Shown in pieces: positions 1-64,000 of a stretch of 64,000 nucleotides of DNA; position 1 is the stretch's first letter; the number at the start of each line of letters is the position of its first letter. The notes below the pieces were generated by a model. It saw only the letters and a list, made by a program, of their open reading frames with translations. It had not been told where the DNA came from and searched no databases. A program made the translations under genes and the position numbers. Origin of the DNA: a virus; the IMG/VR virus record IMGVR_UViG_3300020472_000012, positions 50,374 through 114,373 of that record. One strand, written 5' to 3'.

Positions 1-2
1 GT

Positions 3-161
3 TGGTACACTACAGAATGGAGAAACATGGAACTTCAATCTCAAGGTGGTGAAGGAAGAGCGGGACTCTATAGAGGAACCCTTCCAGCATCTGGAGATAG
101 TGAGAAGGACATGGAAACTCTTCGTCATTGGTGGAAAGAGACCTACTTTCCACAAAGTTAG
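3..161 (+). CDS. 3' end of a hypothetical protein, truncated by the window edge
   Basis: Open frame from position 3 (WYTTEWRN...YFPQS) to TAG at 159-161. Confidence 0.6.
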   Translation, partial: WYTTEWRNMELQSQGGEGRAGLYRGTLPASGDSEKDMETLRHWWKETYFPQS

Positions 162-189
162 TAACTAATTAGGTCATGGAGAAACTTTT

Positions 190-795
190 ATGAGAAAGTT
201 ATTATTAATACTATTAATGAGTATGACACCATTCGTTTGGAGTGATGTTAGTGGCTCAGTTGGTATAAGTTCCGACTACATTTGGAGAGGTGTATCACAA
301 TCAGCTGGTAATCCCTCATACAACCTAAATCTTGAAGCAAATTCAAAAGGATTTTATGGTGGAGTATGGGCTGGACAAGTTGATTTTGATAACGAAGCCG
401 ATTGGGAATACGATTTATATGGTGGATATGCAATAGCATTATCTGAAAATATAAATGTAGATGTTGGATTTGTACAATACCGATATGATGAAGTTATCGA
501 CACATCAGAAGAAATCTATGTGAAAGCAACTGTAGGTGATTTTGGTATTAAATATTTTAGAGATACAGAAGACAGTGGGAACCAATTTATTGTTGGAACC
601 TACGATGCTTGGTTTGTACCAGTAGTTGATGTAAATCTAGAATATGGTAGGATAGACAGTAACAACGATTACAAAGCATTAAACATAACATATTTGTTTA
701 ATAACAATGTATCAGTTGGGGCTCATGTTTTATCAAGTGCATTCAGAGGTGAAGCATTAGATAACATATCTGTATCATTAGGTTATAACTTTTAA
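190..795 (+). CDS. TorF/Gcw_chp (TIGR02001-like) outer-membrane beta-barrel protein
   Basis: Signal peptide, SDYIWRGVSQS motif, G-x-W...EYDLYGGY, C-terminal YNF beta-signal. Confidence 0.85.
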   Translation: MRKLLLILLMSMTPFVWSDVSGSVGISSDYIWRGVSQSAGNPSYNLNLEANSKGFYGGVWAGQVDFDNEADWEYDLYGGYAIALSENINVDVGFVQYRYDEVIDTSEEIYVKATVGDFGIKYFRDTEDSGNQFIVGTYDAWFVPVVDVNLEYGRIDSNNDYKALNITYLFNNNVSVGAHVLSSAFRGEALDNISVSLGYNF

Positions 796-812
796 TTAAG
801 TAATTACATGGA

Positions 813-843
813 GTGTGGGGATGAAAGTCCCCGCACCACTTTT
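813..843 (+). terminator. Probable intrinsic terminator hairpin
   Basis: GTGTGGGGA-TGAAAG-TCCCCGCAC stem followed by a short T run. Confidence 0.55.
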
Positions 844-961
844 ATGGAAACATTCTGGTTTATAATAGAAATGCCTTTTCTATTCTTTAAGTGGGGACTA
901 ATTTTCTCAGCGTGGGTAACGCTTTTATGGATGATTGGGAACATTTGGGAAAATAGAAAGG

Positions 962-1651
962 ATGATATATCTTAAGAGAGTAAAACCCTTAAGGGGCATT
1001 AAAGCACTCTTACAACTTGCCAAATCTAAGCAGAACATTCAGTCTTATTTGGATGTGAATCATGCGTTCAATGGAAACTCTCCAGACAATACTATTTCTA
1101 AGTGGGCATCAAGTTCACAAGGTATTAGATATTCTAGAGGCGAACGATTACCTTTATTAAAAGAATATCCAAAGAACTCTGTTGGTTGGCATTTAAACAA
1201 AATGCAACTTGACCCTAAGTATGCAGATTTCAATTTTCTACAATCAAACAAATACATTAACCCACAAAAAGCATTCTCAAACTGGATAGTTGATACTCAT
1301 GATATTGGACATATTGTGAGTGGATATGGTGATGATGGTTTTGGAGAACTTCTCAGAGTTGAATATGAGATAGGTGGAACTTACATGCAAGGATGGAAGG
1401 TTATATCTCTAATGTTCCAATCTAAAGTATTTTTGTTGAATCCTATGTTGTATTTTAAACTAAGACCAATGATTAAAGAAGCATCCCAGAGAGGAAAAGA
1501 TTCTAATCCATATGTTATGGTAGATTGGTTTGAATATCTTGACCAACCATTAAATTTTGTGCGAGAGAGAATATTGAGACTTCAACCTACCACCTTATAT
1601 CAGTATAAAGACCCTCGTTGGCATTCATTCGTAGAAAGTAATTTTAATTAG
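962..1651 (+). CDS. Coq4-like protein
   Basis: HDIGH-x11-E motif (Coq4 HDxxH-x11-E); PKNSVG resembles the Coq4 P.GTLG segment; ATG at 962 preferred over TTG at 935. Confidence 0.65.
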   Translation: MIYLKRVKPLRGIKALLQLAKSKQNIQSYLDVNHAFNGNSPDNTISKWASSSQGIRYSRGERLPLLKEYPKNSVGWHLNKMQLDPKYADFNFLQSNKYINPQKAFSNWIVDTHDIGHIVSGYGDDGFGELLRVEYEIGGTYMQGWKVISLMFQSKVFLLNPMLYFKLRPMIKEASQRGKDSNPYVMVDWFEYLDQPLNFVRERILRLQPTTLYQYKDPRWHSFVESNFN

Positions 1652-1793
1652 ACGCTTGTTTTAATTGTTTATCTAGTGGATGTACATGTTTTTCATATGT
1701 CATAACACCCGCTGCTCTTGCAACCTTATGTAACCTTCCAGATTTCATCAACTTATGAAATCTATTTATTTTCTTTTTCAATTCCTTTTTCAT
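1644..1793 (-). CDS. Small basic hypothetical protein (~49 aa, MKKELKKKINRFHKLMKSGRLHKV...)
   Basis: Read by hand on the minus strand; preceded by a TATATAATA late-like element. Confidence 0.45.
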   Translation of the reverse strand: MKKELKKKINRFHKLMKSGRLHKVARAAGVMTYEKHVHPLDKQLKQASN

Positions 1794-1811
1794 ACTATTA
1801 TATATGCACAG

Positions 1812-1840
1812 TTGTCACAGTATTGTCACAAAACTGTAAT
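1812..1840 (+). promoter_or_regulatory. Pho-box-like triple direct repeat
   Basis: TTGTCAC, TTGTCAC and CTGTAAT at 1812, 1823 and 1834 (11-bp period), matching the PhoB half-site CTGTCAT. Confidence 0.6.
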
Positions 1841-1861
1841 ATTTCCATTATCTCTCCAGAA

Positions 1862-1891
1862 TTGACACAGGGGTGCCCTTTTTAGTATAAT
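1862..1891 (+). promoter_or_regulatory. Class I (early-type) sigma70 promoter
   Basis: TTGACA-N18-TATAAT with GGGTGC in the spacer. Confidence 0.85.
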
Positions 1892-1899
1892 AGCTAAAT

Positions 1900-1974
1900 G
1901 GTCTGTTAGTTCATCGGTAAGAATACTGCCCTGTCACGGCAGAGAGAAGGGTTCGATTCCCTTACAGACCGCCA
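1900..1974 (+). tRNA. tRNA-Asp(GTC)
   Basis: Cloverleaf, anticodon arm CTGCC-CTGTCAC-GGCAG, GGTTCGATTCC T-arm, encoded CCA. Confidence 0.95.
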
Positions 1975-1982
1975 GATAACAA

Positions 1983-2012
1983 TTGACACATGGGTGCATA
2001 ATTTTGTATAAT
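1983..2012 (+). promoter_or_regulatory. Class I sigma70 promoter
   Basis: TTGACA-CATGGGTGCATAATTTTG-TATAAT. Confidence 0.85.
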
Positions 2013-2018
2013 AGCAGT

Positions 2019-4373
2019 ATGGAAATGGGAAATTTTACAAGACATCAAAAAGACTCTTTGGCAAGATTACTTGCTACTGAGGATTTAGTTATAGAACATA
2101 GGAAAACACCTACTGCATATTTTGACCTTAAAGCAAGGAAATTAGTATGCCCAATTCTTAAAGATGATATGTCTGCAAATCTTTATGACCTCTTTATGGG
2201 TCATGAAGTATCACATGCATTACATACTCCAGAAGAAGGATGGCACGATGCAATATTTGATAATGGTACATACAAAGGTGCAAAATTTAAAGGTTATCTT
2301 AATGTCCTAGAAGATGTTAGGATTGAAAAAGCAATCAAAGAAAAATATGCTGGATTAAGAAGAGCATTCTTTGATGCATATAAAGAATTACACAATGACC
2401 TTGATTTCTTTGGGGTCTCAAAAAAGGATGTAAATAAACTTGCATTCATCGATAGAATCAATCTTTACTTTAAAGTAGGTCATACTTTAATGATTGATTT
2501 CTCAGATAAAGAATTAAAAATCATCACTGCAATTAATACCAAGATGGATACTTGGGATAAAGTTGTTAAGATGGCAGAATACCTATTTGAACTTTCTAAG
2601 GATGAAGTGGTAGAACCACAAGAAGACCCTAGTCAACAATTGGTTCCACAATTTAAAGATGAAGATGGTCTAGAAGATATTGGTGATGAAGATAGTTCAT
2701 CTTCAATGGATATGGAAAGTGATGAAGAAGCAGAAGAAGAAATGGATTCTTTTGGTTCACCAGTTTCCGATGATATTTTCAATGAAGAAGAAAAAGAAAC
2801 TAAAGAAGAAAATGAAACTGATGGTTCTAGTGATGAAGGTGAAAAAGAAGAATCAGAAAAAGAAAAAGAAATAAAAACAGAACAAGATTTAGGTGGAAGT
2901 GGTGCTGGTGAATACAGTGAATCAATGACTGATAAAGTTTCAAGACAAAATGAAGAACACTTCCTTCATGATGATAATGAAGAAAAAGAATGGCACAATA
3001 AAGACAATTCTTATGTTTCATTACAAACTAAAGATATTAAATTTGATGATTATAGAATCACTTACAAAAAAGTTCTTGAGGAATTAAAAGAAGGTCAAGA
3101 GAAAAATTTTGGTAAAGAAACTTGGGATAATGCCAAAGATGAATATGTTACATGTGACAACTACGATGATGTTTGGAGATATGTCAATGAGTTTTTAGAC
3201 CATAACAAAAACATCGTCAACTACATGGCAAAAGAATTTGATATGAGAAAGGCTGCATCAAACTACAAAAAAGCAATGACTGCTAAAAGTGGTGAGATTG
3301 ATATGCAGAAAATCCAAAACTACCTAATCAAAGATGATATCTTTAAAAAGGTTACAGTTGTGCCAGATGGTAAAAATCATGGTCTACTTATGTTAGTAGA
3401 CTGGAGTGGTTCAATGGCTGATTGTATTGCAGAGACTTTAGAACAATGTATAGTTCTTACAATGTTTGCCAGAAGAGTTGGTATCCCTCATAGAGTATAT
3501 GCATTCTCTGATGGTTACAGAGCAGATGATGAATCAAACTACGAAGAAGAAAGAGAAAAAACTCAAGGAGCCATTGATAGGAAAGAAGTTTACATTGGTA
3601 AAATTAAATTATTTGAGTTCTTCTCAGATAAAATGAATCAAAGAGATTTCAAAGAAATGGTAATGAGACTTATGATTCAAGTTGATTCAATGTTTTACTG
3701 GAGAGCAAGTTCTGATAAATTTAATAATCCTTGTTATGGTGCTCAGAACTATAACTTAAGTGGTACACCACTTGATGAGTCTTTAGTAATCATGAGAGAC
3801 TACATTATAGATTTCAAAAATAACTACAACATTGATAAACTACAATTTGTTACTTTAACAGATGGTGAAAGTTTCCAGTGTAATGGTCTTAGACAAGGTT
3901 ATGCTAGAAAACAATTTTTCCACGATAGAAAAACTTTAGGTACTTTCGAGTATGCTGGAAGAAATTATGAACAAAGTGGAACTGATACTCTATTAAAGTG
4001 GTTGGAAAAAACTACTGGAGTTGATACTGTTGGGTTCTTCCTATGCAAACAAGGTCATAGAGCTTTTGATAATGCAGTAAGTCAGTTTGGAAAATCTGAA
4101 CTTGGTTACTACGACCAAAGTGTAAAGAACAAAGAAGATTATAAAGTATTCAGAAAAGATGGTGGATTCAAAGTTCCTTGCTCAGACAAGTCTGGCTACA
4201 AAGAATTCTACCTTCTAAACATCAAAAAGATGCAGATTGTATCAGAAGATGATACTTTAGATGTAGATGCTGGTGCAAGTAAACAAGCATTGAAGGGTGC
4301 AATGAAGAGAATGGGAAATAACAAACTATCTCAGAGAAAAATCCTTCAACATTTCATCAAAAAGGTTGCATAA
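2019..4373 (+). CDS. CobT-like metallopeptidase/VWA protein, partner of the CobS-like ATPase
   Basis: HEVSH zinc motif, NVLEDVRIE, acidic linker, VWA MIDAS DWSGS and TDGE; the TTG at 1983 is the promoter, so the real start is ATG 2019 or 2025. Confidence 0.85.
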   Translation: MEMGNFTRHQKDSLARLLATEDLVIEHRKTPTAYFDLKARKLVCPILKDDMSANLYDLFMGHEVSHALHTPEEGWHDAIFDNGTYKGAKFKGYLNVLEDVRIEKAIKEKYAGLRRAFFDAYKELHNDLDFFGVSKKDVNKLAFIDRINLYFKVGHTLMIDFSDKELKIITAINTKMDTWDKVVKMAEYLFELSKDEVVEPQEDPSQQLVPQFKDEDGLEDIGDEDSSSSMDMESDEEAEEEMDSFGSPVSDDIFNEEEKETKEENETDGSSDEGEKEESEKEKEIKTEQDLGGSGAGEYSESMTDKVSRQNEEHFLHDDNEEKEWHNKDNSYVSLQTKDIKFDDYRITYKKVLEELKEGQEKNFGKETWDNAKDEYVTCDNYDDVWRYVNEFLDHNKNIVNYMAKEFDMRKAASNYKKAMTAKSGEIDMQKIQNYLIKDDIFKKVTVVPDGKNHGLLMLVDWSGSMADCIAETLEQCIVLTMFARRVGIPHRVYAFSDGYRADDESNYEEEREKTQGAIDRKEVYIGKIKLFEFFSDKMNQRDFKEMVMRLMIQVDSMFYWRASSDKFNNPCYGAQNYNLSGTPLDESLVIMRDYIIDFKNNYNIDKLQFVTLTDGESFQCNGLRQGYARKQFFHDRKTLGTFEYAGRNYEQSGTDTLLKWLEKTTGVDTVGFFLCKQGHRAFDNAVSQFGKSELGYYDQSVKNKEDYKVFRKDGGFKVPCSDKSGYKEFYLLNIKKMQIVSEDDTLDVDAGASKQALKGAMKRMGNNKLSQRKILQHFIKKVA

Positions 4374-4375
4374 AG

Positions 4376-4405
4376 TTGACACATGGGTACACTTTTTAGT
4401 ATAAT
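4376..4405 (+). promoter_or_regulatory. Class I sigma70 promoter
   Basis: TTGACA-CATGGGTACACTTTTTAG-TATAAT. Confidence 0.85.
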
Positions 4406-4535
4406 AGCTACATGATAAAGAGATTAAACATAACACCACTGATAGAGATTCCGATAGGTTTCAGAATTTATCAATCTTTGGTTTTGGGATTAATAACAAT
4501 CCCAGTAATATTTGGAATTTTATAGGAGAGAAAAT

Positions 4536-5702
4536 ATGAATTTGAATGCAAATCATTATAGGTTTTTGGATGCTTGCTCAGAGCAGTTTCCAGGCCAAGT
4601 CGAGTTTTCAAAATCGACAGTAAGGAAAGTTTGTGATACAGCAAATATTCCTTTCCCATCGTGGTTAATTAGAAAACCACAATTTAAAGCTGGATATGGA
4701 ACTTATTCAATTGAGTCCATAGTGCCAGAGAATTATGGTGCAGTTGCTGAAGTAGCAAATACACCATCTGTTGAAGTAGTTAACATTCCTTCAACTGGAG
4801 TTGGTATGAATGTACTGGACGATAATGTTTCAGTGATTCCTTCTCAGATTGAGAACTATGTTCCTTTTGGTCACTTTACTGACCTTAAGAAAATTCTTCA
4901 ATCTGGCATTTTCTTTCCAGTGTTCATAACTGGATTGAGTGGTAATGGTAAAACCTTAATGGTGGAACAGATTTGTGCCAAACTTAAAAAAGAATTATTT
5001 AGAGTTAACATCACAATTGAAACTGATGAAGATGATTTAATTGGTTCCAACACTTTAGTGAATGGAAACATCATGTTCAGAGAAGGCCCTGTCCTTAAAG
5101 CAATGAGGAAAGGTGCTGTTCTTTTGATTGATGAAGTTGACCTTGCATCAAACAAGATTATGTGTCTACAATCCATCTTGGAAGGTAAAGGATACTTAAT
5201 CAAGAAAACTGGTGAGTATGTAGAACCAGCAGATGGTTTCACAATTTGTGCCACTGCAAATACAAAAGGTAAAGGTTCTGAGGATGGAAGGTTCATAGGA
5301 ACTAACATCTTGAATGAAGCATTCCTTGAAAGGTTTGCAATTACTTTGGAACAAAGTTATCCACCAGTGAGAACTGAACAAAAAATCATCAAGAAAGATT
5401 TTGAACTTCTTGGAGTCAGTGATGATGAGTTTGCAGAGAAACTAGTTGACTGGGCTGATGTTATCAGAAAGTCCTTCTACGAAGGTGCAGTTGATGAAGT
5501 GATTTCAACTAGAAGGTTGGTTCACATTGCAAAAGCATTCTCAATGTTCACTGATAAGTTGAAGTCTATCGAGGTTTGTCTTGCAAGGTTCGATGATGAT
5601 ACAAAAGCAGCCTTCCTTGACCTCTACACTAAAGTTGATGAAGGTGTGTTAGGTCAAGAAGAAGAGATTGAGGAATCAGAGGAAAATGACATCCCAATAT
5701 AA
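4536..5702 (+). CDS. cobS: CobS-like MoxR AAA+ ATPase
   Basis: Walker A GLSGNGKT, Walker B LLIDE, ATANTKG, NEAFLERF; AGGAG RBS before ATG 4536. Confidence 0.88.
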   Translation: MNLNANHYRFLDACSEQFPGQVEFSKSTVRKVCDTANIPFPSWLIRKPQFKAGYGTYSIESIVPENYGAVAEVANTPSVEVVNIPSTGVGMNVLDDNVSVIPSQIENYVPFGHFTDLKKILQSGIFFPVFITGLSGNGKTLMVEQICAKLKKELFRVNITIETDEDDLIGSNTLVNGNIMFREGPVLKAMRKGAVLLIDEVDLASNKIMCLQSILEGKGYLIKKTGEYVEPADGFTICATANTKGKGSEDGRFIGTNILNEAFLERFAITLEQSYPPVRTEQKIIKKDFELLGVSDDEFAEKLVDWADVIRKSFYEGAVDEVISTRRLVHIAKAFSMFTDKLKSIEVCLARFDDDTKAAFLDLYTKVDEGVLGQEEEIEESEENDIPI

Positions 5703-5757
5703 AAAGAACTCTCCTAAAGGAAAGGGGCAAGGGTTAAACCTTGCCCTAATTTCCGAA

Positions 5758-5913
5758 ATGAACATAAAACAATTGATTGTATATGTTTATGGTGAAGATA
5801 AAGGATGGAAGATTACATCGAATGGTGCAACTTCCCATTATGGAGTTGAAGTATCTAAGGATAGATTACTCAACATGGCAGTAACAAAACTTAACAATCC
5901 TTACGCAGAATGA
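5758..5913 (+). CDS. Small hypothetical protein
   Basis: In-frame ATG following a GC-rich hairpin at 5725-5747. Confidence 0.4.
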   Translation: MNIKQLIVYVYGEDKGWKITSNGATSHYGVEVSKDRLLNMAVTKLNNPYAE

Positions 5914-6010
5914 AATGGATAACAAAATTGTTTTTAGACCCAGTGTGGTTATATGTATTTTTCCTTGCAACAGTTTTAGTAAAGGATATAAGGAATAACT
6001 TTTGAATACA

Positions 6011-6253
6011 ATGACAGAATTTTCAGATGTGGTACAAAACCAAATAGAACTCTTAAAAGCAGAAGAGTGGGGCAAACAAGTTAAAATGATTATTGGTGAA
6101 GGTGGATATGTAGTCTACCATTTCAATAATGGAGATAAACAGATTATAGAATCCAAGACAGGTAAATCCACTTGGGAATATGCTAGTGAAGAGAAAAAAC
6201 TAAGCATGTTGGAAAGGTTTCAGCGTTGGAGAGCAGACAACAATGATTCCTAG
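6011..6253 (+). CDS. Hypothetical protein
   Basis: ORF track; codon usage like neighbouring genes. Confidence 0.6.
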   Translation: MTEFSDVVQNQIELLKAEEWGKQVKMIIGEGGYVVYHFNNGDKQIIESKTGKSTWEYASEEKKLSMLERFQRWRADNNDS

Positions 6254-6281
6254 TTATTTAATAATAGGGGCGTTAAGCTCG

Positions 6282-6364
6282 GGCAGGGACAGGGAACTGA
6301 CCATATACAAAGAGGACACTTATAATACTAGCTCTTGTAGTATTGACGAGTTCCCATCCCGCCA
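6282..6364 (+). ncRNA. Candidate structured intergenic RNA
   Basis: GGC-A-GGGA-CA-GGGAACT pairs with AGTTCCC-A-TCCC-GCC; internal AATACTA/TAGTATT hairpin; ends in CCA. Confidence 0.4.
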
Positions 6365-6385
6365 GATTTTATTTATGAATATACC

Positions 6386-7636
6386 ATGTCTATAGAAGCA
6401 AAATTATATAAGATAACAATTGATAAACCAGAGCCACCTTTCTATTATGTAGGATGGACAGCACAAGTTGGTAAAGGTGATAGTTATCTACACTCATCGT
6501 TGAATAAACAACTTAAAGAAGATATGAGTAGGTATCCATATGACCATGAAGAAATGGAAGTTGGAACTAAAGAAGACATGGCAACACAAGAATATAGAAT
6601 ACTACATTCAGTAGATGCAATTAATAATGACGATTGGTACAACAATAATAATGGTGGTGGAAAGTATGTAAGGAAACATGGTAACTTAGATGCAATGGAT
6701 TCCTTCACTGAGAAACTAAGGAATAAAGAATTCCTACTTGGAGATAGTATCTTGCTTGCAGATGTTGAGAAGATGAGAAGATTCCAAGTTAGACATAAAG
6801 TTATAAACAGGAAACACAAATTAAAACTTCAAGATAATATCAATACCAATAAAGGTGATATGAGAAATTGGGAACCAATTATCGTTCTTGAAGATTTCGA
6901 TGGTGAAGGTGAACATCTTCTTTTTCAAGGTAATCACACAACCCAAGCTTCAATAGACTCTGGAAAAGTTCATGAACTTCCACACCAGTTAGTTCCTAAA
7001 GAAGAGTGGAGTAAACTTACTGATGATGAATTAGAGACAGTTTGTAGAAGATTAAACCCACAACACGAGAAACCAAGTTTACCAACAGATGATGATGAAG
7101 CAATTGCATGGATTGTTGATAAACATTTTGAGAAAAATATCTCACCTAGTTCAGATATTATCTACGAAGAAATGGAAAAATGGGGATATCAGAAATCCTA
7201 TGTTCAGAGAAGTCTTGTCTATCATGCAGAGAAAAAGATTAAGTCACAAAAAGGTATTCCATCTGGGCATATAATAATAGATTATACTCAAGGTTCAGAT
7301 AAAAATAGATTAGAGAAAAAACTAAGAAAAGCAAGAACCGATAATTCTGATGCATATTCTATCAGTAGTGGTTATTTTAAGTTAGATAACTTTCTTGACG
7401 ATTTCTTAGATAATGCAGACCAAAAGAAAAAAGATAGATTAGAATTGATTAAGATTTTTGTATATCATGTAGATTATGCAAAGAAAGAAGAGTGGGATAA
7501 TAAGTATTATCCAATTGTGAAAACTTGGATTGATGGACTAAATAAAATCAGTCAAGAAGAATATCGAGTTCAAGTAGAATTTGAGGTTCTACCTTTTACT
7601 CGACCAAACCCAATAAAACAGACTAAGGAGTCTTAA
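6386..7636 (+). CDS. GIY-YIG (Seg-like) N-terminal domain fused to a ParB/Srx-like domain
   Basis: LYKIT...YYVG, conserved E and WYN..GGG; downstream FQVR...PIIV...LFQGNHT. Confidence 0.5.
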   Translation: MSIEAKLYKITIDKPEPPFYYVGWTAQVGKGDSYLHSSLNKQLKEDMSRYPYDHEEMEVGTKEDMATQEYRILHSVDAINNDDWYNNNNGGGKYVRKHGNLDAMDSFTEKLRNKEFLLGDSILLADVEKMRRFQVRHKVINRKHKLKLQDNINTNKGDMRNWEPIIVLEDFDGEGEHLLFQGNHTTQASIDSGKVHELPHQLVPKEEWSKLTDDELETVCRRLNPQHEKPSLPTDDDEAIAWIVDKHFEKNISPSSDIIYEEMEKWGYQKSYVQRSLVYHAEKKIKSQKGIPSGHIIIDYTQGSDKNRLEKKLRKARTDNSDAYSISSGYFKLDNFLDDFLDNADQKKKDRLELIKIFVYHVDYAKKEEWDNKYYPIVKTWIDGLNKISQEEYRVQVEFEVLPFTRPNPIKQTKES

Positions 7637-7782
7637 ACATGGCACAACCACAATCTCAACAAGACCTATTGAAGTTTCAAGGTAAGAGAATTAAAGACCA
7701 ATCAGAATCAATTGCAGAACAAAGCAAGAAGATTGCTGAATGGATTACACAACAACAAGACCCAAGACATAACCAAGAGTGA

Positions 7783-7995
7783 ATGAATAGAAAACAACAC
7801 AAAGCACTTAAAGAAACATTCGTTACAGTCTTTACTGGATTGGTCATTAATTGGCCAATCAGTTTAGGATTGTTATACTTATGTTGGGATGTAATTGGAC
7901 TTAACACTCTTGAGACTTCTATCGTTATGACATTAGGTATGACTTTAGTTGCTCTCTTGAGGGTCTTTACTATTAGGATGTATTACGAAGAATGA
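7783..7995 (+). CDS. Small two-TM membrane protein
   Basis: Two hydrophobic segments. Confidence 0.6.
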   Translation: MNRKQHKALKETFVTVFTGLVINWPISLGLLYLCWDVIGLNTLETSIVMTLGMTLVALLRVFTIRMYYEE

Positions 7996-8318
7996 ATAAA
8001 CAATTAGAATTAGACTTCCAGTTAAGTAAACCTATTCCTAGAGGTCAAATAGACCAACAGGAATATGCAAGGGTATTGAATTCTGTAGGAGTCTTTGTGG
8101 ACTATGTTCATGGGACTTATGAAGAAGTAGAAAATTACTGTGACATCAACAATTATTGGGTAGATAGGTATCTAGACCATGTTGACCCTATGACAGTACA
8201 AAGACATTTTAAATATATTGGTTCTGGGCAGAATCCATGTTCAGTTGCTAGACCAATTTACCAGTACGATAAGGATGGTAAGTTTATTGGTTACACTGAA
8301 TTTAAAGAGAAATGGTAA
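7992..8318 (+). CDS. Hypothetical protein
   Basis: ATGA overlap with the upstream ORF. Confidence 0.65.
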   Translation: MNKQLELDFQLSKPIPRGQIDQQEYARVLNSVGVFVDYVHGTYEEVENYCDINNYWVDRYLDHVDPMTVQRHFKYIGSGQNPCSVARPIYQYDKDGKFIGYTEFKEKW

Positions 8319-8319
8319 C

Positions 8320-8347
8320 TTGACAAATCCAGAATCTATGAGATAAT
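8320..8347 (+). promoter_or_regulatory. Class II promoter (replication genes)
   Basis: TTGACA-N16-GATAAT with extended -10 TG. Confidence 0.75.
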
Positions 8348-8353
8348 AATTAT

Positions 8354-8650
8354 ATGAGTGATATAAAGTATAAATTTAACGAACCCAAACTATTGAAAGA
8401 AATAGCAGATTATGTAACTACTACCTATGAACAACATTATGGTGGTGGTAAATATCAGGCAACTGATATGATAATTGACTCTGGACATGGTGAGGGTTTT
8501 TCAGTAGGTAATATTATGAAGTATGCAATGAGATATGGTAAGAAAGGTGGTAAGAATCGTCAAGACTTGCTTAAGATTGTACATTATTCTCTTATTGCTT
8601 TATATAATCATGATGAAACATCAAGTAGTGAGGTAAAAAATGAATCTTAG
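8354..8650 (+). CDS. DUF3310-like protein (gp1.7-like nucleotide kinase family)
   Basis: HY...D.I...F..GNIMKYAMRYGKK...DLLKI.HY. Confidence 0.75.
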   Translation: MSDIKYKFNEPKLLKEIADYVTTTYEQHYGGGKYQATDMIIDSGHGEGFSVGNIMKYAMRYGKKGGKNRQDLLKIVHYSLIALYNHDETSSSEVKNES

Positions 8651-9308
8651 TGATGATACTCTTGAAGTCCTAGACAATTTTTCAGATATTAACTCTGGAA
8701 TTACTGTTAGGGTGGGGCAAGAGTTAAAAACAATTTCCCCAATGAAAAACATTTTTGGTACAGCCAAAATATCTGAGAACTTTGATAAAGAGTTTTCGAT
8801 ATATGACTTATCAGAATTTCTTGCAACTTTATCGTTGTTCGATGCACCAACTTATGAGTTTGGTGAGAAAGAAGTTGTAGTTAGTGAAGGTGGTAATAAA
8901 GCAAGGTATGTGTATGCAGACCCTTCAATGATTATTACTCCAGAGAAAGATATAACAATGCCTAATCCAGAGATTGTATTTGAATTAGATAGTAATACTC
9001 TAAGTAAAGTACAAAAGGCTGCAAATGTTCTATCGTTGCCAGACTTAGTTTTGGAATCAGATGGTACAATTGTTCTTCTTGCAGTAAGAGATAGGAAACT
9101 AACTGACTCAAGTAATGAGTTTGGTGAGAAGATTGCAGATGGTGATGGTAGTGTCTATTCAATGAACTTCAAGATAGAGAACTTGAAAGTATTGGATGAT
9201 GATTATACAGTGTATGTATCATCAAAAGGTATTTCACACTTTGTTTCAAAGAATAAAGGTGTAGAATATTTCATTGCATTAGAACCAGATTCAAAATATG
9301 GGGCATAA
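8640..9308 (+). CDS. 45: DNA polymerase sliding clamp gp45
   Basis: MNLSDDTLEVLDNFSDINSGI, FSIYDLSEFL, YFIALE; T4 synteny. Confidence 0.93.
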   Translation: MNLSDDTLEVLDNFSDINSGITVRVGQELKTISPMKNIFGTAKISENFDKEFSIYDLSEFLATLSLFDAPTYEFGEKEVVVSEGGNKARYVYADPSMIITPEKDITMPNPEIVFELDSNTLSKVQKAANVLSLPDLVLESDGTIVLLAVRDRKLTDSSNEFGEKIADGDGSVYSMNFKIENLKVLDDDYTVYVSSKGISHFVSKNKGVEYFIALEPDSKYGA

Positions 9309-9312
9309 CTCA

Positions 9313-9320
9313 TATAAATA
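9313..9320 (+). promoter_or_regulatory. T4-type late promoter
   Basis: Intergenic TATAAATA. Confidence 0.55.
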
Positions 9321-9436
9321 ATGAATGTAGATACTAAGACATTGGTATTAAGGGCTGCAAGACCAACTCTCTCATCTAGGGGTTTTGTTCAGTTTGATAA
9401 GGTGGGTTATCAGACTTCTTTAATTCGAGATATATT

Positions 9437-10369
9437 ATGACAGAAGAATTTTTATGGGTAGAGAAGTATCGTCCAAAAACTATTGAGGATTGTGTACTTC
9501 CATCACAAATCAAACAAACCTTTTTTGACTTAAAAGGTGAAATTCCAAATATGATTCTTAGTGGTTCTGCTGGAACTGGTAAGACTACTGTTGCACGAGC
9601 ATTGTGTGAACAAGTTGGTGCAGATTGGATTATCATTAATGGTTCAGAAGAGAGTGGTATTGATGTTCTTAGAACAAAGATTAAAAACTTTGCTTCTACT
9701 GTGTCGTTGGGTGGTGGAAACAAAGTTGTTATTCTCGATGAAGCAGATTATCTAAATCCACAATCAACCCAACCAGCATTGAGAGGATTCATCGAAGAGT
9801 TCCATAAGAACTGTAGATTTATCCTAACATGCAACTTCAAGAACAGAATAATACAACCTTTGCATTCAAGATGCACTGTAATAGACTTTAGAATACCAGC
9901 TAATGAAAGACCAAGACTCGCATCTGTATTCATGGCAAGATTAATGACAATCTTAACTGAGGAAGGTGTGAAGTGGAATACAGAAGTATTACAAGAACTG
10001 GTAATGAAATACTTTCCAGACTTTAGAAGAACTATAAATGAACTACAGAGATATGGAACTAGTGGTGAGATTGATGTAGGTATCTTAACTAATGTCCAAG
10101 AAGAAAGTTTAAAAGAACTAATGTCTCATCTTAAAACCAAAAGGTTTACTGATATGAGACGATGGGTTGCAATGAATGTTGATAACGACCCAGTAATGCT
10201 ATATAGAAAGTTGTATGATAGTTTATATGAAACTGTCGATAAATCAACAATCCCACAAGCAGTTTTAATTATTGCAGATTATAGTTATAAGTCTGCATTT
10301 GTAGCCGACCAAGAAATTAACTTGGTTGCATGTTTAACCGAACTAATGATGGAGTGTAAATTTTCATGA
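9437..10369 (+). CDS. 44: Clamp loader large subunit gp44
   Basis: LWVEKYRP, GSAGTGKT, ILDEAD, SRC motif. Confidence 0.96.
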   Translation: MTEEFLWVEKYRPKTIEDCVLPSQIKQTFFDLKGEIPNMILSGSAGTGKTTVARALCEQVGADWIIINGSEESGIDVLRTKIKNFASTVSLGGGNKVVILDEADYLNPQSTQPALRGFIEEFHKNCRFILTCNFKNRIIQPLHSRCTVIDFRIPANERPRLASVFMARLMTILTEEGVKWNTEVLQELVMKYFPDFRRTINELQRYGTSGEIDVGILTNVQEESLKELMSHLKTKRFTDMRRWVAMNVDNDPVMLYRKLYDSLYETVDKSTIPQAVLIIADYSYKSAFVADQEINLVACLTELMMECKFS

Positions 10370-10534
10370 AACAATTTAAAGAATGGATAAACAGGGACAA
10401 CAACAAATTTACTTTTGTTGGTGCCTTCTGTCTATTGGGTATGACAGTTACATGGGGTGATGGTATGGCTGAGTTTGCAACATTTTCAGCAATATTTGTT
10501 TTTTGTGTAATTAGAAAAGTGCTAAATATATAAT

Positions 10535-10729
10535 ATGGAATACGAACTAGTACATTATATACTTTTAGGTCTCCTTGTTGGACTCGCATATTGGCATGGT
10601 CATAAGACTGGAGTCAATGCTGGTGCAGAAGGAATGTATGAACATTTATATAATAGTGGGACAAGAAAAGAAGATAAGGTTATTGTTGCATTAGAATATG
10701 AAGATAGACATTATAAAAAGGATTTTTAA
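10535..10729 (+). CDS. Small membrane hypothetical protein
   Basis: N-terminal TM segment. Confidence 0.55.
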   Translation: MEYELVHYILLGLLVGLAYWHGHKTGVNAGAEGMYEHLYNSGTRKEDKVIVALEYEDRHYKKDF

Positions 10730-11493
10730 TGGAACAACCAACACTATCAAAAGATTTATTTAGAATCAAACTCAATGTTGGGTTAGACTATAGATTTATT
10801 GCTGATTGGTGTATAGAACATGAACATCATCCATACTTCTCACATGATGAAGATGGGGTTGCAACACCAAATCAATTTAGTGATAATCTAAGGTCATATG
10901 TTAGAGGTTCCAAAGAAGGTATAGATTTTGGTGAAGATGGTGTAGCAGATTTAGAAGAGAAGACTAAAGACATAGAATATTATCATACCTATAATCCATT
11001 TTCATTTGGATTAAGACCATTTGCAGATTTATACTGGAAGTTAAATGAGTTCTTCTATTCAGACCCACAAGTTAACGAGGCTGGTGAACCATATTACATT
11101 CATGGATGGTTTAATGTATATACAAAGAAAGATGAAGACAATAAAGGGTATGACCACATCCCTTGGCACAAACATATGGAAGTTTATCATCCACATATCT
11201 ATCATGGATTTTATTGTGCAAATGTACAACCTTCTCAAACTTGGTACAGAGAGGGCCCAGAATCTACAGAGGAATCGTGGTTAAAACATACAGACTATGA
11301 TGATATGATAATATATTCACCATCATCATTTGAACATGCATCAACGCCATGGCTTGAAGACAAACCTAGAGTGACGATTGCATTTGACATTATTCCAGAG
11401 AGTGTTTATCTCTCAGAACATAATATTGGTAACTATCAATGGGGATTAGAACCAAGACAATATCAATCAATACCATTTCCTAAATGCATATGA
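10729..11493 (+). CDS. 2OG-Fe(II) oxygenase-like protein
   Basis: WFNVY, HxH (WHKH), PSSFEH, RVTIAFDI. Confidence 0.7.
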   Translation: MEQPTLSKDLFRIKLNVGLDYRFIADWCIEHEHHPYFSHDEDGVATPNQFSDNLRSYVRGSKEGIDFGEDGVADLEEKTKDIEYYHTYNPFSFGLRPFADLYWKLNEFFYSDPQVNEAGEPYYIHGWFNVYTKKDEDNKGYDHIPWHKHMEVYHPHIYHGFYCANVQPSQTWYREGPESTEESWLKHTDYDDMIIYSPSSFEHASTPWLEDKPRVTIAFDIIPESVYLSEHNIGNYQWGLEPRQYQSIPFPKCI

Positions 11494-12755
11494 ACTATTT
11501 TCAATACACATTAAATGATTTAGAACACAATTCTGCAAAGAAAGAATTCAATTACATTACCTTCTTTGCTGGTGGTGGTGGAAGTTCTTGTGCATATAAA
11601 CTTGCTGGTGGTGATGTAAGATACATGAATGAGTTTCAACAGATTCATGTAGATACTTACCTTGCAAACTTTCCTAATACAGTTCATGAATGTAAAGATA
11701 TAAAACAAGTCACTGGTAAAGATATTTTAGAAATGACAGGATTACAAAAAGGTGAACTTGATATTATGGATGGTTCTCCACCATGTCCACCATTCTCTAT
11801 GGCTGGAAAGAAAAGAGAAGGTTGGGGTAAAGAGAAAGTTGCATATGGAATGAAACAACAGAACATAGAAGACCTTACTTGGGAAATGATTAGAATCGCA
11901 GAGGAAGTCATGCCCAAAGTTATAGTATGTGAAAATGTGAAAGGTCTTTCTATGGACTATGCAAGAGACCATCTTATTAAGATGATAACAGATTTTGAAA
12001 AACTTGGGTATTCAGTTACATGGAAAATCATGAAGGGTCATGAACATGGAGTACCACAAAAAAGAGAAAGAGTATTCTTAGTTGGTGTTCGTGATGATGT
12101 ATTAGATGCAATAGGAATGCCATTTATGTGTTTAAGTGGATTGTTTCCAGAGACAACTCCAGAAAGAATATCGATTGGAGAAGCAATTGATGACTTAATA
12201 GATGATGAAGAGAATAAGAAGGATGCAGAATATCTAGTTAATTCAATGAATAATTCATCAAAGTCACATTGGATTAATGGATTTGAGACACATCCAGACC
12301 CAGACTATGCACACTGTGGCCCATGTAAAGGGTTAGATGGTGTTGCAGATATGATGGGAAATCGTCCTTACATATCAATAGGTGATGATATTGTTGGGCC
12401 TTGGTTTGAAGAACAAATAGAAAATGGACACTTAAAAGAAGAGGATGCAAAACATTCTTATTATATGTCAAGAATTGTTCCAAAACATCTTCCAGCACAT
12501 TCACTAACTGAACAAGGATGTCAAGAAAAATTTATGGGTGGTAATCACTTCCACTATAGTGGTAAGAGGATATACACACCAAAAGAAATGGTCAGACTTA
12601 TGACATTACCAAATGATTATAAGATGACTGGGGACTATAACGATAAAGGTGCAAGAATAGGTTTAATGGTTGCACCACTATGTTTGTACTACTTAGTAGA
12701 ACAAATAAAGGAACAGGTATTAAAGCCATGGAATTCACTGCACCAAAAGACTTAG
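11484..12755 (+). CDS. dcm: DNA cytosine-C5 methyltransferase
   Basis: Motif I FAGGGG, IV GSPPC, VI ENV, VIII QKRERVF, IX/X RLMTLP...IGL.V. Confidence 0.93.
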   Translation: MHMNYFQYTLNDLEHNSAKKEFNYITFFAGGGGSSCAYKLAGGDVRYMNEFQQIHVDTYLANFPNTVHECKDIKQVTGKDILEMTGLQKGELDIMDGSPPCPPFSMAGKKREGWGKEKVAYGMKQQNIEDLTWEMIRIAEEVMPKVIVCENVKGLSMDYARDHLIKMITDFEKLGYSVTWKIMKGHEHGVPQKRERVFLVGVRDDVLDAIGMPFMCLSGLFPETTPERISIGEAIDDLIDDEENKKDAEYLVNSMNNSSKSHWINGFETHPDPDYAHCGPCKGLDGVADMMGNRPYISIGDDIVGPWFEEQIENGHLKEEDAKHSYYMSRIVPKHLPAHSLTEQGCQEKFMGGNHFHYSGKRIYTPKEMVRLMTLPNDYKMTGDYNDKGARIGLMVAPLCLYYLVEQIKEQVLKPWNSLHQKT

Positions 12756-13729
12756 GTTTTGACGAAACCTTTGAACGATTTAATGGGAAGTTCCTAGATG
12801 AAACTTCTTATGATACTGTTGTATCTTCTATTGGAGTAGAAGAAGATATTATCAAAATCTACAAACCAACTGGTTCATTGTTTGATAAACCATTACTTGC
12901 ATGTATAGTAAAGAATACCTATCAAGGTGACACTTACCATCAAGTTAAAGACACTTTGTATTCTATAGATGATACTTCTACCATGAGAGCAAACGCTGCC
13001 GGCCCTATCGACCACGAAGAAATGAAAGCAAAAGGATTGATAGAAGGTAAAGATTATGTTCTAAGAACACCAAATTCATATTATCCATTAAAGAAGAATG
13101 GTGAATTCAATCGTATTGCAGAAGCAAATGCAATTCATTCTGTCTTTGCTGGATATAAGAGAGGTAGATTTACTGGTATGATAGGATTATCAAACTGGTG
13201 TGAAAAGAAATCTAATATAGATAAATGGAATACAATGAAAAAGATTGCAGTTGTTAACGAACAAGCACTTAAGAAAGGTTGTCCAGATATCTGGAAACTA
13301 CAAAGAACATATGCAGATGAATGTATAGAAGAGAAGTATCATTTAGGTGGTGCTCCAATTACTACATTATCTGCAAACAAATATACCAGTGAAGGGACTG
13401 CAAAGATGTCTGCACATATTGATGGTAAAGACCTAGAGTTTGGTATGACTACAATGTGTGTATTCAGATTAGGTAACTTTGGTGGTGCATATCTAACATT
13501 CCCAAGATATGGAATTGCAATTGAGGCTGATGATGGGGATGTATTGATTGCAGATTCAAACGAATTACATGGAGTCACCAAGATAGAAGGTGATGGAATA
13601 AGATTATCGTGTGTTGCATACTGTTCAACTGATGTTGCTACTAAAGGACAAGGTGGTAAATCAGAGAAGGCAATAGGACAACATGCAAGTAAGTATCAAG
13701 AAAAAGGTAGTCTTGACTCATTCTTATGA
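12728..13729 (+). CDS. TET/JBP-family 5-methylpyrimidine dioxygenase
   Basis: TTLSAN, HxD (AHIDGKD), GGAYLTFP, GDVLIAD.NELHG, RLSCVAY; adjacent to the C5-MTase. Confidence 0.85.
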   Translation: MEFTAPKDLGFDETFERFNGKFLDETSYDTVVSSIGVEEDIIKIYKPTGSLFDKPLLACIVKNTYQGDTYHQVKDTLYSIDDTSTMRANAAGPIDHEEMKAKGLIEGKDYVLRTPNSYYPLKKNGEFNRIAEANAIHSVFAGYKRGRFTGMIGLSNWCEKKSNIDKWNTMKKIAVVNEQALKKGCPDIWKLQRTYADECIEEKYHLGGAPITTLSANKYTSEGTAKMSAHIDGKDLEFGMTTMCVFRLGNFGGAYLTFPRYGIAIEADDGDVLIADSNELHGVTKIEGDGIRLSCVAYCSTDVATKGQGGKSEKAIGQHASKYQEKGSLDSFL

Positions 13730-13890
13730 AGAAGATTTGGACTATATGGAAGTATGCAATAGGTAGTTTTTCAGATGAGAAAACAGAAGACTACGATAAC
13801 CATGTTGCAATAATAAGAACATTTGTTGTTGGTATTAATGTGATATGTGCATTTTTTATTATGGCAAACATAATACACAATTGGTGATTA

Positions 13891-14685
13891 ATGGATAGAT
13901 TATACATTCCAACATATGACAGAGTTGGTAAACAACTTGCATTTGATAGTCTTCCAAATAAATGGAAGGACAAAGCAATATTAGTTGTACATCCAGACGA
14001 AGTACATGAGGGTTATCCTACATTATCATGTCCAGTTCAAGGGACTGGTATTGCACCAGTTAGAGAATGGATTGCACAACATGGTCAAGGAACTAGATAT
14101 GGTGTCATAGATGATGACATAGAATTTGTATATACTAGAAAAGAAGACGAAGAAGGCCCAAGTAATATCAAACTAGATGATAACATGTTTGACTCTATGA
14201 TTAATATCTTCAATGACTGGATGGATATGGGGTATATGCACTGTGGAGCAGATGCATCTTGGAATCCACCTACAAGAGATAAAGACCACAAAGAGTGTGG
14301 TAGAATATGTGGTAATGTATTCTATGATGGAGAAAGACTACCAGTTGATGATATAGACTGGACTGGATTACCAATTGCAGAAGACTATTATGTCACCTTA
14401 CAGTTATTAACTATGGGGTTTCCTAATATGATATCTTATAGGGCTAGAGTTAATCCAAATGAAACCCAAGCAAAAGGTGGTTGTTCCACCTTTAGAAGTT
14501 TAGAGATTCATAATGAATCTATGAGAGAATTACAGAGAAGGTTCCCACAATTTGTAAAACTAAGAGAAAAGATTGCAAAGAATAGTGGAGAATGGTCTAA
14601 TAAAGTGAAACTGGCTGCAACCATTTCATGGAAAGAGGCATATAAGTCTTCTCAAGTATCGACAATAACAGATTTTATGGTATAA
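13891..14685 (+). CDS. TET-associated (GREB1/TAGT-like) GT-A glycosyltransferase
   Basis: IPTYDR, GIAPVREWI, IDDD, EDYYVTLQLL, GGCS. Confidence 0.8.
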   Translation: MDRLYIPTYDRVGKQLAFDSLPNKWKDKAILVVHPDEVHEGYPTLSCPVQGTGIAPVREWIAQHGQGTRYGVIDDDIEFVYTRKEDEEGPSNIKLDDNMFDSMINIFNDWMDMGYMHCGADASWNPPTRDKDHKECGRICGNVFYDGERLPVDDIDWTGLPIAEDYYVTLQLLTMGFPNMISYRARVNPNETQAKGGCSTFRSLEIHNESMRELQRRFPQFVKLREKIAKNSGEWSNKVKLAATISWKEAYKSSQVSTITDFMV

Positions 14686-14686
14686 T
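14659..14686 (+). promoter_or_regulatory. Class II promoter
   Basis: TCGACA-N16-TATAAT with TG extension; ATG at 14693. Confidence 0.6.
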
Positions 14687-14692
14687 ATTAAT

Positions 14693-14872
14693 ATGAGTGA
14701 AAATATAATAGAAATAATTAGAATGTTCCGAACTCTGGAAACAGAAGATATGGATGTAGTCCTATCTGCACTGAAAGAGATTAAAGACAAGAGGGATGGT
14801 GAAATTACTGTGTCGTCTAAGTCTAATCGAAATGAGTTTGGAGTACCATTTATAGTGCCACCAAAAGAATGA
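14693..14872 (+). CDS. Small hypothetical protein (59 aa)
   Basis: Read by hand; ATGA overlap with gp62. Confidence 0.5.
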   Translation: MSENIIEIIRMFRTLETEDMDVVLSALKEIKDKRDGEITVSSKSNRNEFGVPFIVPPKE

Positions 14873-15246
14873 ACCCTTTCGACTTTGTTAATTCAGTAAC
14901 ATTTACAAAGGAAGATATCATGGTAGATGATATCTCAGAGAAAGAATACGCTCCTTATATCACAAATAGGACATTATCCTACCATCAAGATTGCATACTC
15001 TATGCTAACGAAATGAATCGTAGACACCACCTAAATAGTCGTCTTCAATTTCATTATTTCCTAAATACTCTTAGAAAAAGAAAAAGGTTTGCTAAATGGG
15101 CAAAACCGAATGTCTTGGACGATATGAAAGTCATCCAAGAGTATTATGGAGTCTCAAAATCTAAAGCGGAAGATTATATGAAACTTCTTTCTGCAAAAGA
15201 AATTGAGGAATTGAAAAACAGAATGAAAAAAGGTGGGAGACAATAA
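14869..15246 (+). CDS. 62: Clamp loader small subunit gp62
   Basis: PFDFVNS, Y.PYI.NR.LS, ANEMN, RKRKRFAKW. Confidence 0.92.
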   Translation: MNPFDFVNSVTFTKEDIMVDDISEKEYAPYITNRTLSYHQDCILYANEMNRRHHLNSRLQFHYFLNTLRKRKRFAKWAKPNVLDDMKVIQEYYGVSKSKAEDYMKLLSAKEIEELKNRMKKGGRQ

Positions 15247-15249
15247 ACA

Positions 15250-15648
15250 ATGAGCTACGACCTCTCCGATATGGTAGAGGTAGAGTTGAAAGAATCCGAT
15301 GACTTTCTAAAGGTCAAAGAGACGCTGACACGAATTGGTGTGGCATCTCGTAAAGAAAAGATACTCTATCAATCGTGTCATATCTTACATAAACGAGGAA
15401 GATACTATCTTGTACACTTCAAAGAACTCTTTGCATTAGATGGAAAAGAGTCTTCTATAGTGGAATCAGATATTGGAAGACGAAATGCAATTGCCAGACT
15501 TCTTGAAGAATGGGGATTGATTAAAATCATTTCCAACAATGCTGAAACACCACTTGCACCAATGAGTCAGATTAAGGTTTTACCCTATAAAGAAAAAACA
15601 GAGTGGGAACTTATTCCGAAATACAACATTGGTGTGGTGAGTAAATGA
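15250..15648 (+). CDS. regA: Translational repressor RegA
   Basis: DFLKVKETLTRIG, LYQSCHILHK, VHFKELF. Confidence 0.96.
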   Translation: MSYDLSDMVEVELKESDDFLKVKETLTRIGVASRKEKILYQSCHILHKRGRYYLVHFKELFALDGKESSIVESDIGRRNAIARLLEEWGLIKIISNNAETPLAPMSQIKVLPYKEKTEWELIPKYNIGVVSK

Positions 15649-16514
15649 ATGAACAAGTAAGAGTCATCAAGTTTACTGGAAAGAACAAAAACAAAGACAA
15701 TGTTCCCAACATGGAGTTAAGGAACAGAGTCATGAGTAAAGTTTTTAACAGAACAGAAAAAGAAAGAAGAATTCTATTTGCAAAGTGTGCTCAAGCTGCA
15801 TACTGGAATAAAGCAGATGGAAAAGAATTTGGTAAACAGTTTGGATGGAAAGCACATCAGTATATCGATATTGAAGGTGCTCAAGTTCATATTTGGCATG
15901 ATGCAGAAGACTTAATCATTGCAGCGAGAGGTACAGAACCTACTCAGATGAATGATATCTATGCAGATTTAGAAATATTCAAATCCGACTCATTCACTGG
16001 AGTTGGTCAAATCCATCAAGGATTTAGAGAAGAAGTAGATAAAGTTTGGGACTCAATTCTTTCCAGAGTAGAAAAGTATGGAAGGAAAGGTAGAGTTGCA
16101 AAGAAAATTTGGGTAACAGGACACTCGCTCGGTGGTGCAATGGCAACACTTATTGCATCTCGTCTTGAGTATGTGAATAAATATGATGTAGATACACTCT
16201 ACACTTATGGTTCACCTAGAGCGGGTGGCCCTAAGTTTGCCAAATGGTGCAATACTCATTTGAACCACCAAAGGTTTGTAAACAACAATGATGTTGTACC
16301 TTGTGTTCCTTCTGTATTCAGATGGAGACACAATGGAAGATGCAAGTACATCAAGTCTGATGGAACAGTAACAGACTTAGGAAGATGGTCGATGGAAAGA
16401 ATCAAGGACAAAGGGTGGGGACTATTAACAACAATAATAAAAGGAAGATTAGACTTTGTTGCAGACCATAATATAGTTGACTATATTAAACATCTGGAAA
16501 AGGATAATGCATGA
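15645..16514 (+). CDS. Class 3 lipase
   Basis: RGTE, HQGF, TGHSLGGA nucleophile, YGSPR, DVVP, C-terminal His. Confidence 0.88.
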   Translation: MNEQVRVIKFTGKNKNKDNVPNMELRNRVMSKVFNRTEKERRILFAKCAQAAYWNKADGKEFGKQFGWKAHQYIDIEGAQVHIWHDAEDLIIAARGTEPTQMNDIYADLEIFKSDSFTGVGQIHQGFREEVDKVWDSILSRVEKYGRKGRVAKKIWVTGHSLGGAMATLIASRLEYVNKYDVDTLYTYGSPRAGGPKFAKWCNTHLNHQRFVNNNDVVPCVPSVFRWRHNGRCKYIKSDGTVTDLGRWSMERIKDKGWGLLTTIIKGRLDFVADHNIVDYIKHLEKDNA

Positions 16515-16517
16515 TAA

Positions 16518-16892
16518 ATGAAGTGGTTATTGACAGTTTTATTTTTTATGTCAGCTGCGGGCTCGTGTGATGCAGCCATAAAAGAGTGGACTGAAAAAGA
16601 AAGAAAACTCTATCATTCATACCTAACATTATCAGCAATCGACACATATCAAACATTTAAAATGATTGATTGTCAGAAACAACCATCTTGTCCTTTTGTA
16701 GAAATGAATCCTATAATAGGCAGTCATCCATCTAAAGAAAGATTATTGGCTGTTAAGTTTATAGGTAATGCAGTAATCTATAAACTGTTAGACAACAATG
16801 CTAACGACAGAGAATTTGCATTAAAGTTAATGAATGGTCTACAAGGATTCGTAGTAACTCACAATGGTATTTACTACATGAGAAGGTTTTAA
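16518..16892 (+). CDS. Hypothetical exported/membrane protein
   Basis: Signal peptide, D..QT...EMNP motif. Confidence 0.6.
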   Translation: MKWLLTVLFFMSAAGSCDAAIKEWTEKERKLYHSYLTLSAIDTYQTFKMIDCQKQPSCPFVEMNPIIGSHPSKERLLAVKFIGNAVIYKLLDNNANDREFALKLMNGLQGFVVTHNGIYYMRRF

Positions 16893-17159
16893 ATGTATAC
16901 ATTATTAATACTAACACTTAAATCAATCCTATCATCAGTTATAGGAAGTTCTTTCTATAGGTGGTTTCAAACAACAAATTTTGGTATATGGTTCCAAGTT
17001 AAACTCGAACAATTCATGTCTTATTTGTCCGATAAATATGATATAGAACTTGCAAAAAAAGAAGCAAAGTGGAGACAGGATTATCCATTACTTTCTGCAA
17101 GAATTGATAAGATGGATAAACGAATTAAGGAACTAGAAAATGGCAAAAAAACCAGTTGA
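16893..17159 (+). CDS. Hypothetical protein
   Basis: ORF with hydrophobic N-terminus and coiled-coil C-terminus. Confidence 0.6.
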   Translation: MYTLLILTLKSILSSVIGSSFYRWFQTTNFGIWFQVKLEQFMSYLSDKYDIELAKKEAKWRQDYPLLSARIDKMDKRIKELENGKKTS

Positions 17160-18144
17160 CCACTTCAACACTGGGATGTGGACATCCCCTTGGCAACAAG
17201 TAAAATCTCTTTGGAACATATCAACCTCACGAACAAGACCAGACTACAGTCTGGAAGTATTTGGTGATGTTGCATCACAATTCTTTGGTGTTGGTGCATT
17301 AGAAAGTAGAAAGTTAGTATACAAATGGGCAACTAATCCAGAAACAAGACCTATAACAGATGGACATTGGTTACACTCAGAACTATTATGTGACCCAGAT
17401 TTCCTACAATCTTGTCCAGAAGGTTCTCTAGGACATGGGTATATGCAGTTTATGGAGTTCTGGCAACCCATCTATGCAAAGGAAGGAGTTGAAGGTGCAT
17501 ATGGTAAGCCTTGGTATAGTGCAAGACACTTTGCAGATGTATCCCACAATCAAGTTAAGAAACGCAAACAAAACAAATTCAGTCCAGACCTTTCAAAACA
17601 TATTGCAAAAAAAGAACTAAACTACTATCTTAGTAACCCTAGAGTACATCCAGATATGAAAAGGGATGTAGAAAATCTAGGAATGTCAAAGGCTTTGAGA
17701 ATCAGAGTTGGAGATAGACTGATGGGGATGCATGACATGTATCATATTTTACTAGGATTTGGTAGAGACCAATTAGGTGAAATGTTAATTCTATGTTGGA
17801 ATGCAGTGCATTCTGGATATACTGGATTACATGTAATCACTTGGTTAACTGCATTTAGAGAATCAATTAAACATAGAACATGGGAACCTCTTAGAATGAG
17901 AACCGAAGCATATGAAAATGCAAAAAAATCTAAGAACTTATTAGAAGTAAACTATGAAGAAGCACTTCTAACAGACCTAACAAAGTTAAGAAGAAAGTTG
18001 GGTATTAAGATGAATAAGTCCTATCAAAAATTTACTGGTGTAAGACATTATAATACTATTCCATCTAAACAATATAAGATGGAGAGTTGGGAAGAAGGAA
18101 CTAGACTATATCAGTGTAGTCAAGAGGGCGATTCGTATAAATAA
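17140..18144 (+). CDS. Coq4-like protein (second copy)
   Basis: PEGSLGHGY and HDMYH-x11-E. Confidence 0.7.
   Translation: MAKKPVDHFNTGMWTSPWQQVKSLWNISTSRTRPDYSLEVFGDVASQFFGVGALESRKLVYKWATNPETRPITDGHWLHSELLCDPDFLQSCPEGSLGHGYMQFMEFWQPIYAKEGVEGAYGKPWYSARHFADVSHNQVKKRKQNKFSPDLSKHIAKKELNYYLSNPRVHPDMKRDVENLGMSKALRIRVGDRLMGMHDMYHILLGFGRDQLGEMLILCWNAVHSGYTGLHVITWLTAFRESIKHRTWEPLRMRTEAYENAKKSKNLLEVNYEEALLTDLTKLRRKLGIKMNKSYQKFTGVRHYNTIPSKQYKMESWEEGTRLYQCSQEGDSYK
18136..18143 (+). promoter_or_regulatory. T4-type late promoter
   Basis: TATAAATA. Confidence 0.6.
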
Positions 18145-18152
18145 TACTTACG

Positions 18153-18392
18153 ATGCCAGTAAAGTATAAAACAGCACATAGAACGATAGATAGGATGACC
18201 AAAAGAGAGGTCATGAACTATTATCATATGAAGTGCCAGAGTTTGAATGAGTTGTTGAAATGTTTTAATGATGAAAACACAAAACCAAAACTCAGACAAA
18301 AAGTGAAGAATGAATTAGTGAGAAGACAAAAAATTGGTCTTATCAGATTACAGATGAGAAACAGTGAAGGCGTCGTCTCTGAGTTCAAATAA
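18153..18392 (+). CDS. Small basic hypothetical protein
   Basis: ORF directly after a late promoter. Confidence 0.65.
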   Translation: MPVKYKTAHRTIDRMTKREVMNYYHMKCQSLNELLKCFNDENTKPKLRQKVKNELVRRQKIGLIRLQMRNSEGVVSEFK

Positions 18393-18405
18393 TCGAGGTA
18401 GATAT

Positions 18406-18564
18406 ATGGACTGGTTAAAAAGCAGATTGTCAGAAGCTTCCACTTTAGATGGTGGAGTTATCTTGGCATTATCACTTGGTATCCTGTTCTTAGGCCCAAT
18501 CCTTAAATACTTAGCATATGCTGGAGTATTATATGGTGGTTGGAAAATGCTTAAGAAAGGGTAA
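18406..18564 (+). CDS. Small membrane protein
   Basis: GAGG RBS, two short TM segments. Confidence 0.6.
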   Translation: MDWLKSRLSEASTLDGGVILALSLGILFLGPILKYLAYAGVLYGGWKMLKKG

Positions 18565-18601
18565 CCCAATGCTCTAAACGAGAGAAGAATCGTAACGAAA
18601 G

Positions 18602-18626
18602 ACCCACCTATAAGGTGGGTTTTTTT
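18602..18626 (+). terminator. Rho-independent terminator
   Basis: ACCCACC-TATAA-GGTGGGT followed by a T run. Confidence 0.85.
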
Positions 18627-18633
18627 ATAAATA
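18626..18633 (+). promoter_or_regulatory. T4-type late promoter
   Basis: TATAAATA overlapping the terminator T tract. Confidence 0.6.
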
Positions 18634-18643
18634 TCTCATGTAG

Positions 18644-18973
18644 ATGAACATCGAACTTACCGATAAAGCAATCCAAAAACTTATGGAAAAGACCTGTGAT
18701 ATGGGACTTTCGCATGCTGTACGCATCGGTATTACTGGTGGTGGATGTGGTGGATTTGAATATATATTCGATTTTTTAGAACACCAACCAGCAAAGGATG
18801 ATGATATTGTATTAGATTATGGAAAGTTTTTTATACATATTGACCCTGTATCTGCACCTTATCTAGATGGTCTTACTCTAGACCATACACGAAATGGACT
18901 TAATGAAGGATTCGAGTTTTTTAATCCAAATGTGAAAAACACATGTGGATGTGGCGTTTCTGTCACATTCTAA
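18644..18973 (+). CDS. iscA: Fe-S cluster assembly A-type carrier (IscA/SufA)
   Basis: GGGCGG, NPN..TCGCGVS. Confidence 0.92.
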   Translation: MNIELTDKAIQKLMEKTCDMGLSHAVRIGITGGGCGGFEYIFDFLEHQPAKDDDIVLDYGKFFIHIDPVSAPYLDGLTLDHTRNGLNEGFEFFNPNVKNTCGCGVSVTF

Positions 18974-18984
18974 GACCCCTTTTG

Positions 18985-18992
18985 TATAAATA
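18985..18992 (+). promoter_or_regulatory. T4-type late promoter of the curli-like operon
   Basis: TATAAATA followed by an AAGGAG RBS. Confidence 0.7.
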
Positions 18993-19017
18993 CTAATGAT
19001 ATATTGAAGGAGAGATT

Positions 19018-19332
19018 ATGTCTTTTATTGAATTTGTGACCGATGTGGGCGTCCCCATTGGGGGTGCTGTAGTCATGGGATTTTTTATCTTCATGGTACT
19101 TAAACAAATATTTGAGGGTATCATAGATGATATAAGGACTCTAACTGGATTTTGTAAGATGTTAGAGGACAGAGCAAGAGTTGGTTGTAATGAACTGGTG
19201 AAGATAGACCTATTGGTAAGTAGTGCATTAGATTTAACACCACCAGTCGATAGAGTGGCTAGAGCAGAAAATTTCAGAACTGATGACAAAGGTAATCCAC
19301 AAAATGTTAAACTTGATGTGAGGAGAGACTAA
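19018..19332 (+). CDS. Membrane protein at the head of the curli-like operon
   Basis: N-terminal TM (VGVPIGGAVVMGFFIF); resembles the next ORF. Confidence 0.7.
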   Translation: MSFIEFVTDVGVPIGGAVVMGFFIFMVLKQIFEGIIDDIRTLTGFCKMLEDRARVGCNELVKIDLLVSSALDLTPPVDRVARAENFRTDDKGNPQNVKLDVRRD

Positions 19333-19643
19333 TGGAAACATTGGCAGATGCTATCTCACAATTTGGGTTCCCTGTTGTTATGGCTGCGGGAATGGGTTAC
19401 TTTATCTATTTTATCTGGAGATTTGTAACAGATAAGATAGAACCAGAACTTGAAAAGATGCATTTTGCATTAATCAAGTGCATCGATGCAAATAGAATGT
19501 TAGATAATGATATGATTCGTCTTCAACAAAAAGTAAATGTTGTACTTGAGTACAGAGAAAGGCAAGATGTTCTTGCAGACGCAGAAGAAAAAGAAGCACT
19601 TGCAGAGGTAAAGAAGAATGAAAGAGGGAAAAGTAAGAAGTAG
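19332..19643 (+). CDS. Membrane/coiled-coil protein in the curli-like operon
   Basis: FGFPVVMAAGMGYFIYF TM followed by a coiled coil. Confidence 0.7.
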   Translation: METLADAISQFGFPVVMAAGMGYFIYFIWRFVTDKIEPELEKMHFALIKCIDANRMLDNDMIRLQQKVNVVLEYRERQDVLADAEEKEALAEVKKNERGKSKK

Positions 19644-20148
19644 AATAGAATTAATAACCTTACTGGGCATATTTGTAATATCATTATTTGGATTGACACC
19701 AAAAGCATATGGTGATGAACTTACACAAAAGTTTAAAAATCCTAGCTTTAGTGGGATAGGAACATCGGCACACTATCTTACAATTGACAATCAAGAAAAA
19801 GCAAGAAGAGATAAGATAAAAGAAGACATCGAGGCTGCACTTCTGGCTGCTGAAAGAGCAGAAGATAATACAGTCCTTGCAAAATTCATCAGAAATTTAG
19901 AAAGCAGAATTTATTCACAATTAAGTAAACAGTTGGTAGAGTCATTATTCAGTAATGAAGATGGTGCATCATTTGGTAGTTTCACTTTAGAAGATTCGGT
20001 TATAACATACGAAAGAAGAACATGTATCGTAGGTGTTGATGCTGGTTGTACAGAAGGTCAAGAAATAATTGTTCTAAACATAACTAATTCTGATGGTTCA
20101 ACAACAACTATCTCAATTCCTATTGGAGTAGGAAACTGGGGTGGATAA
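19618..20148 (+). CDS. csgF: Curli assembly protein CsgF-like
   Basis: Signal peptide, then ELTQKFKNPSFSG (CsgF F.NP.FGG), F..NLESRIYSQLS, terminal TTTISIP. Confidence 0.8.
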   Translation: MKEGKVRSRIELITLLGIFVISLFGLTPKAYGDELTQKFKNPSFSGIGTSAHYLTIDNQEKARRDKIKEDIEAALLAAERAEDNTVLAKFIRNLESRIYSQLSKQLVESLFSNEDGASFGSFTLEDSVITYERRTCIVGVDAGCTEGQEIIVLNITNSDGSTTTISIPIGVGNWGG

Positions 20149-21070
20149 TCAAAGAAAAAATCTTTTAATAGCATTATCTGGACTTTTATTAATGTCTGGA
20201 TGTGCATCTATGGTATCTCCTGGCGGGTTGTCAGACAGTAATTGTATAGAATTTATCGAATGTGTTGAAGAACCAGAAATAGTGGAACTTCCTACACATG
20301 AACAATTATTAAGTCTACCACCAGCAGATAAGAAACCAATAGTTGCAGTATACTCTTTCCCAGATAAGACTGGACAAAGAAAACAAAAAGATTCTGCAGC
20401 CTTATTCTCCACAGCAGTAACTCAAGGTGGTGAGACAATGTTAATAGATGCATTGAAAACTGCTGGTAATGGAACATGGTTTAGGGTTGTAGAAAGAGTT
20501 GGGGTTGACCACTTAACTCGTGAAAGGCAAATAGTAAGAACAACAAGAGAGCAATACAATGAAGACAAGACTGGTCTTGCACCATTGTTATTTGCTGGAA
20601 TGATTTTAGAGGGTGGTATCATAGGCTATGACACCAATCTCGAAACTGGCGGTTGGGGTGCGAGGACATTAGGCATCGGCAGTCAGCAGCAATATCGAAG
20701 GGATATAGTTACCATTTCGTTAAGAGCGGTATCTGTATTAACTGGAGAGATATTACTCAATGTCCAGACTTCAAAAACCATTTTATCTGTCGCAGGTGGT
20801 TTCGATGTCTTTAAATTTATTGATATGGATACTCAACTTGTAGAAGTTGAGAATGGAATGACAGAAAATGAATCAATAACTCGTTCAGTTAGAAGTGCCA
20901 TTGAGAAAGCAGTTTTAGAACTAATTTATCAAGGGGATGAAAAGGGTTATTGGAAAATAAATTGGCCTACAAATAAGATAATCGAAGGCAAAGTTGAAGA
21001 GTTAGTAGACGATGCAGAGATTATTGTAGTAGGTGAAGAAGAGGAAAATACAAATGAAAATGATAAATAA
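20141..21070 (+). CDS. csgG: Curli secretion channel CsgG lipoprotein
   Basis: Lipobox LMSGC, VAVYSFPDKTGQRK, FSTAVTQG, WFRVVER, EGGIIGYD. Confidence 0.92.
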   Translation: MDNQRKNLLIALSGLLLMSGCASMVSPGGLSDSNCIEFIECVEEPEIVELPTHEQLLSLPPADKKPIVAVYSFPDKTGQRKQKDSAALFSTAVTQGGETMLIDALKTAGNGTWFRVVERVGVDHLTRERQIVRTTREQYNEDKTGLAPLLFAGMILEGGIIGYDTNLETGGWGARTLGIGSQQQYRRDIVTISLRAVSVLTGEILLNVQTSKTILSVAGGFDVFKFIDMDTQLVEVENGMTENESITRSVRSAIEKAVLELIYQGDEKGYWKINWPTNKIIEGKVEELVDDAEIIVVGEEEENTNENDK

Positions 21071-21791
21071 ATTTTTATTATCTTTTACATTATTATTTAG
21101 TACATCTGTGGTTATGGGTGCAGTATCCTCATCTGACAATGAAATCTCATTAGAGCAAACTGGTGATACACTAACATTAACCATTGACCAAATTGGTTAT
21201 GGCAATAAGTTGTGTGGTACTTTAGGTTCTAATGTTTGTGCAAGTGATTGGACTATTGCTGGCACCACGCTGACGATTAACATCGACCAGATTGGTAACA
21301 GCAACAAAGTGATTGGTAACATCGACTTAGATACATCAGATATAGATTTAACATTTACTGGTGATACTAATAGTTGGACTTGGGATATAGGTGAAAGCGG
21401 AAGTTCAGATGACTCAGATTTGTTAGTTGACTTTACAGGTTCATCAAACACTGTTGATTTTAAACAGGGTTATAGTGCAGCTGCTGAAAGATTGGATTTC
21501 GATTTTGATGTTATTGGAGATTCTAATGTATTCGATATTGATATTGATGCAGATGATATGACATGGGATGTAGATATTACTGGAGACAGTAATAATGTAG
21601 TAACTACAATTTCTGATGGTTCAGACCATGAATTGAAGTTAGACCACACTGGAGATGGTGGAGACATTGATATAGTTATGTCTTCTGGAACATGTCCACA
21701 AGGAGTAAGTTCATGTTATTCAACCATAGATTTGGATATTACAAGTGATAATGCAACGATTACAATTAATCAAAAAGATACTGGGGATTAA
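21054..21791 (+). CDS. Secreted curlin-like beta-repeat protein
   Basis: Signal peptide; repeated IxQxGxxN / GDxN units. Confidence 0.65.
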   Translation: MKMINKFLLSFTLLFSTSVVMGAVSSSDNEISLEQTGDTLTLTIDQIGYGNKLCGTLGSNVCASDWTIAGTTLTINIDQIGNSNKVIGNIDLDTSDIDLTFTGDTNSWTWDIGESGSSDDSDLLVDFTGSSNTVDFKQGYSAAAERLDFDFDVIGDSNVFDIDIDADDMTWDVDITGDSNNVVTTISDGSDHELKLDHTGDGGDIDIVMSSGTCPQGVSSCYSTIDLDITSDNATITINQKDTGD

Positions 21792-22893
21792 TCTCCTACT
21801 CTTTAGTTTAGTATCGTATGCTGACAGTATTGGGGACATTACTGAACATAAGGGTAGTGCGGGATTAACCAGACAATCTGGGGAGTCCTTACCTACCGAT
21901 GTGGGGATTGACATTATGTCCTTAGACCATATAGTTACTGCTAATGGTCGAATGAAAATCCAATTTGTAGATGACACAAAACTTTCATTGACAGAACAGT
22001 CTGAGGTTACAATAGACGAATACTATTTTGACCCAGACCCATCTAAGAGTAAGATGGCAATGAGTTTTGTATCTGGTACTGCAAGGTTTGCTACTGGTAA
22101 ACTAGGACTTGTTCCTAGAGAGAATATAATAATTCAAACACCAACTGCGACCATTGGTATTAGAGGCACCGATTTCACTACAAGCGTAGATGAACTGGGA
22201 AGAAGCCTTGTAATATTGCTACCAGAAACAGAATGTACTATTGATGGAGATTGTTCTCCATCTGGTGAAATAACAGTTACGAATGATGGTGGGACTGTAA
22301 CTCTATCCGAAGCATACCAAGCAACAATGGTATCATCGTTTGACCAGAGTCCAGTTCAACCTGTAACTTTAGAAAATATAAATGTCAATATGATTGACAA
22401 TATGTTCATCGTCTCACCACCAGAAAAGATTGTAGAAGCGGTTGAGGATGAACAAGGGGAAGCTGATAATACAGACCCAGCAAGTATATTGGATTTTACT
22501 GATTTAGATGTAAATGAGTTAGATGAAGATAAACTTAAAGAAGAAGATATGGAGTTCACAGAGCTCGATATGGATTTATTAAATGTTGACTTTCTTCAAG
22601 ATTTATTAACTACGATTGAAGAAGTAGATGTTTTAAAAAAGAGAACTGGTGCAGATGACACTGGTAATATTGTAGGAACAGTATTAGGTTTTGATAAAGA
22701 TACTCAGTACAATACTATCATTGATAAGGGTGCTGGAACAATATGGTTTTATAGAGAAGTAAATGGAATCATATCAGTTAAAGTACCTATTAGTGCCAAT
22801 TTAACATTGGAGTCAGAAAATGAAGGGAAGAGGAATCTTATTACTGTTAACGATGGTGAGTCTATCGTTATCATCATTCGTCAGGGCGGGTGA
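21745..22893 (+). CDS. FecR-domain periplasmic protein
   Basis: D.I.T..GR..I.F.D.T.L.L...SEV.ID, TPTATIGIRGTDF; start uncertain. Confidence 0.82.
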   Translation: MIMQRLQLIKKILGINLLLFSLVSYADSIGDITEHKGSAGLTRQSGESLPTDVGIDIMSLDHIVTANGRMKIQFVDDTKLSLTEQSEVTIDEYYFDPDPSKSKMAMSFVSGTARFATGKLGLVPRENIIIQTPTATIGIRGTDFTTSVDELGRSLVILLPETECTIDGDCSPSGEITVTNDGGTVTLSEAYQATMVSSFDQSPVQPVTLENINVNMIDNMFIVSPPEKIVEAVEDEQGEADNTDPASILDFTDLDVNELDEDKLKEEDMEFTELDMDLLNVDFLQDLLTTIEEVDVLKKRTGADDTGNIVGTVLGFDKDTQYNTIIDKGAGTIWFYREVNGIISVKVPISANLTLESENEGKRNLITVNDGESIVIIIRQGG

Positions 22894-23629
22894 TGAACAC
22901 AATCACATACATATAGACCAAGTACAAAGTGGAGATAACTTTGAACTAGGTATTGACCAAATTGGTTATGAGAACTTAATTAAGTTCTCTTTTAACCATG
23001 ATGATAATACAGTAAACATACTACAATCTGGAAACAACATGTATATTGGATATACAGATGCATGGGGTTCTGGTTATAGTTGGGGTGGAGATTTAGATGG
23101 ATTGAGAAATGATGTTGATATTCGTCAAAAGTGTTCACTTACATCCTGTAATGAAACAGATTTTCAATTTCATATCTGGGGTGATGACAACGAAGTTGTC
23201 TTTGGTCAAGGATATGAAAACAATAATAGTTTAACACCAAATTGGAATTACGATGGTAATGAGCCTGGTGGAAACTTTGTCAGACTAGACATACATGGTG
23301 ATGATAACAAATTCAAAGGAAGTCAGAAACAAGATTCAAGTTCAGTTAGTCATACTGCAACAGTAAACATATATGCAGACAATAATGATGTATTTTTAAA
23401 GCAAATGCAAAATGGAAACAAAACTTTCACGATGACTATCTATAATGACTACAATGAAGTTGCAGTTACACAAAAAAACAATGGGGCTCATACTGCAACT
23501 ATTACATTAAGAGGAACCCAACCAACAGATTTAAACTTATCACAATCTGGAAACACAACACAAACTTATTCATTAAACCAGAATTGTGTAACAGCAGGTG
23601 GATGTTCAGTCACAGTAAATCAGAACTAA
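22820..23629 (+). CDS. Secreted curlin-like beta-repeat protein
   Basis: Signal peptide; Q/N/G-rich repeats (IDQIGYEN, ILQSGNN, QSGNTTQ). Confidence 0.65.
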   Translation: MKGRGILLLLTMVSLSLSSFVRAGDEHNHIHIDQVQSGDNFELGIDQIGYENLIKFSFNHDDNTVNILQSGNNMYIGYTDAWGSGYSWGGDLDGLRNDVDIRQKCSLTSCNETDFQFHIWGDDNEVVFGQGYENNNSLTPNWNYDGNEPGGNFVRLDIHGDDNKFKGSQKQDSSSVSHTATVNIYADNNDVFLKQMQNGNKTFTMTIYNDYNEVAVTQKNNGAHTATITLRGTQPTDLNLSQSGNTTQTYSLNQNCVTAGGCSVTVNQN

Positions 23630-23643
23630 ACAATATATGAACA

Positions 23644-23853
23644 GTGAAAGACAAGACCGAAAAATATACGACCCTAGTAAGAATGCCGTACAAGGATGCT
23701 ATTCGTATAATCCTACGCACAATTGATTATCATAATCATATGATGGTAGTAGACAAAGACAATTATTACTTTCACGAAAAACAGATGAGACGATTAAAAG
23801 TATGGATGATAGATATGAAAGATTTCATCCACGAAGAAGAAAATAATGGGTAA
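23644..23853 (+). CDS. Hypothetical protein
   Basis: ORF track; overlaps the cyclase start. Confidence 0.55.
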   Translation: MKDKTEKYTTLVRMPYKDAIRIILRTIDYHNHMMVVDKDNYYFHEKQMRRLKVWMIDMKDFIHEEENNG

Positions 23854-25741
23854 ATTTTTAACATCCACTTGGATGGTTGGATTAGTTCTAATTGGACTAA
23901 TAGGGATAAGAACACTAGACCCAGAACCAGTAGAAAGGATTAGGAACATTCAGTTCGATTCTTTCCTAACATCATACGAACCTACCATTTCAGATAACAT
24001 TATCCTACTAGATGTAGGAGAAAACTCTCTAGAAGAATTTGGCCAATGGCCGTTTCCCAGACAACAGTTTGCCCAAATGATTTCTGATTTAAGGAATGCA
24101 AATGCTGGAATGATAGGTATGACTGTTATGTTTCCAGAACCAGATAGGTTTGGTGGAGACCAAATACTTGCATCTTGGATAAATGGTAATGGAATAATAT
24201 TAGGACAAACATCTTCACCTAAAGGTAGAAGTGATGTTGCACCATTTGTAGGAACTGCAACATTAGGTGAAGGTAGTGCATATGATTTTGCATATGAATA
24301 CAAGGGTATTGTAACTAATCTACCAGAGTTTGAATCTGCATCTTGGGGTGTAGGTATGATGAACTCATCACCAGAAGTGGATGGTATTACCAGAAGAGTT
24401 CCATTAGTTACTCAAGTATCTGGTCAACTATATCCAAGTTTCCCAATAGAAGTAGTTCGTGCAAATGCAGATAAGAAATCCTACACTATGAAAGTAGAAA
24501 CTACAGGTATAGAGAACTTTAGAATACCACCATACGAACCAATAGTAACAGATTATGCTGGAAGCATCTGGTTAGATTGGTCAAAAGATTTTATTCGATA
24601 TGAATATGGGGAGACTCTTCCGAATCTTCAAGGGAAGACAGTGATTGTTGGGGTGACAGCAGAGGGCATTGTTCCCATTGTTTCGACTCCGAAGGGTTCA
24701 GTTTATCCACACGAAATTCAGGCTTCTGCGATTGAGACAATAATGGGTGGGGTTTCCATTTCTCGTCCAAATTGGGGTTCCCTTCTGGAAATAAGTTTAA
24801 TTCTAATTGCTTCTCTGATGATGATGTTGTCTTTTGGTCGTCTTGGTTTCGCATTAACCACTCTCTTCTCTTTGACTGCTGTCTCTGGAGTTGTTTATTC
24901 CTCATTCTACTTCTGGAATTCATCGATGTTCCTTATAGATTTTACATTTCCCATTATAACATTGATACTCATATTTAGTCAATTAAGTTTTAATAACTTC
25001 TATAAACAGTTTAAATTAAGACAACAAATTAAAGGACAGTTTGGTACTTACCTATCACCAGATATGGTTGATATGTTAGTTAAAGACCCATCATTGATGA
25101 GACTAGGTGGTGATAGGAAAGAAATGACCTTCTTGTTCGCAGATATTGTAGGGTTTACTCCAATAAGTGAAAAATATATGCAAAAAGATGACCCAGAAGG
25201 GCTGGTAGAACTTATAAATATGTTCTTAGATAGGTTAACTAAAATTATCCTTAAGAATGGCGGAACAGTCGATAAATATATGGGCGACTGTATAATGGCC
25301 TTCTGGAATGCTCCTTTACCATGTGAAAACCATGCAGAGATGGCAGTTAGGACTGCAATTGAGATGGAATTAGTATGTGAGGAGTTAAACCAAGAGTTAC
25401 AAGAAAAAGGATTAGATTTACCACTAGTTAAAATAGGCACTGGAGTAAATACAGGGCCTTGTATAGTGGGGAATATGGGAAGTGAGTCTCGATTTGATTA
25501 TTCTGTTGTTGGAGATGCTGTTAACTTGGGTGCAAGACTTGAAGTACAAACTAGAGAGTATGATACACCTATCCTACTATCTGAATATACTTATATGCAG
25601 ACAGAAGGTATTTCATGCAAAGATTTGGGTGAAATAAAAGTTAAGGGTAAAGATGAACCTGTAACCATATATGCACCATTGTTTGATGCAAAAAGTGGTA
25701 ATAGAAAAGAAATTAGGAAATTATATAAAGATGGCATATAG
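23846..25741 (+). CDS. CHASE2-domain class III adenylate/guanylate cyclase
   Basis: GQWPFPR, DGITRRVPL (CHASE2), three TMs, FADIVGFT, DKYMGDCIM, GDAVNLGARLE. Confidence 0.93.
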   Translation: MGKFLTSTWMVGLVLIGLIGIRTLDPEPVERIRNIQFDSFLTSYEPTISDNIILLDVGENSLEEFGQWPFPRQQFAQMISDLRNANAGMIGMTVMFPEPDRFGGDQILASWINGNGIILGQTSSPKGRSDVAPFVGTATLGEGSAYDFAYEYKGIVTNLPEFESASWGVGMMNSSPEVDGITRRVPLVTQVSGQLYPSFPIEVVRANADKKSYTMKVETTGIENFRIPPYEPIVTDYAGSIWLDWSKDFIRYEYGETLPNLQGKTVIVGVTAEGIVPIVSTPKGSVYPHEIQASAIETIMGGVSISRPNWGSLLEISLILIASLMMMLSFGRLGFALTTLFSLTAVSGVVYSSFYFWNSSMFLIDFTFPIITLILIFSQLSFNNFYKQFKLRQQIKGQFGTYLSPDMVDMLVKDPSLMRLGGDRKEMTFLFADIVGFTPISEKYMQKDDPEGLVELINMFLDRLTKIILKNGGTVDKYMGDCIMAFWNAPLPCENHAEMAVRTAIEMELVCEELNQELQEKGLDLPLVKIGTGVNTGPCIVGNMGSESRFDYSVVGDAVNLGARLEVQTREYDTPILLSEYTYMQTEGISCKDLGEIKVKGKDEPVTIYAPLFDAKSGNRKEIRKLYKDGI

Positions 25742-26162
25742 TAAAAAAGTAGTAGATAGATTCAATAATGTTTTAAACAATCCTCAAAAACATTCAGTTG
25801 GAAGGTTTGACCCAACAGACCCTAATGTTGCAACTGGAATGGTTGGTGCTCCAGCATGTGGAGATGTAATGAAACTAGACCTAAAACTAGATATTGATGG
25901 GTTAATAGAAGATGTCAAATTTAAAACATATGGGTGTGGAAGTGCAATTGCATCATCTAGTCTATTTGTTGATATGTTAATAGGTAAAACTATTGAACAG
26001 GCTAAACTCATTAAAGATAAAGAGATTGCAGAGATATTAGAATTGCCACCAATTAAACTACATTGTAGTGTACTTGCAGAGGACTGTATTAGACAAGCAG
26101 TGGAACACTGGGAAGAGAAGTCTGCACATAGAAAACACAATGAACTAGGTGGACATGCATAA
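25731..26162 (+). CDS. iscU: Fe-S scaffold IscU
   Basis: MAYSKKV, GAPACGDVM, FKTYGCGSAIASS, LPPIKLHCSVLAED. Confidence 0.95.
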   Translation: MAYSKKVVDRFNNVLNNPQKHSVGRFDPTDPNVATGMVGAPACGDVMKLDLKLDIDGLIEDVKFKTYGCGSAIASSSLFVDMLIGKTIEQAKLIKDKEIAEILELPPIKLHCSVLAEDCIRQAVEHWEEKSAHRKHNELGGHA

Positions 26163-26237
26163 AATCCCAGTTTGGATGGTTGCTACACTAGTATATGGGA
26201 TAGGTGGGGGATTGTTCTTCTTAATCCTATTTTATAC

Positions 26238-26265
26238 TTGACAAATAACAAATCCATGAGATAAT
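26238..26265 (+). promoter_or_regulatory. Class II promoter
   Basis: TTGACA-N16-GATAAT; ATG of a 45-aa ORF at 26272. Confidence 0.7.
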
Positions 26266-26515
26266 AGAAATATGGTAGTAAAAGTAGTAGATACTTTGAA
26301 ACAGCACAGATTAAACTGTTTGAAAATGGCAGAGAAAAGGGCAAAAAACCTAGAGTTTAAAAAACTTTGGAGTGATATGCACGAAAAACTGTCAAAGTCA
26401 AAATCTTAATTTGTATATATAATAATGTAGTGTCCGAAAGGAAACTATATTATATAAAGAGATGCCCATAATGGGGTCTCGTATTTAAACCTTGCTTATT
26501 AAAAGGAGGCCAAAA

Positions 26516-26974
26516 ATGGTTAAACTAAGCACGAATGATATATTCGACCAAATGTGGGGAAGATACTCTCCATTCACAATAGGAACAGATAGACTGTTCC
26601 ATCAACTAGAGACACTTTCGTCTCAACAACAACAAAGTTACCCACCTTACAACATCGTTAAGAAGGATGATGAGAACTTTGCTATTGAAATTGCAGTAGC
26701 AGGTTTTGGTGAGGAAGACCTAAAGGTAGAAAAAATCAAAAATGAACTAGTAGTTTCTGGAGAAATTAAAGGTTCTGATGATGAAACTATCCATAAAGGC
26801 ATTGCAACTCGTAAGTTCAAAAGAACTTGGGTACTTGCAGACGATGTTGAAGTATCAAATCCTAGTGTCCGAAATGGAATACTATATATACCTATGGTAA
26901 AAGTAATACCAGAGGAAGACAAACCTCAAGTATTGGAGTTTGTAGATACTAAAGAATTTCTTTCAGAAAGTTAA
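26516..26974 (+). CDS. hsp20: Small heat-shock protein Hsp20/IbpA
   Basis: SYPPYNIV, IEIAVAGF, HKGIATRKF, NGIL; AGGAGG RBS. Confidence 0.93.
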   Translation: MVKLSTNDIFDQMWGRYSPFTIGTDRLFHQLETLSSQQQQSYPPYNIVKKDDENFAIEIAVAGFGEEDLKVEKIKNELVVSGEIKGSDDETIHKGIATRKFKRTWVLADDVEVSNPSVRNGILYIPMVKVIPEEDKPQVLEFVDTKEFLSES

Positions 26975-26983
26975 ATTCTTTAC

Positions 26984-27011
26984 TTGACAGATTGTACTTC
27001 TGTGGTATTAT
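26984..27011 (+). promoter_or_regulatory. Class II promoter
   Basis: TTGACA-N16-TATTAT with TG extension. Confidence 0.6.
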
Positions 27012-27055
27012 AGCTATATGAATAAAATAATTATATTATCGCAGGAGTCCGATTC

Positions 27056-27640
27056 ATGAGTAATTCAGTAGTAAGAGGTCAAGTTCCCTATGACTTGTCT
27101 TTTGTTAATGTGGGAGACACATTAGAAAGCATAGGTTCAGCAACTGCATTTGGTGAAAGAAATGTAGTTTTATTTGGTTTGCCTGGAGCATTTACACCAA
27201 CTTGTTCCACACAACAACTGCCAGGCTATGAAGAGTTGTATGACCAGTTTAGTGAAGCTGGTGTTGATGAAATTTACTGTACATCTGTAAACGATGGTTT
27301 CACAATGAAAGCATGGTTCGATTCATTAGGAATTGAAAAAGTTAAAGCACTTTCAGATGGTAATGGTAAATTTGCAAGATTTATGGGTATGTTAGTATCC
27401 AAAGAGAACTTAGGTTTTGGTAACAGGTCATGGAGATATGCAGCTGTTATTAGAAATGGTGAAGTAGTAAAACTATTTGAGGAAGAAGGAATAAGAGATA
27501 ACTATGAAGGTGACCCTTATGAAGCTTCCACACCACAAAATGTTCTTGAATATGTTCAAGAACATCCAATGACACCTATTCCAATAACAGAACATGATGT
27601 TGAGAAAGAAGGTGAAGCACCTACCCCAGCGGGTAGTTAA
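27056..27640 (+). CDS. Peroxiredoxin (Prx5 type)
   Basis: PGAFTPTCS, SVNDGF, GFGNRSWRY. Confidence 0.93.
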   Translation: MSNSVVRGQVPYDLSFVNVGDTLESIGSATAFGERNVVLFGLPGAFTPTCSTQQLPGYEELYDQFSEAGVDEIYCTSVNDGFTMKAWFDSLGIEKVKALSDGNGKFARFMGMLVSKENLGFGNRSWRYAAVIRNGEVVKLFEEEGIRDNYEGDPYEASTPQNVLEYVQEHPMTPIPITEHDVEKEGEAPTPAGS

Positions 27641-27661
27641 TTATAAATCTATGGAGTTGTT

Positions 27662-27892
27662 ATGGATTTTTTGAGAAAGCTTTGGGATTCAATTGTAGAA
27701 TTCTTTTTAGGCACTACTAGTGGCCAATTAGATGTTCCAGTTGAAACACCAAAAGTTCAAAAAGTGTCTAAAGCAAAACTAGGTAAACTTACCAAAGCAC
27801 AATTAAGTGAAAAAGGTAAAGAACTTGGTGTTGATGTAGACTCAAGACAGTTAAAGTCTAAAATCGTAAACGAAGTTTACAAAGCCCAATAA
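27662..27892 (+). CDS. Hypothetical protein with HeH/Rho-N-like C-terminus
   Basis: LTKAQL...K..GV...K..IV pattern. Confidence 0.55.
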   Translation: MDFLRKLWDSIVEFFLGTTSGQLDVPVETPKVQKVSKAKLGKLTKAQLSEKGKELGVDVDSRQLKSKIVNEVYKAQ

Positions 27893-27893
27893 C

Positions 27894-28199
27894 ATGATTG
27901 ATTATAAACTTGTCGAAAACGCGAGTGGAGAACAAGGAATTCAAATATGTGAAGGGAAGTATACTGGGGTTGTCTACACTTATGGGGAAGTACAATTACT
28001 TCCAGTTAAGGAAGGTGAACAACCTCAGATAAACTTTACTAGAGCTGTTCGTGCATGTCCAGATGAACTCCGAGATAGTATTTCAGAGGATAAGGAATTC
28101 AACCAAATTATGGGTGATATCCTTGTAGAACTTTTAGAAGAAGAAGGCGAAAAGGCCGTGGAGTTATTGAAAGATGATAAAAAATCCGAACAAACTTAA
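27894..28199 (+). CDS. T4-like phage hypothetical protein
   Basis: I..G.Y.GV.Y.YG.V...F...GDIL pattern. Confidence 0.65.
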   Translation: MIDYKLVENASGEQGIQICEGKYTGVVYTYGEVQLLPVKEGEQPQINFTRAVRACPDELRDSISEDKEFNQIMGDILVELLEEEGEKAVELLKDDKKSEQT

Positions 28200-28620
28200 A
28201 GAAGAGATTATAAGGGACGAAGGTGTCGTTTATGAGATTTACAATGACCATCTTGGTCTTGCCACATTTGGTATAGGACATTTGGTTAAAGATGGTGACC
28301 CAGAACAAGGTCAACCAGTGGGAACAGAGGTTTCCAAAGAACGAGTGGATGAAGTATGGGAACATGACTTTACAGAACATGTAGAGGAATGTGGAAAACT
28401 TTATCCAGATTTAGAACATTACCCAGATGAAGTTCAAAGGGTTTTAGTCAATATGACATTTAATATGGGTATGACTAGACTCAGTAAGTTCAAGAACTTT
28501 AAATCTGCAATTGAAAGAAATGATTGGAAACAGGCAGCTGTTGAAGGTCGTGATTCAAGATGGTATAACCAAGTCACCAATCGAGCAGAAAGATTGATGA
28601 CAATGCTAGAAGAAGTATGA
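28174..28620 (+). CDS. T4-type lysozyme (GH24)
   Basis: EG...YND.LG..T.GIGH catalytic E/D/T, NMTFNMG, SRWYNQV.NRA.R. Confidence 0.9.
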   Translation: MIKNPNKLKEEIIRDEGVVYEIYNDHLGLATFGIGHLVKDGDPEQGQPVGTEVSKERVDEVWEHDFTEHVEECGKLYPDLEHYPDEVQRVLVNMTFNMGMTRLSKFKNFKSAIERNDWKQAAVEGRDSRWYNQVTNRAERLMTMLEEV

Positions 28621-28928
28621 TTAAATTATTCCAATTAGTAACTGGAGAAACTATTATAGGTGAAGTGGATTCAAAAGATTTCTCTTCATCTGCACAATTC
28701 AATATCAATCAACCTTTGTTTGTATTCGCACAACCAGAGGAAGATGACCCAAAGAAGATTAGAATTCAATTGATGCCTTATGCACAATTGTCTGATAATC
28801 AATGTGTTAATATTAACTTTAAGAATGTAGTCTGGAGTTCAGACCCAGAGACAGGTTTAAAGAATCAATATCAAACAATAATGGGTAAGATAGTTACTCC
28901 ACCAGAAACACAAAAGATTATCACATGA
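28617..28928 (+). CDS. Sm-like T4 hypothetical protein
   Basis: IKLFQLVTGETIIG N-terminus; position upstream of gp43. Confidence 0.65.
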   Translation: MIKLFQLVTGETIIGEVDSKDFSSSAQFNINQPLFVFAQPEEDDPKKIRIQLMPYAQLSDNQCVNINFKNVVWSSDPETGLKNQYQTIMGKIVTPPETQKIIT

Positions 28929-29140
28929 AAGAAGTAATTTTAAAAGCCCTTCGTCTCAAGTACGAAGGACAGATTGCCGAGGCAAAAGCAAATATAGATA
29001 TTTACTTAACAAGTTCAGTGGGTATTGGAGAACATCCAGAAATTCTGGAAGCAATTGATACACAAGTAAATAAGATTGCAGAAGCAGAAGATAGACTTAT
29101 GGTCTTGGATGGGCATTTCACTACACCAAAAATACCTTGA
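28925..29140 (+). CDS. Conserved phage hypothetical protein
   Basis: ANI.IYL...VGIGEH motif. Confidence 0.7.
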   Translation: MKEVILKALRLKYEGQIAEAKANIDIYLTSSVGIGEHPEILEAIDTQVNKIAEAEDRLMVLDGHFTTPKIP

Positions 29141-29164
29141 CAAATATAAGTATCGTAGTATACT
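29137..29164 (+). promoter_or_regulatory. Class II promoter of gp43
   Basis: TTGACA-N16-TATACT. Confidence 0.7.
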
Positions 29165-29170
29165 TAATAT

Positions 29171-31660
29171 ATGCACTTTTATACTAATGTCCAGAGATAC
29201 AGGAATTGGATTCTTGTAAGAGAATTTAAGGATGGGGTTAATAAGCCCAGACGAATTCCATATAAACCGACATTATATCTTCCGACCAATAAAGATAGTT
29301 CATTCAGAAGTATCAATGGCAAAAACTTAGAACCCAAGAAATTTACCAACATGAGTGGTGTTAGACCATTCATGGATAAGTATAAGGATGTTGAAGGGTT
29401 TGATATCTATGGTTTAGATAGATATGAATATGCATGGGTAACAGAAACATTTCCACAAGATATTGAGTGGAGTTTTAGAAATATCAAAGTTATGAACATT
29501 GATATTGAGTGTGAATGTGAACATGGATTTCCAGAACCTATCGTTGCCCCAGAACCAATCAATGCAATAACATTTAAACTATTTGGTGAACCTACCAAAT
29601 ATGTTTTTGGAACTCAGCCTTGGAATCATGGTGATAAGAACATTCGTTACTTTGAATGTAAGAATGAGGTACATCTACTTAAAACATTCCTAGATGAATA
29701 TCGTAAGGTTATGCCAGATATCATTACTGGTTGGAATGTTGAAACATTTGATATTACATATCTGATGAATCGTATTACCAGAATGATTGATAGTAGACAT
29801 GCAGATATGTTATCGCCTTGGAATATAACTTCTTCTAGAGAATGGGAAAGTTTTGGTTTAGGTGGTAATAAACAACAAACTTATGACCTTATGGGTGTAG
29901 AAGTTATAGATTACCTACAACTTTATAAGAAGTTTACATTCAAGAACAGAGATAGTTATCGATTAGAAAACATTGCACAAATTGAACTTGGTGAAGGTAA
30001 GTTAGATTATTCAGAGTTTGGTGCAATGCATTTGTTCTATAAACAGAACTATCAGAAGTTTTTAGAGTATAATGTTCGTGATGTGGACTTAGTAGAAAGA
30101 CTTGATGATAAGTTAGGTCTAATGACTTTAATGATTCAGATGGCTTATACTGCAAAGTGTAACTATAGTGATACTTTTGGACAAGTGAAGTATTGGGATT
30201 TACTTATCTGGAATCGATTACGAAAACAAAACATTATTATTCCACCAAGACCACATGGAACCAAATCACAAAAGTTTGTTGGTGCATATGTAAAAGAACC
30301 ACAAGTAGGATTGCATAATTGGGTGGTATCATTTGATTTGAATAGTCTATATCCACATTTGATTATGCAGTATAATATCAGTCCAGAGCAATTGGATAAA
30401 ACTGGTACTCAACATGATATTGATGAATTACTTGAAAAGAAAGTAGACTTTGATTATAGTAATCATCTTGCAGTTTGTCCTAATGGTGCAAGATTCAGAA
30501 AGAATAGACAGGGATTTCTTCCAGAGATTCTTGAATCTCTATATGATGAGAGAGTCATGTGGAAGAACAAGATGATTGAATTGCAAAGAGAATATGAAGA
30601 TACTGATGATGCAGAACAGAAGAAGTTTTTAAACAGAGAGATTGCAATTGCACACAACAACCAAATGGTTCGTAAGATTTCTTTGAACAGTGCTTATGGT
30701 GCATTGGGTAATCAGTGGTTTAGGTACTACGATTTGATGATGGCAGAAGCAGTTACAACTAGTGGTCAACTCGCAATTAAATGGGTTGAACAAGCAGTTA
30801 ACTCCTATCTAAATGAAGTTCTAGGTACAGAGGATGATTATGTTGTTGCAATTGATACTGACTCAATCTATGTACGATTTGATGAATTAGTTAATAGGGT
30901 TAATCCAAAGAACCCTATTGATTTCTTAGACAAGGTTTCTAATGGTAAGATGCAAGAAGTGATTAACCATTGTTATGATGACCTTGCACAATATACAAAT
31001 GCATTTCAGAATAAGATGGTAATGGGTAGAGAGGTAATTGCAGATAAAGGTATCTGGACTGCCAAGAAAAGATACATTCTTAATGTACATGACAATGAGG
31101 GTGTAAGATTACATGAACCTAAACTTAAGATGATGGGTATTGAAACTGCAAAGTCTTCTACACCAGCATGGGTTCGTGGTAGATTAGAAGATGCATTGAC
31201 AGTTGTTATGAAGGGTGATGAAAAACTTGTACATGAGTTTGTAGAGAATGCAAGAGAAGAATTTAAGAAACAACCAATAGAAGATATTGGTTTCCCTAGA
31301 GGAGTGAATGGTGTTGTTGAATATGCAAATCCAAAAACAATTTACAAGAAAGGAACACCTATTCATGTTCGTGCATCATTATTGTATAACCACCATGTAA
31401 AAAAACATGGAAAGGAATTGGTATACCAGTTAATTAATAATGGTGAGAAAATGAAATTTGTTTACCTTAAAATACCAAATCCTACTGCTGAGAATGTCAT
31501 TGGTTTTATAAATACTTTACCGAAGGAGTTTGAATTGGCAAAATACATAGACTATGACTTACAGTTCGAGAAATCATTTGTAGAACCTTTTAAACTTATT
31601 CTGGAGAAGATTGGGTGGTCAACAGAACCGACATCTTCTTTAGAGGAATTTTTTGGGTAA
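29171..31660 (+). CDS. 43: Family B DNA polymerase gp43
   Basis: Exo DIE, TGWNV..FD, SFDLNSLYP, KISLNSAYG, DTDS, KKRY; C-terminal SSLEEFFG. Confidence 0.98.
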   Translation: MHFYTNVQRYRNWILVREFKDGVNKPRRIPYKPTLYLPTNKDSSFRSINGKNLEPKKFTNMSGVRPFMDKYKDVEGFDIYGLDRYEYAWVTETFPQDIEWSFRNIKVMNIDIECECEHGFPEPIVAPEPINAITFKLFGEPTKYVFGTQPWNHGDKNIRYFECKNEVHLLKTFLDEYRKVMPDIITGWNVETFDITYLMNRITRMIDSRHADMLSPWNITSSREWESFGLGGNKQQTYDLMGVEVIDYLQLYKKFTFKNRDSYRLENIAQIELGEGKLDYSEFGAMHLFYKQNYQKFLEYNVRDVDLVERLDDKLGLMTLMIQMAYTAKCNYSDTFGQVKYWDLLIWNRLRKQNIIIPPRPHGTKSQKFVGAYVKEPQVGLHNWVVSFDLNSLYPHLIMQYNISPEQLDKTGTQHDIDELLEKKVDFDYSNHLAVCPNGARFRKNRQGFLPEILESLYDERVMWKNKMIELQREYEDTDDAEQKKFLNREIAIAHNNQMVRKISLNSAYGALGNQWFRYYDLMMAEAVTTSGQLAIKWVEQAVNSYLNEVLGTEDDYVVAIDTDSIYVRFDELVNRVNPKNPIDFLDKVSNGKMQEVINHCYDDLAQYTNAFQNKMVMGREVIADKGIWTAKKRYILNVHDNEGVRLHEPKLKMMGIETAKSSTPAWVRGRLEDALTVVMKGDEKLVHEFVENAREEFKKQPIEDIGFPRGVNGVVEYANPKTIYKKGTPIHVRASLLYNHHVKKHGKELVYQLINNGEKMKFVYLKIPNPTAENVIGFINTLPKEFELAKYIDYDLQFEKSFVEPFKLILEKIGWSTEPTSSLEEFFG

Positions 31661-31664
31661 CTGA

Positions 31665-31691
31665 TTCTCTCCTTCTTAATTAAGGAGAGAA
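31665..31691 (+). promoter_or_regulatory. Hairpin sequestering the RBS of the nuclease gene
   Basis: TTCTCTCCTT / AAGGAGAGAA perfect 10-bp stem. Confidence 0.65.
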
Positions 31692-31693
31692 AA

Positions 31694-32110
31694 ATGAACC
31701 CACACATTTATAGAGCAGACATAACGAGAGTTGTAGATGGCGATACATGTGATGTGACACTTCATTTAGGATTTGATATATTATATAAAGGTAGAGTAAG
31801 GCTGACTGGAATTGATACACCAGAATCTAGAACCAGAGACCTTGAAGAAAAGAAATTTGGACTTGCATCCAAAGAATACTTCAAGGAATGGGTTGCAAGA
31901 TTTGATTCTGTATTAGTTGAGTCAACTGAGAAAGGTAAGTTTGGTAGAATACTTGGTAGGATTTATAACCCAGATATGTCTGAATGTTATAACGACAAGA
32001 GTATAGAAGACCATCATGCAGTACCTTATAATGGTGAAAACAAAGACCTAGTAGAGTCACAACATATGGCCAACAGAGAATGGTTGACAGAACAAGGACT
32101 CGTGGTATAA
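31694..32110 (+). CDS. Thermonuclease (SNase-like)
   Basis: RVVDGDT, RVRLTGIDTPE, GKFGRILG. Confidence 0.9.
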   Translation: MNPHIYRADITRVVDGDTCDVTLHLGFDILYKGRVRLTGIDTPESRTRDLEEKKFGLASKEYFKEWVARFDSVLVESTEKGKFGRILGRIYNPDMSECYNDKSIEDHHAVPYNGENKDLVESQHMANREWLTEQGLVV

Positions 32111-32137
32111 TAGTATTATATTTGAGGATTTTATATT

Positions 32138-33184
32138 ATGGATTTATTGAAAGACCTTGCAAAGGCAAGTGGTAATGACCTTGCATCAGTAGTAGACGAT
32201 GGTATCGTTGCTGGTGATGTGGATGGTTATTTAGACACTGGTTCATATATATTGAATGCACTTTTAAGTGGTTCAATATATGGTGGACTAGCATCAAACA
32301 AGATTACAGCATTAGCGGGAGAGTCTTCCACTGGAAAGACTTTCTTTGCGTTAGGAATTTGTCAAAAGTTCCTAGAAGACAACCCAGATAGTGCAGTCAT
32401 TTACTTTGAAAGTGAATCTGCACTAACTAAAGATATTATAGTCGAAAGGGGTATTGACCCTAAAAGGATTATGATTGTCCCAGTAGTTACGATTGAACAG
32501 TTTAGAACTGAAGCAGTTCGTATACTAGACCAATACGATAAGACACGAAAAGAAGACCAGAAAATATTATTTGTTCTGGACTCATTAGGTATGTTATCAA
32601 CTGAAAAAGAGGTAACAGATGTAGAGTCTGGAAAGATGGTTCGTGATATGACAAAGGCACAAGTAACCAAAGGTGCATTCAGAGTATTAACTTTGAAACT
32701 AGGAAAGGTAGGTGTCCCTATGATTGTTACGAACCATACCTACGATAAGATTGGTTCCTTATACCCAGAGAAAGAAATGGGTGGTGGAAGTGGTCTTAAG
32801 TATGCAGCTTCTAGTGTAGTATTCTTATCGAAGAGAAAAGAAAAAGAAGGTACAGAAGTTATAGGTAATATCATTCATTGTAGGAACTGGAAATCTAGAC
32901 TTACAGTAGAAAACAAAATGGTCGATGTTCGATTGACTTATGATAAAGGTTTATCTAGACATTATGGACTTCTTGAACTTGCAATTAAGTATGGTATCTT
33001 TAAACAAGTATCAACAAGGATTGAACTTCCAGATGGGAAAACTCAGTTTGGAAAAACTATTAACAACAATCCAGAAACTTATTTCACACCAGAAATCTTA
33101 GAACAATTAGATGAGTGTGCCAAGAAAGAGTTTAGATATGGTGCAGAAGTAGAAGAAATTGAAAGTGAAGTAGATGCAGAATAG
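32138..33184 (+). CDS. uvsX: RecA-like recombinase UvsX
   Basis: [30 protein letters not shown]. Confidence 0.95.
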
Positions 33185-34559
33185 GTTAGAATTATTAATA
33201 CTTAAGAATCTCTTTACGAGTGATGAATACATTCGTAAGGTGATTCCATATGTTAGGGATGAATTCTTTTCTGAGAGAGAAGAGAGATTAATCTTTGTTA
33301 ATATTAAAGAATACTTTGAGAAGTATAATAAGAATCCAACTCATGAAGCATTAACAATTCAAATGAATGAGGCAAGTGGTCTCAATCAAGATGAACTATC
33401 CAGTGCATTACACATTGTATCTCAATGTAAATCATCAATAGAAGAAACACCACACGAATTTCTATTAGATGAAACAGAGAAATGGTGTAAAGACAGAGCA
33501 GTTTATAATGCAGTAATGGATTCTATTACCATCTTAGATAAGAATTCAAAAAGAGATAAGGGTGAGATTCCAGAGTTACTTAAGGATGCACTTTCAGTAT
33601 CTTTTGACCAACATATTGGTCATGATTGGATGGAAAATGCAGATGCAAGGTATGAATTTTATCATACAGAAGAAGAAAAGATTCCATTTGATTTAGATTT
33701 ACTTAATAAGATTACAAAGGGTGGAATGCCCAACAAGACTTTGAATATTATAATGGCTGGAACTGGGGTAGGTAAATCCTTGTTCATGTGTCATTGTGCA
33801 GCCAACAATCTCATGATGGGTAAGAATGTACTTTACATATCTATGGAAATGAGTGAGGAAAAGATTGCAGAAAGAATTGATGCAAACTTAATGAATATTC
33901 CATTACAAGAACTTTCAGATTTACCTAAACCGATGTATGATAAGAAGATTAAATCTATTAGGGATAAGACAGTTGGAAGGTTAGTGGTTAAGGAATACCC
34001 AACAGCAGCTGCACATACTGGACATTTTAGACATCTATTACAAGAGTTAAATCTTAAGAAAGACTTTGTTCCAGATGTAATCTATATTGATTATCTAAAC
34101 ATATGTGCATCATCAAGAATCAAGCCTGGAAGTAATGCAAACACATATACTTATGTTAAGAGTATTGCAGAAGAGGTTAGAGGTCTTGCAGTAGAATACG
34201 ATATTCCAGTTATGAGTGCAACTCAAACAAATAGAACTGGATTTGTTTCTACAGATGTAGGATTAGAAGATACATCAGAATCCTTTGGATTACCAGCAAC
34301 TGCTGATTTGATGATTGCATTGATATCAACAGAAGAACTGGAAGACCTTGACCAGATAATGGTTAAACAATTAAAGAACAGATATAATGACCCATCATAC
34401 TACAGAAGGTTTGTAGTTGGTGTAGATAGAAGTCGTATGAAGTTGTATGATTGTGAACAATCTGCACAAGATGAGTTACATGATTCTGGGCCAGCTTTCG
34501 ACAACTCTGATACTGGAAAAAGGATATCAGAAGAGAAAACAGATGGTTGGAACATATAA
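33174..34559 (+). CDS. 41: Replicative helicase gp41
   Basis: [38 protein letters not shown]. Confidence 0.96.
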
Positions 34560-35427
34560 TAAGGTCTTACCTTTTAAAGACGATGAACGAGTAATTGACC
34601 AATTTGGTTGGACACTAACATCAGTCATTAAACCTACTAAAGCATCCAAAAAGAAATGGAAGGATGCATATCTAGAAAATACAGAACAGAGAAGAAGTGA
34701 TGATGCTGAATACCTAAGTGGATTAAAATTCAGTGAGTTCCATGCTGGACTATGTGAAGACATTGTACATTATTGGAGTATGGTTGGTGGTAAAATTGTA
34801 GACCCATTTGCTGGAAGATTAACAAGGGCATTCGTTTCTGCATCATTAGGAAGGTCATACGAAGGTTATGATGTATCACCTACAACAGTAAAGAATGTTA
34901 ATGAACATTTAGATAAACATTCTATATCTGATGCAATTGTTAAAGAGGGTGATGGTTGTATGATGCAACTCACTTATGATGAAAGTGCAGATTTAGTTAT
35001 GACTTGTCCACCATATCATAGATTAGAAGCATATGAATCTGCAACAGGTCAGTTATCTGATGTAAAGGGGTATCACCATTTCTTAGAAAGAATTAATGAA
35101 TGTGGAACGAACATAGAAAGAGTTTTAAAGCCTGGTGGGTTTTGTGTCTGGATATGTGGAGACTGGAGAGAAGATGGCAAGATGAGGTCTTTTCATTCAG
35201 ATGTAATAAACATGTTTACATTTAATGCTGGTCTTAAACTCCACGACACAGTAATTATAGAAAACCAATCACCATTTGCAGCTTTGCAATTAGGTAAGGT
35301 TGCATCAAAAAGATATACAAGTAAAGTACATGAATATATGTTAGTGTTTAGAAAAGAGGGTGAGATAGTTCCTACTTCAAATAAGATTAAGTTACACGAA
35401 GAAAGTAGTTTAGAGGATTTCTTCTAA
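34543..35427 (+). CDS. Amino (N4-C or N6-A) DNA methyltransferase
   Basis: DPFAG SAM-binding motif, TCPPY catalytic motif, RVLKPGG, HEY; C-terminal SSLEDFF. Confidence 0.8.
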   Translation: MVGTYNKVLPFKDDERVIDQFGWTLTSVIKPTKASKKKWKDAYLENTEQRRSDDAEYLSGLKFSEFHAGLCEDIVHYWSMVGGKIVDPFAGRLTRAFVSASLGRSYEGYDVSPTTVKNVNEHLDKHSISDAIVKEGDGCMMQLTYDESADLVMTCPPYHRLEAYESATGQLSDVKGYHHFLERINECGTNIERVLKPGGFCVWICGDWREDGKMRSFHSDVINMFTFNAGLKLHDTVIIENQSPFAALQLGKVASKRYTSKVHEYMLVFRKEGEIVPTSNKIKLHEESSLEDFF

Positions 35428-36071
35428 TGCAAATTTGGAATAATAGAGTAGACCATCATGTAGATATTACAGACCATCCATTGGTTCATGTAATTGAAGC
35501 ACCAGATAATATCATGGATATAAATGGAGAACTATGTAAAACAATTGATGACTTGGATAACAAGGGTGTTGGTAGTTATGATTCTATTAATGCAAAGGTA
35601 TCAACTTTTACTGGATGGAAAACTTTTGAACCAGAACCATTTCAAACATTAATGGATTGGGCTGGTGCAGTTGCATCAGAGATTAGTCTGGATAGGTTTG
35701 GTGTTAACTTTGTTGGGACATATACTCATTGTTGGGGTATGAGATATAGTAAAGGAGATTTTTCTCCAGCACATGGTCATTTTCCAGCAGTTTGGAGTTG
35801 GGTATATTATCCACTTATTCATGGTGAAAATATTGCACCATTACAATTTCCCTACAGTTTAAAATCTATTATGGATGATGAAGGGGATAGAATTTCTGAA
35901 ACTAGAATTATTGATGATGTTGCATTAAGTGTACCAGCACAAACTGGAAGATTAGTTTTATTTCAATCTCATATATATCATCAAGTACCTACAATTACAG
36001 ATGATAATTTAAGGTATGTTATTGCTGGTAATATGGCACATGACTTTACCAGAGACGAAGCACCTTTTTAA
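35427..36071 (+). CDS. 2OG-Fe(II) oxygenase-like protein
   Basis: W...Y..GD...HGH, WSWVYY, LVLFQSHIYH.V, RYVIAGN. Confidence 0.78.
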   Translation: MQIWNNRVDHHVDITDHPLVHVIEAPDNIMDINGELCKTIDDLDNKGVGSYDSINAKVSTFTGWKTFEPEPFQTLMDWAGAVASEISLDRFGVNFVGTYTHCWGMRYSKGDFSPAHGHFPAVWSWVYYPLIHGENIAPLQFPYSLKSIMDDEGDRISETRIIDDVALSVPAQTGRLVLFQSHIYHQVPTITDDNLRYVIAGNMAHDFTRDEAPF

Positions 36072-36073
36072 TT

Positions 36074-36553
36074 ATGGAAATTATAGATAAATTTTTACCA
36101 CAAAAAGATTTTAAATATCTTCAAGACTTTATTATGGGCCCAGATATAACTTGGCACATTCAACAGGGTCTTGCATATAGAGATAAGGTAGGTAAAGATG
36201 TTTTATTAACCCATATGTTTTATCAAAACGAAGAACCACATTCACCATTTGTTAATGAAATGGTTCCTTTATTAGAAAAACTTGATAGGAAAGTATTAAT
36301 AAGGTTAAAAGCAAATGCATATCCTATAACAGACGAAATAGTAGTTCATCCAAGACATACAGACTTAGATTATGAATGTAAAACTGCATTGTTTTATATA
36401 AACACTAATGATGGTTGGACAGAGTTTGATGATGGAACTAAGGTGGATAGTGTTGAAAATAGACTCGTAGTATTTGATTCTCAAGTACCACATTCTTCTA
36501 CATCTTGTACTGATGCAAAAGTTAGGTACAATATCAATATCAATTATTTTTAA
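36074..36553 (+). CDS. 2OG-Fe(II) oxygenase-like protein
   Basis: HTD, FYINTNDG.T, NRLVVFD...HSS, RYNININY. Confidence 0.8.
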   Translation: MEIIDKFLPQKDFKYLQDFIMGPDITWHIQQGLAYRDKVGKDVLLTHMFYQNEEPHSPFVNEMVPLLEKLDRKVLIRLKANAYPITDEIVVHPRHTDLDYECKTALFYINTNDGWTEFDDGTKVDSVENRLVVFDSQVPHSSTSCTDAKVRYNININYF

Positions 36554-36629
36554 GGGGCGGTAGCTCAGTAGGGAGAGCGACTGGTTTGCATCCAGTAGGT
36601 CGTAGGTTCGATTCCTATTCGCTCCACCA
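36554..36629 (+). tRNA. tRNA-Ala(TGC)
   Basis: GGGGCGG acceptor with G3:U70, anticodon arm ACTGG-TTTGCAT-CCAGT, GGTTCGATTCC, CCA. Confidence 0.95.
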
Positions 36630-36648
36630 AATTAATGCACTCATGGGG

Positions 36649-36678
36649 TTGACTCATGGGTGCATTTTTTTGTATAAT
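36649..36678 (+). promoter_or_regulatory. Class I sigma70 promoter
   Basis: TTGACT-CATGGGTGCATTTTTTTG-TATAAT. Confidence 0.85.
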
Positions 36679-36699
36679 ACTGTAATAGGAGAAATAAAT

Positions 36700-36924
36700 A
36701 TGAGTCATTTTTCAAAAGATTTAGCAATTGATGGAATCGTTGATGATATTGGTGCAATGGGAGATATGGATGTAGTTAAAGCACTTAATCCTTCAAACCT
36801 CTCAAAAGTATCAAAATTTGTTGGTAATAACATCAATGGTGCAAATATTATGGATTATGCAAGGGATGTTTTAGCAGACCAAATGTATGATGATTGGGCA
36901 AATATGCCTAGTCCACATGGGTAG
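36700..36924 (+). CDS. Early hypothetical protein
   Basis: AGGAG RBS, ATG 36700. Confidence 0.7.
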   Translation: MSHFSKDLAIDGIVDDIGAMGDMDVVKALNPSNLSKVSKFVGNNINGANIMDYARDVLADQMYDDWANMPSPHG

Positions 36925-36931
36925 AAATCCC

Positions 36932-36961
36932 TTGACAGATGGGTGCCATTTTTAGTATAAT
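36932..36961 (+). promoter_or_regulatory. Class I sigma70 promoter
   Basis: TTGACA-GATGGGTGCCATTTTTAG-TATAAT. Confidence 0.85.
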
Positions 36962-36999
36962 ATAGGTAATGAATAAACAAGTAGTAGTATATAACTCAC

Positions 37000-37140
37000 T
37001 CTGGAGACCGAAAGGTCTAGTCCTTAAAGGAACTGTTGCGGGTTATATGCTCTTTTTATTAGTTACAGGTTTGATTGGGACAATGCTACACGAGTCTAGT
37101 ATAACAGATGGTTTCGTACCCATCGGCAGACCCAATCAAA
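37000..37140 (+). ncRNA. Candidate structured leader or ncRNA
   Basis: AGACC-GAAA-GGTCT hairpin; TTTGATTGGG/CCCAATCAAA 10-bp stem closing a multibranch loop. Confidence 0.4.
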
Positions 37141-37165
37141 TCATTTTAAAATTAGGGGAAAATAT

Positions 37166-37516
37166 ATGAAAATAAGTAAAGAATTGGAAAGTGCAGTAGA
37201 AAAACTTTGTGAAGATATAAACAAAGCACATTTTGACCAGTTTCCCAACTTGACAGAGTACAATACTTACCCATCTTATGCGGGTCAAAAATACATTAAA
37301 ATTATCACTGATACTGGTAATCAAAAATCAGTTTGGGGTTTTATTAATGCAAAAGAATTTAAGAAAGGTCTTGCTGGAATCACTTTTTTAGAAGGTGATA
37401 TTCTAAAAGCTGCTGGATGGAAAACACCAGCATTGAATGCACCAAGAGGTAACATTCTAAGGGCACCTTATCCTATTATTGGGATGAGACAATATGGGCC
37501 GGATTACCTAAGATGA
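37166..37516 (+). CDS. Conserved phage early hypothetical protein
   Basis: KYIKI...SVWGFI...GDILKAAGWK.PA.NA.RGNI motif. Confidence 0.75.
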   Translation: MKISKELESAVEKLCEDINKAHFDQFPNLTEYNTYPSYAGQKYIKIITDTGNQKSVWGFINAKEFKKGLAGITFLEGDILKAAGWKTPALNAPRGNILRAPYPIIGMRQYGPDYLR

Positions 37517-37719
37517 GTGTTGCAGTAAATATAGAGTTGTATGAATCTCAAGAGTTTGAAGCATTTTGTCAAACTATGTACATTGCAAATTGTTCAGAAA
37601 GAAGACAATACAACGAAGAAATTTATCCCTCAGTTGAGGATTATTTAACCAAATGTGGGGATTTTTTGAGGGCAGAGTTCGTAAAGAGCCTGAAACAATA
37701 TGTCAGAAACGAAAGTTAA
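37513..37719 (+). CDS. Hypothetical protein
   Basis: ORF track. Confidence 0.55.
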   Translation: MSVAVNIELYESQEFEAFCQTMYIANCSERRQYNEEIYPSVEDYLTKCGDFLRAEFVKSLKQYVRNES

Positions 37720-38212
37720 AAGAATTTTTATCGATATGGATGGAGTCTTAACAGACTTCCAACTTGGTGTCGAAGAAATGATTGGAATGAGATTAACATC
37801 AGATGATGTTGGTCATTCTGAATACGATAAGAGAAAAGAGGAACTAACCAACAAAAGGTTGTTTAGAAATCTTCCACCTATGAAAGATATGTGGGAGTTA
37901 ATGGGTTACCTAAAACATACTGGTTTACCTTTAGAAATCCTAACTGCAGCTGGTGTTATTAACAGAGAGTTGGTAGTTTGGGATAAACATGAGTGGATTA
38001 AACAGTGGGTTGACCCTACAATGGTAGTTACATGCACAATGAGTGGTTCTCAAAAAGCAGCCTTTGCAGAGAAAGGTAATGTCTTGATTGACGACAGAGG
38101 TAAAAATATCGATGCTTGGGTTAAAGCTGGTGGTATTGGTATCAAACACAAGACTGCAAGAGACACTATAACTGAGTTAAAATTACTTAGAAATGGGATG
38201 AAAGTAATATGA
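37700..38212 (+). CDS. HAD-family 5'(3')-deoxyribonucleotidase-like protein
   Basis: IDMDGVLTDF, LIDDR..NI..W...GGIGI. Confidence 0.85.
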   Translation: MSETKVKRIFIDMDGVLTDFQLGVEEMIGMRLTSDDVGHSEYDKRKEELTNKRLFRNLPPMKDMWELMGYLKHTGLPLEILTAAGVINRELVVWDKHEWIKQWVDPTMVVTCTMSGSQKAAFAEKGNVLIDDRGKNIDAWVKAGGIGIKHKTARDTITELKLLRNGMKVI

Positions 38213-38372
38213 AAAAACGATATAAATACTTTAGTAGACCACCTTTTCCAGAGATTGGTCGTGATGCATTGCCATACTTAGAGTGGTGTGACTATAGAGA
38301 TAGGGTAAATGAGAGAATAGCATTTACTCTAATAGGGATTATAATAAGTGGAGCATTAGTTTTAATGTTTTT

Positions 38373-38576
38373 ATGATGAGTACAGACAATCAGAGTTCAG
38401 ATAAGGGTGTCCTAATAGGACATACTGTTATAGATATTCTTCAACAAAAAGTTAGATTGAAGAAGGAGCTCATTCACCTTAGAAAACTCAAACAGAACGA
38501 AAATCGTCAACAAATCTTAGAAGATAAGATTTCTGAATATGACGAATATCTCCATCAACACAGATTACAGAAATAA
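38373..38576 (+). CDS. Hypothetical coiled-coil protein
   Basis: ORF track. Confidence 0.5.
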   Translation: MMSTDNQSSDKGVLIGHTVIDILQQKVRLKKELIHLRKLKQNENRQQILEDKISEYDEYLHQHRLQK

Positions 38577-38678
38577 CCCAGTGAAATCGTAGGGTAAATA
38601 ATAGAGTCGATTGGCGTCCTTCCGCTCGGATAAAGTTAGGAAAAATTTCACAAATAACTAACAGAGTAAATTGCCACT

Positions 38679-38706
38679 AAGGGAACAATGCATTGTTCCC
38701 TTTTTT
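38679..38706 (+). terminator. Rho-independent terminator
   Basis: Perfect palindrome AAGGGAACAATGCATTGTTCCCTT followed by a T run. Confidence 0.85.
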
Positions 38707-38707
38707 A

Positions 38708-38747
38708 TTTGCATAAATAGTATTAAACAGGAAATTATTTATGCAAA
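38708..38747 (+). promoter_or_regulatory. Late promoter (CATAAATA) within a 12-bp inverted repeat that covers the downstream ATG
   Basis: TTTGCATAAATA...TATTTATGCAAA. Confidence 0.65.
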
Positions 38748-40897
38748 CATTTCAAAATTTTCAAGAAGACCTCAATAGTCTAGGACACAACAAACCACTT
38801 CCGCCTAAAAAACAAAAAAGGTTGGAGAGTGATAAGGGTGCATTTAAAGACTTTGAAATAGAAGAGTGGAAATCAAGACCATTCCCTAAAAACGATAGTG
38901 AAGAAGCAAGAAAAGAACTCTTGATTCTGCAATCTATGGTTGCAGATAGAGACATGGAAGTTGCACAAGAGTTCATGTTAGAGGTAGATAAGAAGATAAA
39001 GTTACCATTTAAAAGGTATTTTAAGAAGAACGACCTAGACCTAAGACTCATCGACCAAGCTAAAAAACTCGTAGATAACTCTTCTCCAATCATTTTAGAA
39101 CTAAAACTACACTATAATAGAGTTAGACCATACAAACTTGCATCTAGAATGAACTTTGAAAGACAACTTGCATTCACAATTGTTCCTTTAAAAACTGCAA
39201 ACTCTCCATCATATCCATCTGGTCATGCAACACAAGGTAGACTCATGGCAAGATATCTTGCAGATAATGTTCCTATGAGACATCGGATGGAAATTATGAA
39301 GATAGGAGATTATGTTGGGCAGTCTAGAATGTTAGGTGGTGTTCACTATCCATCAGATACAGAATTTGGTCAAGAATTAGGGGATGCACTTTTTAAACAT
39401 TTAACCCTTGACAAAGAAGTCTCAGAAAGTATAATATCAATTAATGATATTATATTGGAGGCAAAAATGAAAAAAGACGATTTATTTAAAAGAAAGAACA
39501 AATCTATTTTTATTGATAAAGCAGAACGAGGTGATTTACTGGATACAGATGGTAACAAATTATCAGTAAAGGATAAGACCCAATGGTCAGAACTAAAAAA
39601 AGAATTACTGTCTGCATCGGATAAAGGTGAACTTCCCAACTGGACACCAAAAAATGTTAAGAGTACATTTGGTGTTTCTTTAGGTGGAATAGAAAAAACT
39701 GGTAATGGTATGGGAAGAGGTTCTTCTGGAAATCCAACTGGTGAAGACTGGGAAGCTGGTATTGCAGTTGCTCTATACTACAACGACAATGATGGGGAAC
39801 TACCAGTTGACTCACCAGAGTGGGAAAGGTTTGGAAAGTATTGGAGTGATTGGTCAGAACAAGCAATCAAGACTGCACAACAATTTTCATCTAAATTAAA
39901 AGTAAACGAACTTGAACAAACTGGTGCAATGAAAGTTAAAGGATTAAGTAAAGAGTGGAAAGGTACTAACACAACACCTAAAACAGATTTAATGAGTGGT
40001 GCTAAAAGAATCTCATTAAAGAAATCTGGTGGTTCACAATTATTATCTGCTGGTAAAGACGAAGCAATTTCTACAGTAGAAGCTGCAATGAGAAGGTATT
40101 CTACATCAAAAGTTGGACAAACAAAGATTGATACATTGTTAGATAATTTAGAAGAAAAGATGATAAAACTATCTACCAGTGATACCATTAGTTCAATTAC
40201 AGATTTGAAAGACAAGTCAACATTAACACCACAAGACAAGAAGAAGATTGCAGAATATGAATTGGGTGATAAGTTTGCAAAAGAATTAACTAGTGAAATG
40301 GAAACTTTATTTAATAGTGAACAGAAAATGAAGGATTATTTTTGTTGGGAAGCTGCAACTGGAGAAAGTAAGTTCGGTAAGGATACATGGCCGACTGCAA
40401 ATGAAATGGTAACCTTTAAAGAGGCTGGTGGTATTGCAGACCATCTTCCATTGTATGATGCAGATAAAGCAGGTGCTAAACTTGCAAAAGGAAATGATTT
40501 CTATGTATCATTTAAGAGTTCATCTGGTTCACCACCATATCTTTCATTAAGAAGTAAGAAAGTAAGATTAAAGAATAGTTATGAACCAACCTTTGCAGAT
40601 ATCATTCAAGAAGAGTGTGGAAAAGATAGAATTGGAATGAAAGTATTGCATGAGAGTAAAGTAGAAGACCTTAATGAGTTCCAGATATTAAACAAATTAT
40701 GGAACAAAACTAAAGCAGTTGCAAAATCTGTTGCAGATGGTGCTAAGAAGGTATTGGCTGCAATTCACAAAAGATTAAACGCTGCATTTAATTGGATTAA
40801 GAAACAAGGTAGAAGATTACTAGATGCAGTTCTAAGTTTCTTCGGATTAGATATTAAAACTGTTAAGGTTAAGAGTGGTGGAAAATATCCATTATGA
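38741..40897 (+). CDS. PAP2-family phosphatase domain fused to a large unknown domain; putative internal head protein
   Basis: K...R.RP, PSYPSGH, SR..GGVHYPSD; N-terminal MQTFQNFQE. Confidence 0.8.
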   Translation: MQTFQNFQEDLNSLGHNKPLPPKKQKRLESDKGAFKDFEIEEWKSRPFPKNDSEEARKELLILQSMVADRDMEVAQEFMLEVDKKIKLPFKRYFKKNDLDLRLIDQAKKLVDNSSPIILELKLHYNRVRPYKLASRMNFERQLAFTIVPLKTANSPSYPSGHATQGRLMARYLADNVPMRHRMEIMKIGDYVGQSRMLGGVHYPSDTEFGQELGDALFKHLTLDKEVSESIISINDIILEAKMKKDDLFKRKNKSIFIDKAERGDLLDTDGNKLSVKDKTQWSELKKELLSASDKGELPNWTPKNVKSTFGVSLGGIEKTGNGMGRGSSGNPTGEDWEAGIAVALYYNDNDGELPVDSPEWERFGKYWSDWSEQAIKTAQQFSSKLKVNELEQTGAMKVKGLSKEWKGTNTTPKTDLMSGAKRISLKKSGGSQLLSAGKDEAISTVEAAMRRYSTSKVGQTKIDTLLDNLEEKMIKLSTSDTISSITDLKDKSTLTPQDKKKIAEYELGDKFAKELTSEMETLFNSEQKMKDYFCWEAATGESKFGKDTWPTANEMVTFKEAGGIADHLPLYDADKAGAKLAKGNDFYVSFKSSSGSPPYLSLRSKKVRLKNSYEPTFADIIQEECGKDRIGMKVLHESKVEDLNEFQILNKLWNKTKAVAKSVADGAKKVLAAIHKRLNAAFNWIKKQGRRLLDAVLSFFGLDIKTVKVKSGGKYPL

Positions 40898-41334
40898 AGA
40901 ACTTTAAATCGTACATAACAGAAGCTGCAAAGAGTCCAAACTGGTACAAAAGTTTACACAGGGCTCAGAAAGGTATTTTCTATAGAGGTGAAAACCCAAA
41001 GACTAGAACTTCTGGTGCTGGATTAGGTGCATTAGGAACTGGAATCTATCTTACTTGGGAAGAAGGTATGGCAGGTGCATATGCAAAACTTTCTAACAAG
41101 GGTGTAGTTGTAAAGTTTAAAGTACCAGCTAATCTAAAGATTGCAGATGCACAAGGTAAAGACATGGAAACTGCAAAGAAGAAAATGGGTATAGATGGAT
41201 ATTCTGCTGACCCTATGTATGCAAAAGCATTGACTTTTGAATTAAAGAATTTAGGATATGATGGTGTAGTCAGTGATAAATCAGTTGAAGGGTTAGTAAT
41301 TTTTGACCCAAAAAAAGTAAAGAAGGTGAAATAA
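40894..41334 (+). CDS. ART-PolyVal-like ADP-ribosyltransferase-fold protein; putative internal head protein
   Basis: FYRG...G.GIYLT...A.AYA...GYDGV...E.LVIFDP; N-terminal MKNFKSYITE. Confidence 0.6.
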   Translation: MKNFKSYITEAAKSPNWYKSLHRAQKGIFYRGENPKTRTSGAGLGALGTGIYLTWEEGMAGAYAKLSNKGVVVKFKVPANLKIADAQGKDMETAKKKMGIDGYSADPMYAKALTFELKNLGYDGVVSDKSVEGLVIFDPKKVKKVK

Positions 41335-42069
41335 ATGCCAGCAATAAAAAGAAAAGGGTTTTTGAGATTTATAACAGAAGGTAAAGGTGGTGCAGCTGCT
41401 GGTAAGTTAGAACTCATAAAAACAAGTTTTGTAAAAGCAAAACAGTATGTAGAAAAGAAATATCCAGATTTTGATATAGAAAAGGAAATACCTAACTTCC
41501 AAAAGAACTATGAGTATGCACAGAAACTTGCAAGGGGTGGTTTTGCACAAAGAAAAGATATGCCTGTAATAGATAACAGAGACATTAAACTACTTCAAAA
41601 AAGATTAAAGAAAGGTGCAATTGACATTGCAAGACCTTTTGCAGATAACGAAGTTCCAGATGACCCATTCCCTCAAGGACTAGATAAGACAACAGGAAAG
41701 AAATGGGCAACTCATGGTCTTTCAAAATATGATGGTGATGCAAAAGATGATATTGTTGATGTTAAAATTAAAAGTGTTGCAGTTGGTAATTTAAAACCTA
41801 TTCAAAGTCAAATCTATTTTGATAAGTCAATTAAAAATGTTGCATCATTTGGGGCTCAAGGAACTAAAGATTTTTCTGCATCAAAGAGTAATTTTTATGT
41901 TATATCATCGGATAACAGAATTATAGATGGTCATCACAGATTCTTATCTGCTGTATTAGTTGACCCTAAGATGAAAGTAACTGCACTTGAGATAGATTTA
42001 CCAATTAAAGATTTATTACCATTGACACTTTCGTACACTGATGCAATAGGAAATACTAGGAATAAGTAA
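41335..42069 (+). CDS. ParB/Srx-like domain protein
   Basis: LKPIQSQI...ISSDNRIIDGHHR. Confidence 0.7.
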   Translation: MPAIKRKGFLRFITEGKGGAAAGKLELIKTSFVKAKQYVEKKYPDFDIEKEIPNFQKNYEYAQKLARGGFAQRKDMPVIDNRDIKLLQKRLKKGAIDIARPFADNEVPDDPFPQGLDKTTGKKWATHGLSKYDGDAKDDIVDVKIKSVAVGNLKPIQSQIYFDKSIKNVASFGAQGTKDFSASKSNFYVISSDNRIIDGHHRFLSAVLVDPKMKVTALEIDLPIKDLLPLTLSYTDAIGNTRNK

Positions 42070-42413
42070 TGGCTAAATTAACTTTCAAAGAACATATAGA
42101 TTACGAAAACGATTGTGAATGTTTTGACCATACTATTACAGAGTCAGAATATCAAGGCAAAAAGGTTAAACTAAATGACCCTATCAGAACATCAGAGAAC
42201 CCTAATAAGAAGTTCAAAGTATATGTTAAAAATGAGTCTGGTAAAGTTGTTGTAGTTAGATTTGGAGACCCAAAGATGTCAATCAAAAGAGATAGTGATG
42301 AAAGAAGAAAATCTTTCAGAGCAAGACACGATTGTGCAAATCCAGGCCCTAAATGGAAAGCAAGATACTGGTCATGCTACCAGTGGAGAGCAAGTGCAAA
42401 GGTAGATAACTAA
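42069..42413 (+). CDS. Conserved basic phage protein
   Basis: KKFKVYV...FGD...RRKSFRARH.C...ARYWSC. Confidence 0.75.
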   Translation: MAKLTFKEHIDYENDCECFDHTITESEYQGKKVKLNDPIRTSENPNKKFKVYVKNESGKVVVVRFGDPKMSIKRDSDERRKSFRARHDCANPGPKWKARYWSCYQWRASAKVDN

Positions 42414-43627
42414 TGGCTGCAAAGAATTTACATCTGGAACATATCGAAGACGAGATATTTAACACTGGAGTTGAAGGTGGTAGAGGTTCAATAAACTTTA
42501 TACTATCTCTTAGCAAAATGTTATCATCTGGCACGAAGAGTGCAACCAATGTCACAGTAAAATGGGATGGAGCACCAGCAATCTTTTGTGGTGAACATCC
42601 AGAGACAGGTGAATTTGTAGTTGCAAAGAAAAGTATATTTGCAAAGAAACAAGAATACTACACAACACATGCAGAGATAGATGATAAACTTTCTGGAGAC
42701 CTTGCAACTAAATTTCATGTATGTTTAGATTACTTACCAAACCTTAATATTAAAGGTAAGATACTACAAGGTGATTTGATGTACACTAAAGATGATTTAA
42801 AGAAACAGAAGATAAACAAAGAAGATTACTGGACATTCCAACCAAATACAATTCTATATGCAGTACCTTCTGCATCTACACTTGCAAGAACGATGAAGAA
42901 AGCAAAATTAGGAATAGTGTTTCATACCACATACACAGGTGGCACTTTAGATGATATGAGTGCATCCTTTGGTGCAGACTTATCTGGATTAACTAAAACA
43001 AAAGATATATGGATGGATGATGCAGAATACAACGATGTATCTGGAACTGCAACATTTACTCAGAAAGATAGTGCAGAGATAATCAGATTGATGTCCAGAA
43101 CAGGTAAAGTTTTTTCTAAAATTAAATCTACACAGCTCAACAAATTCTTGGAATATCAGCGAGCAATGGAACAAGGGGCTACATATAAGACATATCATAA
43201 CAGTAAAGTGAGAGAAGGTAGTAACTTGTTAAAGTTAAACTACAAGAAACATGCAGAAGGTTACTATAAGTTTGCAGAAACGAAACTACAAGTTGCAGTC
43301 GATAAAATGAAGTCTGAGAAAGGTAAAAAAATTAAACAAAAAAATATGAATACATACTTAACGAGTATTAGAAAAGATAAAGTTATGTTACAAAATCTTG
43401 TAGAGTTCCAAGCATTAATTAACTATGCAAAAACTAAGATACTTTATAAAGTAAATAAAGCAAAACAACTTACATCTACATTTGTTAAAACAGACAATGG
43501 ATTTGATGTTGTTGCACCAGAAGGATTTGTTGCAATTGATAACAACTTAGGTGGTGCAGTGAAACTGGTCGATAGAATGGAATTCAGTTTCAATAATTTC
43601 ACTGCTGCAAAAGCATGGGATAAATAA
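42413..43627 (+). CDS. Conserved T4-like protein with ligase/nucleotidyltransferase-like motifs
   Basis: KNLHLEHIED, TVKWDGAP, QGDLMY, PEGFV, VKLVDR. Confidence 0.7.
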   Translation: MAAKNLHLEHIEDEIFNTGVEGGRGSINFILSLSKMLSSGTKSATNVTVKWDGAPAIFCGEHPETGEFVVAKKSIFAKKQEYYTTHAEIDDKLSGDLATKFHVCLDYLPNLNIKGKILQGDLMYTKDDLKKQKINKEDYWTFQPNTILYAVPSASTLARTMKKAKLGIVFHTTYTGGTLDDMSASFGADLSGLTKTKDIWMDDAEYNDVSGTATFTQKDSAEIIRLMSRTGKVFSKIKSTQLNKFLEYQRAMEQGATYKTYHNSKVREGSNLLKLNYKKHAEGYYKFAETKLQVAVDKMKSEKGKKIKQKNMNTYLTSIRKDKVMLQNLVEFQALINYAKTKILYKVNKAKQLTSTFVKTDNGFDVVAPEGFVAIDNNLGGAVKLVDRMEFSFNNFTAAKAWDK

Positions 43628-43643
43628 ATTATGAGGATATATT

Positions 43644-44801
43644 ATGAACAATGGGGATTCTTCCTTATCTGAATATAGTAAATTTAGAACTATTACTGGT
43701 GAAAAAAGATTCACAGACATAGAAAACATTCAATGGTCTGGTAGAACTGTATGGGAATACCAACATCCAACATTCGTTTCTCATTCGAGAAAAGCATTTT
43801 TAATTGCACCTAGAAAGACTGGTCATTCAACACTAAGATTTGCACTTGCAGAAGCAAATGAAAAATATGGTGATGATTGGGTCTGGTTAGAAGGTGGAAA
43901 TAGACATCCAAAAAACTGGTTAAACGATGACGACTTCTGGGAGTTTGCATGGGAAACTCATTATACAGACCCAGAAGAAGATAAACTTGCAAGTAATGTT
44001 ACACTAATGCCAGATGATGAGCATGAACTTAGGATTGTAGATAAACATTTTGCTTATAAAAAAGATACACTATACTCATATTCAGATAAAGCTGGTGATG
44101 ATTTTTTAGGTAATGCAGTAGGAGTTTGGAAAAAGAAATATCCTATGGAAAAACATTTAACTAGTTGGTCTCCTTTTATAATGTCAGAATACTTTAAAGA
44201 TTGGAAAGTTTATGTAATAATTAGAGAGCCTTGGGATAGATTTATATCTGGACTTATAACAGAATTAGATAATGGATTATATACGCCATGGTTTACTGAT
44301 TATCAACACACATCAAAAGAATTGTGGGAAGAATCTTATATAAGAATGAAAAGATTATTGTTATGGAATGATGCAGAAAACATTCTATATGGAACTCGAA
44401 ATGGCCCCCAAACAGACCATACACTTATATTAAGTGCTTGGAAATGGGATGGATGGAGTATGTTTGATAGAGCAGACCATTTTATACCATGTATTCCACA
44501 AATAGATTGGGAAATGAGGGATGGTGATTGGTCATTTGTTATGGACAAAATAAGAGATACAGGTTCTACATTTATCAATAAACTAAAAGAATGTGATATA
44601 ATTCCAGAGGAAATTGAAGATGGTAGAGATGCTGTACCAGCAGATTGGCAATTTACTAATTTATCTCCACCAAATAGAAGACACATTCTAACAGAGGCAA
44701 CTACAAACGATGAAGACTTAAAACCTTTCTTTGATAGATGTAAAGAAATAGTCAAAGAAGACCAAGATATCATAAAAAAACAGGAAGTTAAGTTTTTATA
44801 A
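43644..44801 (+). CDS. Sulfotransferase-like protein
   Basis: PRKTGHST (5'-PSB-like) and IIREPWDRFISG (3'-PB-like). Confidence 0.55.
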   Translation: MNNGDSSLSEYSKFRTITGEKRFTDIENIQWSGRTVWEYQHPTFVSHSRKAFLIAPRKTGHSTLRFALAEANEKYGDDWVWLEGGNRHPKNWLNDDDFWEFAWETHYTDPEEDKLASNVTLMPDDEHELRIVDKHFAYKKDTLYSYSDKAGDDFLGNAVGVWKKKYPMEKHLTSWSPFIMSEYFKDWKVYVIIREPWDRFISGLITELDNGLYTPWFTDYQHTSKELWEESYIRMKRLLLWNDAENILYGTRNGPQTDHTLILSAWKWDGWSMFDRADHFIPCIPQIDWEMRDGDWSFVMDKIRDTGSTFINKLKECDIIPEEIEDGRDAVPADWQFTNLSPPNRRHILTEATTNDEDLKPFFDRCKEIVKEDQDIIKKQEVKFL

Positions 44802-44817
44802 ATCATAAATACTGGAT

Positions 44818-45474
44818 ATGAAGACCTTTAAAGATATTGCAGAAATAAATTCCCAAACAGCAGTCTTTGCATTTGGTAGGTTTAATCCACCAACAGTTGG
44901 ACATCTTAAACTTGCAACTAGAGTTCAAAAGATTTCTGGTTCGGATGATGCATTTATTTTTACAGGTTTTACACAAGACCCTAAGAAAAATCCATTACCT
45001 TATAAAGATAAGATAAAATTTATGAGACTAATGTTTAAACCAACTAAAGTTACAGTAAAGGATACTAATGCAAGAACAGTATTTGATGTAGTAGTTGATT
45101 TATATAATGATGGATATAGAAGTATTAAAATGGTTGCTGGGTCTGATAGAATTAGGGAGTTTGAAAACCTTTTAACAAAGTACAACAAAGTGAAAGGTAG
45201 ACATGGATTCTACAACTTTAAATCTATTGAGATTGTATCTGCTGGGGAGAGAGACCCAGATGCAGAAGGAATTGAAGGTATGAGTGCATCTAAGATGAGA
45301 GCACTTGCAGCTAATGGTGATGAAAAGACTTTTGTTAAATCATTACCAAAAGGATTCAGACAGGGTAAACAACTATACAAGGCAGTAAGAAAAGGTATGG
45401 GTCTTAAAGAACATTGGGACTTTTTACCATCTTATATGAGAGAAGATGTTGGAAGAGAAATACGAATTACTTAG
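44818..45474 (+). CDS. HIGH-class cytidylyl/nucleotidyltransferase
   Basis: FGRFNPPTVGH, KNPL, AGSDR, MSASKMR; N-terminal MKTFKDIAE. Confidence 0.85.
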   Translation: MKTFKDIAEINSQTAVFAFGRFNPPTVGHLKLATRVQKISGSDDAFIFTGFTQDPKKNPLPYKDKIKFMRLMFKPTKVTVKDTNARTVFDVVVDLYNDGYRSIKMVAGSDRIREFENLLTKYNKVKGRHGFYNFKSIEIVSAGERDPDAEGIEGMSASKMRALAANGDEKTFVKSLPKGFRQGKQLYKAVRKGMGLKEHWDFLPSYMREDVGREIRIT

Positions 45475-47305
45475 TGAAGGTATCAACGATGTTGGTATCT
45501 TTAAAGCAGTCTTCATGGCAGGTGGGCCAGGAAGTGGTAAGTCTTATGTTGCAAATAAGTTAGGACTTAAAGCACTTGGACTGAGACCAGTTAACTCAGA
45601 TGATTTCTTCGAGGCTGGATTAAAGAAAGCAGGACTTTCTCTTAAAATGCCAGAAGATGAAGAAGAGTCAAGAGAAGCAGTAAGAATTCATGCAAAAGCA
45701 TTAACTGCTAAACGACAAGATTTATATGTTAGAGGTCGTTTAGGGTTAATTATAGATTCTACTGCAAGAGATGTTAAGAAGATAATGATTCAAAACAAAC
45801 TCTTAAAATCACTGGGTTATGAAACTTCAATGGTTTTTGTTAATACTACATTGGAAACTGCACTAGAACGAAATGCAAATAGAAATAGGTCTATTCCAGA
45901 GAAAGTAGTTAAGTCTAATCATGCAGAAGTAAGAAAAAGTTTAGGTAAACTACAAGGTCATTTTGGAAGAGGTGGTTTTATCATTATTGATAACGATGGT
46001 GATAACAAAGATTTAGAAAATAACACTCGTAAAATCTATCCAAGACTTAAAAAGTTTGTAACTACCCTACCAAAGAATAAGATGGTTGATTCATGGGTAA
46101 GAGCATTTACCATGAAACCTGCTGAGATAGAAAGAGAAGAAGAACCAGTTATTCCAAGAAGACGAATACGAAGTGACATGTTTGATACAGGTGGAGCATC
46201 AATGAGAGAGGGACTAATGACATTTAAAGAACAGCAAGAACTTCAAGAGGTACAAAAGAAAGAAGTTGATGCAATGAAAAAACTTTCTAAGGATATGCAA
46301 AAGGTCTTAGTATCTTATCAAAAGATTGTAAAAATGGGTGATAAAGAACTCACGAATACACAACACAATCCTACATGGAAAAGTATTATAGATGCTCGTG
46401 ATAAAATAGTTACAATGATTGGAACTTTGAATAACAAAATGAGAATGGAAGAAATAATACCTTCATTGAATGAAGTTTCTTTCGATTCATTAAGTCCAGC
46501 ACATAAAGTTCAAATGTACAAACTCCTTAGTAAAGGTATGGACTTACCTTATGGTTCACCAGCATTCAAAAAGAACAAAGCAGAACTAGATAAACTTCGT
46601 AAGAAACTCAAACTAGACGAAGGTGAAAATGTCGATAGAGTAAAAGATAAACAAGAAAGAGAGAAAGAAACACTTGCACAAAGACATGCAGATGAAATGG
46701 ATGATGCAAAAGAAAAAGACTTTAAAGATGCACAAGATGAAAAGAAAAGAGAAAGAATGAGAGACGAAGCATCTGATGAAGTTAATGCAACCAAAGAAAA
46801 GATTTATAAAGACCTTAAGAAGAAAAGAAAATACTTTGAGAAAGAGTATGGTAAAGATAAGGCAGATGATGTCATGCATGGTACAGCAATGAACATGGCA
46901 AAGAAACAACATAAAGTATCAGAAGGTAAATTTAAAACAGAATTATCCAAACAATTTGCACTAGAAGCACTCTCTATGCAACAAAGAAGAGCAATTGCAA
47001 TGAGAATGAGACGACAAGCTCAGAAGATTGCAAGAAAGAGAATGAGAAATAAGAAAAGAATGAAGTCTCAAGACCAACTTCTTAAGAAAGCACAAAAGAT
47101 GGCAAGAGATACACTTGCAAAGAAGATGACTGGTGGTAAGTCACTATCAACTCTTTCAATAGGTGCTAGAATTGCAATTGCAAAGAAATTAGATAAGAAA
47201 AAGTCTGCAATAACCAGACTTGCAAAGAAAATGTTACCAAAAGTCAAAAAAGGGGAAGTCGAAAGACTTAAGAAATTTAGAGCTCAACAGAGTGATAAGA
47301 AATAG
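45446..47305 (+). CDS. P-loop kinase (zeta toxin/PNK-like) fused to basic/coiled-coil domains
   Basis: AGGPGSGKS, NSDD, LIIDST, ALERN..R.R. Confidence 0.75.
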   Translation: MLEEKYELLSEGINDVGIFKAVFMAGGPGSGKSYVANKLGLKALGLRPVNSDDFFEAGLKKAGLSLKMPEDEEESREAVRIHAKALTAKRQDLYVRGRLGLIIDSTARDVKKIMIQNKLLKSLGYETSMVFVNTTLETALERNANRNRSIPEKVVKSNHAEVRKSLGKLQGHFGRGGFIIIDNDGDNKDLENNTRKIYPRLKKFVTTLPKNKMVDSWVRAFTMKPAEIEREEEPVIPRRRIRSDMFDTGGASMREGLMTFKEQQELQEVQKKEVDAMKKLSKDMQKVLVSYQKIVKMGDKELTNTQHNPTWKSIIDARDKIVTMIGTLNNKMRMEEIIPSLNEVSFDSLSPAHKVQMYKLLSKGMDLPYGSPAFKKNKAELDKLRKKLKLDEGENVDRVKDKQEREKETLAQRHADEMDDAKEKDFKDAQDEKKRERMRDEASDEVNATKEKIYKDLKKKRKYFEKEYGKDKADDVMHGTAMNMAKKQHKVSEGKFKTELSKQFALEALSMQQRRAIAMRMRRQAQKIARKRMRNKKRMKSQDQLLKKAQKMARDTLAKKMTGGKSLSTLSIGARIAIAKKLDKKKSAITRLAKKMLPKVKKGEVERLKKFRAQQSDKK

Positions 47306-47318
47306 AGTTTATTATTTG

Positions 47319-47326
47319 TATAAATA
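47319..47326 (+). promoter_or_regulatory. T4-type late promoter
   Basis: TATAAATA. Confidence 0.7.
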
Positions 47327-47357
47327 CATATGATAACAAATTAAACAGGGTAGAATT

Positions 47358-47894
47358 ATGTCAGATATTAAAGATAGAATGAAGTTCCAATCTACTGCTG
47401 ATGATGTAACCAGAAGTGTTGCCGACACAGTAGCTGAGGTTCTTGCCAATTCAAAACCAGCACAATCTAGATATGACCGCCAAGCAGAATTGATGAATTA
47501 TCCATTACAGGATAAACCAGAAGTTGCTGATGCAGTTAAAACAGAAGGTGCTAAGATTGAAGAACTTAAGAAAGATGTTGAAAAACTCTTCAATACAGAA
47601 GACAACACCAACGATAAATCAGATGATGGTGATGGTCTAGATAAAGTTCAACCTAAGGCAGTAAAGAAAAAATTTAAGAATCGTAAGGACAAAGACATCG
47701 ATAACGATGGTGATGTAGATGATTCTGATAAATTCTTGCACAAGAAAAGGAAAGCAATTTCCAAAGCAGTCAAGAAAGAAGAAGGTTCTTTAAAAGTAGA
47801 TGGAAGAAATAAAACTTTCAAAGAGAAACTTCGTGCATTAGGTTATGTGAAAGAGAAATCTCTAATTTACAATAACAAAAAATCTGGGAAGTAG
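47358..47894 (+). CDS. Putative internal virion protein with DxDNDGD motif
   Basis: DKDIDNDGDVDDSD..L..KRKAISKA. Confidence 0.65.
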   Translation: MSDIKDRMKFQSTADDVTRSVADTVAEVLANSKPAQSRYDRQAELMNYPLQDKPEVADAVKTEGAKIEELKKDVEKLFNTEDNTNDKSDDGDGLDKVQPKAVKKKFKNRKDKDIDNDGDVDDSDKFLHKKRKAISKAVKKEEGSLKVDGRNKTFKEKLRALGYVKEKSLIYNNKKSGK

Positions 47895-47896
47895 AT

Positions 47897-49606
47897 ATGT
47901 CAGAATATATTAAGAGCGTAAGGTCTCTTAGGTCTGTTGCAGATGCATACAGGTCTATGAAAGACCCTAGAAGTCTCAACGACAAGGTTGAGGAACAACT
48001 TATTGAATCAATTATACAGGATGTACAGACAGAAGAAGACGACCTTTTTAGGGTCGATACTCTTAATATTGTCAACCAATACCTAAATGAATTTCCATCA
48101 GACCTACAAGAAGGTGCAATAAAAGATATCATCATGGATTTTGAAGATGGTGTATCTGACATGAAGATTTCAAAATCTCGTGGTATCGATATCAAAGTCA
48201 TCAAAGGTCTGAAAAAAGATTGGTTAGGAATTCAAAAGAAACACCAACAATTAGCTGCATCCTACAATGAAGAAAATCTTCAAGAAGGTACATGGGCAAT
48301 TCCAGACACACCAGAGAAACTTAAAAAATTACAAAAAGCACTTATGAAACCAGTCTTAATCAAAAGAGAGAAAGACCTTGATAAGGCTGCAAAAGTATTT
48401 ACTAGTTATGTAGGTGATGATGGTGTCATGGATGTCTGGTATAAAATGATGTTGGATTATGAAGATGTTAAGAAAGTTGGGGATGCAAGAGAACCAGTAA
48501 TTGACTTTTTAAAACAATGGGGAGTTAAATTATCTGGATATAAAATTACACATGCTCCAGGCTCATGGGTTTCTGGGTTCGATGATGACGATAGAGATTC
48601 AGCAACAGTAGAACAAACTCAGATAGATGAGGAACAAGAAGTTGAGGAAGGTTTCTTTGCAAACTTAAAGAAAAAGTTCAAAGGTAGGGGTAAGATAAAG
48701 AAACCTACAGGTAAAGATAAGAAACAAATGAAGGTTGAAGGTAGAAGACCACCTAGTAAAATGTCTGGTTCTAAATTAACTGGTCAAGAGATATCAGTAT
48801 ATTTCAGAAAGAACCCTAAAGCAAAATCAAATGCAATTATTAAGAAAGCAGTAGAGATTGCCTTAGACCATGGCGGTGCAATGAACTATGCAATTGACAA
48901 GATTCAGAAACTTAAAAAAGGTCTTGAAAAGAATTCAGAAGTTAAAAAAGCACTTCAATTCGCAAACGAAGAAAGAACACCTTTTTATAAAGGGTTTGAA
49001 CTTGTAGTTCAAGAAGAATTATCTAGAAAAGATGAAATTAAACTTGGTGCATATGGTGTACAACTTGCAAAGATTACAAACTTCAAATGGGAAAAAGATA
49101 AGTCTCCAGAAGTTGCAATAGATAGACTATTTGGTCAGATTAGGTCAAAAGGTAAATACTCTCCAGCAGGATGGGAAAAAATCCATAAGATGGTTGCAAT
49201 GTTAGATAAGATTGGTGTTAAACTACCATCTTTGAAAGGATTCTACATGGGTATGGATAAGAAGACTGGTAAAGGTATTTTCCATGAAGATATTTTAGAC
49301 ACTATTGCAGATATTAAAGAAGGTATCGAAGAAATAGTTGAAGCACAAACCATGAATGATGCAGATATCAAAAAGATTGCACAAATGACAGATAGAAATG
49401 ACCATACTGGTTCATTAATGCATCTTGCAAAACTTCTTGGTGATAAAAAAGGACTAGAGGCATTAAAAGGTATTATGATGACTCATAAAGCAATCGGTCA
49501 TATGCCAGATGGTTTAATGAAAACTAGAAATCAAATCCATGATAATCTCATGAGACAATCTAAATCAAAGTATAGAAATCATAAAGATGTCATAAGTTCT
49601 TTCTAG
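47897..49606 (+). CDS. Multi-domain hypothetical protein, putative internal head protein
   Basis: Domains separated by LQEG/VEEG/VEG-type junctions. Confidence 0.6.
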   Translation: MSEYIKSVRSLRSVADAYRSMKDPRSLNDKVEEQLIESIIQDVQTEEDDLFRVDTLNIVNQYLNEFPSDLQEGAIKDIIMDFEDGVSDMKISKSRGIDIKVIKGLKKDWLGIQKKHQQLAASYNEENLQEGTWAIPDTPEKLKKLQKALMKPVLIKREKDLDKAAKVFTSYVGDDGVMDVWYKMMLDYEDVKKVGDAREPVIDFLKQWGVKLSGYKITHAPGSWVSGFDDDDRDSATVEQTQIDEEQEVEEGFFANLKKKFKGRGKIKKPTGKDKKQMKVEGRRPPSKMSGSKLTGQEISVYFRKNPKAKSNAIIKKAVEIALDHGGAMNYAIDKIQKLKKGLEKNSEVKKALQFANEERTPFYKGFELVVQEELSRKDEIKLGAYGVQLAKITNFKWEKDKSPEVAIDRLFGQIRSKGKYSPAGWEKIHKMVAMLDKIGVKLPSLKGFYMGMDKKTGKGIFHEDILDTIADIKEGIEEIVEAQTMNDADIKKIAQMTDRNDHTGSLMHLAKLLGDKKGLEALKGIMMTHKAIGHMPDGLMKTRNQIHDNLMRQSKSKYRNHKDVISSF

Positions 49607-49617
49607 GAGTATCTAAG

Positions 49618-50151
49618 ATGAGACGATATCATCCCATAATTCCAGAAGGTAGAAAATACCACGACTTTGGTGCAAAGACTAATGCAGCCAATAATAAGAT
49701 TAGGGATTTAGTAAACAAATCTAAGTCAGTCAAAGACGCAATAACTAAAATTACTATGTTTGCTAAAGGTACTAGTGGGCCTGCAAAGAAATTTGCAGAT
49801 GCAATAGATTCTGGTAAGTTTACAGATTGGGAACCTTCTGATGAAATCAAACAAGAAGTAGAGTTATACTTCAAATCCAAAGAAAGAGAAAAGAAAATGG
49901 GCCCTCGTGCAAACGACCCAGACCAAAACATACATGTACAAATCAGAGGGGCTGCAGATTTAAAGAAACCATCTCAATTAACATTGGATGATGGTAGTAA
50001 GGTTAAGATAAACCAACAGGTTGCACAAATGGTTACAAAAACATTAGATGCATTAAAACCAATAACCAGAAAGAAAGTAGTACAAATGTTAGGTAAAGAT
50101 TCAAGAACATTCAAACAGGCAGTTCAAGCAATCCAGAGAGCGAATAAGTAA
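49618..50151 (+). CDS. Hypothetical protein
   Basis: AGGAG RBS, ORF track. Confidence 0.65.
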   Translation: MRRYHPIIPEGRKYHDFGAKTNAANNKIRDLVNKSKSVKDAITKITMFAKGTSGPAKKFADAIDSGKFTDWEPSDEIKQEVELYFKSKEREKKMGPRANDPDQNIHVQIRGAADLKKPSQLTLDDGSKVKINQQVAQMVTKTLDALKPITRKKVVQMLGKDSRTFKQAVQAIQRANK

Positions 50152-51929
50152 TGGGAACAGTAACTACAGGTAGTTTTGATGAAATTCAAGACGATTTAGG
50201 TGGAAGTAATCCAATTCAACTATCTGAATATTACAGAGAATCTTCTGGTGGTTCTGCAAGTACAACTGTACCAAACACTGCAAACAATGCTGGTGTACCT
50301 AAGTCTGGTGCAATCTCAGTTGCAGACATATCATCAGTAGATGGTGGTACTGCTGCAAATGATGTTGCATATAGTTCTAATCCTTATGTAACAATTACTA
50401 AATCAACCAGTGATTTTACTGGTCAAGAATTAAGTGCAAGTTGTAGTTTTTCATTAAGTGTTGGTTCACAGGGATATAGTACAGCAGATGGTGATGGTAA
50501 TAAGCCAAGTAATACTGGAGTTACTTGGAGTGGTACTGGAATAACATTCAATTCTACTACTGCTACAAGTGTAACTGCAACAATTACTGCATCTGGTTCA
50601 TATTCTACTGGTGTCACAAAAACAGCATATTTGAGTGCAAATGGAACAAGTACATCGGTAAGTCTTAGTGCTACAACTCGTGCAGTTGACTTAGACCCAA
50701 CTCTAACAGTAACAAGTGAATCTTCAACAGGCAACGACCCAGATACATCTGGAGTTACATCTGGTGGGTCAACAGTTGGTGGTCTGGATAGTGGACAAAG
50801 TGTTGCAACATCTTTGAATTCTACTCTCAGTAATGCAGCGTATAAAATTAATTCTGGTAGTTGGATAACTGGTGCCAGTACAGTTTCAAATGGTGATGTT
50901 ATTTACATCAAATTGGATTCTGGTGATGACTACGATGACTCATCAACAAGGACTGTTACAGTAGGTAGTCATGGTGATACCTATTCCTTTACTGTAAGTA
51001 ATAGGTCACAGGATACAACACCAGATGATTTAACCATGCCGGCAGACTATACTCTCACTGGGGCTGCATTAAGTACATCCTATCAGACAGGAACTTATTC
51101 AGTTAGTGGACTAGATTCTGACCATAATGGAAATCTAACAAGTAGTGGAACAAATGGTATTGTTATATCAGATGTATATCCAAGTAATGGAGACACTATA
51201 GTCTTCTCACAAACATCATCTGCAAGTCCAAGAACAGAATTTACTGGAACTGCAACAATGAGTAATATGTCTGGAATGACAGACACTACTCATTCTTATA
51301 GTATAAGAACTGGTGATACTGGTATTCAAGAAACTGGTACTGCTAACTATGCTCCATCTTATTGGAGATATGGGACTTGTTATGATTGGTATTGTCTGAC
51401 TGGGAGATTTACAATTACAAGAACATTAAAAGCACAACAAGGTAGTGGATATATTGCATTCTTATTGTATGATACCATTTCATCGACAGTTGGAACAAAT
51501 GGTGGTGATAGTAGTCAGTGGGTATGGCAATCAACTTATTATACAGCAGATACTCATTCGGACATAGACACTGGTGATACTTTCCAAATAGAATGGGTTG
51601 ACGCTGGATTTAACACTGGAGTAGTTACAGAGGGTAGTATTGCAGCTGCCTTCGGTGGTTCATTTACTGCTAATGGAACCTATACGAGTGCTACTATCGA
51701 CTTATCAGCATTTACATCTGGTAGTACAGTTAATGTCACTTCACAGGAAAAAACATACAACTGTTTTTGTGAATGTACTTCATGTTTCAACTCTACAAAT
51801 TCTAATAGAAGTTATTATGTTCGACTAAAAAATATTAGTGGAACTACTATATTAAATCAAGCACCTGCTACTGGAAGTGGAACTTATAAGGTCAGTGGAA
51901 CTACTTATTATTCTGGGATGTGTTTCTAA
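50151..51929 (+). CDS. Ser/Thr/Gly-rich virion structural or fibre protein
   Basis: N-terminal GGSNPIQLSEYYR...VP.SGAIS motif; beta-rich composition. Confidence 0.7.
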   Translation: MGTVTTGSFDEIQDDLGGSNPIQLSEYYRESSGGSASTTVPNTANNAGVPKSGAISVADISSVDGGTAANDVAYSSNPYVTITKSTSDFTGQELSASCSFSLSVGSQGYSTADGDGNKPSNTGVTWSGTGITFNSTTATSVTATITASGSYSTGVTKTAYLSANGTSTSVSLSATTRAVDLDPTLTVTSESSTGNDPDTSGVTSGGSTVGGLDSGQSVATSLNSTLSNAAYKINSGSWITGASTVSNGDVIYIKLDSGDDYDDSSTRTVTVGSHGDTYSFTVSNRSQDTTPDDLTMPADYTLTGAALSTSYQTGTYSVSGLDSDHNGNLTSSGTNGIVISDVYPSNGDTIVFSQTSSASPRTEFTGTATMSNMSGMTDTTHSYSIRTGDTGIQETGTANYAPSYWRYGTCYDWYCLTGRFTITRTLKAQQGSGYIAFLLYDTISSTVGTNGGDSSQWVWQSTYYTADTHSDIDTGDTFQIEWVDAGFNTGVVTEGSIAAAFGGSFTANGTYTSATIDLSAFTSGSTVNVTSQEKTYNCFCECTSCFNSTNSNRSYYVRLKNISGTTILNQAPATGSGTYKVSGTTYYSGMCF

Positions 51930-52459
51930 TGGTTATCTATAGAGTACCACCTACAACATCAGATATCACTTTCGAGGGTGGTGTTGTAGAATCATTAACA
52001 CTTAAGTGGGAAAAATATAATAAATCTGATTTAACAGAGGTTAAAGTAACAGGTGCAATTAGCCATGTTCAAAAGTCAGAACCAACATTTACAGATGGAA
52101 CAATTACTGATACACCAGTAGTACCAACAGTATCCCACGATGAAGAAACTGCTAATGTTGAAACAGTTATAGGATATAAAGGTTATGAAAGTGCAACACC
52201 AGTAGATTCATACACAGCAACAGTAGATTATGATGCACCAAAGTTTCAAGCAGATGATATAGACCTAAATATATTTGAAACTCAAACATATGACATCAGT
52301 GCAGAGAGTCAGGCAAATATTACTTCATTTAACGAGAGTTTACCATCAGATGCAAGGGATTTAGACATATCATCTTCGTCTGGTCATTGGTTTGGTGCTT
52401 ATAGTGGTATGGTGGCCAAAGAAGAAAACACTAAAGAATTTAAAGAGTGGAGTATTTAA
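51929..52459 (+). CDS. Hypothetical protein, possibly fibre-associated
   Basis: TAATG coupling to the upstream gene. Confidence 0.55.
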   Translation: MVIYRVPPTTSDITFEGGVVESLTLKWEKYNKSDLTEVKVTGAISHVQKSEPTFTDGTITDTPVVPTVSHDEETANVETVIGYKGYESATPVDSYTATVDYDAPKFQADDIDLNIFETQTYDISAESQANITSFNESLPSDARDLDISSSSGHWFGAYSGMVAKEENTKEFKEWSI

Positions 52460-52463
52460 AATG

Positions 52464-52471
52464 TATAAATA
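52464..52471 (+). promoter_or_regulatory. T4-type late promoter
   Basis: TATAAATA. Confidence 0.7.
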
Positions 52472-52537
52472 CATTATGACAAACATTCTAATAACAGGAC
52501 TATCCGCAAGGGTAATCATAAAATAGGGGAAATTAAT

Positions 52538-53107
52538 ATGTCTTTATGGGGAAATTCAGACGCTGATGAAGCCAAACCTAAATGGTTAACTGCAGCGGAT
52601 AAGAAACTTACATACGCAACTGCAAGTGGTTGGGTATACAAAAAATCTGACAATCATCAAGAAGAGGTGATTGCAGCTATTCAGAATCTTGCTACATCAA
52701 TCGGTCAAGCAGATATAGTAGCAATTGATTGGGTATCAACAGCATTTGATAAATCAGATGGTGGTACTTTATCAGCAACAGTAACTTTCAATGAGAAAGT
52801 AACAGTAAATACTTCTGGTGGAACACCTACATTATCAGTTACTAATGGTAACGAAGGTAGTGGTTCAGGCAGAGGCCCACATGCATTAGCATATGCAAGT
52901 GGTTCATCAACTAGTAAACTTACATTTAGTCTTGCAATCGGTGCTGCAAATGCAGCTACTAATGCAGACGATGTATTAGTTTTTGGTGCAAATCCATTAG
53001 CACTTAACAGTGGAACTATTGTTGATACAGCCGAAGGTGGAAACGCAACTATTACTAGTGCAGCTTCAATCGGAACTGCTGCTGGTTCAATAACTGTTAC
53101 TGCTTAA
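52538..53107 (+). CDS. Virion structural protein with Ig-like domain
   Basis: MSLWG...KPKWL...GWV N-terminus; VTFNEKVTV..GTPTL...Y.SGS....LTF. Confidence 0.7.
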   Translation: MSLWGNSDADEAKPKWLTAADKKLTYATASGWVYKKSDNHQEEVIAAIQNLATSIGQADIVAIDWVSTAFDKSDGGTLSATVTFNEKVTVNTSGGTPTLSVTNGNEGSGSGRGPHALAYASGSSTSKLTFSLAIGAANAATNADDVLVFGANPLALNSGTIVDTAEGGNATITSAASIGTAAGSITVTA

Positions 53108-53119
53108 TAGGAAATAATT

Positions 53120-53566
53120 ATGAAATCATTTAAGAAATACATTGCAGAAGCATATGAATCTGGCCCAAATGGTGGGTATGGACTACCTTCTGATTCAACT
53201 GGTAGAGTTGCAACAGACGACTTACACAGATTTTCAGAAGATGCTGAAGTATTACAAAGATTAAATGCATTTATTGGTGGTGTTGCAGACAGAGAGTTTA
53301 TCTCTGTCGGTGCAGCTTTAGAACAACTAGGTCGTAAAGTTGAACAGGTTGGAATAGAATTTGATACTATTCTTGACGAAGGTTCAGAAGATACTGGTAC
53401 TGCTGACCTACCTTTAAGTCAGTTTGGTGGTAGATTTGGAAAAGATATCGATGGTAATGACCTCGATGACGACTTTATTTCTAAAGATGGCCCAGAACTG
53501 AAACTACATGTTGAATGGGAAAAACAACCTAATAACATGTTTAAAGTTGTAGCAAACATTCAGTAA
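53120..53566 (+). CDS. Putative internal head protein
   Basis: N-terminal MKSFKKYIAE. Confidence 0.65.
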   Translation: MKSFKKYIAEAYESGPNGGYGLPSDSTGRVATDDLHRFSEDAEVLQRLNAFIGGVADREFISVGAALEQLGRKVEQVGIEFDTILDEGSEDTGTADLPLSQFGGRFGKDIDGNDLDDDFISKDGPELKLHVEWEKQPNNMFKVVANIQ

Positions 53567-53623
53567 AGCTTTTCTCTTCTGACCTATATACTACTATTAT
53601 GTTAATGATAGTAGGATTTTATT

Positions 53624-53992
53624 ATGAAGTTATTTGAGAAATTAACAGACGAGAACTTTACAATGTTTGCAATGCAGTGTTACGACAATCCGCAATGCAC
53701 ATCTGTTGAAGAGTTCATGGAAGACCTAAGAAGATTTCGTTATCTAAAACGACTTCTAAGGAGATACTATAAGAACGATGAACTCAGAGAGAGATTACTC
53801 CTTAATCACCTTATCTGTCTTCTCAATATTTTTGGGGTTCCTAATTGTATTAAAATGTTGGACTTCAAAATTGAAGAAGAATACTGGCCAGTTTTAAAAA
53901 CAATGTTGATATACATGGGTCATGTTGAGGAAGATTGGAGACCAAAAATACCCATAGACATGAATGTAGCAAATATACTAAGGGAACTATAA
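53624..53992 (+). CDS. Conserved T4-like hypothetical protein
   Basis: FA...YDNPQC...EF.EDL.RF.YLKRL...ERL.LNH. Confidence 0.8.
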   Translation: MKLFEKLTDENFTMFAMQCYDNPQCTSVEEFMEDLRRFRYLKRLLRRYYKNDELRERLLLNHLICLLNIFGVPNCIKMLDFKIEEEYWPVLKTMLIYMGHVEEDWRPKIPIDMNVANILREL

Positions 53993-54582
53993 TGGAGCAA
54001 GTAAAGTTACACGAAGCAAGTGCAATGGGTGTTATCGACACAGTAATCGTGTTTCGTCTATTAAAACTATTTTCCACTAAGTGGGAAGAGATGGAAGCAT
54101 TCAAACAAGGTCTGATTGATGAAAAAGGTAAAAGAATTAAATCAGTCAAACCTAAAACCAAAGAACAAAAAGCATCATATACCCTACTCCATAGATTAGT
54201 ATTCAATCTAAAAAGAATCCTAGAACTAATTCCATTCGGTAAGACCAGACTTGCCAATTATGCAGCTGCCCTTGCATTACTCAAAGAGAACTTTGGACTA
54301 GATTCTAAATATCTAGAAGAAAAGTTCTATCAATACCTTAAAGAACAGGGCAAAGTATCAGACTTGTTAGAAGGTTATGATTCGACTCAGAATACCCTCT
54401 CAGAGGGCCGTATTTACTCTCTAAGGACATCTTTATGGAATGATGATGACAATATAGGTTATCGTGATGATGAAATACAAATAATTGGGTTGACAGATAA
54501 TGTAATGGGTGTTAATATTTATAAAGGATATAACAAAACTCAAGATAAAGTTCAGTTTTTAACAGGACATGATGTAAAATGA
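53992..54582 (+). CDS. Conserved T4-like hypothetical (structural) protein
   Basis: FRLLKL...W...AF..GLID.KG...YT.LHRLVFNLKR. Confidence 0.75.
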   Translation: MEQVKLHEASAMGVIDTVIVFRLLKLFSTKWEEMEAFKQGLIDEKGKRIKSVKPKTKEQKASYTLLHRLVFNLKRILELIPFGKTRLANYAAALALLKENFGLDSKYLEEKFYQYLKEQGKVSDLLEGYDSTQNTLSEGRIYSLRTSLWNDDDNIGYRDDEIQIIGLTDNVMGVNIYKGYNKTQDKVQFLTGHDVK

Positions 54583-55475
54583 AAGGTAAAAGTAATCCAG
54601 TAGCAAAATTTATGAATGTGTACAATCGTGCATCTACTCATTCTACGCCTAAAGATTATGATAGAAAGGAGAATGGATGGTTTAAAGACTGGTTAGAAGA
54701 AGATGCACCAGCAAATGCAACTGGAGTTGCAGTATCTACAGATAAACCTATAGTTAAAAAGAAGAAAAAGAAAGAAAAGAAATATCTAAAGGGTAATAAA
54801 TGGTCTTTAGATGCTGGAAATAATGAAGTAGGTACTCCAGATATAGTTAAAAGATTTAAAGATGGTACACCTATGCAAGAGTCTATAGAAGAGGCAATTA
54901 ATAAAGCAAAGGTAAAAAAACAACTTCAAAAGATTAAAGGAATTACCAACAAACAAATAGAAATTATTTTAACATTACCACCAGCTGTACTTACTCAAAT
55001 GATTACTCAAGTTAGTCAATTAGTGAGTGGTGATGAAATATACGAAAGAGATTACAAGAAAGAAAGAGAGAATTATCTGGGGACACCAGAACAGAAGAAA
55101 CGAAACGCTGCAAGGAAGAGAGCAAGAAGAGCATTAGAGAAAGAAGGTAGAGTAAAACCTTTTGATGGTAAAGATGTACATCATAAAGACAATAACCCAG
55201 AGAACAACGATAGAAGTAATCTAAGAGTTGCAAATAGAAGTACCAACAGAAGGGAACCTAGACTTAGAGAAGGTCTCGATGAAGGTAAGTTGGTTGCAGA
55301 TATCAATGCAATTTTCGATGCAATTGTTAAATCAGTAAAGAAAAGGATGGGTAAAGAATACCAGACTAACCAAGAAAGAGGACTTAGATTTGTTAATCAA
55401 GTTGCATCTTTAGTTGGTGGTAAAGTAACAGATAAGAAACAACAGAAAGGTAAGTTATTTTATAAAACAAAATGA
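54579..55475 (+). CDS. Composite protein with an HNH-like domain
   Basis: EEDAPANATG; RDYKKE...RNAAR...DGKDVHHKDNNP.NN...NL....S.NR. Confidence 0.65.
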   Translation: MKGKSNPVAKFMNVYNRASTHSTPKDYDRKENGWFKDWLEEDAPANATGVAVSTDKPIVKKKKKKEKKYLKGNKWSLDAGNNEVGTPDIVKRFKDGTPMQESIEEAINKAKVKKQLQKIKGITNKQIEIILTLPPAVLTQMITQVSQLVSGDEIYERDYKKERENYLGTPEQKKRNAARKRARRALEKEGRVKPFDGKDVHHKDNNPENNDRSNLRVANRSTNRREPRLREGLDEGKLVADINAIFDAIVKSVKKRMGKEYQTNQERGLRFVNQVASLVGGKVTDKKQQKGKLFYKTK

Positions 55476-55738
55476 AGAAGTTTTTCATAAAAGTTAAAGA
55501 GTTTTTCCACAAATTATGGTTGTGGATGGTCAGTTGGTTTGAATGTCATAAACAACTAACTGTAAGTTATAATAAATATAACCAAGAGGGTGAGATAATA
55601 GATACTCTCACTAGAACATGGGAAGTCAGAAAGATTTACAATCTAGGCCCAAAATTCATTGCATTCAAAACATTTGAAGGTAATAAGGTCGAACTTAGAA
55701 CTGCAACTCCTATGGACTATATGACAGAGGAATTATAA
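55472..55738 (+). CDS. Hypothetical protein
   Basis: ORF track, ATGA overlap. Confidence 0.65.
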   Translation: MKKFFIKVKEFFHKLWLWMVSWFECHKQLTVSYNKYNQEGEIIDTLTRTWEVRKIYNLGPKFIAFKTFEGNKVELRTATPMDYMTEEL

Positions 55739-55739
55739 C

Positions 55740-56135
55740 ATGCAACAAATTTTAATGGGGATAATTTTAGTCTTAGGACTAGGTGGTTTCTTTTTATATA
55801 ACCAGAATATAACCCTTAAGAACGAGAACACTGCATTAAACTTTGCAGTTGAAGAGCAAAAACAAACAATCTCTGCAATCAAAGAGTCTTATGAGACTCA
55901 AGGTAAAGCCTTGAATCAGTTGACATCTAAGAATGCAGAAATTGAAGCAGAAATGAATAGATATATGGATATCTTTCGTAGACATAATTTAAACCAGCTT
56001 GCAGTTGCCAAGCCTGGTCTTATTGAGAAAAGAGTAAACAATGGAACTAAACAAGTATTTGACTCCATCGAAAACGACTCAAAAGAGTTGGATTCGTTGG
56101 ACGACATTACCACTGATATTAATCCTAACAACTAG
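55740..56135 (+). CDS. Putative i-spanin (Rz-like)
   Basis: N-terminal TM and coiled coil, KPGLIEKRVN; overlaps a lipoprotein gene. Confidence 0.65.
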   Translation: MQQILMGIILVLGLGGFFLYNQNITLKNENTALNFAVEEQKQTISAIKESYETQGKALNQLTSKNAEIEAEMNRYMDIFRRHNLNQLAVAKPGLIEKRVNNGTKQVFDSIENDSKELDSLDDITTDINPNN

Positions 56136-56583
56136 TTGTTCGATTTTTCAACCTAAACAGGTTGAGGTGGTATCAAAACCTATAGAAATAGAAATCATTC
56201 AACCAACTATGCCCAGAAACATAGAATTGAATGAACCACATTGGTATGTGGTATCAGAAGCAGTAATATCCAATCCATGTATAAAAGATGTGGAAACTGG
56301 TAAAAGAGAAAAGAACGAGGATGGTTCTTGTAAAAATGGGAAAGAAAACCCAGACTGGCCAGAAGGATATACTTATCTAGACCAATTCATTGATGAAATG
56401 AAGAAAATGAACTCTGGTGATGTAGTATTTGTTGCAATGACAGTTGCAGATTACGAACTAATGGCAATGAACATGCAAGAATTACGAAGATACATCAGAG
56501 AAGTACAAGAAGTGGTAGTTTACTACAGAAATGTTACTATCAAAGACCAACCAGCCGTTGGTGCAGAAATAATTAAAAAATAG
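56041..56583 (+). CDS. Putative o-spanin lipoprotein (Rz1-like)
   Basis: Lipobox LTTSC, Pro-rich stretch, overlap with the i-spanin gene. Confidence 0.6.
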   Translation: MELNKYLTPSKTTQKSWIRWTTLPLILILTTSCSIFQPKQVEVVSKPIEIEIIQPTMPRNIELNEPHWYVVSEAVISNPCIKDVETGKREKNEDGSCKNGKENPDWPEGYTYLDQFIDEMKKMNSGDVVFVAMTVADYELMAMNMQELRRYIREVQEVVVYYRNVTIKDQPAVGAEIIKK

Positions 56584-56636
56584 AACCAAAATCCAATGTC
56601 TTAGTCGTTATGTCTTGAGAGAGGACATAAATCTAC

Positions 56637-56664
56637 TTGACAAATCCACGATTTATGAGATAAT
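56637..56664 (+). promoter_or_regulatory. Class II promoter of primase
   Basis: TTGACA-N16-GATAAT with TG extension. Confidence 0.75.
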
Positions 56665-56670
56665 AATATT

Positions 56671-57654
56671 ATGTCTTTGTGGATTGATAAAAAGTATCTT
56701 AAACTAGTTGCACCTAGATTTAAGAATTCAAAATGGAAGAGTGATAAACTCTTAAATCATTCGTGTCCCTATTGTGGGGATTCTCAAAAGGATAAACTTA
56801 AAGCACGAGGTTATCATTTCGTGTATAAGGATTCCTATGTCTATAAATGCCATAATTGTGGTAAATCTACCAGTATAGGTAAATTCCTAGAAGAACACTC
56901 AAACACCTTATATAAACAATGGGTGATGGAGAAATTTGGTAGAAGAGAGAAGAGAAAAACACCATTACCAGAAATGTCTTTTAAACCAGAGTTTAAATCA
57001 GACCCTTTAAAGGGGTATACTAAGGCAGAAGATAATGAAATTTCTCTCACTTATATGATGAGAAGAAGTATTCCAAAAAAACATTGGAATAATATCTATT
57101 TTGTTGAGAATTCACAGAGTCTAAGTTCTTTGAATTATAAGTATAATAGGAGAGTTTTAGGGAATGACCCAAGACTTGTTTTCCCATTCAAAGATAGACA
57201 AGGTAACCTTGTAGGGGTAACAGGTAGAGCATTAAATGATTCACAACTAAGATACCTAACACTAAGATTTGACGATGACAAACCATTCATATTTGGACTT
57301 AACAAAGTCGATTTCAACAAACCTCTTTATGTTGTTGAAGGGCCCATTGACTCTCTATTTCTGGACAATTGCATTGCAGTTGCGGGTTCAGACTTTTCCA
57401 AGATAACAAACGAGATTCCAAAGACGAATACTACTATTGTATTTGATAACGAACCTCGAAACAAAGAAATCATCAAGAAGATGAATTCTATTGCAGAACT
57501 TGGATATAAAGTTTGCATCTGGCCAGAAACGATTAAAGAAAAGGATATAAACGACATGGTATTAAGTGGGGTAAATCCACTTGATATAATTAAGAGGAAC
57601 ACATTGCAAGGACTAAAATTGAAACTTGCAATCAAGAATTGGAGTAAGGTCTAA
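56671..57654 (+). CDS. 61: DNA primase gp61
   Basis: CPYCGDS...CHNCG zinc finger, VEGPIDSLF, DNEPRN, KDINDM. Confidence 0.96.
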   Translation: MSLWIDKKYLKLVAPRFKNSKWKSDKLLNHSCPYCGDSQKDKLKARGYHFVYKDSYVYKCHNCGKSTSIGKFLEEHSNTLYKQWVMEKFGRREKRKTPLPEMSFKPEFKSDPLKGYTKAEDNEISLTYMMRRSIPKKHWNNIYFVENSQSLSSLNYKYNRRVLGNDPRLVFPFKDRQGNLVGVTGRALNDSQLRYLTLRFDDDKPFIFGLNKVDFNKPLYVVEGPIDSLFLDNCIAVAGSDFSKITNEIPKTNTTIVFDNEPRNKEIIKKMNSIAELGYKVCIWPETIKEKDINDMVLSGVNPLDIIKRNTLQGLKLKLAIKNWSKV

Positions 57655-59952
57655 ATGACAACGAATGGAATAAGTATCACCAAGAGGAATGGAAATAAAG
57701 AACCACTAAAGATAGAGAAAATCCACAAGATGGTAGATGCAGCTGCAAAAGGTATTAATGGAGTATCTGCATCACAAGTGGAAATGAGTGCAAACTTATC
57801 ATTCTATGATGGAATCACAACAGAAGAAATTCAACAAACCCTAATTAAGTCTGCTTCAGATTTGATTAGTCTAGACACACCAAACTATCAGTATGTTGCA
57901 TCAAGGTTATTGTTATTTGCAATAAGAAAGGATGTATTTAATACCAAATGGAAAGATAGTAGAATATACCCAGCACTTAAAGATATAGTTGCAAGGAATA
58001 TAGAGATTGGTGTTTATGACACTAAGTTGATAGATTATTATACTGAGAAAGAGTGGGATACTCTTAACAGTTATATGAACCACAAAAGAGATTTTCTATT
58101 CTCTTATGCTGGGTTAAGACAAGTAGTAGACAAGTATCTTGTTCAAGATAGGTCTACTGGAAAATTATTTGAAAGTCCACAATACATGTATATGTTAATC
58201 AGTGCAGTATTGTTTAAGGACTATCCTAGTGAGACTAGGTTAAACTATGTAAAGAGGTATTATGATGCAATTTCGCAATTTAAAATCAACATTCCAACGC
58301 CTATCATGGCAGGTATACGAACGCCCATTAGACAGTTTGCGAGCTGTGTTCTCGTGGATTCTGACGACACTCTACCAAGCATTTTTTCTAGTGACATGGC
58401 TATTGGTAGGTATGTTGCTCAGAGGGCTGGAATTGGTATCAACGCTGGTAGAATTCGTGGGATTAACAGTAAGATTAGGGGTGGAGAAGTACAACACACA
58501 GGTGTTATCCCTTTTCTCAAGAAATTCGAGAGCACAGTCCGCTGTTGCACTCAGAATGGAGTTAGGGGTGGGAGTGCTACTGTCCACTTCCCAATCTGGC
58601 ATCAAGAAATTGAGGACATCATTGTTCTCAAAAATAACAAAGGGACAGAAGACAACAGGGTAAGAAAATTAGATTACTCTATCCAAATTAGTGAACTGTT
58701 CTATAAACGATTCTTAAATGATGAAGAGATATCTTTATTCTCACCACATGATGTAGAAGGATTGTATGATGCATTCGGTACTCCAGAGTTTGATGAACTC
58801 TATGAGAAGTATGAAAGAGCATACTCTATTCCTAAGAGAAAGATATCTGCAAGAACTCTGTTCATGGATATTCTAAAAGAAAGAGCAGAGACAGGTCGAA
58901 TATACATTATGAATATAGACCATTCCAATACACATAGTTCATTTACAGACAAGGTTAACATGAGTAACTTATGTCAAGAGATTACATTACCTACAGACCC
59001 AATTCAACATCCAGATGGTGAAGGTGAGATTGCACTTTGTATTCTATCTGCAATCAATGTAGGAACTCTTAAATTAGAAGATATGGAAGAACTTTGTGAC
59101 CTTGCAGTTAGAGGATTAGAAGAACTAATTGAATATCAAAACTATCCAGTTAAAGCTGCTGAGATATCTACACTTGCAAGAAGAAGTTTAGGTATAGGAT
59201 ACATTGGTCTTGCACATTATCTTGCAAAGAATAAGGTAATGTATAATGACCCAGAAGCACATAAATTAGTTCATGAACTAACAGAGAGTTTCCAATACCA
59301 CTTATTAAAATCATCAAATAAACTTGCAGAAGAGAAGGGTGCATGTGAGTATTTTGGTCGAACTAAATATTCATTAGGAGAACTTCCTATAGACCATTAT
59401 AAGAAAGAAGTGGATGAAATATATCCAAACGAATTATTGATGGATTGGGAAGGACTGAGAAAGTCTATAAAGGAACATGGGTTAAGACATTCAACTTTGT
59501 CTGCACAGATGCCCTCAGAGTCCTCTAGTGTCGTTTCTAACGAGACAAATGGGATAGAACCACCTAGAGACTACCTTTCAGTCAAGAAGAGTAAAAAAGG
59601 GCCATTAAAACAGATAGTACCTTCTTACCAAAGATTACAAAACTTTTATACTCTATTATGGGATATGAAAGATAACGATGGATACATCAAAGTAGTTGCA
59701 GTTATGCAGAAGTTTTTTGACCAATCCATTAGTGGTAACTGGAGTTATAATCCAGAGAACTATGAAAATAATGAAGTACCCATTTCTGTAATGGCAACTG
59801 ATATGTTGAATACATATAAGTATGGGTGGAAAACATCTTACTATCAGAACACATATGACAGTAAGACAGAAGATATAATTGAGGTTCCATCAGAACCACT
59901 TCCATTAGGGGAAGATATAGATGATGAGGATTGTGAGGCATGTACAATTTAG
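57655..59952 (+). CDS. nrdA: Ribonucleotide reductase class Ia alpha subunit
   Basis: ATP cone, PTPIMAG, SCVL, SNLCQEI, C-terminal CEAC. Confidence 0.98.
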   Translation: MTTNGISITKRNGNKEPLKIEKIHKMVDAAAKGINGVSASQVEMSANLSFYDGITTEEIQQTLIKSASDLISLDTPNYQYVASRLLLFAIRKDVFNTKWKDSRIYPALKDIVARNIEIGVYDTKLIDYYTEKEWDTLNSYMNHKRDFLFSYAGLRQVVDKYLVQDRSTGKLFESPQYMYMLISAVLFKDYPSETRLNYVKRYYDAISQFKINIPTPIMAGIRTPIRQFASCVLVDSDDTLPSIFSSDMAIGRYVAQRAGIGINAGRIRGINSKIRGGEVQHTGVIPFLKKFESTVRCCTQNGVRGGSATVHFPIWHQEIEDIIVLKNNKGTEDNRVRKLDYSIQISELFYKRFLNDEEISLFSPHDVEGLYDAFGTPEFDELYEKYERAYSIPKRKISARTLFMDILKERAETGRIYIMNIDHSNTHSSFTDKVNMSNLCQEITLPTDPIQHPDGEGEIALCILSAINVGTLKLEDMEELCDLAVRGLEELIEYQNYPVKAAEISTLARRSLGIGYIGLAHYLAKNKVMYNDPEAHKLVHELTESFQYHLLKSSNKLAEEKGACEYFGRTKYSLGELPIDHYKKEVDEIYPNELLMDWEGLRKSIKEHGLRHSTLSAQMPSESSSVVSNETNGIEPPRDYLSVKKSKKGPLKQIVPSYQRLQNFYTLLWDMKDNDGYIKVVAVMQKFFDQSISGNWSYNPENYENNEVPISVMATDMLNTYKYGWKTSYYQNTYDSKTEDIIEVPSEPLPLGEDIDDEDCEACTI

Positions 59953-60974
59953 ATTTTTCTTATAAGAGTCTAGAACAAAGACAAGAAGAAAAAAGAAAAG
60001 AAGAATTCAAAGAAGAAAAGATTATTCAAGATTTGAAGTTTGATGAGATTGACTCTAAACGAGCATTAGAGATATTCAATCCATTAAACAACTTAAATAA
60101 TCCAGATGTTCCAGAGATAACCTATGAAGGTTATCTTATGGGAAACCATAGAATTTTTATTGCAAGAAACTTTATAGATAAATCTGATATAGAATACTGT
60201 AAGCATATGTTCAAGTTTATGGAACATAGAAAACAGTATTATAGAGAAGAGAATATCATACAAGAGAATTATGATGATAAGGGTGCATTCTTAGATAACT
60301 GGGTTAGTAAAGGATTTCCATTTGCACCATTTTCTGAGTCCCTCTTATTGATGTATCATGAAAGAATTGAAAAACTATTTGGTCTCAGATTAGTTCCAAC
60401 CTATTCATATGGTCGAACATATGAACGACACAGTAGATTACTCTCTCATTCTGATAGACCATCATGTGAATTCAGTGCAACACTTCCAATATCATTCGAT
60501 ACAGATGATGGAAAGCCTTGGGTAATTTGGGCAAGGGGTGACCACAACTTTACTGGATTGACTGGTAGAACTGCATGGGATTTATCAATGGGTAAACCAT
60601 TTTATGCAAGACATGAAAAAGCAGTACCAGTTGCATTATGGCCTGGTGATGTTTTATTCTATCAAGGTAGTAATGTTATACATTGGAGAGAAAGGTTAGT
60701 AGGAAATTCTGCAAGACAAGTCTTCTTACATTATCTACATGTTGATGGCCCAATGTATAGAGACTTTCCAAAACTAAAGTATGATTCAAGACCATCGATA
60801 TATCATGGTACTGGTTCATTACATGCAGAAGCAAGACATGATGCAAGTAGGTTTTTACAGGATATAGACAACTATAAGTATTATGCAAATGTATCGATAA
60901 CAGACCCAGCAACTGGAAAGGCATGTGGTAAAGGATTTGAAAAATTTAAAGAAGGAACTGACAGTACATTTTAA
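59940..60974 (+). CDS. 2OG-Fe(II) oxygenase-like protein
   Basis: PTYSYGR.Y, HSDRPSCE.S, PGD.LFY.G...HWRE, QVFLHY. Confidence 0.8.
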   Translation: MYNLDFSYKSLEQRQEEKRKEEFKEEKIIQDLKFDEIDSKRALEIFNPLNNLNNPDVPEITYEGYLMGNHRIFIARNFIDKSDIEYCKHMFKFMEHRKQYYREENIIQENYDDKGAFLDNWVSKGFPFAPFSESLLLMYHERIEKLFGLRLVPTYSYGRTYERHSRLLSHSDRPSCEFSATLPISFDTDDGKPWVIWARGDHNFTGLTGRTAWDLSMGKPFYARHEKAVPVALWPGDVLFYQGSNVIHWRERLVGNSARQVFLHYLHVDGPMYRDFPKLKYDSRPSIYHGTGSLHAEARHDASRFLQDIDNYKYYANVSITDPATGKACGKGFEKFKEGTDSTF

Positions 60975-60977
60975 GAA

Positions 60978-62075
60978 ATGAGTATATTTAACAAAAACAA
61001 AGTCAACTTTCTAAAGAACAAAATGTTCTTCGGAGAGGAACTTAATACCCAACGATATGATGATTTTAAATATCCCATATTCGACAAGCTCACACAAAGA
61101 CAATTGGGTTACTTCTGGAGACCAGAAGAAGTTTCTCTCCAGAAGGACAGAAATGATTACAACGAATTAAGTAAAGCACACAAACACATCTTTACCAGTA
61201 ATCTAAAGTATCAAACATTATTAGACTCAGTACAAGGAAGAGGGCCTGCACTTGCACTACTTCCATTCTGTACTATTCCAGAATTAGAATCATGTATCAT
61301 TGCATGGGACTTCATGGAATCAATCCATAGTAGGTCATACACCTACATGATGAAGAACATCTACTCAGACCCAACAAAAGAATTTGACACCATTATTGAT
61401 AATGAACATATCATTGCAAGAGCAGAATCAGTAACAGAGACTTATGATGACTTTATTGATTATGCAAATAGATGGAAGTTGGGATACAAAACTGACGAGA
61501 AAGAACTTTACAGAAAACTATATCTTGCACTTATAAGTATCAACATACTTGAAGGTTTAAGATTCTTTGTGTCATTTGCATGTACTTTTGGTTTCGGAGA
61601 GTTGAAACTTATGGAAGGTTCTGCAAAGATTATCAGTCTGATTGCAAGAGACGAGAATCTCCATCTGGGGATAACTCAACACATTCTTAAAGCATTCCAA
61701 AACACTGAGAAGAATGCAATTATGTTGAAAGTTATGAAGGAAAGTGAGAAAGATGTATATAAAATGTATGAAGATGCAGCCCAACAAGAGAAAGATTGGG
61801 CAGAATACCTATTCATGTATGGTAGTATGATAGGACTATCAACTGAATTGTTGGGTCAGTATGTTGAGTATACAACAAATAAAAGACTCAGAGCAATAGG
61901 ATTAAATCCTATATATGATATATCCAGTAGGACAAATCCACTGCCTTGGACTCAACATTGGTTATCCTCTAAAGGTCAACAGAATGCACCTCAAGAGACT
62001 GAGATTGAGTCATATGTAATTGGTGGAATCAAACAAGATATAGAAGACGATACATTCAAAGGATTCAAACTATAA
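60978..62075 (+). CDS. nrdB: Ribonucleotide reductase class Ia beta subunit
   Basis: FWRPEE, DSVQGR, E.IHSRSY, LEGLRF, RDE.LH, APQETE. Confidence 0.98.
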   Translation: MSIFNKNKVNFLKNKMFFGEELNTQRYDDFKYPIFDKLTQRQLGYFWRPEEVSLQKDRNDYNELSKAHKHIFTSNLKYQTLLDSVQGRGPALALLPFCTIPELESCIIAWDFMESIHSRSYTYMMKNIYSDPTKEFDTIIDNEHIIARAESVTETYDDFIDYANRWKLGYKTDEKELYRKLYLALISINILEGLRFFVSFACTFGFGELKLMEGSAKIISLIARDENLHLGITQHILKAFQNTEKNAIMLKVMKESEKDVYKMYEDAAQQEKDWAEYLFMYGSMIGLSTELLGQYVEYTTNKRLRAIGLNPIYDISSRTNPLPWTQHWLSSKGQQNAPQETEIESYVIGGIKQDIEDDTFKGFKL

Positions 62076-62263
62076 TGGATAGTATACAAACAGTTAGTGG
62101 AATTGCACAAACACAAGTACAAAAGTACAATGTGGATAGAGTTTATAGTCGTGGTGACGATGGTCATAAGGTTCAGAGAACTACATATACTGTAACCTTA
62201 TATGATTCAAATGGAATACTGACATCAGTAACCAACAGTCATCAGATAAATTATTTAATATGA
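62075..62263 (+). CDS. Hypothetical protein
   Basis: ORF track, TAATG coupling. Confidence 0.5.
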   Translation: MDSIQTVSGIAQTQVQKYNVDRVYSRGDDGHKVQRTTYTVTLYDSNGILTSVTNSHQINYLI

Positions 62264-62270
62264 GAACAAT

Positions 62271-62525
62271 ATGATAGTAGAAATTTATGGGAAACCAATG
62301 TGTCCTTATTGTGATAAGGCTAAAATGTTATGTGACATGAGAAACATAGAATATAAGTATTTTATGTTGAATGAAGATTTCACTAAGGAAGAACTTTTAA
62401 ATAAGTTCCCAACAGCAAGAACATTCCCACAAATTCAATTCGTGATAGATGGAACCACAACATATGTTGGTGGATTCCAAGAGCTTCAACAACATTTAGG
62501 CAACATGCTTAAGGATAATCAATGA
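62271..62525 (+). CDS. nrdC: Glutaredoxin
   Basis: CPYC, TFPQI, VGGF. Confidence 0.92.
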   Translation: MIVEIYGKPMCPYCDKAKMLCDMRNIEYKYFMLNEDFTKEELLNKFPTARTFPQIQFVIDGTTTYVGGFQELQQHLGNMLKDNQ

Positions 62526-62719
62526 CAGACCAAGAAGTAGAGAGAGTAGAAAGTATACACTGTTACAGTTGTGATGGGTATGCAGAGGTTCAGACAGAAT
62601 GGAATCAAGAAATGCCAGTACAATTTTGTCCATTTTGTGGTGAACAGTTAGATGATAGAGAAGAAGATTTTCATGAAGAGCTCCTAAATCAGATGGAAGA
62701 CTTCGATGATAGTGAATAA
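62522..62719 (+). CDS. Zinc-ribbon protein
   Basis: CYSC...CPFCG. Confidence 0.65.
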   Translation: MTDQEVERVESIHCYSCDGYAEVQTEWNQEMPVQFCPFCGEQLDDREEDFHEELLNQMEDFDDSE

Positions 62720-62960
62720 ATTATTAGAAACTTTAAAAGTTGCAGAGGTAAAGATTTCGTTTAGAAGTTTAAATTCTGGAAAGAATATAACTGCACCTTG
62801 TACTTTAAGAGAAGATAGAATTCCCAACCATTTCCATATAAATCAAGACCCAAATTCTGAAAAGATTATAGTGTGGAGAGGGGATAATAAGAAATGGGAA
62901 GATATAGAAGTCTCTTCTATAATTCACTGGACAGTGATAGATAGGACACAAAAAGTATGA
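62706..62960 (+). CDS. Hypothetical protein (WYL/SH3-like)
   Basis: ISF.S...CTL...VW...WEDI pattern. Confidence 0.5.
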   Translation: MIVNKLLETLKVAEVKISFRSLNSGKNITAPCTLREDRIPNHFHINQDPNSEKIIVWRGDNKKWEDIEVSSIIHWTVIDRTQKV

Positions 62961-63044
62961 GTATAGAAGTTTTAATTTTTCATATGTTAGTATTAATACC
63001 TATGGTATATTTCATATGGAATGATGGTTATAAGAAAGGTTTAA

Positions 63045-63395
63045 ATGAAACCACAAAGTGCAAAAGCAAAAGGTAGGAATCTACAAAAGTGGACTCGTGA
63101 GAGACTCATAGAAGAATTGGATATTCATCCAGAAGACATCAAGTCTACTTCAATGGGTGCTGGTGGTGAGGATGTCATCATGGCAAGAGCTGCACGAGAG
63201 AAGTTCCCATATTCAATTGAATGTAAGAACCAAGAGAAAGTTAATCTCTGGTCTGCATATGACCAAGCAGAAGCAAATTGTGGAGACTACGAACCTTTGG
63301 TAGTCTTAAAGAAAAATAGGACTAAACCATTAGTCCTATTAGATGCAGAATACTTTTTTAAATTACACAAGTCTTTCCATAACGAGGTCGAATAA
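63045..63395 (+). CDS. PD-(D/E)xK nuclease / Holliday-junction-resolvase-like protein
   Basis: KAKGR.LQ, GED, SIECKN, QA..N. Confidence 0.75.
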   Translation: MKPQSAKAKGRNLQKWTRERLIEELDIHPEDIKSTSMGAGGEDVIMARAAREKFPYSIECKNQEKVNLWSAYDQAEANCGDYEPLVVLKKNRTKPLVLLDAEYFFKLHKSFHNEVE

Positions 63396-63734
63396 AAACT
63401 CTTCGTGTTTCCTCGCTGGATTCTCATACATATATTCACCTTTAGCACATTGACGAACATGTATCATTTCATGAGCTAATACTTTCAATATTTCTTGCTT
63501 TTGACCATCCCAATCTTTTCGTGCAAGTTCCACACAAATTTCTTCGGTATCACCATAACAAGCACCTACAGCATCTGAGAAACCTTCCTCAAATTGATTA
63601 GAAACGATAATTTCTAACCCAAAATCATACTTTTCCAGACCCAATATATCTATAGCAACATTGACAAAATCGAAGATTTTATCCTCTTCTCTCACTTTGC
63701 CACCTCTTGGGCCTCCAATATTCACACCAACCAT
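63363..63734 (-). CDS. HExxH metallopeptidase-like protein
   Basis: LAHEMIHVRQ; AGGAG RBS on the minus strand. Confidence 0.7.
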   Translation of the reverse strand: MVGVNIGGPRGGKVREEDKIFDFVNVAIDILGLEKYDFGLEIIVSNQFEEGFSDAVGACYGDTEEICVELARKDWDGQKQEILKVLAHEMIHVRQCAKGEYMYENPARKHEEFLFDLVMERLV

Positions 63735-63770
63735 TTCAGTCTCCTATCTGTATTTAGGTACGAAAAACAC

Positions 63771-63800
63771 ATTATATTACAATATGTACCCATAGGTCAA
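63771..63800 (-). promoter_or_regulatory. Class I sigma70 promoter (leftward)
   Basis: Reverse complement TTGACC-TATGGGTACATATTGTAA-TATAAT. Confidence 0.75.
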
Positions 63801-63803
63801 CAC

Positions 63804-63833
63804 TTGACGCAGGGGTGCTTTTTTTCGTATAAT
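63804..63833 (+). promoter_or_regulatory. Class I sigma70 promoter (rightward)
   Basis: TTGACG-N18-TATAAT with GGGTGC in the spacer. Confidence 0.8.
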
Positions 63834-63851
63834 ATGATGATAGGAGAAATT

Positions 63852-64000
63852 ATGAAATTAGGTTACGAAAAAATAAAAATAATACCGAGTAAAAACGATG
63901 CTTTAAATCCAGAAAATTTTTGGGGATTCTTAAAGAAATATGCAGAAATGAATTTAGTACCAGTTAGAGGTCAATATGGCAAATACTGGTTAAGTGGTGT
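63852..64000 (+). CDS. 5' part of an early hypothetical protein (truncated)
   Basis: AGGAG RBS, ATG 63852, open to the window end. Confidence 0.6.
   Translation, partial: MKLGYEKIKIIPSKNDALNPENFWGFLKKYAEMNLVPVRGQYGKYWLSG

Follow-up and report, generated by a model that had tools for sequence, protein, structure and literature searches.

In phage T4 every cytosine is replaced before replication by way of a dCMP hydroxymethylase, yielding glucosyl-hydroxymethylcytosine, and Staphylococcus phage K, which is free of GATC, is a case of classical restriction-site avoidance. Chloroviruses encode M.CviPI, a methylase of all GpC dinucleotides, and use solitary restriction-type enzymes to destroy host or competitor DNA. 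Closest to the locus described here are the paired phage C5-methyltransferases (C5-MT) and TET dioxygenases, whose GpC preference, mentioned in a first-pass annotation of this DNA, is indeed published (Burke et al. 2021, PMC8256090). Clade I enzymes, arranged as HSP-redoxin-MT-TET-kinase, modify GpC[C/T/G] and not GpCA, as measured for C5-MT43/88 and TET43/88, and clade II, arranged as polymerase-MT-TET-kinase, has a measured specificity of GpC[C/T] (PMC8256090). Glycan tailoring of this pathway has been described in a 2023 preprint, in which the enzymes' characterisers doubt that a mark limited to GpC would give a genome broad protection and suggest other functions (bioRxiv 10.1101/2023.12.21.572611). 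Nanopore sequencing and assays have demonstrated a GC-specific mark in Synechococcus phage S-B43 (PMC12783734).

We analysed a window of 64,000 nucleotides (the whole stretch considered here, to which all positions refer) from a 114,373-bp contig, 63% complete, of an uncultured marine T4-like phage. A methylase/TET/glycosyltransferase cassette lies between gp44 and gp62 of its T4-like replisome operon, and the window carries a footprint of missing short words, some of which survive where a flanking base creates an overlapping GpC; we call such sites shielded.

1..64000, no strand: window-wide word footprint (exact counts, flanks, codon-shuffle nulls)
4589..4595, no strand: example of a shielded site, tCCAGGc, with Pro-Gly written CCA-GGC (flank count)
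9437..10369, + strand: gp44 clamp loader, left border of the insertion site (PF21328, PF00004)
10729..11493, + strand: ORF preceding the methylase, with a weak likeness to 2OG-Fe(II) oxygenases (phrog_81, 7e-4)
11484..12755, + strand: C5-cytosine DNA methyltransferase, putative writer of the GpC mark (PF00145, 5e-49; TIGR00675, 2.5e-44)
12680..13729, + strand: TET/JBP-type Fe(II)/2OG dioxygenase (PF12851, 5e-13; 48.9 bits against a cut-off of 34.9)
12998..13003, no strand: second shielded example, gCCGGc, from among the window's three CCGG (flank count)
13891..14685, + strand: TET-associated glycosyltransferase, TAGT (PF20691, 5e-8, 33.6 bits against a cut-off of 27.5; phrog_842, 2e-36)
14869..15246, + strand: gp62 clamp-loader subunit, right border of the insertion site (PF16790, 9e-14)

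The methylase matches PF00145 end to end and has the SPPC catalytic motif; in alignments its GSPPC falls on the catalytic loop in both 8YF3 and M.HhaI. The TET ORF, as listed from its predicted start, shares 76 nt with the methylase ORF, and its HxD (H246, D248), distal His and Arg are conserved in an alignment with the orthologues of the related genome G004 and of Melnitz, a cultured OM43 phage. Several features resemble the clade I/A cluster of Burke et al.: methylase motifs I-X including the catalytic Pro-Cys, an adjacent and overlapping TET, a downstream tailoring gene of TAGT type, an origin in marine viromes, a target-recognition region with an insert (22 residues that the enzymes of Melnitz, L069 and S-B43 lack), and a footprint that points to GC[C/G/T] and not GCA. 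In G004 a 79%-identical methylase orthologue stands in the HSP-redoxin-MT-TET-kinase layout, but its upstream HSP20 and redoxin are not found on our contig, whose pair is flanked by gp44 and gp62. Going by the insert and the gene order, the methylase may belong to clade I; the Melnitz pair has the clade II layout. In Melnitz the TET gene carries only the annotation "hypothetical" to date. The target-recognition region itself does not align with those enzymes of measured specificity that were compared. The TAGT is the variable tailoring step, confined among the genomes compared to this contig and G002 (35% identity), with an unknown protein and a P-loop kinase in its place in G004 and Melnitz. 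Megablast of the cassette against named phages gave no match; searches at the protein level were required. The ORF at 10729..11493 has counterparts only in G001, G002 and G006 and stands outside the conserved methylase/TET pair; we considered it as a nuclease and rejected this, as it gives a weak 2OG-oxygenase match and is not recognisable as a nuclease.

The closest solved structure is 8YF3, that of SpCmoX from S-B43, a GC-specific DNA C5-carboxymethyltransferase (PMC12783734), which aligns at E 3e-70 over residues 7-244 and 352-414 and shares SPPC. However, R350, which binds the carboxymethyl group, is Leu here (IGLMV versus VGRMV). Motif X is G-L, against G-N in canonical methylases and G-R in CmoX; the target-recognition regions do not align, and the neighbours are TET and TAGT rather than CmoA, which supplies Cx-SAM, or CmoY. 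With Leu at the R350 position and a TET rather than CmoA/CmoY alongside, methyl and not carboxymethyl is the expected product, and we rejected a CmoX identity. The likeness to T4 would be that of a T4-like phage protecting its DNA with a sugar-bearing 5hmC. Unlike T4, however, the contig carries no hydroxymethylase gene (none of the thymidylate-synthase-type, pre-replicative family, PF00303, was found in five genomes, this contig included); about 5% of its cytosines would be marked, after replication, and its own sequence is edited.

The first-pass annotation had noted by eye that GATC and GGWCC are absent, that every CCWGG, CCGG and CCWWGG overlaps a GpC, that Gly-Pro is always GGC- or GGG-CCN, that Lys-Pro-Gly and Glu-Pro-Gly use AAG and GAG, and that Asp before C is GAC. 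Exact counting bore all of this out. GATC, GGWCC, CCSGG, ACGT and GCGC are each at zero in the window; all 31 GGNCC are GGSCC; the 12 CCWGG all have a preceding G or a following C, the three CCGG are all gCCGG, and each of the 13 CCWWGG gains a GpC from a G or C at its flank. Asp codons ahead of C are GAC in 138 of 138 cases, and the Lys-Pro-Gly and Glu-Pro-Gly cases in the window agree. GGT and GGA make up 85% of Gly codons in the window, yet neither is used in any of the 25 in-frame Gly-Pro pairs (GGC-CCN 16, GGG-CCN 9), nor in any of the 41 across the whole contig. The footprint extends through the 50 kb of the contig that precede the window. Many GATC, GGWCC or unflanked CCNGG sites would have spoken against it, and all of these stand at 0 in the window.

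The comparison with a shuffled null that the annotation proposed gave a depletion stronger than it had stated. We used two nulls, both keeping proteins and codon usage: a synonymous-codon shuffle, and a shuffle that also keeps every dinucleotide count (expectations are given in that order, for the contig). GATC occurs once against 328/128 expected, ACGT 0 against 181/102, GGWCC 0 against 55/60, HCCWGGD 0 against 41/44, HCCGGD 0 against 40/16 and HCCWWGGD 0 against 35/38. The shieldable forms exceed expectation: GGSCC is seen 49 times against 12/16, GCCWGG 19 times against 9 and CCWGGC 23 times against 5. None of the shuffles approached the observed values. Further purged words came to light beyond those the annotation had listed, namely ACGT, CCGT/ACGG, CCCG, CCTGA, CCTCC, CTGAAG, CCTGCA, AGTACT, TTCGAA, GGTACC and GTGCAC. 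As in restriction-site avoidance, short words lie far below codon-preserving expectation and differ among related phages. Two adjacent exceptions to the footprint sit in the capsid gene, where identity to six relatives, computed in windows, showed no clear sign for or against recombination with a GATC-tolerant lineage.

What sets these words apart is that their loss depends on the flank. In the contig, unshielded CCWGG numbers 0 against 44 expected and shielded CCWGG 35 against 14; with a shielded fraction of 0.24 under the null, simple arithmetic puts the probability of 35 out of 35 at about 1e-22. Similar splits are seen for CCGT (unshielded 0 against 81, shielded 15 against 10; 15/15 shielded), CCCG (1 against 21, 26 against 11), CCGG (0 against 15, 7 against 8), CCTGA (2 against 95, 7 against 6; 7/9 shielded) and CCTCC (0 against 63, 5 against 6; 5/5 shielded). 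CTGAAG follows suit (1 against 56 unshielded; 6/7 shielded), its shielded form being still partly depleted at 6 against 26 expected, and since the shield in this word is GCT, the rule is not confined to GCC. At least eight unrelated cores, both palindromic and asymmetric ones and whichever the strand, obey the rule that a word is purged unless it overlaps a GpC. Pooling the seven related genomes described below, ACCWGGD (0/275 observed/expected), CCCWGGD (0/105) and TCCWGGD (0/223) are gone and GCCWGGD is in excess (272/104): of the four 5' bases, G is the only one that rescues a CCWGG site. Sites that synonymous change cannot remove would have been re-coded to overlap a GpC. Because Gly-Pro always spells GGNCC, it is written GGC/GGG-CCN, and because Pro-Gly always spells CCNGG, it is written xxG-CCN-GGN or CCN-GGC; at 4589..4595 the GpC lies on the bottom strand because the rare GGC codon is used. 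At the protein level, Pro-Gly dipeptides are roughly halved. Classical avoidance likewise loses short nuclease words completely, but here the loss is conditional on the flanking base; we know of no description of flank-conditional restriction-site avoidance, nor is there one in the literature searched.

The annotation's wording, that any modified GpC shields, did not stand in full, as a GpC in GCA context does not shield. Across the seven genomes HCCTGCA is purged (21/418 observed/expected), whereas the same CCTGC core is kept in HCCTGCC (79/100), HCCTGCG (68/76) and HCCTGCT (334/315), and GCCTGCA is enriched (77/31). GTGCAC is at 0/93, and surviving CCCG are mostly CCCGc. Taken together, these counts indicate that protection comes from GCC, GCT and GCG but not from GCA. 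A model in which every GpC is modified was rejected, because HCCTGCA and GTGCAC are purged despite their GpC, and the same words argue against all-GpC methylation of the M.CviPI type: M.CviPI is likewise a virus-encoded methylase acting on a dinucleotide, but here GCA is apparently unprotected. In Melnitz HCCTGCG is also purged (2/15), which matches the GpC[C/T] measured for clade II. Distant methylase loci (L066-L081) show no CCTGC purging and so contribute nothing to the GCG test. The protective context of our phage thus appears to be GC[C/G/T], as read from the footprint, matching the GpC[C/T/G] of clade I enzymes.

The footprint accompanies the enzyme pair. We compared seven genomes with methylase and TET (this contig, G001-G005 and Melnitz) with two pelagiphages that have neither, Mosig and HTVC008M. 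GGWCC, unshielded CCWGG and unshielded CCGG stand at 0/447, 0/376 and 0/182 observed/expected in the seven, versus 148/157, 193/186 and 36/69 in the two negatives. Gly-Pro is GGS-CCN in 292 of 292 cases versus GGW-CCN in 116 of 116, and Pro-Gly is shielded in 329 of 329 versus 46 of 220. Eleven methylase-positive loci (179 kb) have no GGWCC and no unshielded CCWGG; 45 related loci (388 kb) in which the gp44-gp62 site is empty, the gap of 21 to about 1000 bp holding no cassette, lack the footprint, with 101 and 213. The pair occupies three different genomic positions across lineages, and the footprint follows it; the association does not amount to seven independent events because the compared genomes are mutually related. 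The genes present in all seven and absent from the negatives are methylase, TET and a tail-fibre-like protein only. The last of these, 438 aa long, had no match in a Pfam search; it was considered as a nuclease and set aside, since a protein atlas places it near tail-fibre-like viral proteins. As a positive control, S-B43 has unshielded CCGG at 0/88, and all eight of its surviving sites overlap a GpC; cyanophage S-CRM01, which has a homologous methylase, is uninformative because none of its purged words could be shielded. The two closest relatives with different genes in the gp44-gp62 gap, G006 (a 48-kb fragment, 26% complete) and G007 (32 kb, 18% complete), have the full footprint, and no C5-methylase, TET or thymidylate-synthase-type gene was found on these fragments: the writer's gene is either beyond the sequenced fragment or replaced by that of another writer.

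We put the probability at about 0.8 that this phage marks its own DNA at G-C-(C/G/T) through its methylase, TET and TAGT, and that site purging by nucleases complements the mark. About fifteen nuclease target words are erased from the genome, kept only where they overlap G-C-(C/G/T). The annotation had held that the genome records the specificity of its own C5-MTase/TET/GT system; the gene identities at 11484-14685 and the link between pair and footprint among relatives uphold this, and the modification itself is deduced from sequence. In the mechanism we propose, the methyltransferase (11484-12755) would write 5mC after replication at G-C-(C/G/T), the TET dioxygenase (12680-13729) would oxidise it to 5hmC, and TAGT (13891-14685) would add a sugar; a marked cytosine within a recognition site would block the nuclease, a single modified strand apparently being enough. 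Only about 5% of cytosines lie in the G-C-(C/G/T) context, and nuclease selection would therefore have removed every site copy unable to hold a marked cytosine, namely GATC, ACGT and GGWCC together with unflanked CCWGG, CCGG, CCWWGG, CCGT, CCCG, CCTGA, CCTCC, CTGAAG and CCTGCA. We think that the selecting nucleases are mainly host restriction enzymes, some of them possibly phage-encoded.

It is possible, though not what we favour, that the mark is real and serves as a self/non-self label, with a substantial part of the purged words owed to the phage's own solitary restriction-type nucleases, directed against host or competitor DNA. G006, our contig's closest relative (gp44 95% identical), carries a gene for a Tsp45I-family type II restriction enzyme (PF06300, 1.7e-66) in the same gp44-gp62 gap, and it is the sole examined genome without GTSAC (0 against 38 expected in 48 kb; 34/36.5 observed/expected in G007 and 0.65-2.4 per kb in all other relatives), which is why some selecting nucleases may be phage-encoded. 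Purged words such as GATC, ACGT, CCWWGG, CCGT, GTAC and TTCGAA vary strongly among close relatives, as mobile nuclease genes would give; a staphylococcal-nuclease homologue (31694-32110) is found in most cassette-positive genomes and in neither negative one; and restriction nucleases have been noted near such pathways (bioRxiv 10.1101/2023.12.21.572611). Against this, Pfam found no restriction-enzyme family in 36 accessory ORFs of our contig (which is 63% complete, and Pfam often misses enzymes of this kind), the shared gene set lacks a nuclease, and none travels with the universally purged CCWGG, CCGG, GGWCC and CCTGCA. Words are missing from the pelagiphages without the cassette as well (ACGT, AGTACT, TCGA, GGSCC), which fits host restriction in this ecosystem.

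That some other enzyme writes a protective GpC mark, the cassette being incidental or serving regulation or packaging, we regard as unlikely. The footprints of G006 and G007, on fragments with no methylase or TET, speak for it, as does the doubt of the enzymes' characterisers about broad protection (bioRxiv 10.1101/2023.12.21.572611); but the GC[C/G/T] rule fits the measured specificity of this methylase's probable clade and, in Melnitz with its clade II gene order, gives way to GC[C/T]. Moreover, all seven footprint genomes have no non-structural genes in common other than methylase and TET, and the five genomes searched have no thymidylate-synthase-type hydroxymethylase. An account with no modification at all, in which nucleases need a non-G base before the site or codon and dinucleotide bias makes the pattern, is very improbable. 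The genome is indeed strongly short of CpG (0.32) and its codon usage is skewed, but this account fails the tests we ran: nulls that keep proteins, codons and dinucleotides expect 40-130 copies where 0-2 are seen, one flank rule spans the unrelated cores on both strands, relatives of similar composition lack the pattern, and the flank rule recurs at CCGG in S-B43, where a GC mark was measured.

Having favoured self-marking at G-C-(C/G/T) complemented by purging, we can ask what such a sparse mark is for. The enzymes are known from characterisation in E. coli, which left their natural role open; here the genome displays what would be the mark's complement, and the footprint offers an answer from sequence, suggesting that this sparse mark protects against cutting and is used as a shield. 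The gap in the shield would be covered by purging or re-coding all other sites, down to the halved Pro-Gly dipeptides. The footprint also implies that the mark is present on phage DNA in nature, presumably on that of the virion, and it resolves specificity to the third base, as GC[C/G/T] for our phage and GC[C/T] for Melnitz. For a direct test of the prediction there is a cultured phage-host pair, Melnitz with OM43 strain H5P1, and as a computational read-out the approach is cheap and applicable to thousands of virome contigs. We find it tempting, if doubtful, to speculate that such phages run a two-part self/non-self system, in which the genome is edited until each target of a chosen nuclease set is lost or marked, and the GC[C/G/T] mark is paired with solitary restriction enzymes, such as the Tsp45I-type enzyme of G006, that shred host or competitor DNA. 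If this were true, about 5% of marked cytosines would achieve the effect of T4's replacement of every C, and, as a by-product, the specificity of phage DNA modification, to the third base, would be readable from virome sequence.

Exact word counts in the window agree throughout with those of the first-pass annotation. GATC and GGWCC (W, A or T), which it had claimed to be lacking, both number zero, and CCSGG (S, G or C), ACGT and GCGC are likewise absent. The annotation had also held that surviving sites of other kinds overlap a GpC, and this is true of all 12 CCWGG, all three CCGG and all 13 CCWWGG, each with a flanking G or C. GGNCC survives only as GGSCC (31/31), and 25 of 25 Gly-Pro pairs use GGC or GGG, yet GGT and GGA make up 85% of glycine codons. 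CpG as a whole stands at 0.32 of expectation in the window, with the remaining CG contexts almost only ACGA/TCGT and TCGA. We called ORFs over the whole 114,373-bp contig and used as nulls a synonymous-codon shuffle and a stricter one that also preserves all dinucleotide counts; both depletion and shielding (overlap with a GpC) held. GATC occurs once on the contig (328 and 128 expected under the first and the stricter null, an order kept below), ACGT never (181/102) and GGWCC never (55/60), and GGSCC is found 49 times (12/16). No unflanked copy remains of CCWGG (41/44), CCGG (40/16) or CCWWGG (35/38), and the flanked forms of CCWGG number 19 against 9 expected and 23 against 5.

A scan of every 4- to 6-mer, with shielded copies counted apart from the others, added further purged words beyond those first reported. 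As observed/expected, unshielded then shielded, these are CCGT/ACGG (0/81, 15/10), CCCG (1/21, 26/11), CCTGA (2/95, 7/6), CCTCC (0/63, 5/6) and CTGAAG (1/56, 6/26), along with AGTACT (0/29), TTCGAA (0/18) and GGTACC (0/13). Where asymmetric words survive, the G sits exactly 5' of the leading C, and because CTGAAG is shielded by GCT, the rule concerns GpC and not GCC alone. All four members of the degenerate palindrome MCGK (ACGT, ACGG/CCGT and CCGG) are purged unless shielded, possibly by one enzyme, possibly by several. The contig's single GATC and one of its two unshielded CCTGA are separated by 160 bp (contig 38154 and 38313), both within the variable N-terminal region of gp23, the gene for the major capsid protein (contig 38103-39410; L143; outside the window). 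These adjacent exceptions may stem from a recent recombination event or from chimeric assembly; a comparison of windowed identity with relatives pointed clearly to neither.

The window covers bases 50374-114373 of its source, an IMG/VR virus contig estimated by CheckV as 63% complete, which comes from a T4-like phage with gp45, gp44, gp62, RegA and other replisome genes in T4 order; the window has a G+C content of 35% and almost all genes on one strand. Among named phages it is closest to Methylophilales phage Melnitz and to Pelagibacter phages Mosig and HTVC008M (gp44 identity 56-62%). Four genes occupy the gp44-gp62 interval, namely a 2OG-oxygenase-like ORF (weak) and the three listed here between their borders.

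Genes in and around the gp44-gp62 interval (window coordinates)
9437-10369, gp44, left side of the four-gene interval
11484-12755, C5-cytosine methyltransferase (PF00145, 5e-49)
12680-13729, TET/JBP dioxygenase (PF12851, 5e-13)
13891-14685, TET-associated glycosyltransferase (PF20691, 5e-8)
14869-15246, gp62, right side of the four-gene interval

In alignments the TET and its orthologues carry the HxD...H...R residues, and the methylase has a 22-residue insert in its target-recognition region. Motif X of the methylase (near residue 394) reads I-G-L-M-V, identically in the homologues of the large pair-bearing contig G004, Melnitz and locus L069; its G-L differs from the G-N of canonical C5-methylases and from the G-R of the carboxymethyltransferase CmoX. 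No dCMP-hydroxymethylase-type gene was found on the contig. Among solved structures the methylase most resembles 8YF3 (E 3e-70), the C5-carboxymethyltransferase SpCmoX of Synechococcus phage S-B43, whose GC specificity was demonstrated by nanopore sequencing and oligonucleotide assays (PMC12783734). The S-B43 genome, a positive control with a measured mark, contains no unshielded CCGG (0/88), and GpC overlaps all eight surviving CCGG. We reject the window methylase as a CmoX itself: Leu takes the place of the carboxymethyl-holding Arg, and the genes next to it are those of the TET and the glycosyltransferase.

Homologues of the methylase are encoded at 80 IMG/VR loci, nearly all of which have zero GGWCC, unflanked CCWGG and unflanked CCGG while flanked forms occur. 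We applied identical nulls to five large contigs bearing the methylase/TET pair (G001-G005) and to the three cultured phages. In Melnitz (MZ577097; in culture on OM43 strain H5P1) the methylase gene spans 4010-5227 and bears the annotation HhaI-type methylase; the TET gene behind it is annotated as hypothetical, and the Melnitz paper speaks only of a 'type II DNA methylase'. The Melnitz genome contains 68 CCWGG, 60 GGSCC and 15 CCGG. All seven pair-bearing genomes (this contig, G001-G005 and Melnitz) have the footprint, with pooled observed/expected counts of 0/447 for GGWCC, 0/182 for unshielded CCGG, and 0/376 for unshielded against 337/111 for shielded CCWGG. It is missing from Mosig and HTVC008M, two phages of host HTCC1062 without either gene (GGWCC 148/157, unshielded CCWGG 193/186, unshielded CCGG 36/69). 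Across the seven genomes, G is the one 5' base that rescues a site. All 292 of their Gly-Pro pairs are GGS-CCN, whereas the two negatives write all 116 of theirs as GGW-CCN; all 329 Pro-Gly are shielded, and the frequency of this dipeptide is 0.39-0.61 of expectation in footprint genomes versus 1.1 in the negatives. Loci found via gp44 include 45 whose gp44-gp62 site is empty (388 kb; 101 GGWCC, 213 unshielded CCWGG) and 11 that carry the methylase (179 kb; zero of both words). The pair occupies three genomic positions: the gp44-gp62 gap here, after HSP20 and redoxin in G004, and after the DNA polymerase in Melnitz; in G003-G005 it lies about 10 kb from gp44/gp62. Tailoring genes vary as well, from the glycosyltransferase here to an unknown protein and a P-loop kinase in G004 and Melnitz. 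Judged from sequence, the footprint tracks the methylase/TET pair across these differing positions and tailoring genes.

The third base of the mark can also be read out. CCTGC/GCAGG forms a natural experiment, its final C being a GpC cytosine with a varying next base. With H denoting any base except G, HCCTGCA is found 21/418 in the seven pooled genomes, against 79/100 for HCCTGCC, 68/76 for HCCTGCG and 334/315 for HCCTGCT; GCCTGCA stands at 77/31, and HCCTGCA in the negatives at 135/125. GTGCAC, whose sole GpC is in GCA context on both strands, is absent (0/93), and most of the surviving CCCG are CCCGc, whose bottom-strand cytosine lies in GCG. Together these patterns indicate protection by GCC, GCT and GCG and none by GCA. 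Measured clade I enzymes act on GpC[C/T/G] and not GpCA, and clade II hydroxymethylated sites are GpC[C/T] (Burke et al., PMC8256090). In that scheme clade I has a target-recognition insert and HSP, redoxin and kinase or glycosyltransferase neighbours, and clade II a polymerase gene upstream; the window methylase has an insert in that region, its G004 orthologue has the clade I neighbours, and Melnitz has the clade II layout. Melnitz alone also purges HCCTGCG (2/15), and the footprint therefore reproduces the published specificity of two clades. Ala codon GCA makes up 67-76% in the six IMG/VR pair-bearing genomes, 61% in Melnitz and 47-54% in the two negatives, and TGCA is enriched 1.2-1.45-fold in the six. 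This usage brings markable GC[C/G/T] cytosines to about 5% versus 9-10%, and may reflect either minimisation of sites needing modification or lineage codon bias.

A compositional artefact, or nucleases with longer recognition sites, fails as an explanation of the footprint, being contradicted by the nulls, by a flank rule common to multiple cores and by the comparison with relatives. Close relatives differ in their content of GATC, ACGT, CCWWGG, CCGT, CCTGA, CCTCC and CTGAAG, some having purged these words and others having them in number, a mosaic expected from shifting nuclease repertoires and not from mutation bias. GTAC is wholly missing from G004 (0/177) and G005 (0/139) and normal in the other genomes, and GTWAC is zero in G004 and L176, a similarly lineage-specific purge. 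Mosig (MT647606) and HTVC008M (KC465899) follow the reverse codon rule, with GGSCC purged (0/17 and 1/5), and have lost ACGT (Mosig, 0/180), TCGA (HTVC008M, 2/71) and AGTACT, which argues that SAR11 phages are also under site-specific nuclease pressure.

Some of these nucleases could be the phages' own. The close relatives G006 (95% gp44 identity, the highest found) and G007 show the full footprint on fragments of 48 kb and 32 kb, and their gp44-gp62 gaps hold glycosyltransferases, a DruA-like gene and a cytidylyltransferase. Neither fragment carries a methylase, TET or thymidylate-synthase-type gene, with about three quarters of each genome unsampled; the writer may lie in that remainder, or be a different one. 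The G006 gap also encodes a Tsp45I-family type II restriction enzyme (L166:12046-12813; IMGVR_UViG_3300020470_000021; PF06300, 1.7e-66), and G006 is the only genome without GTSAC (0/38 on its 48-kb contig; about 1 per kb in relatives). This gene, with no methylase found nearby, seems to encode a solitary restriction enzyme whose target the phage itself avoids. Nucleases encoded by phages can thus cause purging in this lineage, and some of the words lost from our contig could have this origin. A Pfam search of 36 accessory ORFs of the contig found no recognisable restriction enzyme. A staphylococcal-nuclease homologue (window 31694-32110; PF00565, 5e-9) is also encoded by G002-G005 and Melnitz, and by neither Mosig nor HTVC008M; it is a candidate for a nuclease that degrades host DNA non-specifically. 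An HNH_3 ORF (window 54579-55475; PF13392, 9e-8) common to G001 and G003-G005 is probably a homing endonuclease. Three genes only, for the methylase, the TET and a protein of tail-fibre-like kind, occur in every one of the seven footprint genomes and in neither negative, a pattern more in keeping with a common host group than with a nuclease that travels. The third of these proteins (438 aa; L142; contig 14459-15775, outside the window) has no Pfam match and lies near tail-fibre-like viral proteins in a protein atlas, which hints that these phages have a host group in common.

Both the enzyme pathway and the preference for GpC are already published (PMC8256090); we found no description of conditional avoidance, dipeptide re-coding, the third-base read-out or the cultured Melnitz system in the literature searched. 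The authors of a glycosyltransferase preprint consider a protective role doubtful (bioRxiv 10.1101/2023.12.21.572611). We propose that methylase, TET and glycosyltransferase would together mark GC[C/G/T] cytosines, about 5% of all cytosines on the contig, after replication, and that a marked cytosine inside a recognition site would block the nuclease. One marked strand appears to be enough, since in most of the palindromic sites that remain, only one side carries the G. Sites unable to carry the mark would be purged. Gly-Pro is always encoded by GGNCC and Pro-Gly always by CCNGG, so synonymous removal of these sites is impossible, and it is exactly this problem of unavoidable sites that the mark would resolve.

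Follow-up and report, generated by a model that had tools for sequence, protein, structure and literature searches.

The stretch of DNA analysed here (the window) comprises 64,000 nt, positions 50,374-114,373 of the IMG/VR record IMGVR_UViG_3300020472_000012, the whole contig of which is 114 kb long. The phage is marine and T4-like. Replication genes and genes for DNA-modifying enzymes lie in the window as follows.

8640..9308, + strand: gp45-type sliding clamp, 222 aa, the proposed docking platform (PF09116 gp45-slide_C, 48.8 bits, cut-off 25; phrog_223, 3.6e-69)
9437..10369, + strand: gp44, clamp-loader large subunit (phrog_168, 9.3e-123; PF21328 Gp44_lid)
10729-11493 and 35427-36071: two further 2OG-oxygenase-like ORFs with no tail motif
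11484..12755, + strand: C5-cytosine DNA methyltransferase (PF00145, 5.1e-49)
12680..13729, + strand: TET/JBP-type 5mC dioxygenase, probable start at 12728 (MEFTA...) (PF12851, 48.9 bits, cut-off 34.9)
13706..13726, + strand: TET tail G343-S-L-D-S-F-L349, a proposed clamp-interaction peptide
13891..14685, + strand: TAGT glycosyltransferase, GT-A-like (PF20691, 33.6 bits, cut-off 27.5; phrog_842, 2.3e-36)
14659..14682, + strand: glycosyltransferase tail S-T-I-T-D-F-M-V, a proposed clamp-interaction peptide
14869..15246, + strand: gp62, clamp-loader small subunit (PF16790 Phage_clamp_A, 52.6 bits)
29171..31660, + strand: family-B DNA polymerase gp43 (phrog_262, 1031.7 bits; PF00136, PF03104)
31634..31657, + strand: gp43 tail S-S-L-E-E-F-F-G, the counterpart of T4 gp43 ...SLDFLFG
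34447..35427, + strand: beta-class N6/N4 amino-DNA methyltransferase, probable start at Met33, nt 34543 (PF01555, 70.7 bits, cut-off 26.7)
35404..35424, + strand: amino-methyltransferase tail S-S-L-E-D-F-F, a proposed clamp-interaction peptide

The gp45 clamp and its gp44/62 loader are thus all encoded in the same genome as the tailed enzymes (Pfam, PHROGs), and gp44 and gp62 are separated by an inserted modification cassette. The gp45 family profile matches RB69 gp45 (1B77/1B8H) and T4 gp45 (1CZD, 6DRT) at E ~1e-30, and gp43 of the window shares 49% identity with cyanomyovirus gp43. The C5-methyltransferase gene overlaps the start of the TET gene, a pair retained in 65 of 80 related loci, and the glycosyltransferase gene lies 160 nt downstream of TET. 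In 27 sequences no variation is seen at the iron triad HxD...H of TET or at its 2OG-binding arginine (H246-x-D248, H297 and R308), and the acidic DxD-type motif D74-D75-D76 of the glycosyltransferase is likewise invariant among its homologues. From published phage clusters (PMC8256090) we infer that TET would oxidise the 5mC made by the adjacent C5-methyltransferase. In the amino-methyltransferase, motif I (DPFAGR) lies at residue 119, ahead of motif IV (TCPPY) at residue 187, the beta-class order being IV before I; in motif IV a Cys takes the place of the usual Asp, Ser or Asn.

The initial annotation had pointed to a common ending of four proteins. Re-reading of the translations gave the same C-termini, namely SSLEEFFG in the polymerase, SSLEDFF in the amino-methyltransferase, GSLDSFL in TET and STITDFMV in the glycosyltransferase, and likewise found the C5-methyltransferase (ending WNSLHQKT) and both other 2OG-oxygenase-like ORFs to be without the motif, as had been claimed. 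The consensus across tails is [G/S]-[S/T/N]-[L/I]-x-x-F-hydrophobic, positioned near the extreme C-terminus like the resident gp43 tail; TITDFMV of the glycosyltransferase is the least canonical of the four. Of the 144 ORFs of the whole 114-kb contig, 4 have [ST][LI]xxF[hydrophobic] inside the last 9 residues, where motif density or composition would predict 0.12-0.15, for a pattern that was defined after the data had been seen. These four ORFs are only the polymerase and three DNA-modifying enzymes, which are mutually unrelated. A looser h-x-x-F-h pattern gives 9 matches against 2.5 expected, gp55 being among them. As the pattern is post hoc and the looser one is in excess too, conservation and covariation in homologues make the stronger argument. 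Moreover, the pattern by itself gives false positives, since a structural protein, a T4 baseplate protein that ends LEG[IM]xxFF, matches as well.

By its conservation and in the predicted structure, the TET tail shows the signature of a short linear motif outside the folded domain. The motif G-[STN]-L-x-x-F-[FLI] is retained, after a variable linker, in 82 of 83 TET homologues; among 53 distinct homologues G343, L345 and F348 are invariant, and residues 334-342 vary and include an indel. The AF2 model of TET (mean pLDDT 87.9) has a folded core that stops near residue 317, with pLDDT of 63-73 past residue 320. The glycosyltransferase model (mean pLDDT 89.7) falls to 51 at the final residues, so that both tails lie beyond the confident folded core. 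Among glycosyltransferase homologues of about 35% identity or more, the usual ending is [STN]-[LI]-x-x-F-[FML], as in NTLEEFFS, NSLDSFF or SSLMEFFNE, and the tail is absent from TAGTs of 33% identity or less. The C5-methyltransferase has a conserved tail of another kind, of the EPWNSLQQKT type, with a motif match in 0 of 70 homologues. The TET tail, too, has an exception: a 307-aa TET clade in gp45-encoding contigs stops straight after the catalytic core, and the adjacent glycosyltransferase there is tailed. As this clade occurs within gp45-encoding phages, not every enzyme must carry the tail.

The amino-methyltransferase offers a comparison of enzyme and polymerase tails within the same contig. 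In this family, 57 of 120 members end in LxxF[FY] and the rest in FW or WW; the gp43 tail in relatives is [SA]SL[DE]xFF[GS]. The class of the methyltransferase tail (LxxFF, KFFxF or IERFF type) switches together with that of the polymerase, as seen in the pairs SSLEDFF/SSLEEFFG, STLEEFFG/ASLDSFFG, SNKFFDFNE/TAQKFFSF, SNKFFSYE/TAQKFFAF, AEKFFEF/ASEWFAF and GIEKFL/TIERFF (methyltransferase/polymerase). The tails still match contig by contig although the methyltransferase catalytic domain remains 52-68% identical and polymerase identity falls to 26-33%. In a permutation over 9 lineages the covariation score was 169, against a mean of 126 (sd 13, p = 0.0014). A small case of the same kind was found for TET, with GNLEDFI accompanying a polymerase that ends GNLMDFL. 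Methyltransferase tails of the KWW and NFW types bear only a loose likeness to polymerase IERFF.

Similar endings recur on other proteins. A second 5mYOX clade, with no fewer than 580 IMG/VR loci, was sampled for 80 members: in 70 the ending is S-L-[ED]-x-F-F, as in the polymerase of the same locus, and in the other 10 it is xALDI, unlike that of their polymerase. In the cultured phage Melnitz a Mom-family protein ends TATLEGFF, the polymerase TTLEDFFG and TET GNLNDFLGE. The protein gp55, an established clamp client in T4 (PMC2988020, PMC6212786), ends ANLEKFFL in one related contig (L210) and carries GVENFY in the phage studied here; Melnitz gp55 has no such tail. The tail is absent from the TET-like proteins of HTVC112P, P12024L and S-CBWM1, three phages without gp45 or PolB, and from remote methyltransferase homologues in non-T4 phages. 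The proposal that the tail is limited to gp45 phages thus agrees with its absence from TET-like proteins of these three phages, while the tail-less clade shows that a gp45 phage need not carry it on TET.

Structure prediction of the gp45 trimer with a tail, suggested in the initial annotation, was run for TET and returned the canonical pocket. With TET residues 312-349 the complex scored 0.65 in 3 of 3 runs and the best of 3 controls 0.00; in calibration jobs, unlike this one in kind, 58 of 80 solved complexes attained that mark, as did 2 of 110 mismatched pairs. Contact agreement between runs was at least 42% and partner pLDDT at least 43. On the TET side of the 38-residue fragment the confident contacts are only 341-346 and 348-349, and on gp45 the predicted contacts are residues 32, 35-39, 101-108, 178, 181, 196-198, 211 and 213-216, mostly invariant columns among 15 homologues. 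The model therefore places the TET tail between the two gp45 domains as clamp peptides are placed, which speaks for likeness rather than for binding; the pass may also reflect memory of the model, because RB69 and T4 gp45-peptide complexes are already solved (1B8H, 6DRT).

In T4, gp45 is bound by a set of interchangeable epitopes, namely the C-termini of gp43, gp33 and gp55 and the internal LDFLF loop of DNA ligase (PMC2988020, PMC6212786). The C-terminus EKASLDFLFG of T4 gp43 is an established gp45-binding epitope (PMC6212786, PMC2988020), and its SLDFLFG resembles SLEEFFG here; the gp45 clamps are homologous, and the predicted site is the pocket between the gp45 domains. As here, the peptide of the T4/RB69 clients (PDB 1B8H, 6DRT, 7D7D) is short, hydrophobic and acidic, is carried by a flexible linker and lies at the C-terminus or close to it. 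However, the motif described here is PIP-like (L-x-x-F-F), in contrast to LDFLF in T4, and the clients known so far act in replication, repair and transcription, whereas the putative ones are base-modifying enzymes: the TET/JBP dioxygenase, the TAGT and the beta-class amino-methyltransferase, and in Melnitz also the Mom-family enzyme. PCNA-tethered DNMT1 (PMC9690074) is likewise a DNA methyltransferase with a clamp-binding motif, of PIP type, that targets it to clamp-bound, newly replicated DNA and so links modification with replication. This likeness is an analogy only, as clamp lineage, organism and enzymes are unrelated to the phage case; DNMT1 maintains a hemimethylated pattern, while the phage enzymes, an oxidase and a glycosyltransferase included, would modify de novo.

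The same cassette with the same enzyme families is known from phage C5-MT/TET (5mYOX)/glycosyltransferase clusters (Burke et al. 2021, PMC8256090; bioRxiv 10.1101/2023.12.21.572611), where its co-location with clamp-loader, gp45 and polymerase genes was already noted. The full texts of both reports give this genomic association only and make no mention of a C-terminal clamp peptide; the cluster enzymes were assayed in E. coli or C-terminally His-tagged, where the tail would play no part. In agreement with the initial annotation, the literature searched gave no published description of such tethering for phage TET pathways. A further parallel is that of ParB-dependent 5mYOX T-dioxygenases (PMC13229309) and ParB-fused phage methyltransferases. 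Such a dioxygenase relies on a protein of a DNA-sliding-clamp family (ParB CTPase), but the association is by a fusion or with ParB as a separate partner, and no short C-terminal peptide is involved; that paper does not decide if its ParB functions as a clamp. Remote homologues of the window methyltransferase, from non-T4 phages, are recorded as ParB fusions, and the TET-like gene of HTVC112P adjoins a ParB-like gene.

We consider it likely that the tails are clamp-interaction peptides, in which a flexible extension of the C-terminus carries a short, helix-forming motif of hydrophobic and acidic character. The shared tail could instead bind another replisome partner (the gp44/62 loader, gp32 or the host beta clamp) and recruit the enzymes to the fork by a route other than gp45. 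Covariation and conservation show only a partner common to the modification enzymes and the polymerase, not which one; host beta-clamp motifs (QL[SD]LF) are likewise short hydrophobic peptides. In addition, solution data from T4 locate the tail of gp43 at the open subunit interface and not in the crystal pocket (PMC2988020). Nevertheless, this alternative seems unlikely, given that each position of the polymerase tail can be aligned with SLDFLFG of T4 gp43, whose partner is gp45 (PMC6212786), that gp55 of relatives bears the same motif, that the docking prediction puts the tail in the invariant gp45 pocket with controls at 0.00, and that the TET-like proteins of gp45-less phages have no tail.

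Convergence, by which the tails would have no partner and would serve folding, solubility or turnover (as a degradation signal or an intramolecular lid) with a chance likeness to the polymerase, we regard as very improbable. In its favour, proteins commonly end in short hydrophobic and acidic stretches, the pattern is also fitted by a structural baseplate protein, and removal of a C-terminal extension from one ParB-dependent 5mYOX lowered activity other than via partner binding (PMC13229309). Chance, however, leaves the joint switches of methyltransferase and polymerase tail class unexplained; the same tail occurs on five unrelated enzyme folds in gp45 phages and is absent from gp45-less ones, and AF2 shows no confident packing of the tails on the catalytic cores. 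We also hold it to be improbable that the tails bind gp45 in a mainly regulatory role, by timing access, competing with gp43, gp55 and gp33, or handing over sequentially on one trimer. The trimer has three sites only, for five or more proteins here with a matching motif; the tail-less TET clade whose glycosyltransferase stays tailed would fit docking by some members of the pathway. The sequence data offer nothing to separate this role from simple tethering; the first enzyme of the pathway, the C5-methyltransferase, is never tailed, which argues against a strict three-enzyme tool-belt.

Tethering of the enzymes to gp45, as initially proposed, is thus favoured by conservation, covariation, recurrence, absence from gp45-less phages and predicted docking, and the tail-less TET clade stands against its extension to every enzyme. 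In the mechanism we propose, gp44/62 would load clamps at primer termini and nicks, and clamps remaining on replicated DNA would recruit the TET dioxygenase, the glycosyltransferase and the amino-methyltransferase, whose tails would occupy the gp45 site expected for the phage's own polymerase tail. Such recruitment would raise the local enzyme concentration and allow one-dimensional scanning of DNA. On the post-replicative route the C5-methyltransferase, as its first enzyme, would make 5mC, TET would convert this to 5hmC and the glycosyltransferase would produce glycosyl-5hmC, with amino-methylation being separate, and the pathway would be completed on new phage DNA shortly after synthesis. 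The tail is dispensable for catalysis, since published phage TETs and glycosyltransferases are active in E. coli without gp45, and also with a C-terminal His tag (PMC8256090). Binding to gp45, a gain in processivity, timing and any discrimination against host DNA are what we infer from the shared tails. The peptide by which the polymerase holds the clamp is shared by three unrelated enzymes; judging from sequence and structural models, it is therefore most likely that TET, the glycosyltransferase and the amino-methyltransferase ride on the replication clamp as they modify new phage DNA.

The viral contig is 114 kb long, and the window covers the 64 kb at its right-hand end, with all genes on the + strand and a GC content of about 35%. 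The contig is that of a T4-like marine myovirus whose family-B polymerase shares 49% identity with gp43 of cyanomyoviruses. The gene for gp55 lies directly upstream of the window, within which the relevant genes are ordered as follows.

Clamp, clamp-loader, DNA-modification and polymerase genes (window positions)
8640-9308, + strand: gp45 sliding clamp
9437-10369, + strand: gp44, followed by an oxygenase-like ORF
11484-12755, + strand: C5-MTase
12680-13729, + strand: TET/JBP dioxygenase, followed by a 53-aa ORF
13891-14685, + strand: TAGT glycosyltransferase (GT)
14869-15246, + strand: gp62, followed by regA
29171-31660, + strand: gp43, further downstream of the cassette, followed by UvsX and a gp41-type helicase
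34447-35427, + strand: N6/N4 amino-MTase (start probably at Met33, position 34543, given that the long reading frame shares 113 nt with the helicase gene), with another 2OG oxygenase beyond

Since the modification genes stand between gp44 and gp62, they form a hypermodification cassette inside the clamp-loader operon. The hydrophobic 53-aa ORF (13726-13887) fills the interval between TET and GT, overlaps the TET stop codon and matches no Pfam family. Motif IV of the amino-MTase (34447-35427) is TCPPY, with a Cys, invariant throughout the family, at the place where Asp, Ser or Asn is usual. A block of curli-like CsgF/CsgG, FecR and adenylate-cyclase genes occupies 18985-25741; its counterpart is annotated in the cultured phage Melnitz (L214:731-6876), and the block is thus conserved in the phage group of the window.

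Four proteins of this contig share a C-terminal motif, and their ends read as the initial annotation had given them: SSLEEFFG in gp43, SSLEDFF in the amino-MTase, GSLDSFL in TET and STITDFMV in the GT, while the C5-MTase and the other oxygenases were confirmed to lack it. Among the 144 ORFs of the contig, only these four carry [ST][LI]xxF[hydrophobic] within the last nine residues, where 0.12-0.15 would be expected. The looser pattern h-x-x-F-h gave 9 matches against 2.5 expected, gp55 (GVENFY) being one of them. The tail observation is real and is not a product of chance. As a stand-alone detector the pattern was set aside: Melnitz and two related contigs have a T4 baseplate protein (PF12322) that matches it too, and so do a few spurious small ORFs. 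A tblastn search with the Melnitz protein found no gp33 homologue in the 114-kb contig, which is probably incomplete. An 83-aa ORF in the late region upstream of the window (L086:5700-5951, contig 25700-25951) ends in KLDDFLISNQK, resembling the LDFL clamp epitope of T4; it was considered as gp33 but left unassigned, its matches being weak ones to lipoprotein-type PHROGs.

The tail is strongly conserved among homologues of TET. In a sample of eighty IMG/VR loci with homologues at 50-91% identity, G-[STN]-L-x-x-F-[FLI] stands at most 3 residues from the end in 82 of 83 TET ORFs. G343, L345 and F348 do not vary among 53 distinct sequences, but residues 334-342 do and include an indel, as is characteristic of a short linear motif carried by a linker. 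The AF2 models place the tail beyond the confident core both in TET (mean pLDDT 87.9; last strand 307-314; final blocks 72, 73 and 63) and in the GT (mean pLDDT 89.7; last block 51). Most GT homologues with identities of about 35% or more have the ending [STN]-[LI]-x-x-F-[FML], which TAGTs at 33% identity or below do not have. Two GT homologues (P0296 and P0298) stop at ...AYKSSQ(K), precisely where the tail would start, and may be either natural tail-less variants or truncated gene calls.

For the amino-MTase, an IMG/VR search for close relatives gave one locus and a search with the family alignment gave 80; homologues in the cultured-phage collection are all remote. The family is widespread, and its members end in LxxF[FY] in 57 of 120 cases and otherwise in FW or WW. 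In contigs with both genes, the MTase and polymerase tails match contig by contig across very different T4-like lineages, in which the polymerase is 26-33% and the MTase 52-68% identical to that of the window.

C-terminal tails of the amino-MTase and of the polymerase from the same contig
MTase SSLEDFF; polymerase SSLEEFFG
MTase STLEEFFG; polymerase ASLDSFFG
MTase SNKFFDFNE; polymerase TAQKFFSF
MTase SNKFFSYE; polymerase TAQKFFAF
MTase AEKFFEF; polymerase ASEWFAF
MTase ENKFFE; polymerase INKYFDF
MTase GIEKFL; polymerase TIERFF
MTase SKWW; polymerase IERFF (loose match)

In a permutation test over nine lineages, which are not wholly independent of each other, the observed score was 169 and the permuted mean 126 (sd 13; p = 0.0014); the covariation may go back to some three to five independent switches. 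The TET-bearing lineages found all use the LxxF[FL] class, thus agreement with the polymerase is visible there at the fine scale only, for instance TET GNLEDFI with polymerase GNLMDFL. Both a chance resemblance and a reading of the tails as intramolecular lids were rejected: the MTase and polymerase tails switch together, gp45 phages have the same tail on five unrelated enzyme folds, the TET-like proteins of three gp45-less phages do not have it, and AF2 does not pack the TET and GT tails on their cores with confidence.

The same type of ending recurs on other enzymes. A second clade of 5mYOX enzymes (TET/JBP-type 5-methylpyrimidine dioxygenases), about 30% identical to the window TET in the core, bears an N-terminal extension and is present at 580 or more IMG/VR loci, adjoining gp45/44/62/regA or gp41/UvsX/gp43. 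Of its 80 sampled members, 70 end in S-L-[ED]-x-F-F, as does the polymerase encoded at their locus (SSLEDFFG), and the other 10 end in xALDI. The gp41 homologues adjoining this clade (L225-L303) have a conserved C-terminus of their own, F-x-G-F-K-F, unlike the polymerase tail, which may be a separate docking peptide, e.g., for a helicase loader or primase; the gp41-type helicase of the window (33174-34559) ends in DGWNI. In Melnitz, a cultured and completely sequenced Methylophilales phage of the Kyanoviridae, the polymerase ends in TTLEDFFG, TET in GNLNDFLGE and a Mom-family protein (PF25680, 166.6 bits, E 7.4e-49) in TATLEGFF, about 55 residues past the domain. The gene for the latter (L214:19571-20377; MZ577097.1 69571-70380) is labelled 'protein of unknown function DUF465' in the record and suggests that this cultured phage of OM43 has one more DNA modification, as yet unstudied. 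The gp55 protein, whose T4 counterpart is an established clamp client, ends in ANLEKFFL on a related contig (L210), where the polymerase ends in ADLSSFF and the GT in NSLEGFFGE.

Whether the tail is limited to phages that encode gp45 received a mixed answer. Pelagibacter podophage HTVC112P, Nonlabens siphophage P12024L and Synechococcus phage S-CBWM1 each have a TET-like protein that lacks the tail, and in none of the three phages was a match to gp45 or to a T4-type PolB found. On the other side, a 307-aa TET clade in gp45-encoding contigs stops right past the catalytic core, and the adjoining GT there has the tail; this clade counts against a strict rule. The gp45-positive Caulobacter phage Cr30 (TET-like end TGATLF, polymerase ADLSSLFD) was too ambiguous and was counted neither way. 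Remote MTase homologues in Enterococcus, Bacillus and Fusobacterium phages are tail-less, and many of those from non-T4 phages are annotated as ParB-domain fusions (H33, H34, H38, H39, H44 and H52). The tail-less TET-like gene of HTVC112P comes directly after a ParB-like gene. Together with the published ParB-dependent 5mYOX (PMC13229309), these cases (which include the loci L304:82-1416 and L216:842-1471) suggest that in gp45-less phages the platform on the DNA may be ParB in place of gp45.

Modelling of the gp45 trimer with a tail, put forward in the initial annotation as a check, favoured docking. In a single complex prediction, three gp45 chains (15-row alignment) and TET residues 312-349 scored 0.65 in 3/3 runs, the best of three controls scoring 0.00; since RB69 and T4 gp45-peptide complexes are already solved, this shows likeness to them and not binding of the TET peptide. 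In the calibration of the tool, 58 of 80 solved complexes reached the score mark, as did 2 of 110 mismatched pairs. Contact agreement between runs was at least 42% and partner pLDDT at least 43. Confident contacts involve only 341-346 and 348-349 of TET, and 32, 35-39, 101-103, 105-108, 178, 181, 196-198, 211 and 213-216 of gp45, that is, the inter-domain pocket beside the connecting loop and the C-terminus, where alignment columns are mostly invariant.

The C-termini of T4 gp43, gp33 and gp55, named in the initial annotation as clamp-binding, do bind gp45 through an LDFLF-type motif, as does a ligase loop, and these are interchangeable (PMC2988020, PMC6212786, PMC9690074); DNMT1 on PCNA is the eukaryotic analogue of the proposed tether (PMC9690074). 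The papers on phage TET/GT clusters record that these lie near genes for the clamp loader, gp45 and polymerase (PMC8256090; bioRxiv 10.1101/2023.12.21.572611); when their full texts were searched, neither was found to mention a clamp peptide. A library literature search likewise found no account of one on phage modifying enzymes, in agreement with the initial annotation, which was aware of none for phage TET pathways. We consider the tails to be, quite probably, gp45-interaction peptides that tether the modification enzymes to the clamp, and this is the most likely reading; the tailed enzymes would be a new client set for a known mechanism.

Polymerase-type tails occur in two 5mYOX/TET clades, TAGT glycosyltransferases, beta-class amino-MTases and Mom-family enzymes. 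A broader proposition, offered tentatively and as a whole since we give it somewhat less than an even chance, is that clamp docking would be the general principle by which the post-replicative hypermodification of phage DNA is organised. In T4-like phages, five or more unrelated enzyme families would each have acquired the clamp peptide of the resident polymerase on their own and kept it in step with the diverging clamp system, and in gp45-less phages these families would pair with ParB-type CTP-dependent DNA clamps instead. DNA-modifying enzymes would then generally borrow a sliding clamp to modify a whole genome within a single infection cycle, the tail sequence predicting which clamp.

Post-replicative hypermodification has to cover tens of thousands of sites per new genome copy within minutes, by two or three consecutive enzymes, and published work on phage TET pathways leaves unexplained how complete modification comes about. 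If true, the clamp tether would be a concrete, testable mechanism for it, and enzymes that work on fork DNA could be predicted from their tails. The C-terminal tags used in the biochemistry of these enzymes would mask the tail, and the cognate clamp and loader might improve them as epigenomic tools. Melnitz, cultured, completely sequenced and with a known OM43 host, shares this arrangement and offers a system for experiments. Base-modifying enzymes would join replication and transcription proteins among the clients of gp45, and prokaryotic viruses would have a counterpart of PCNA-DNMT1.
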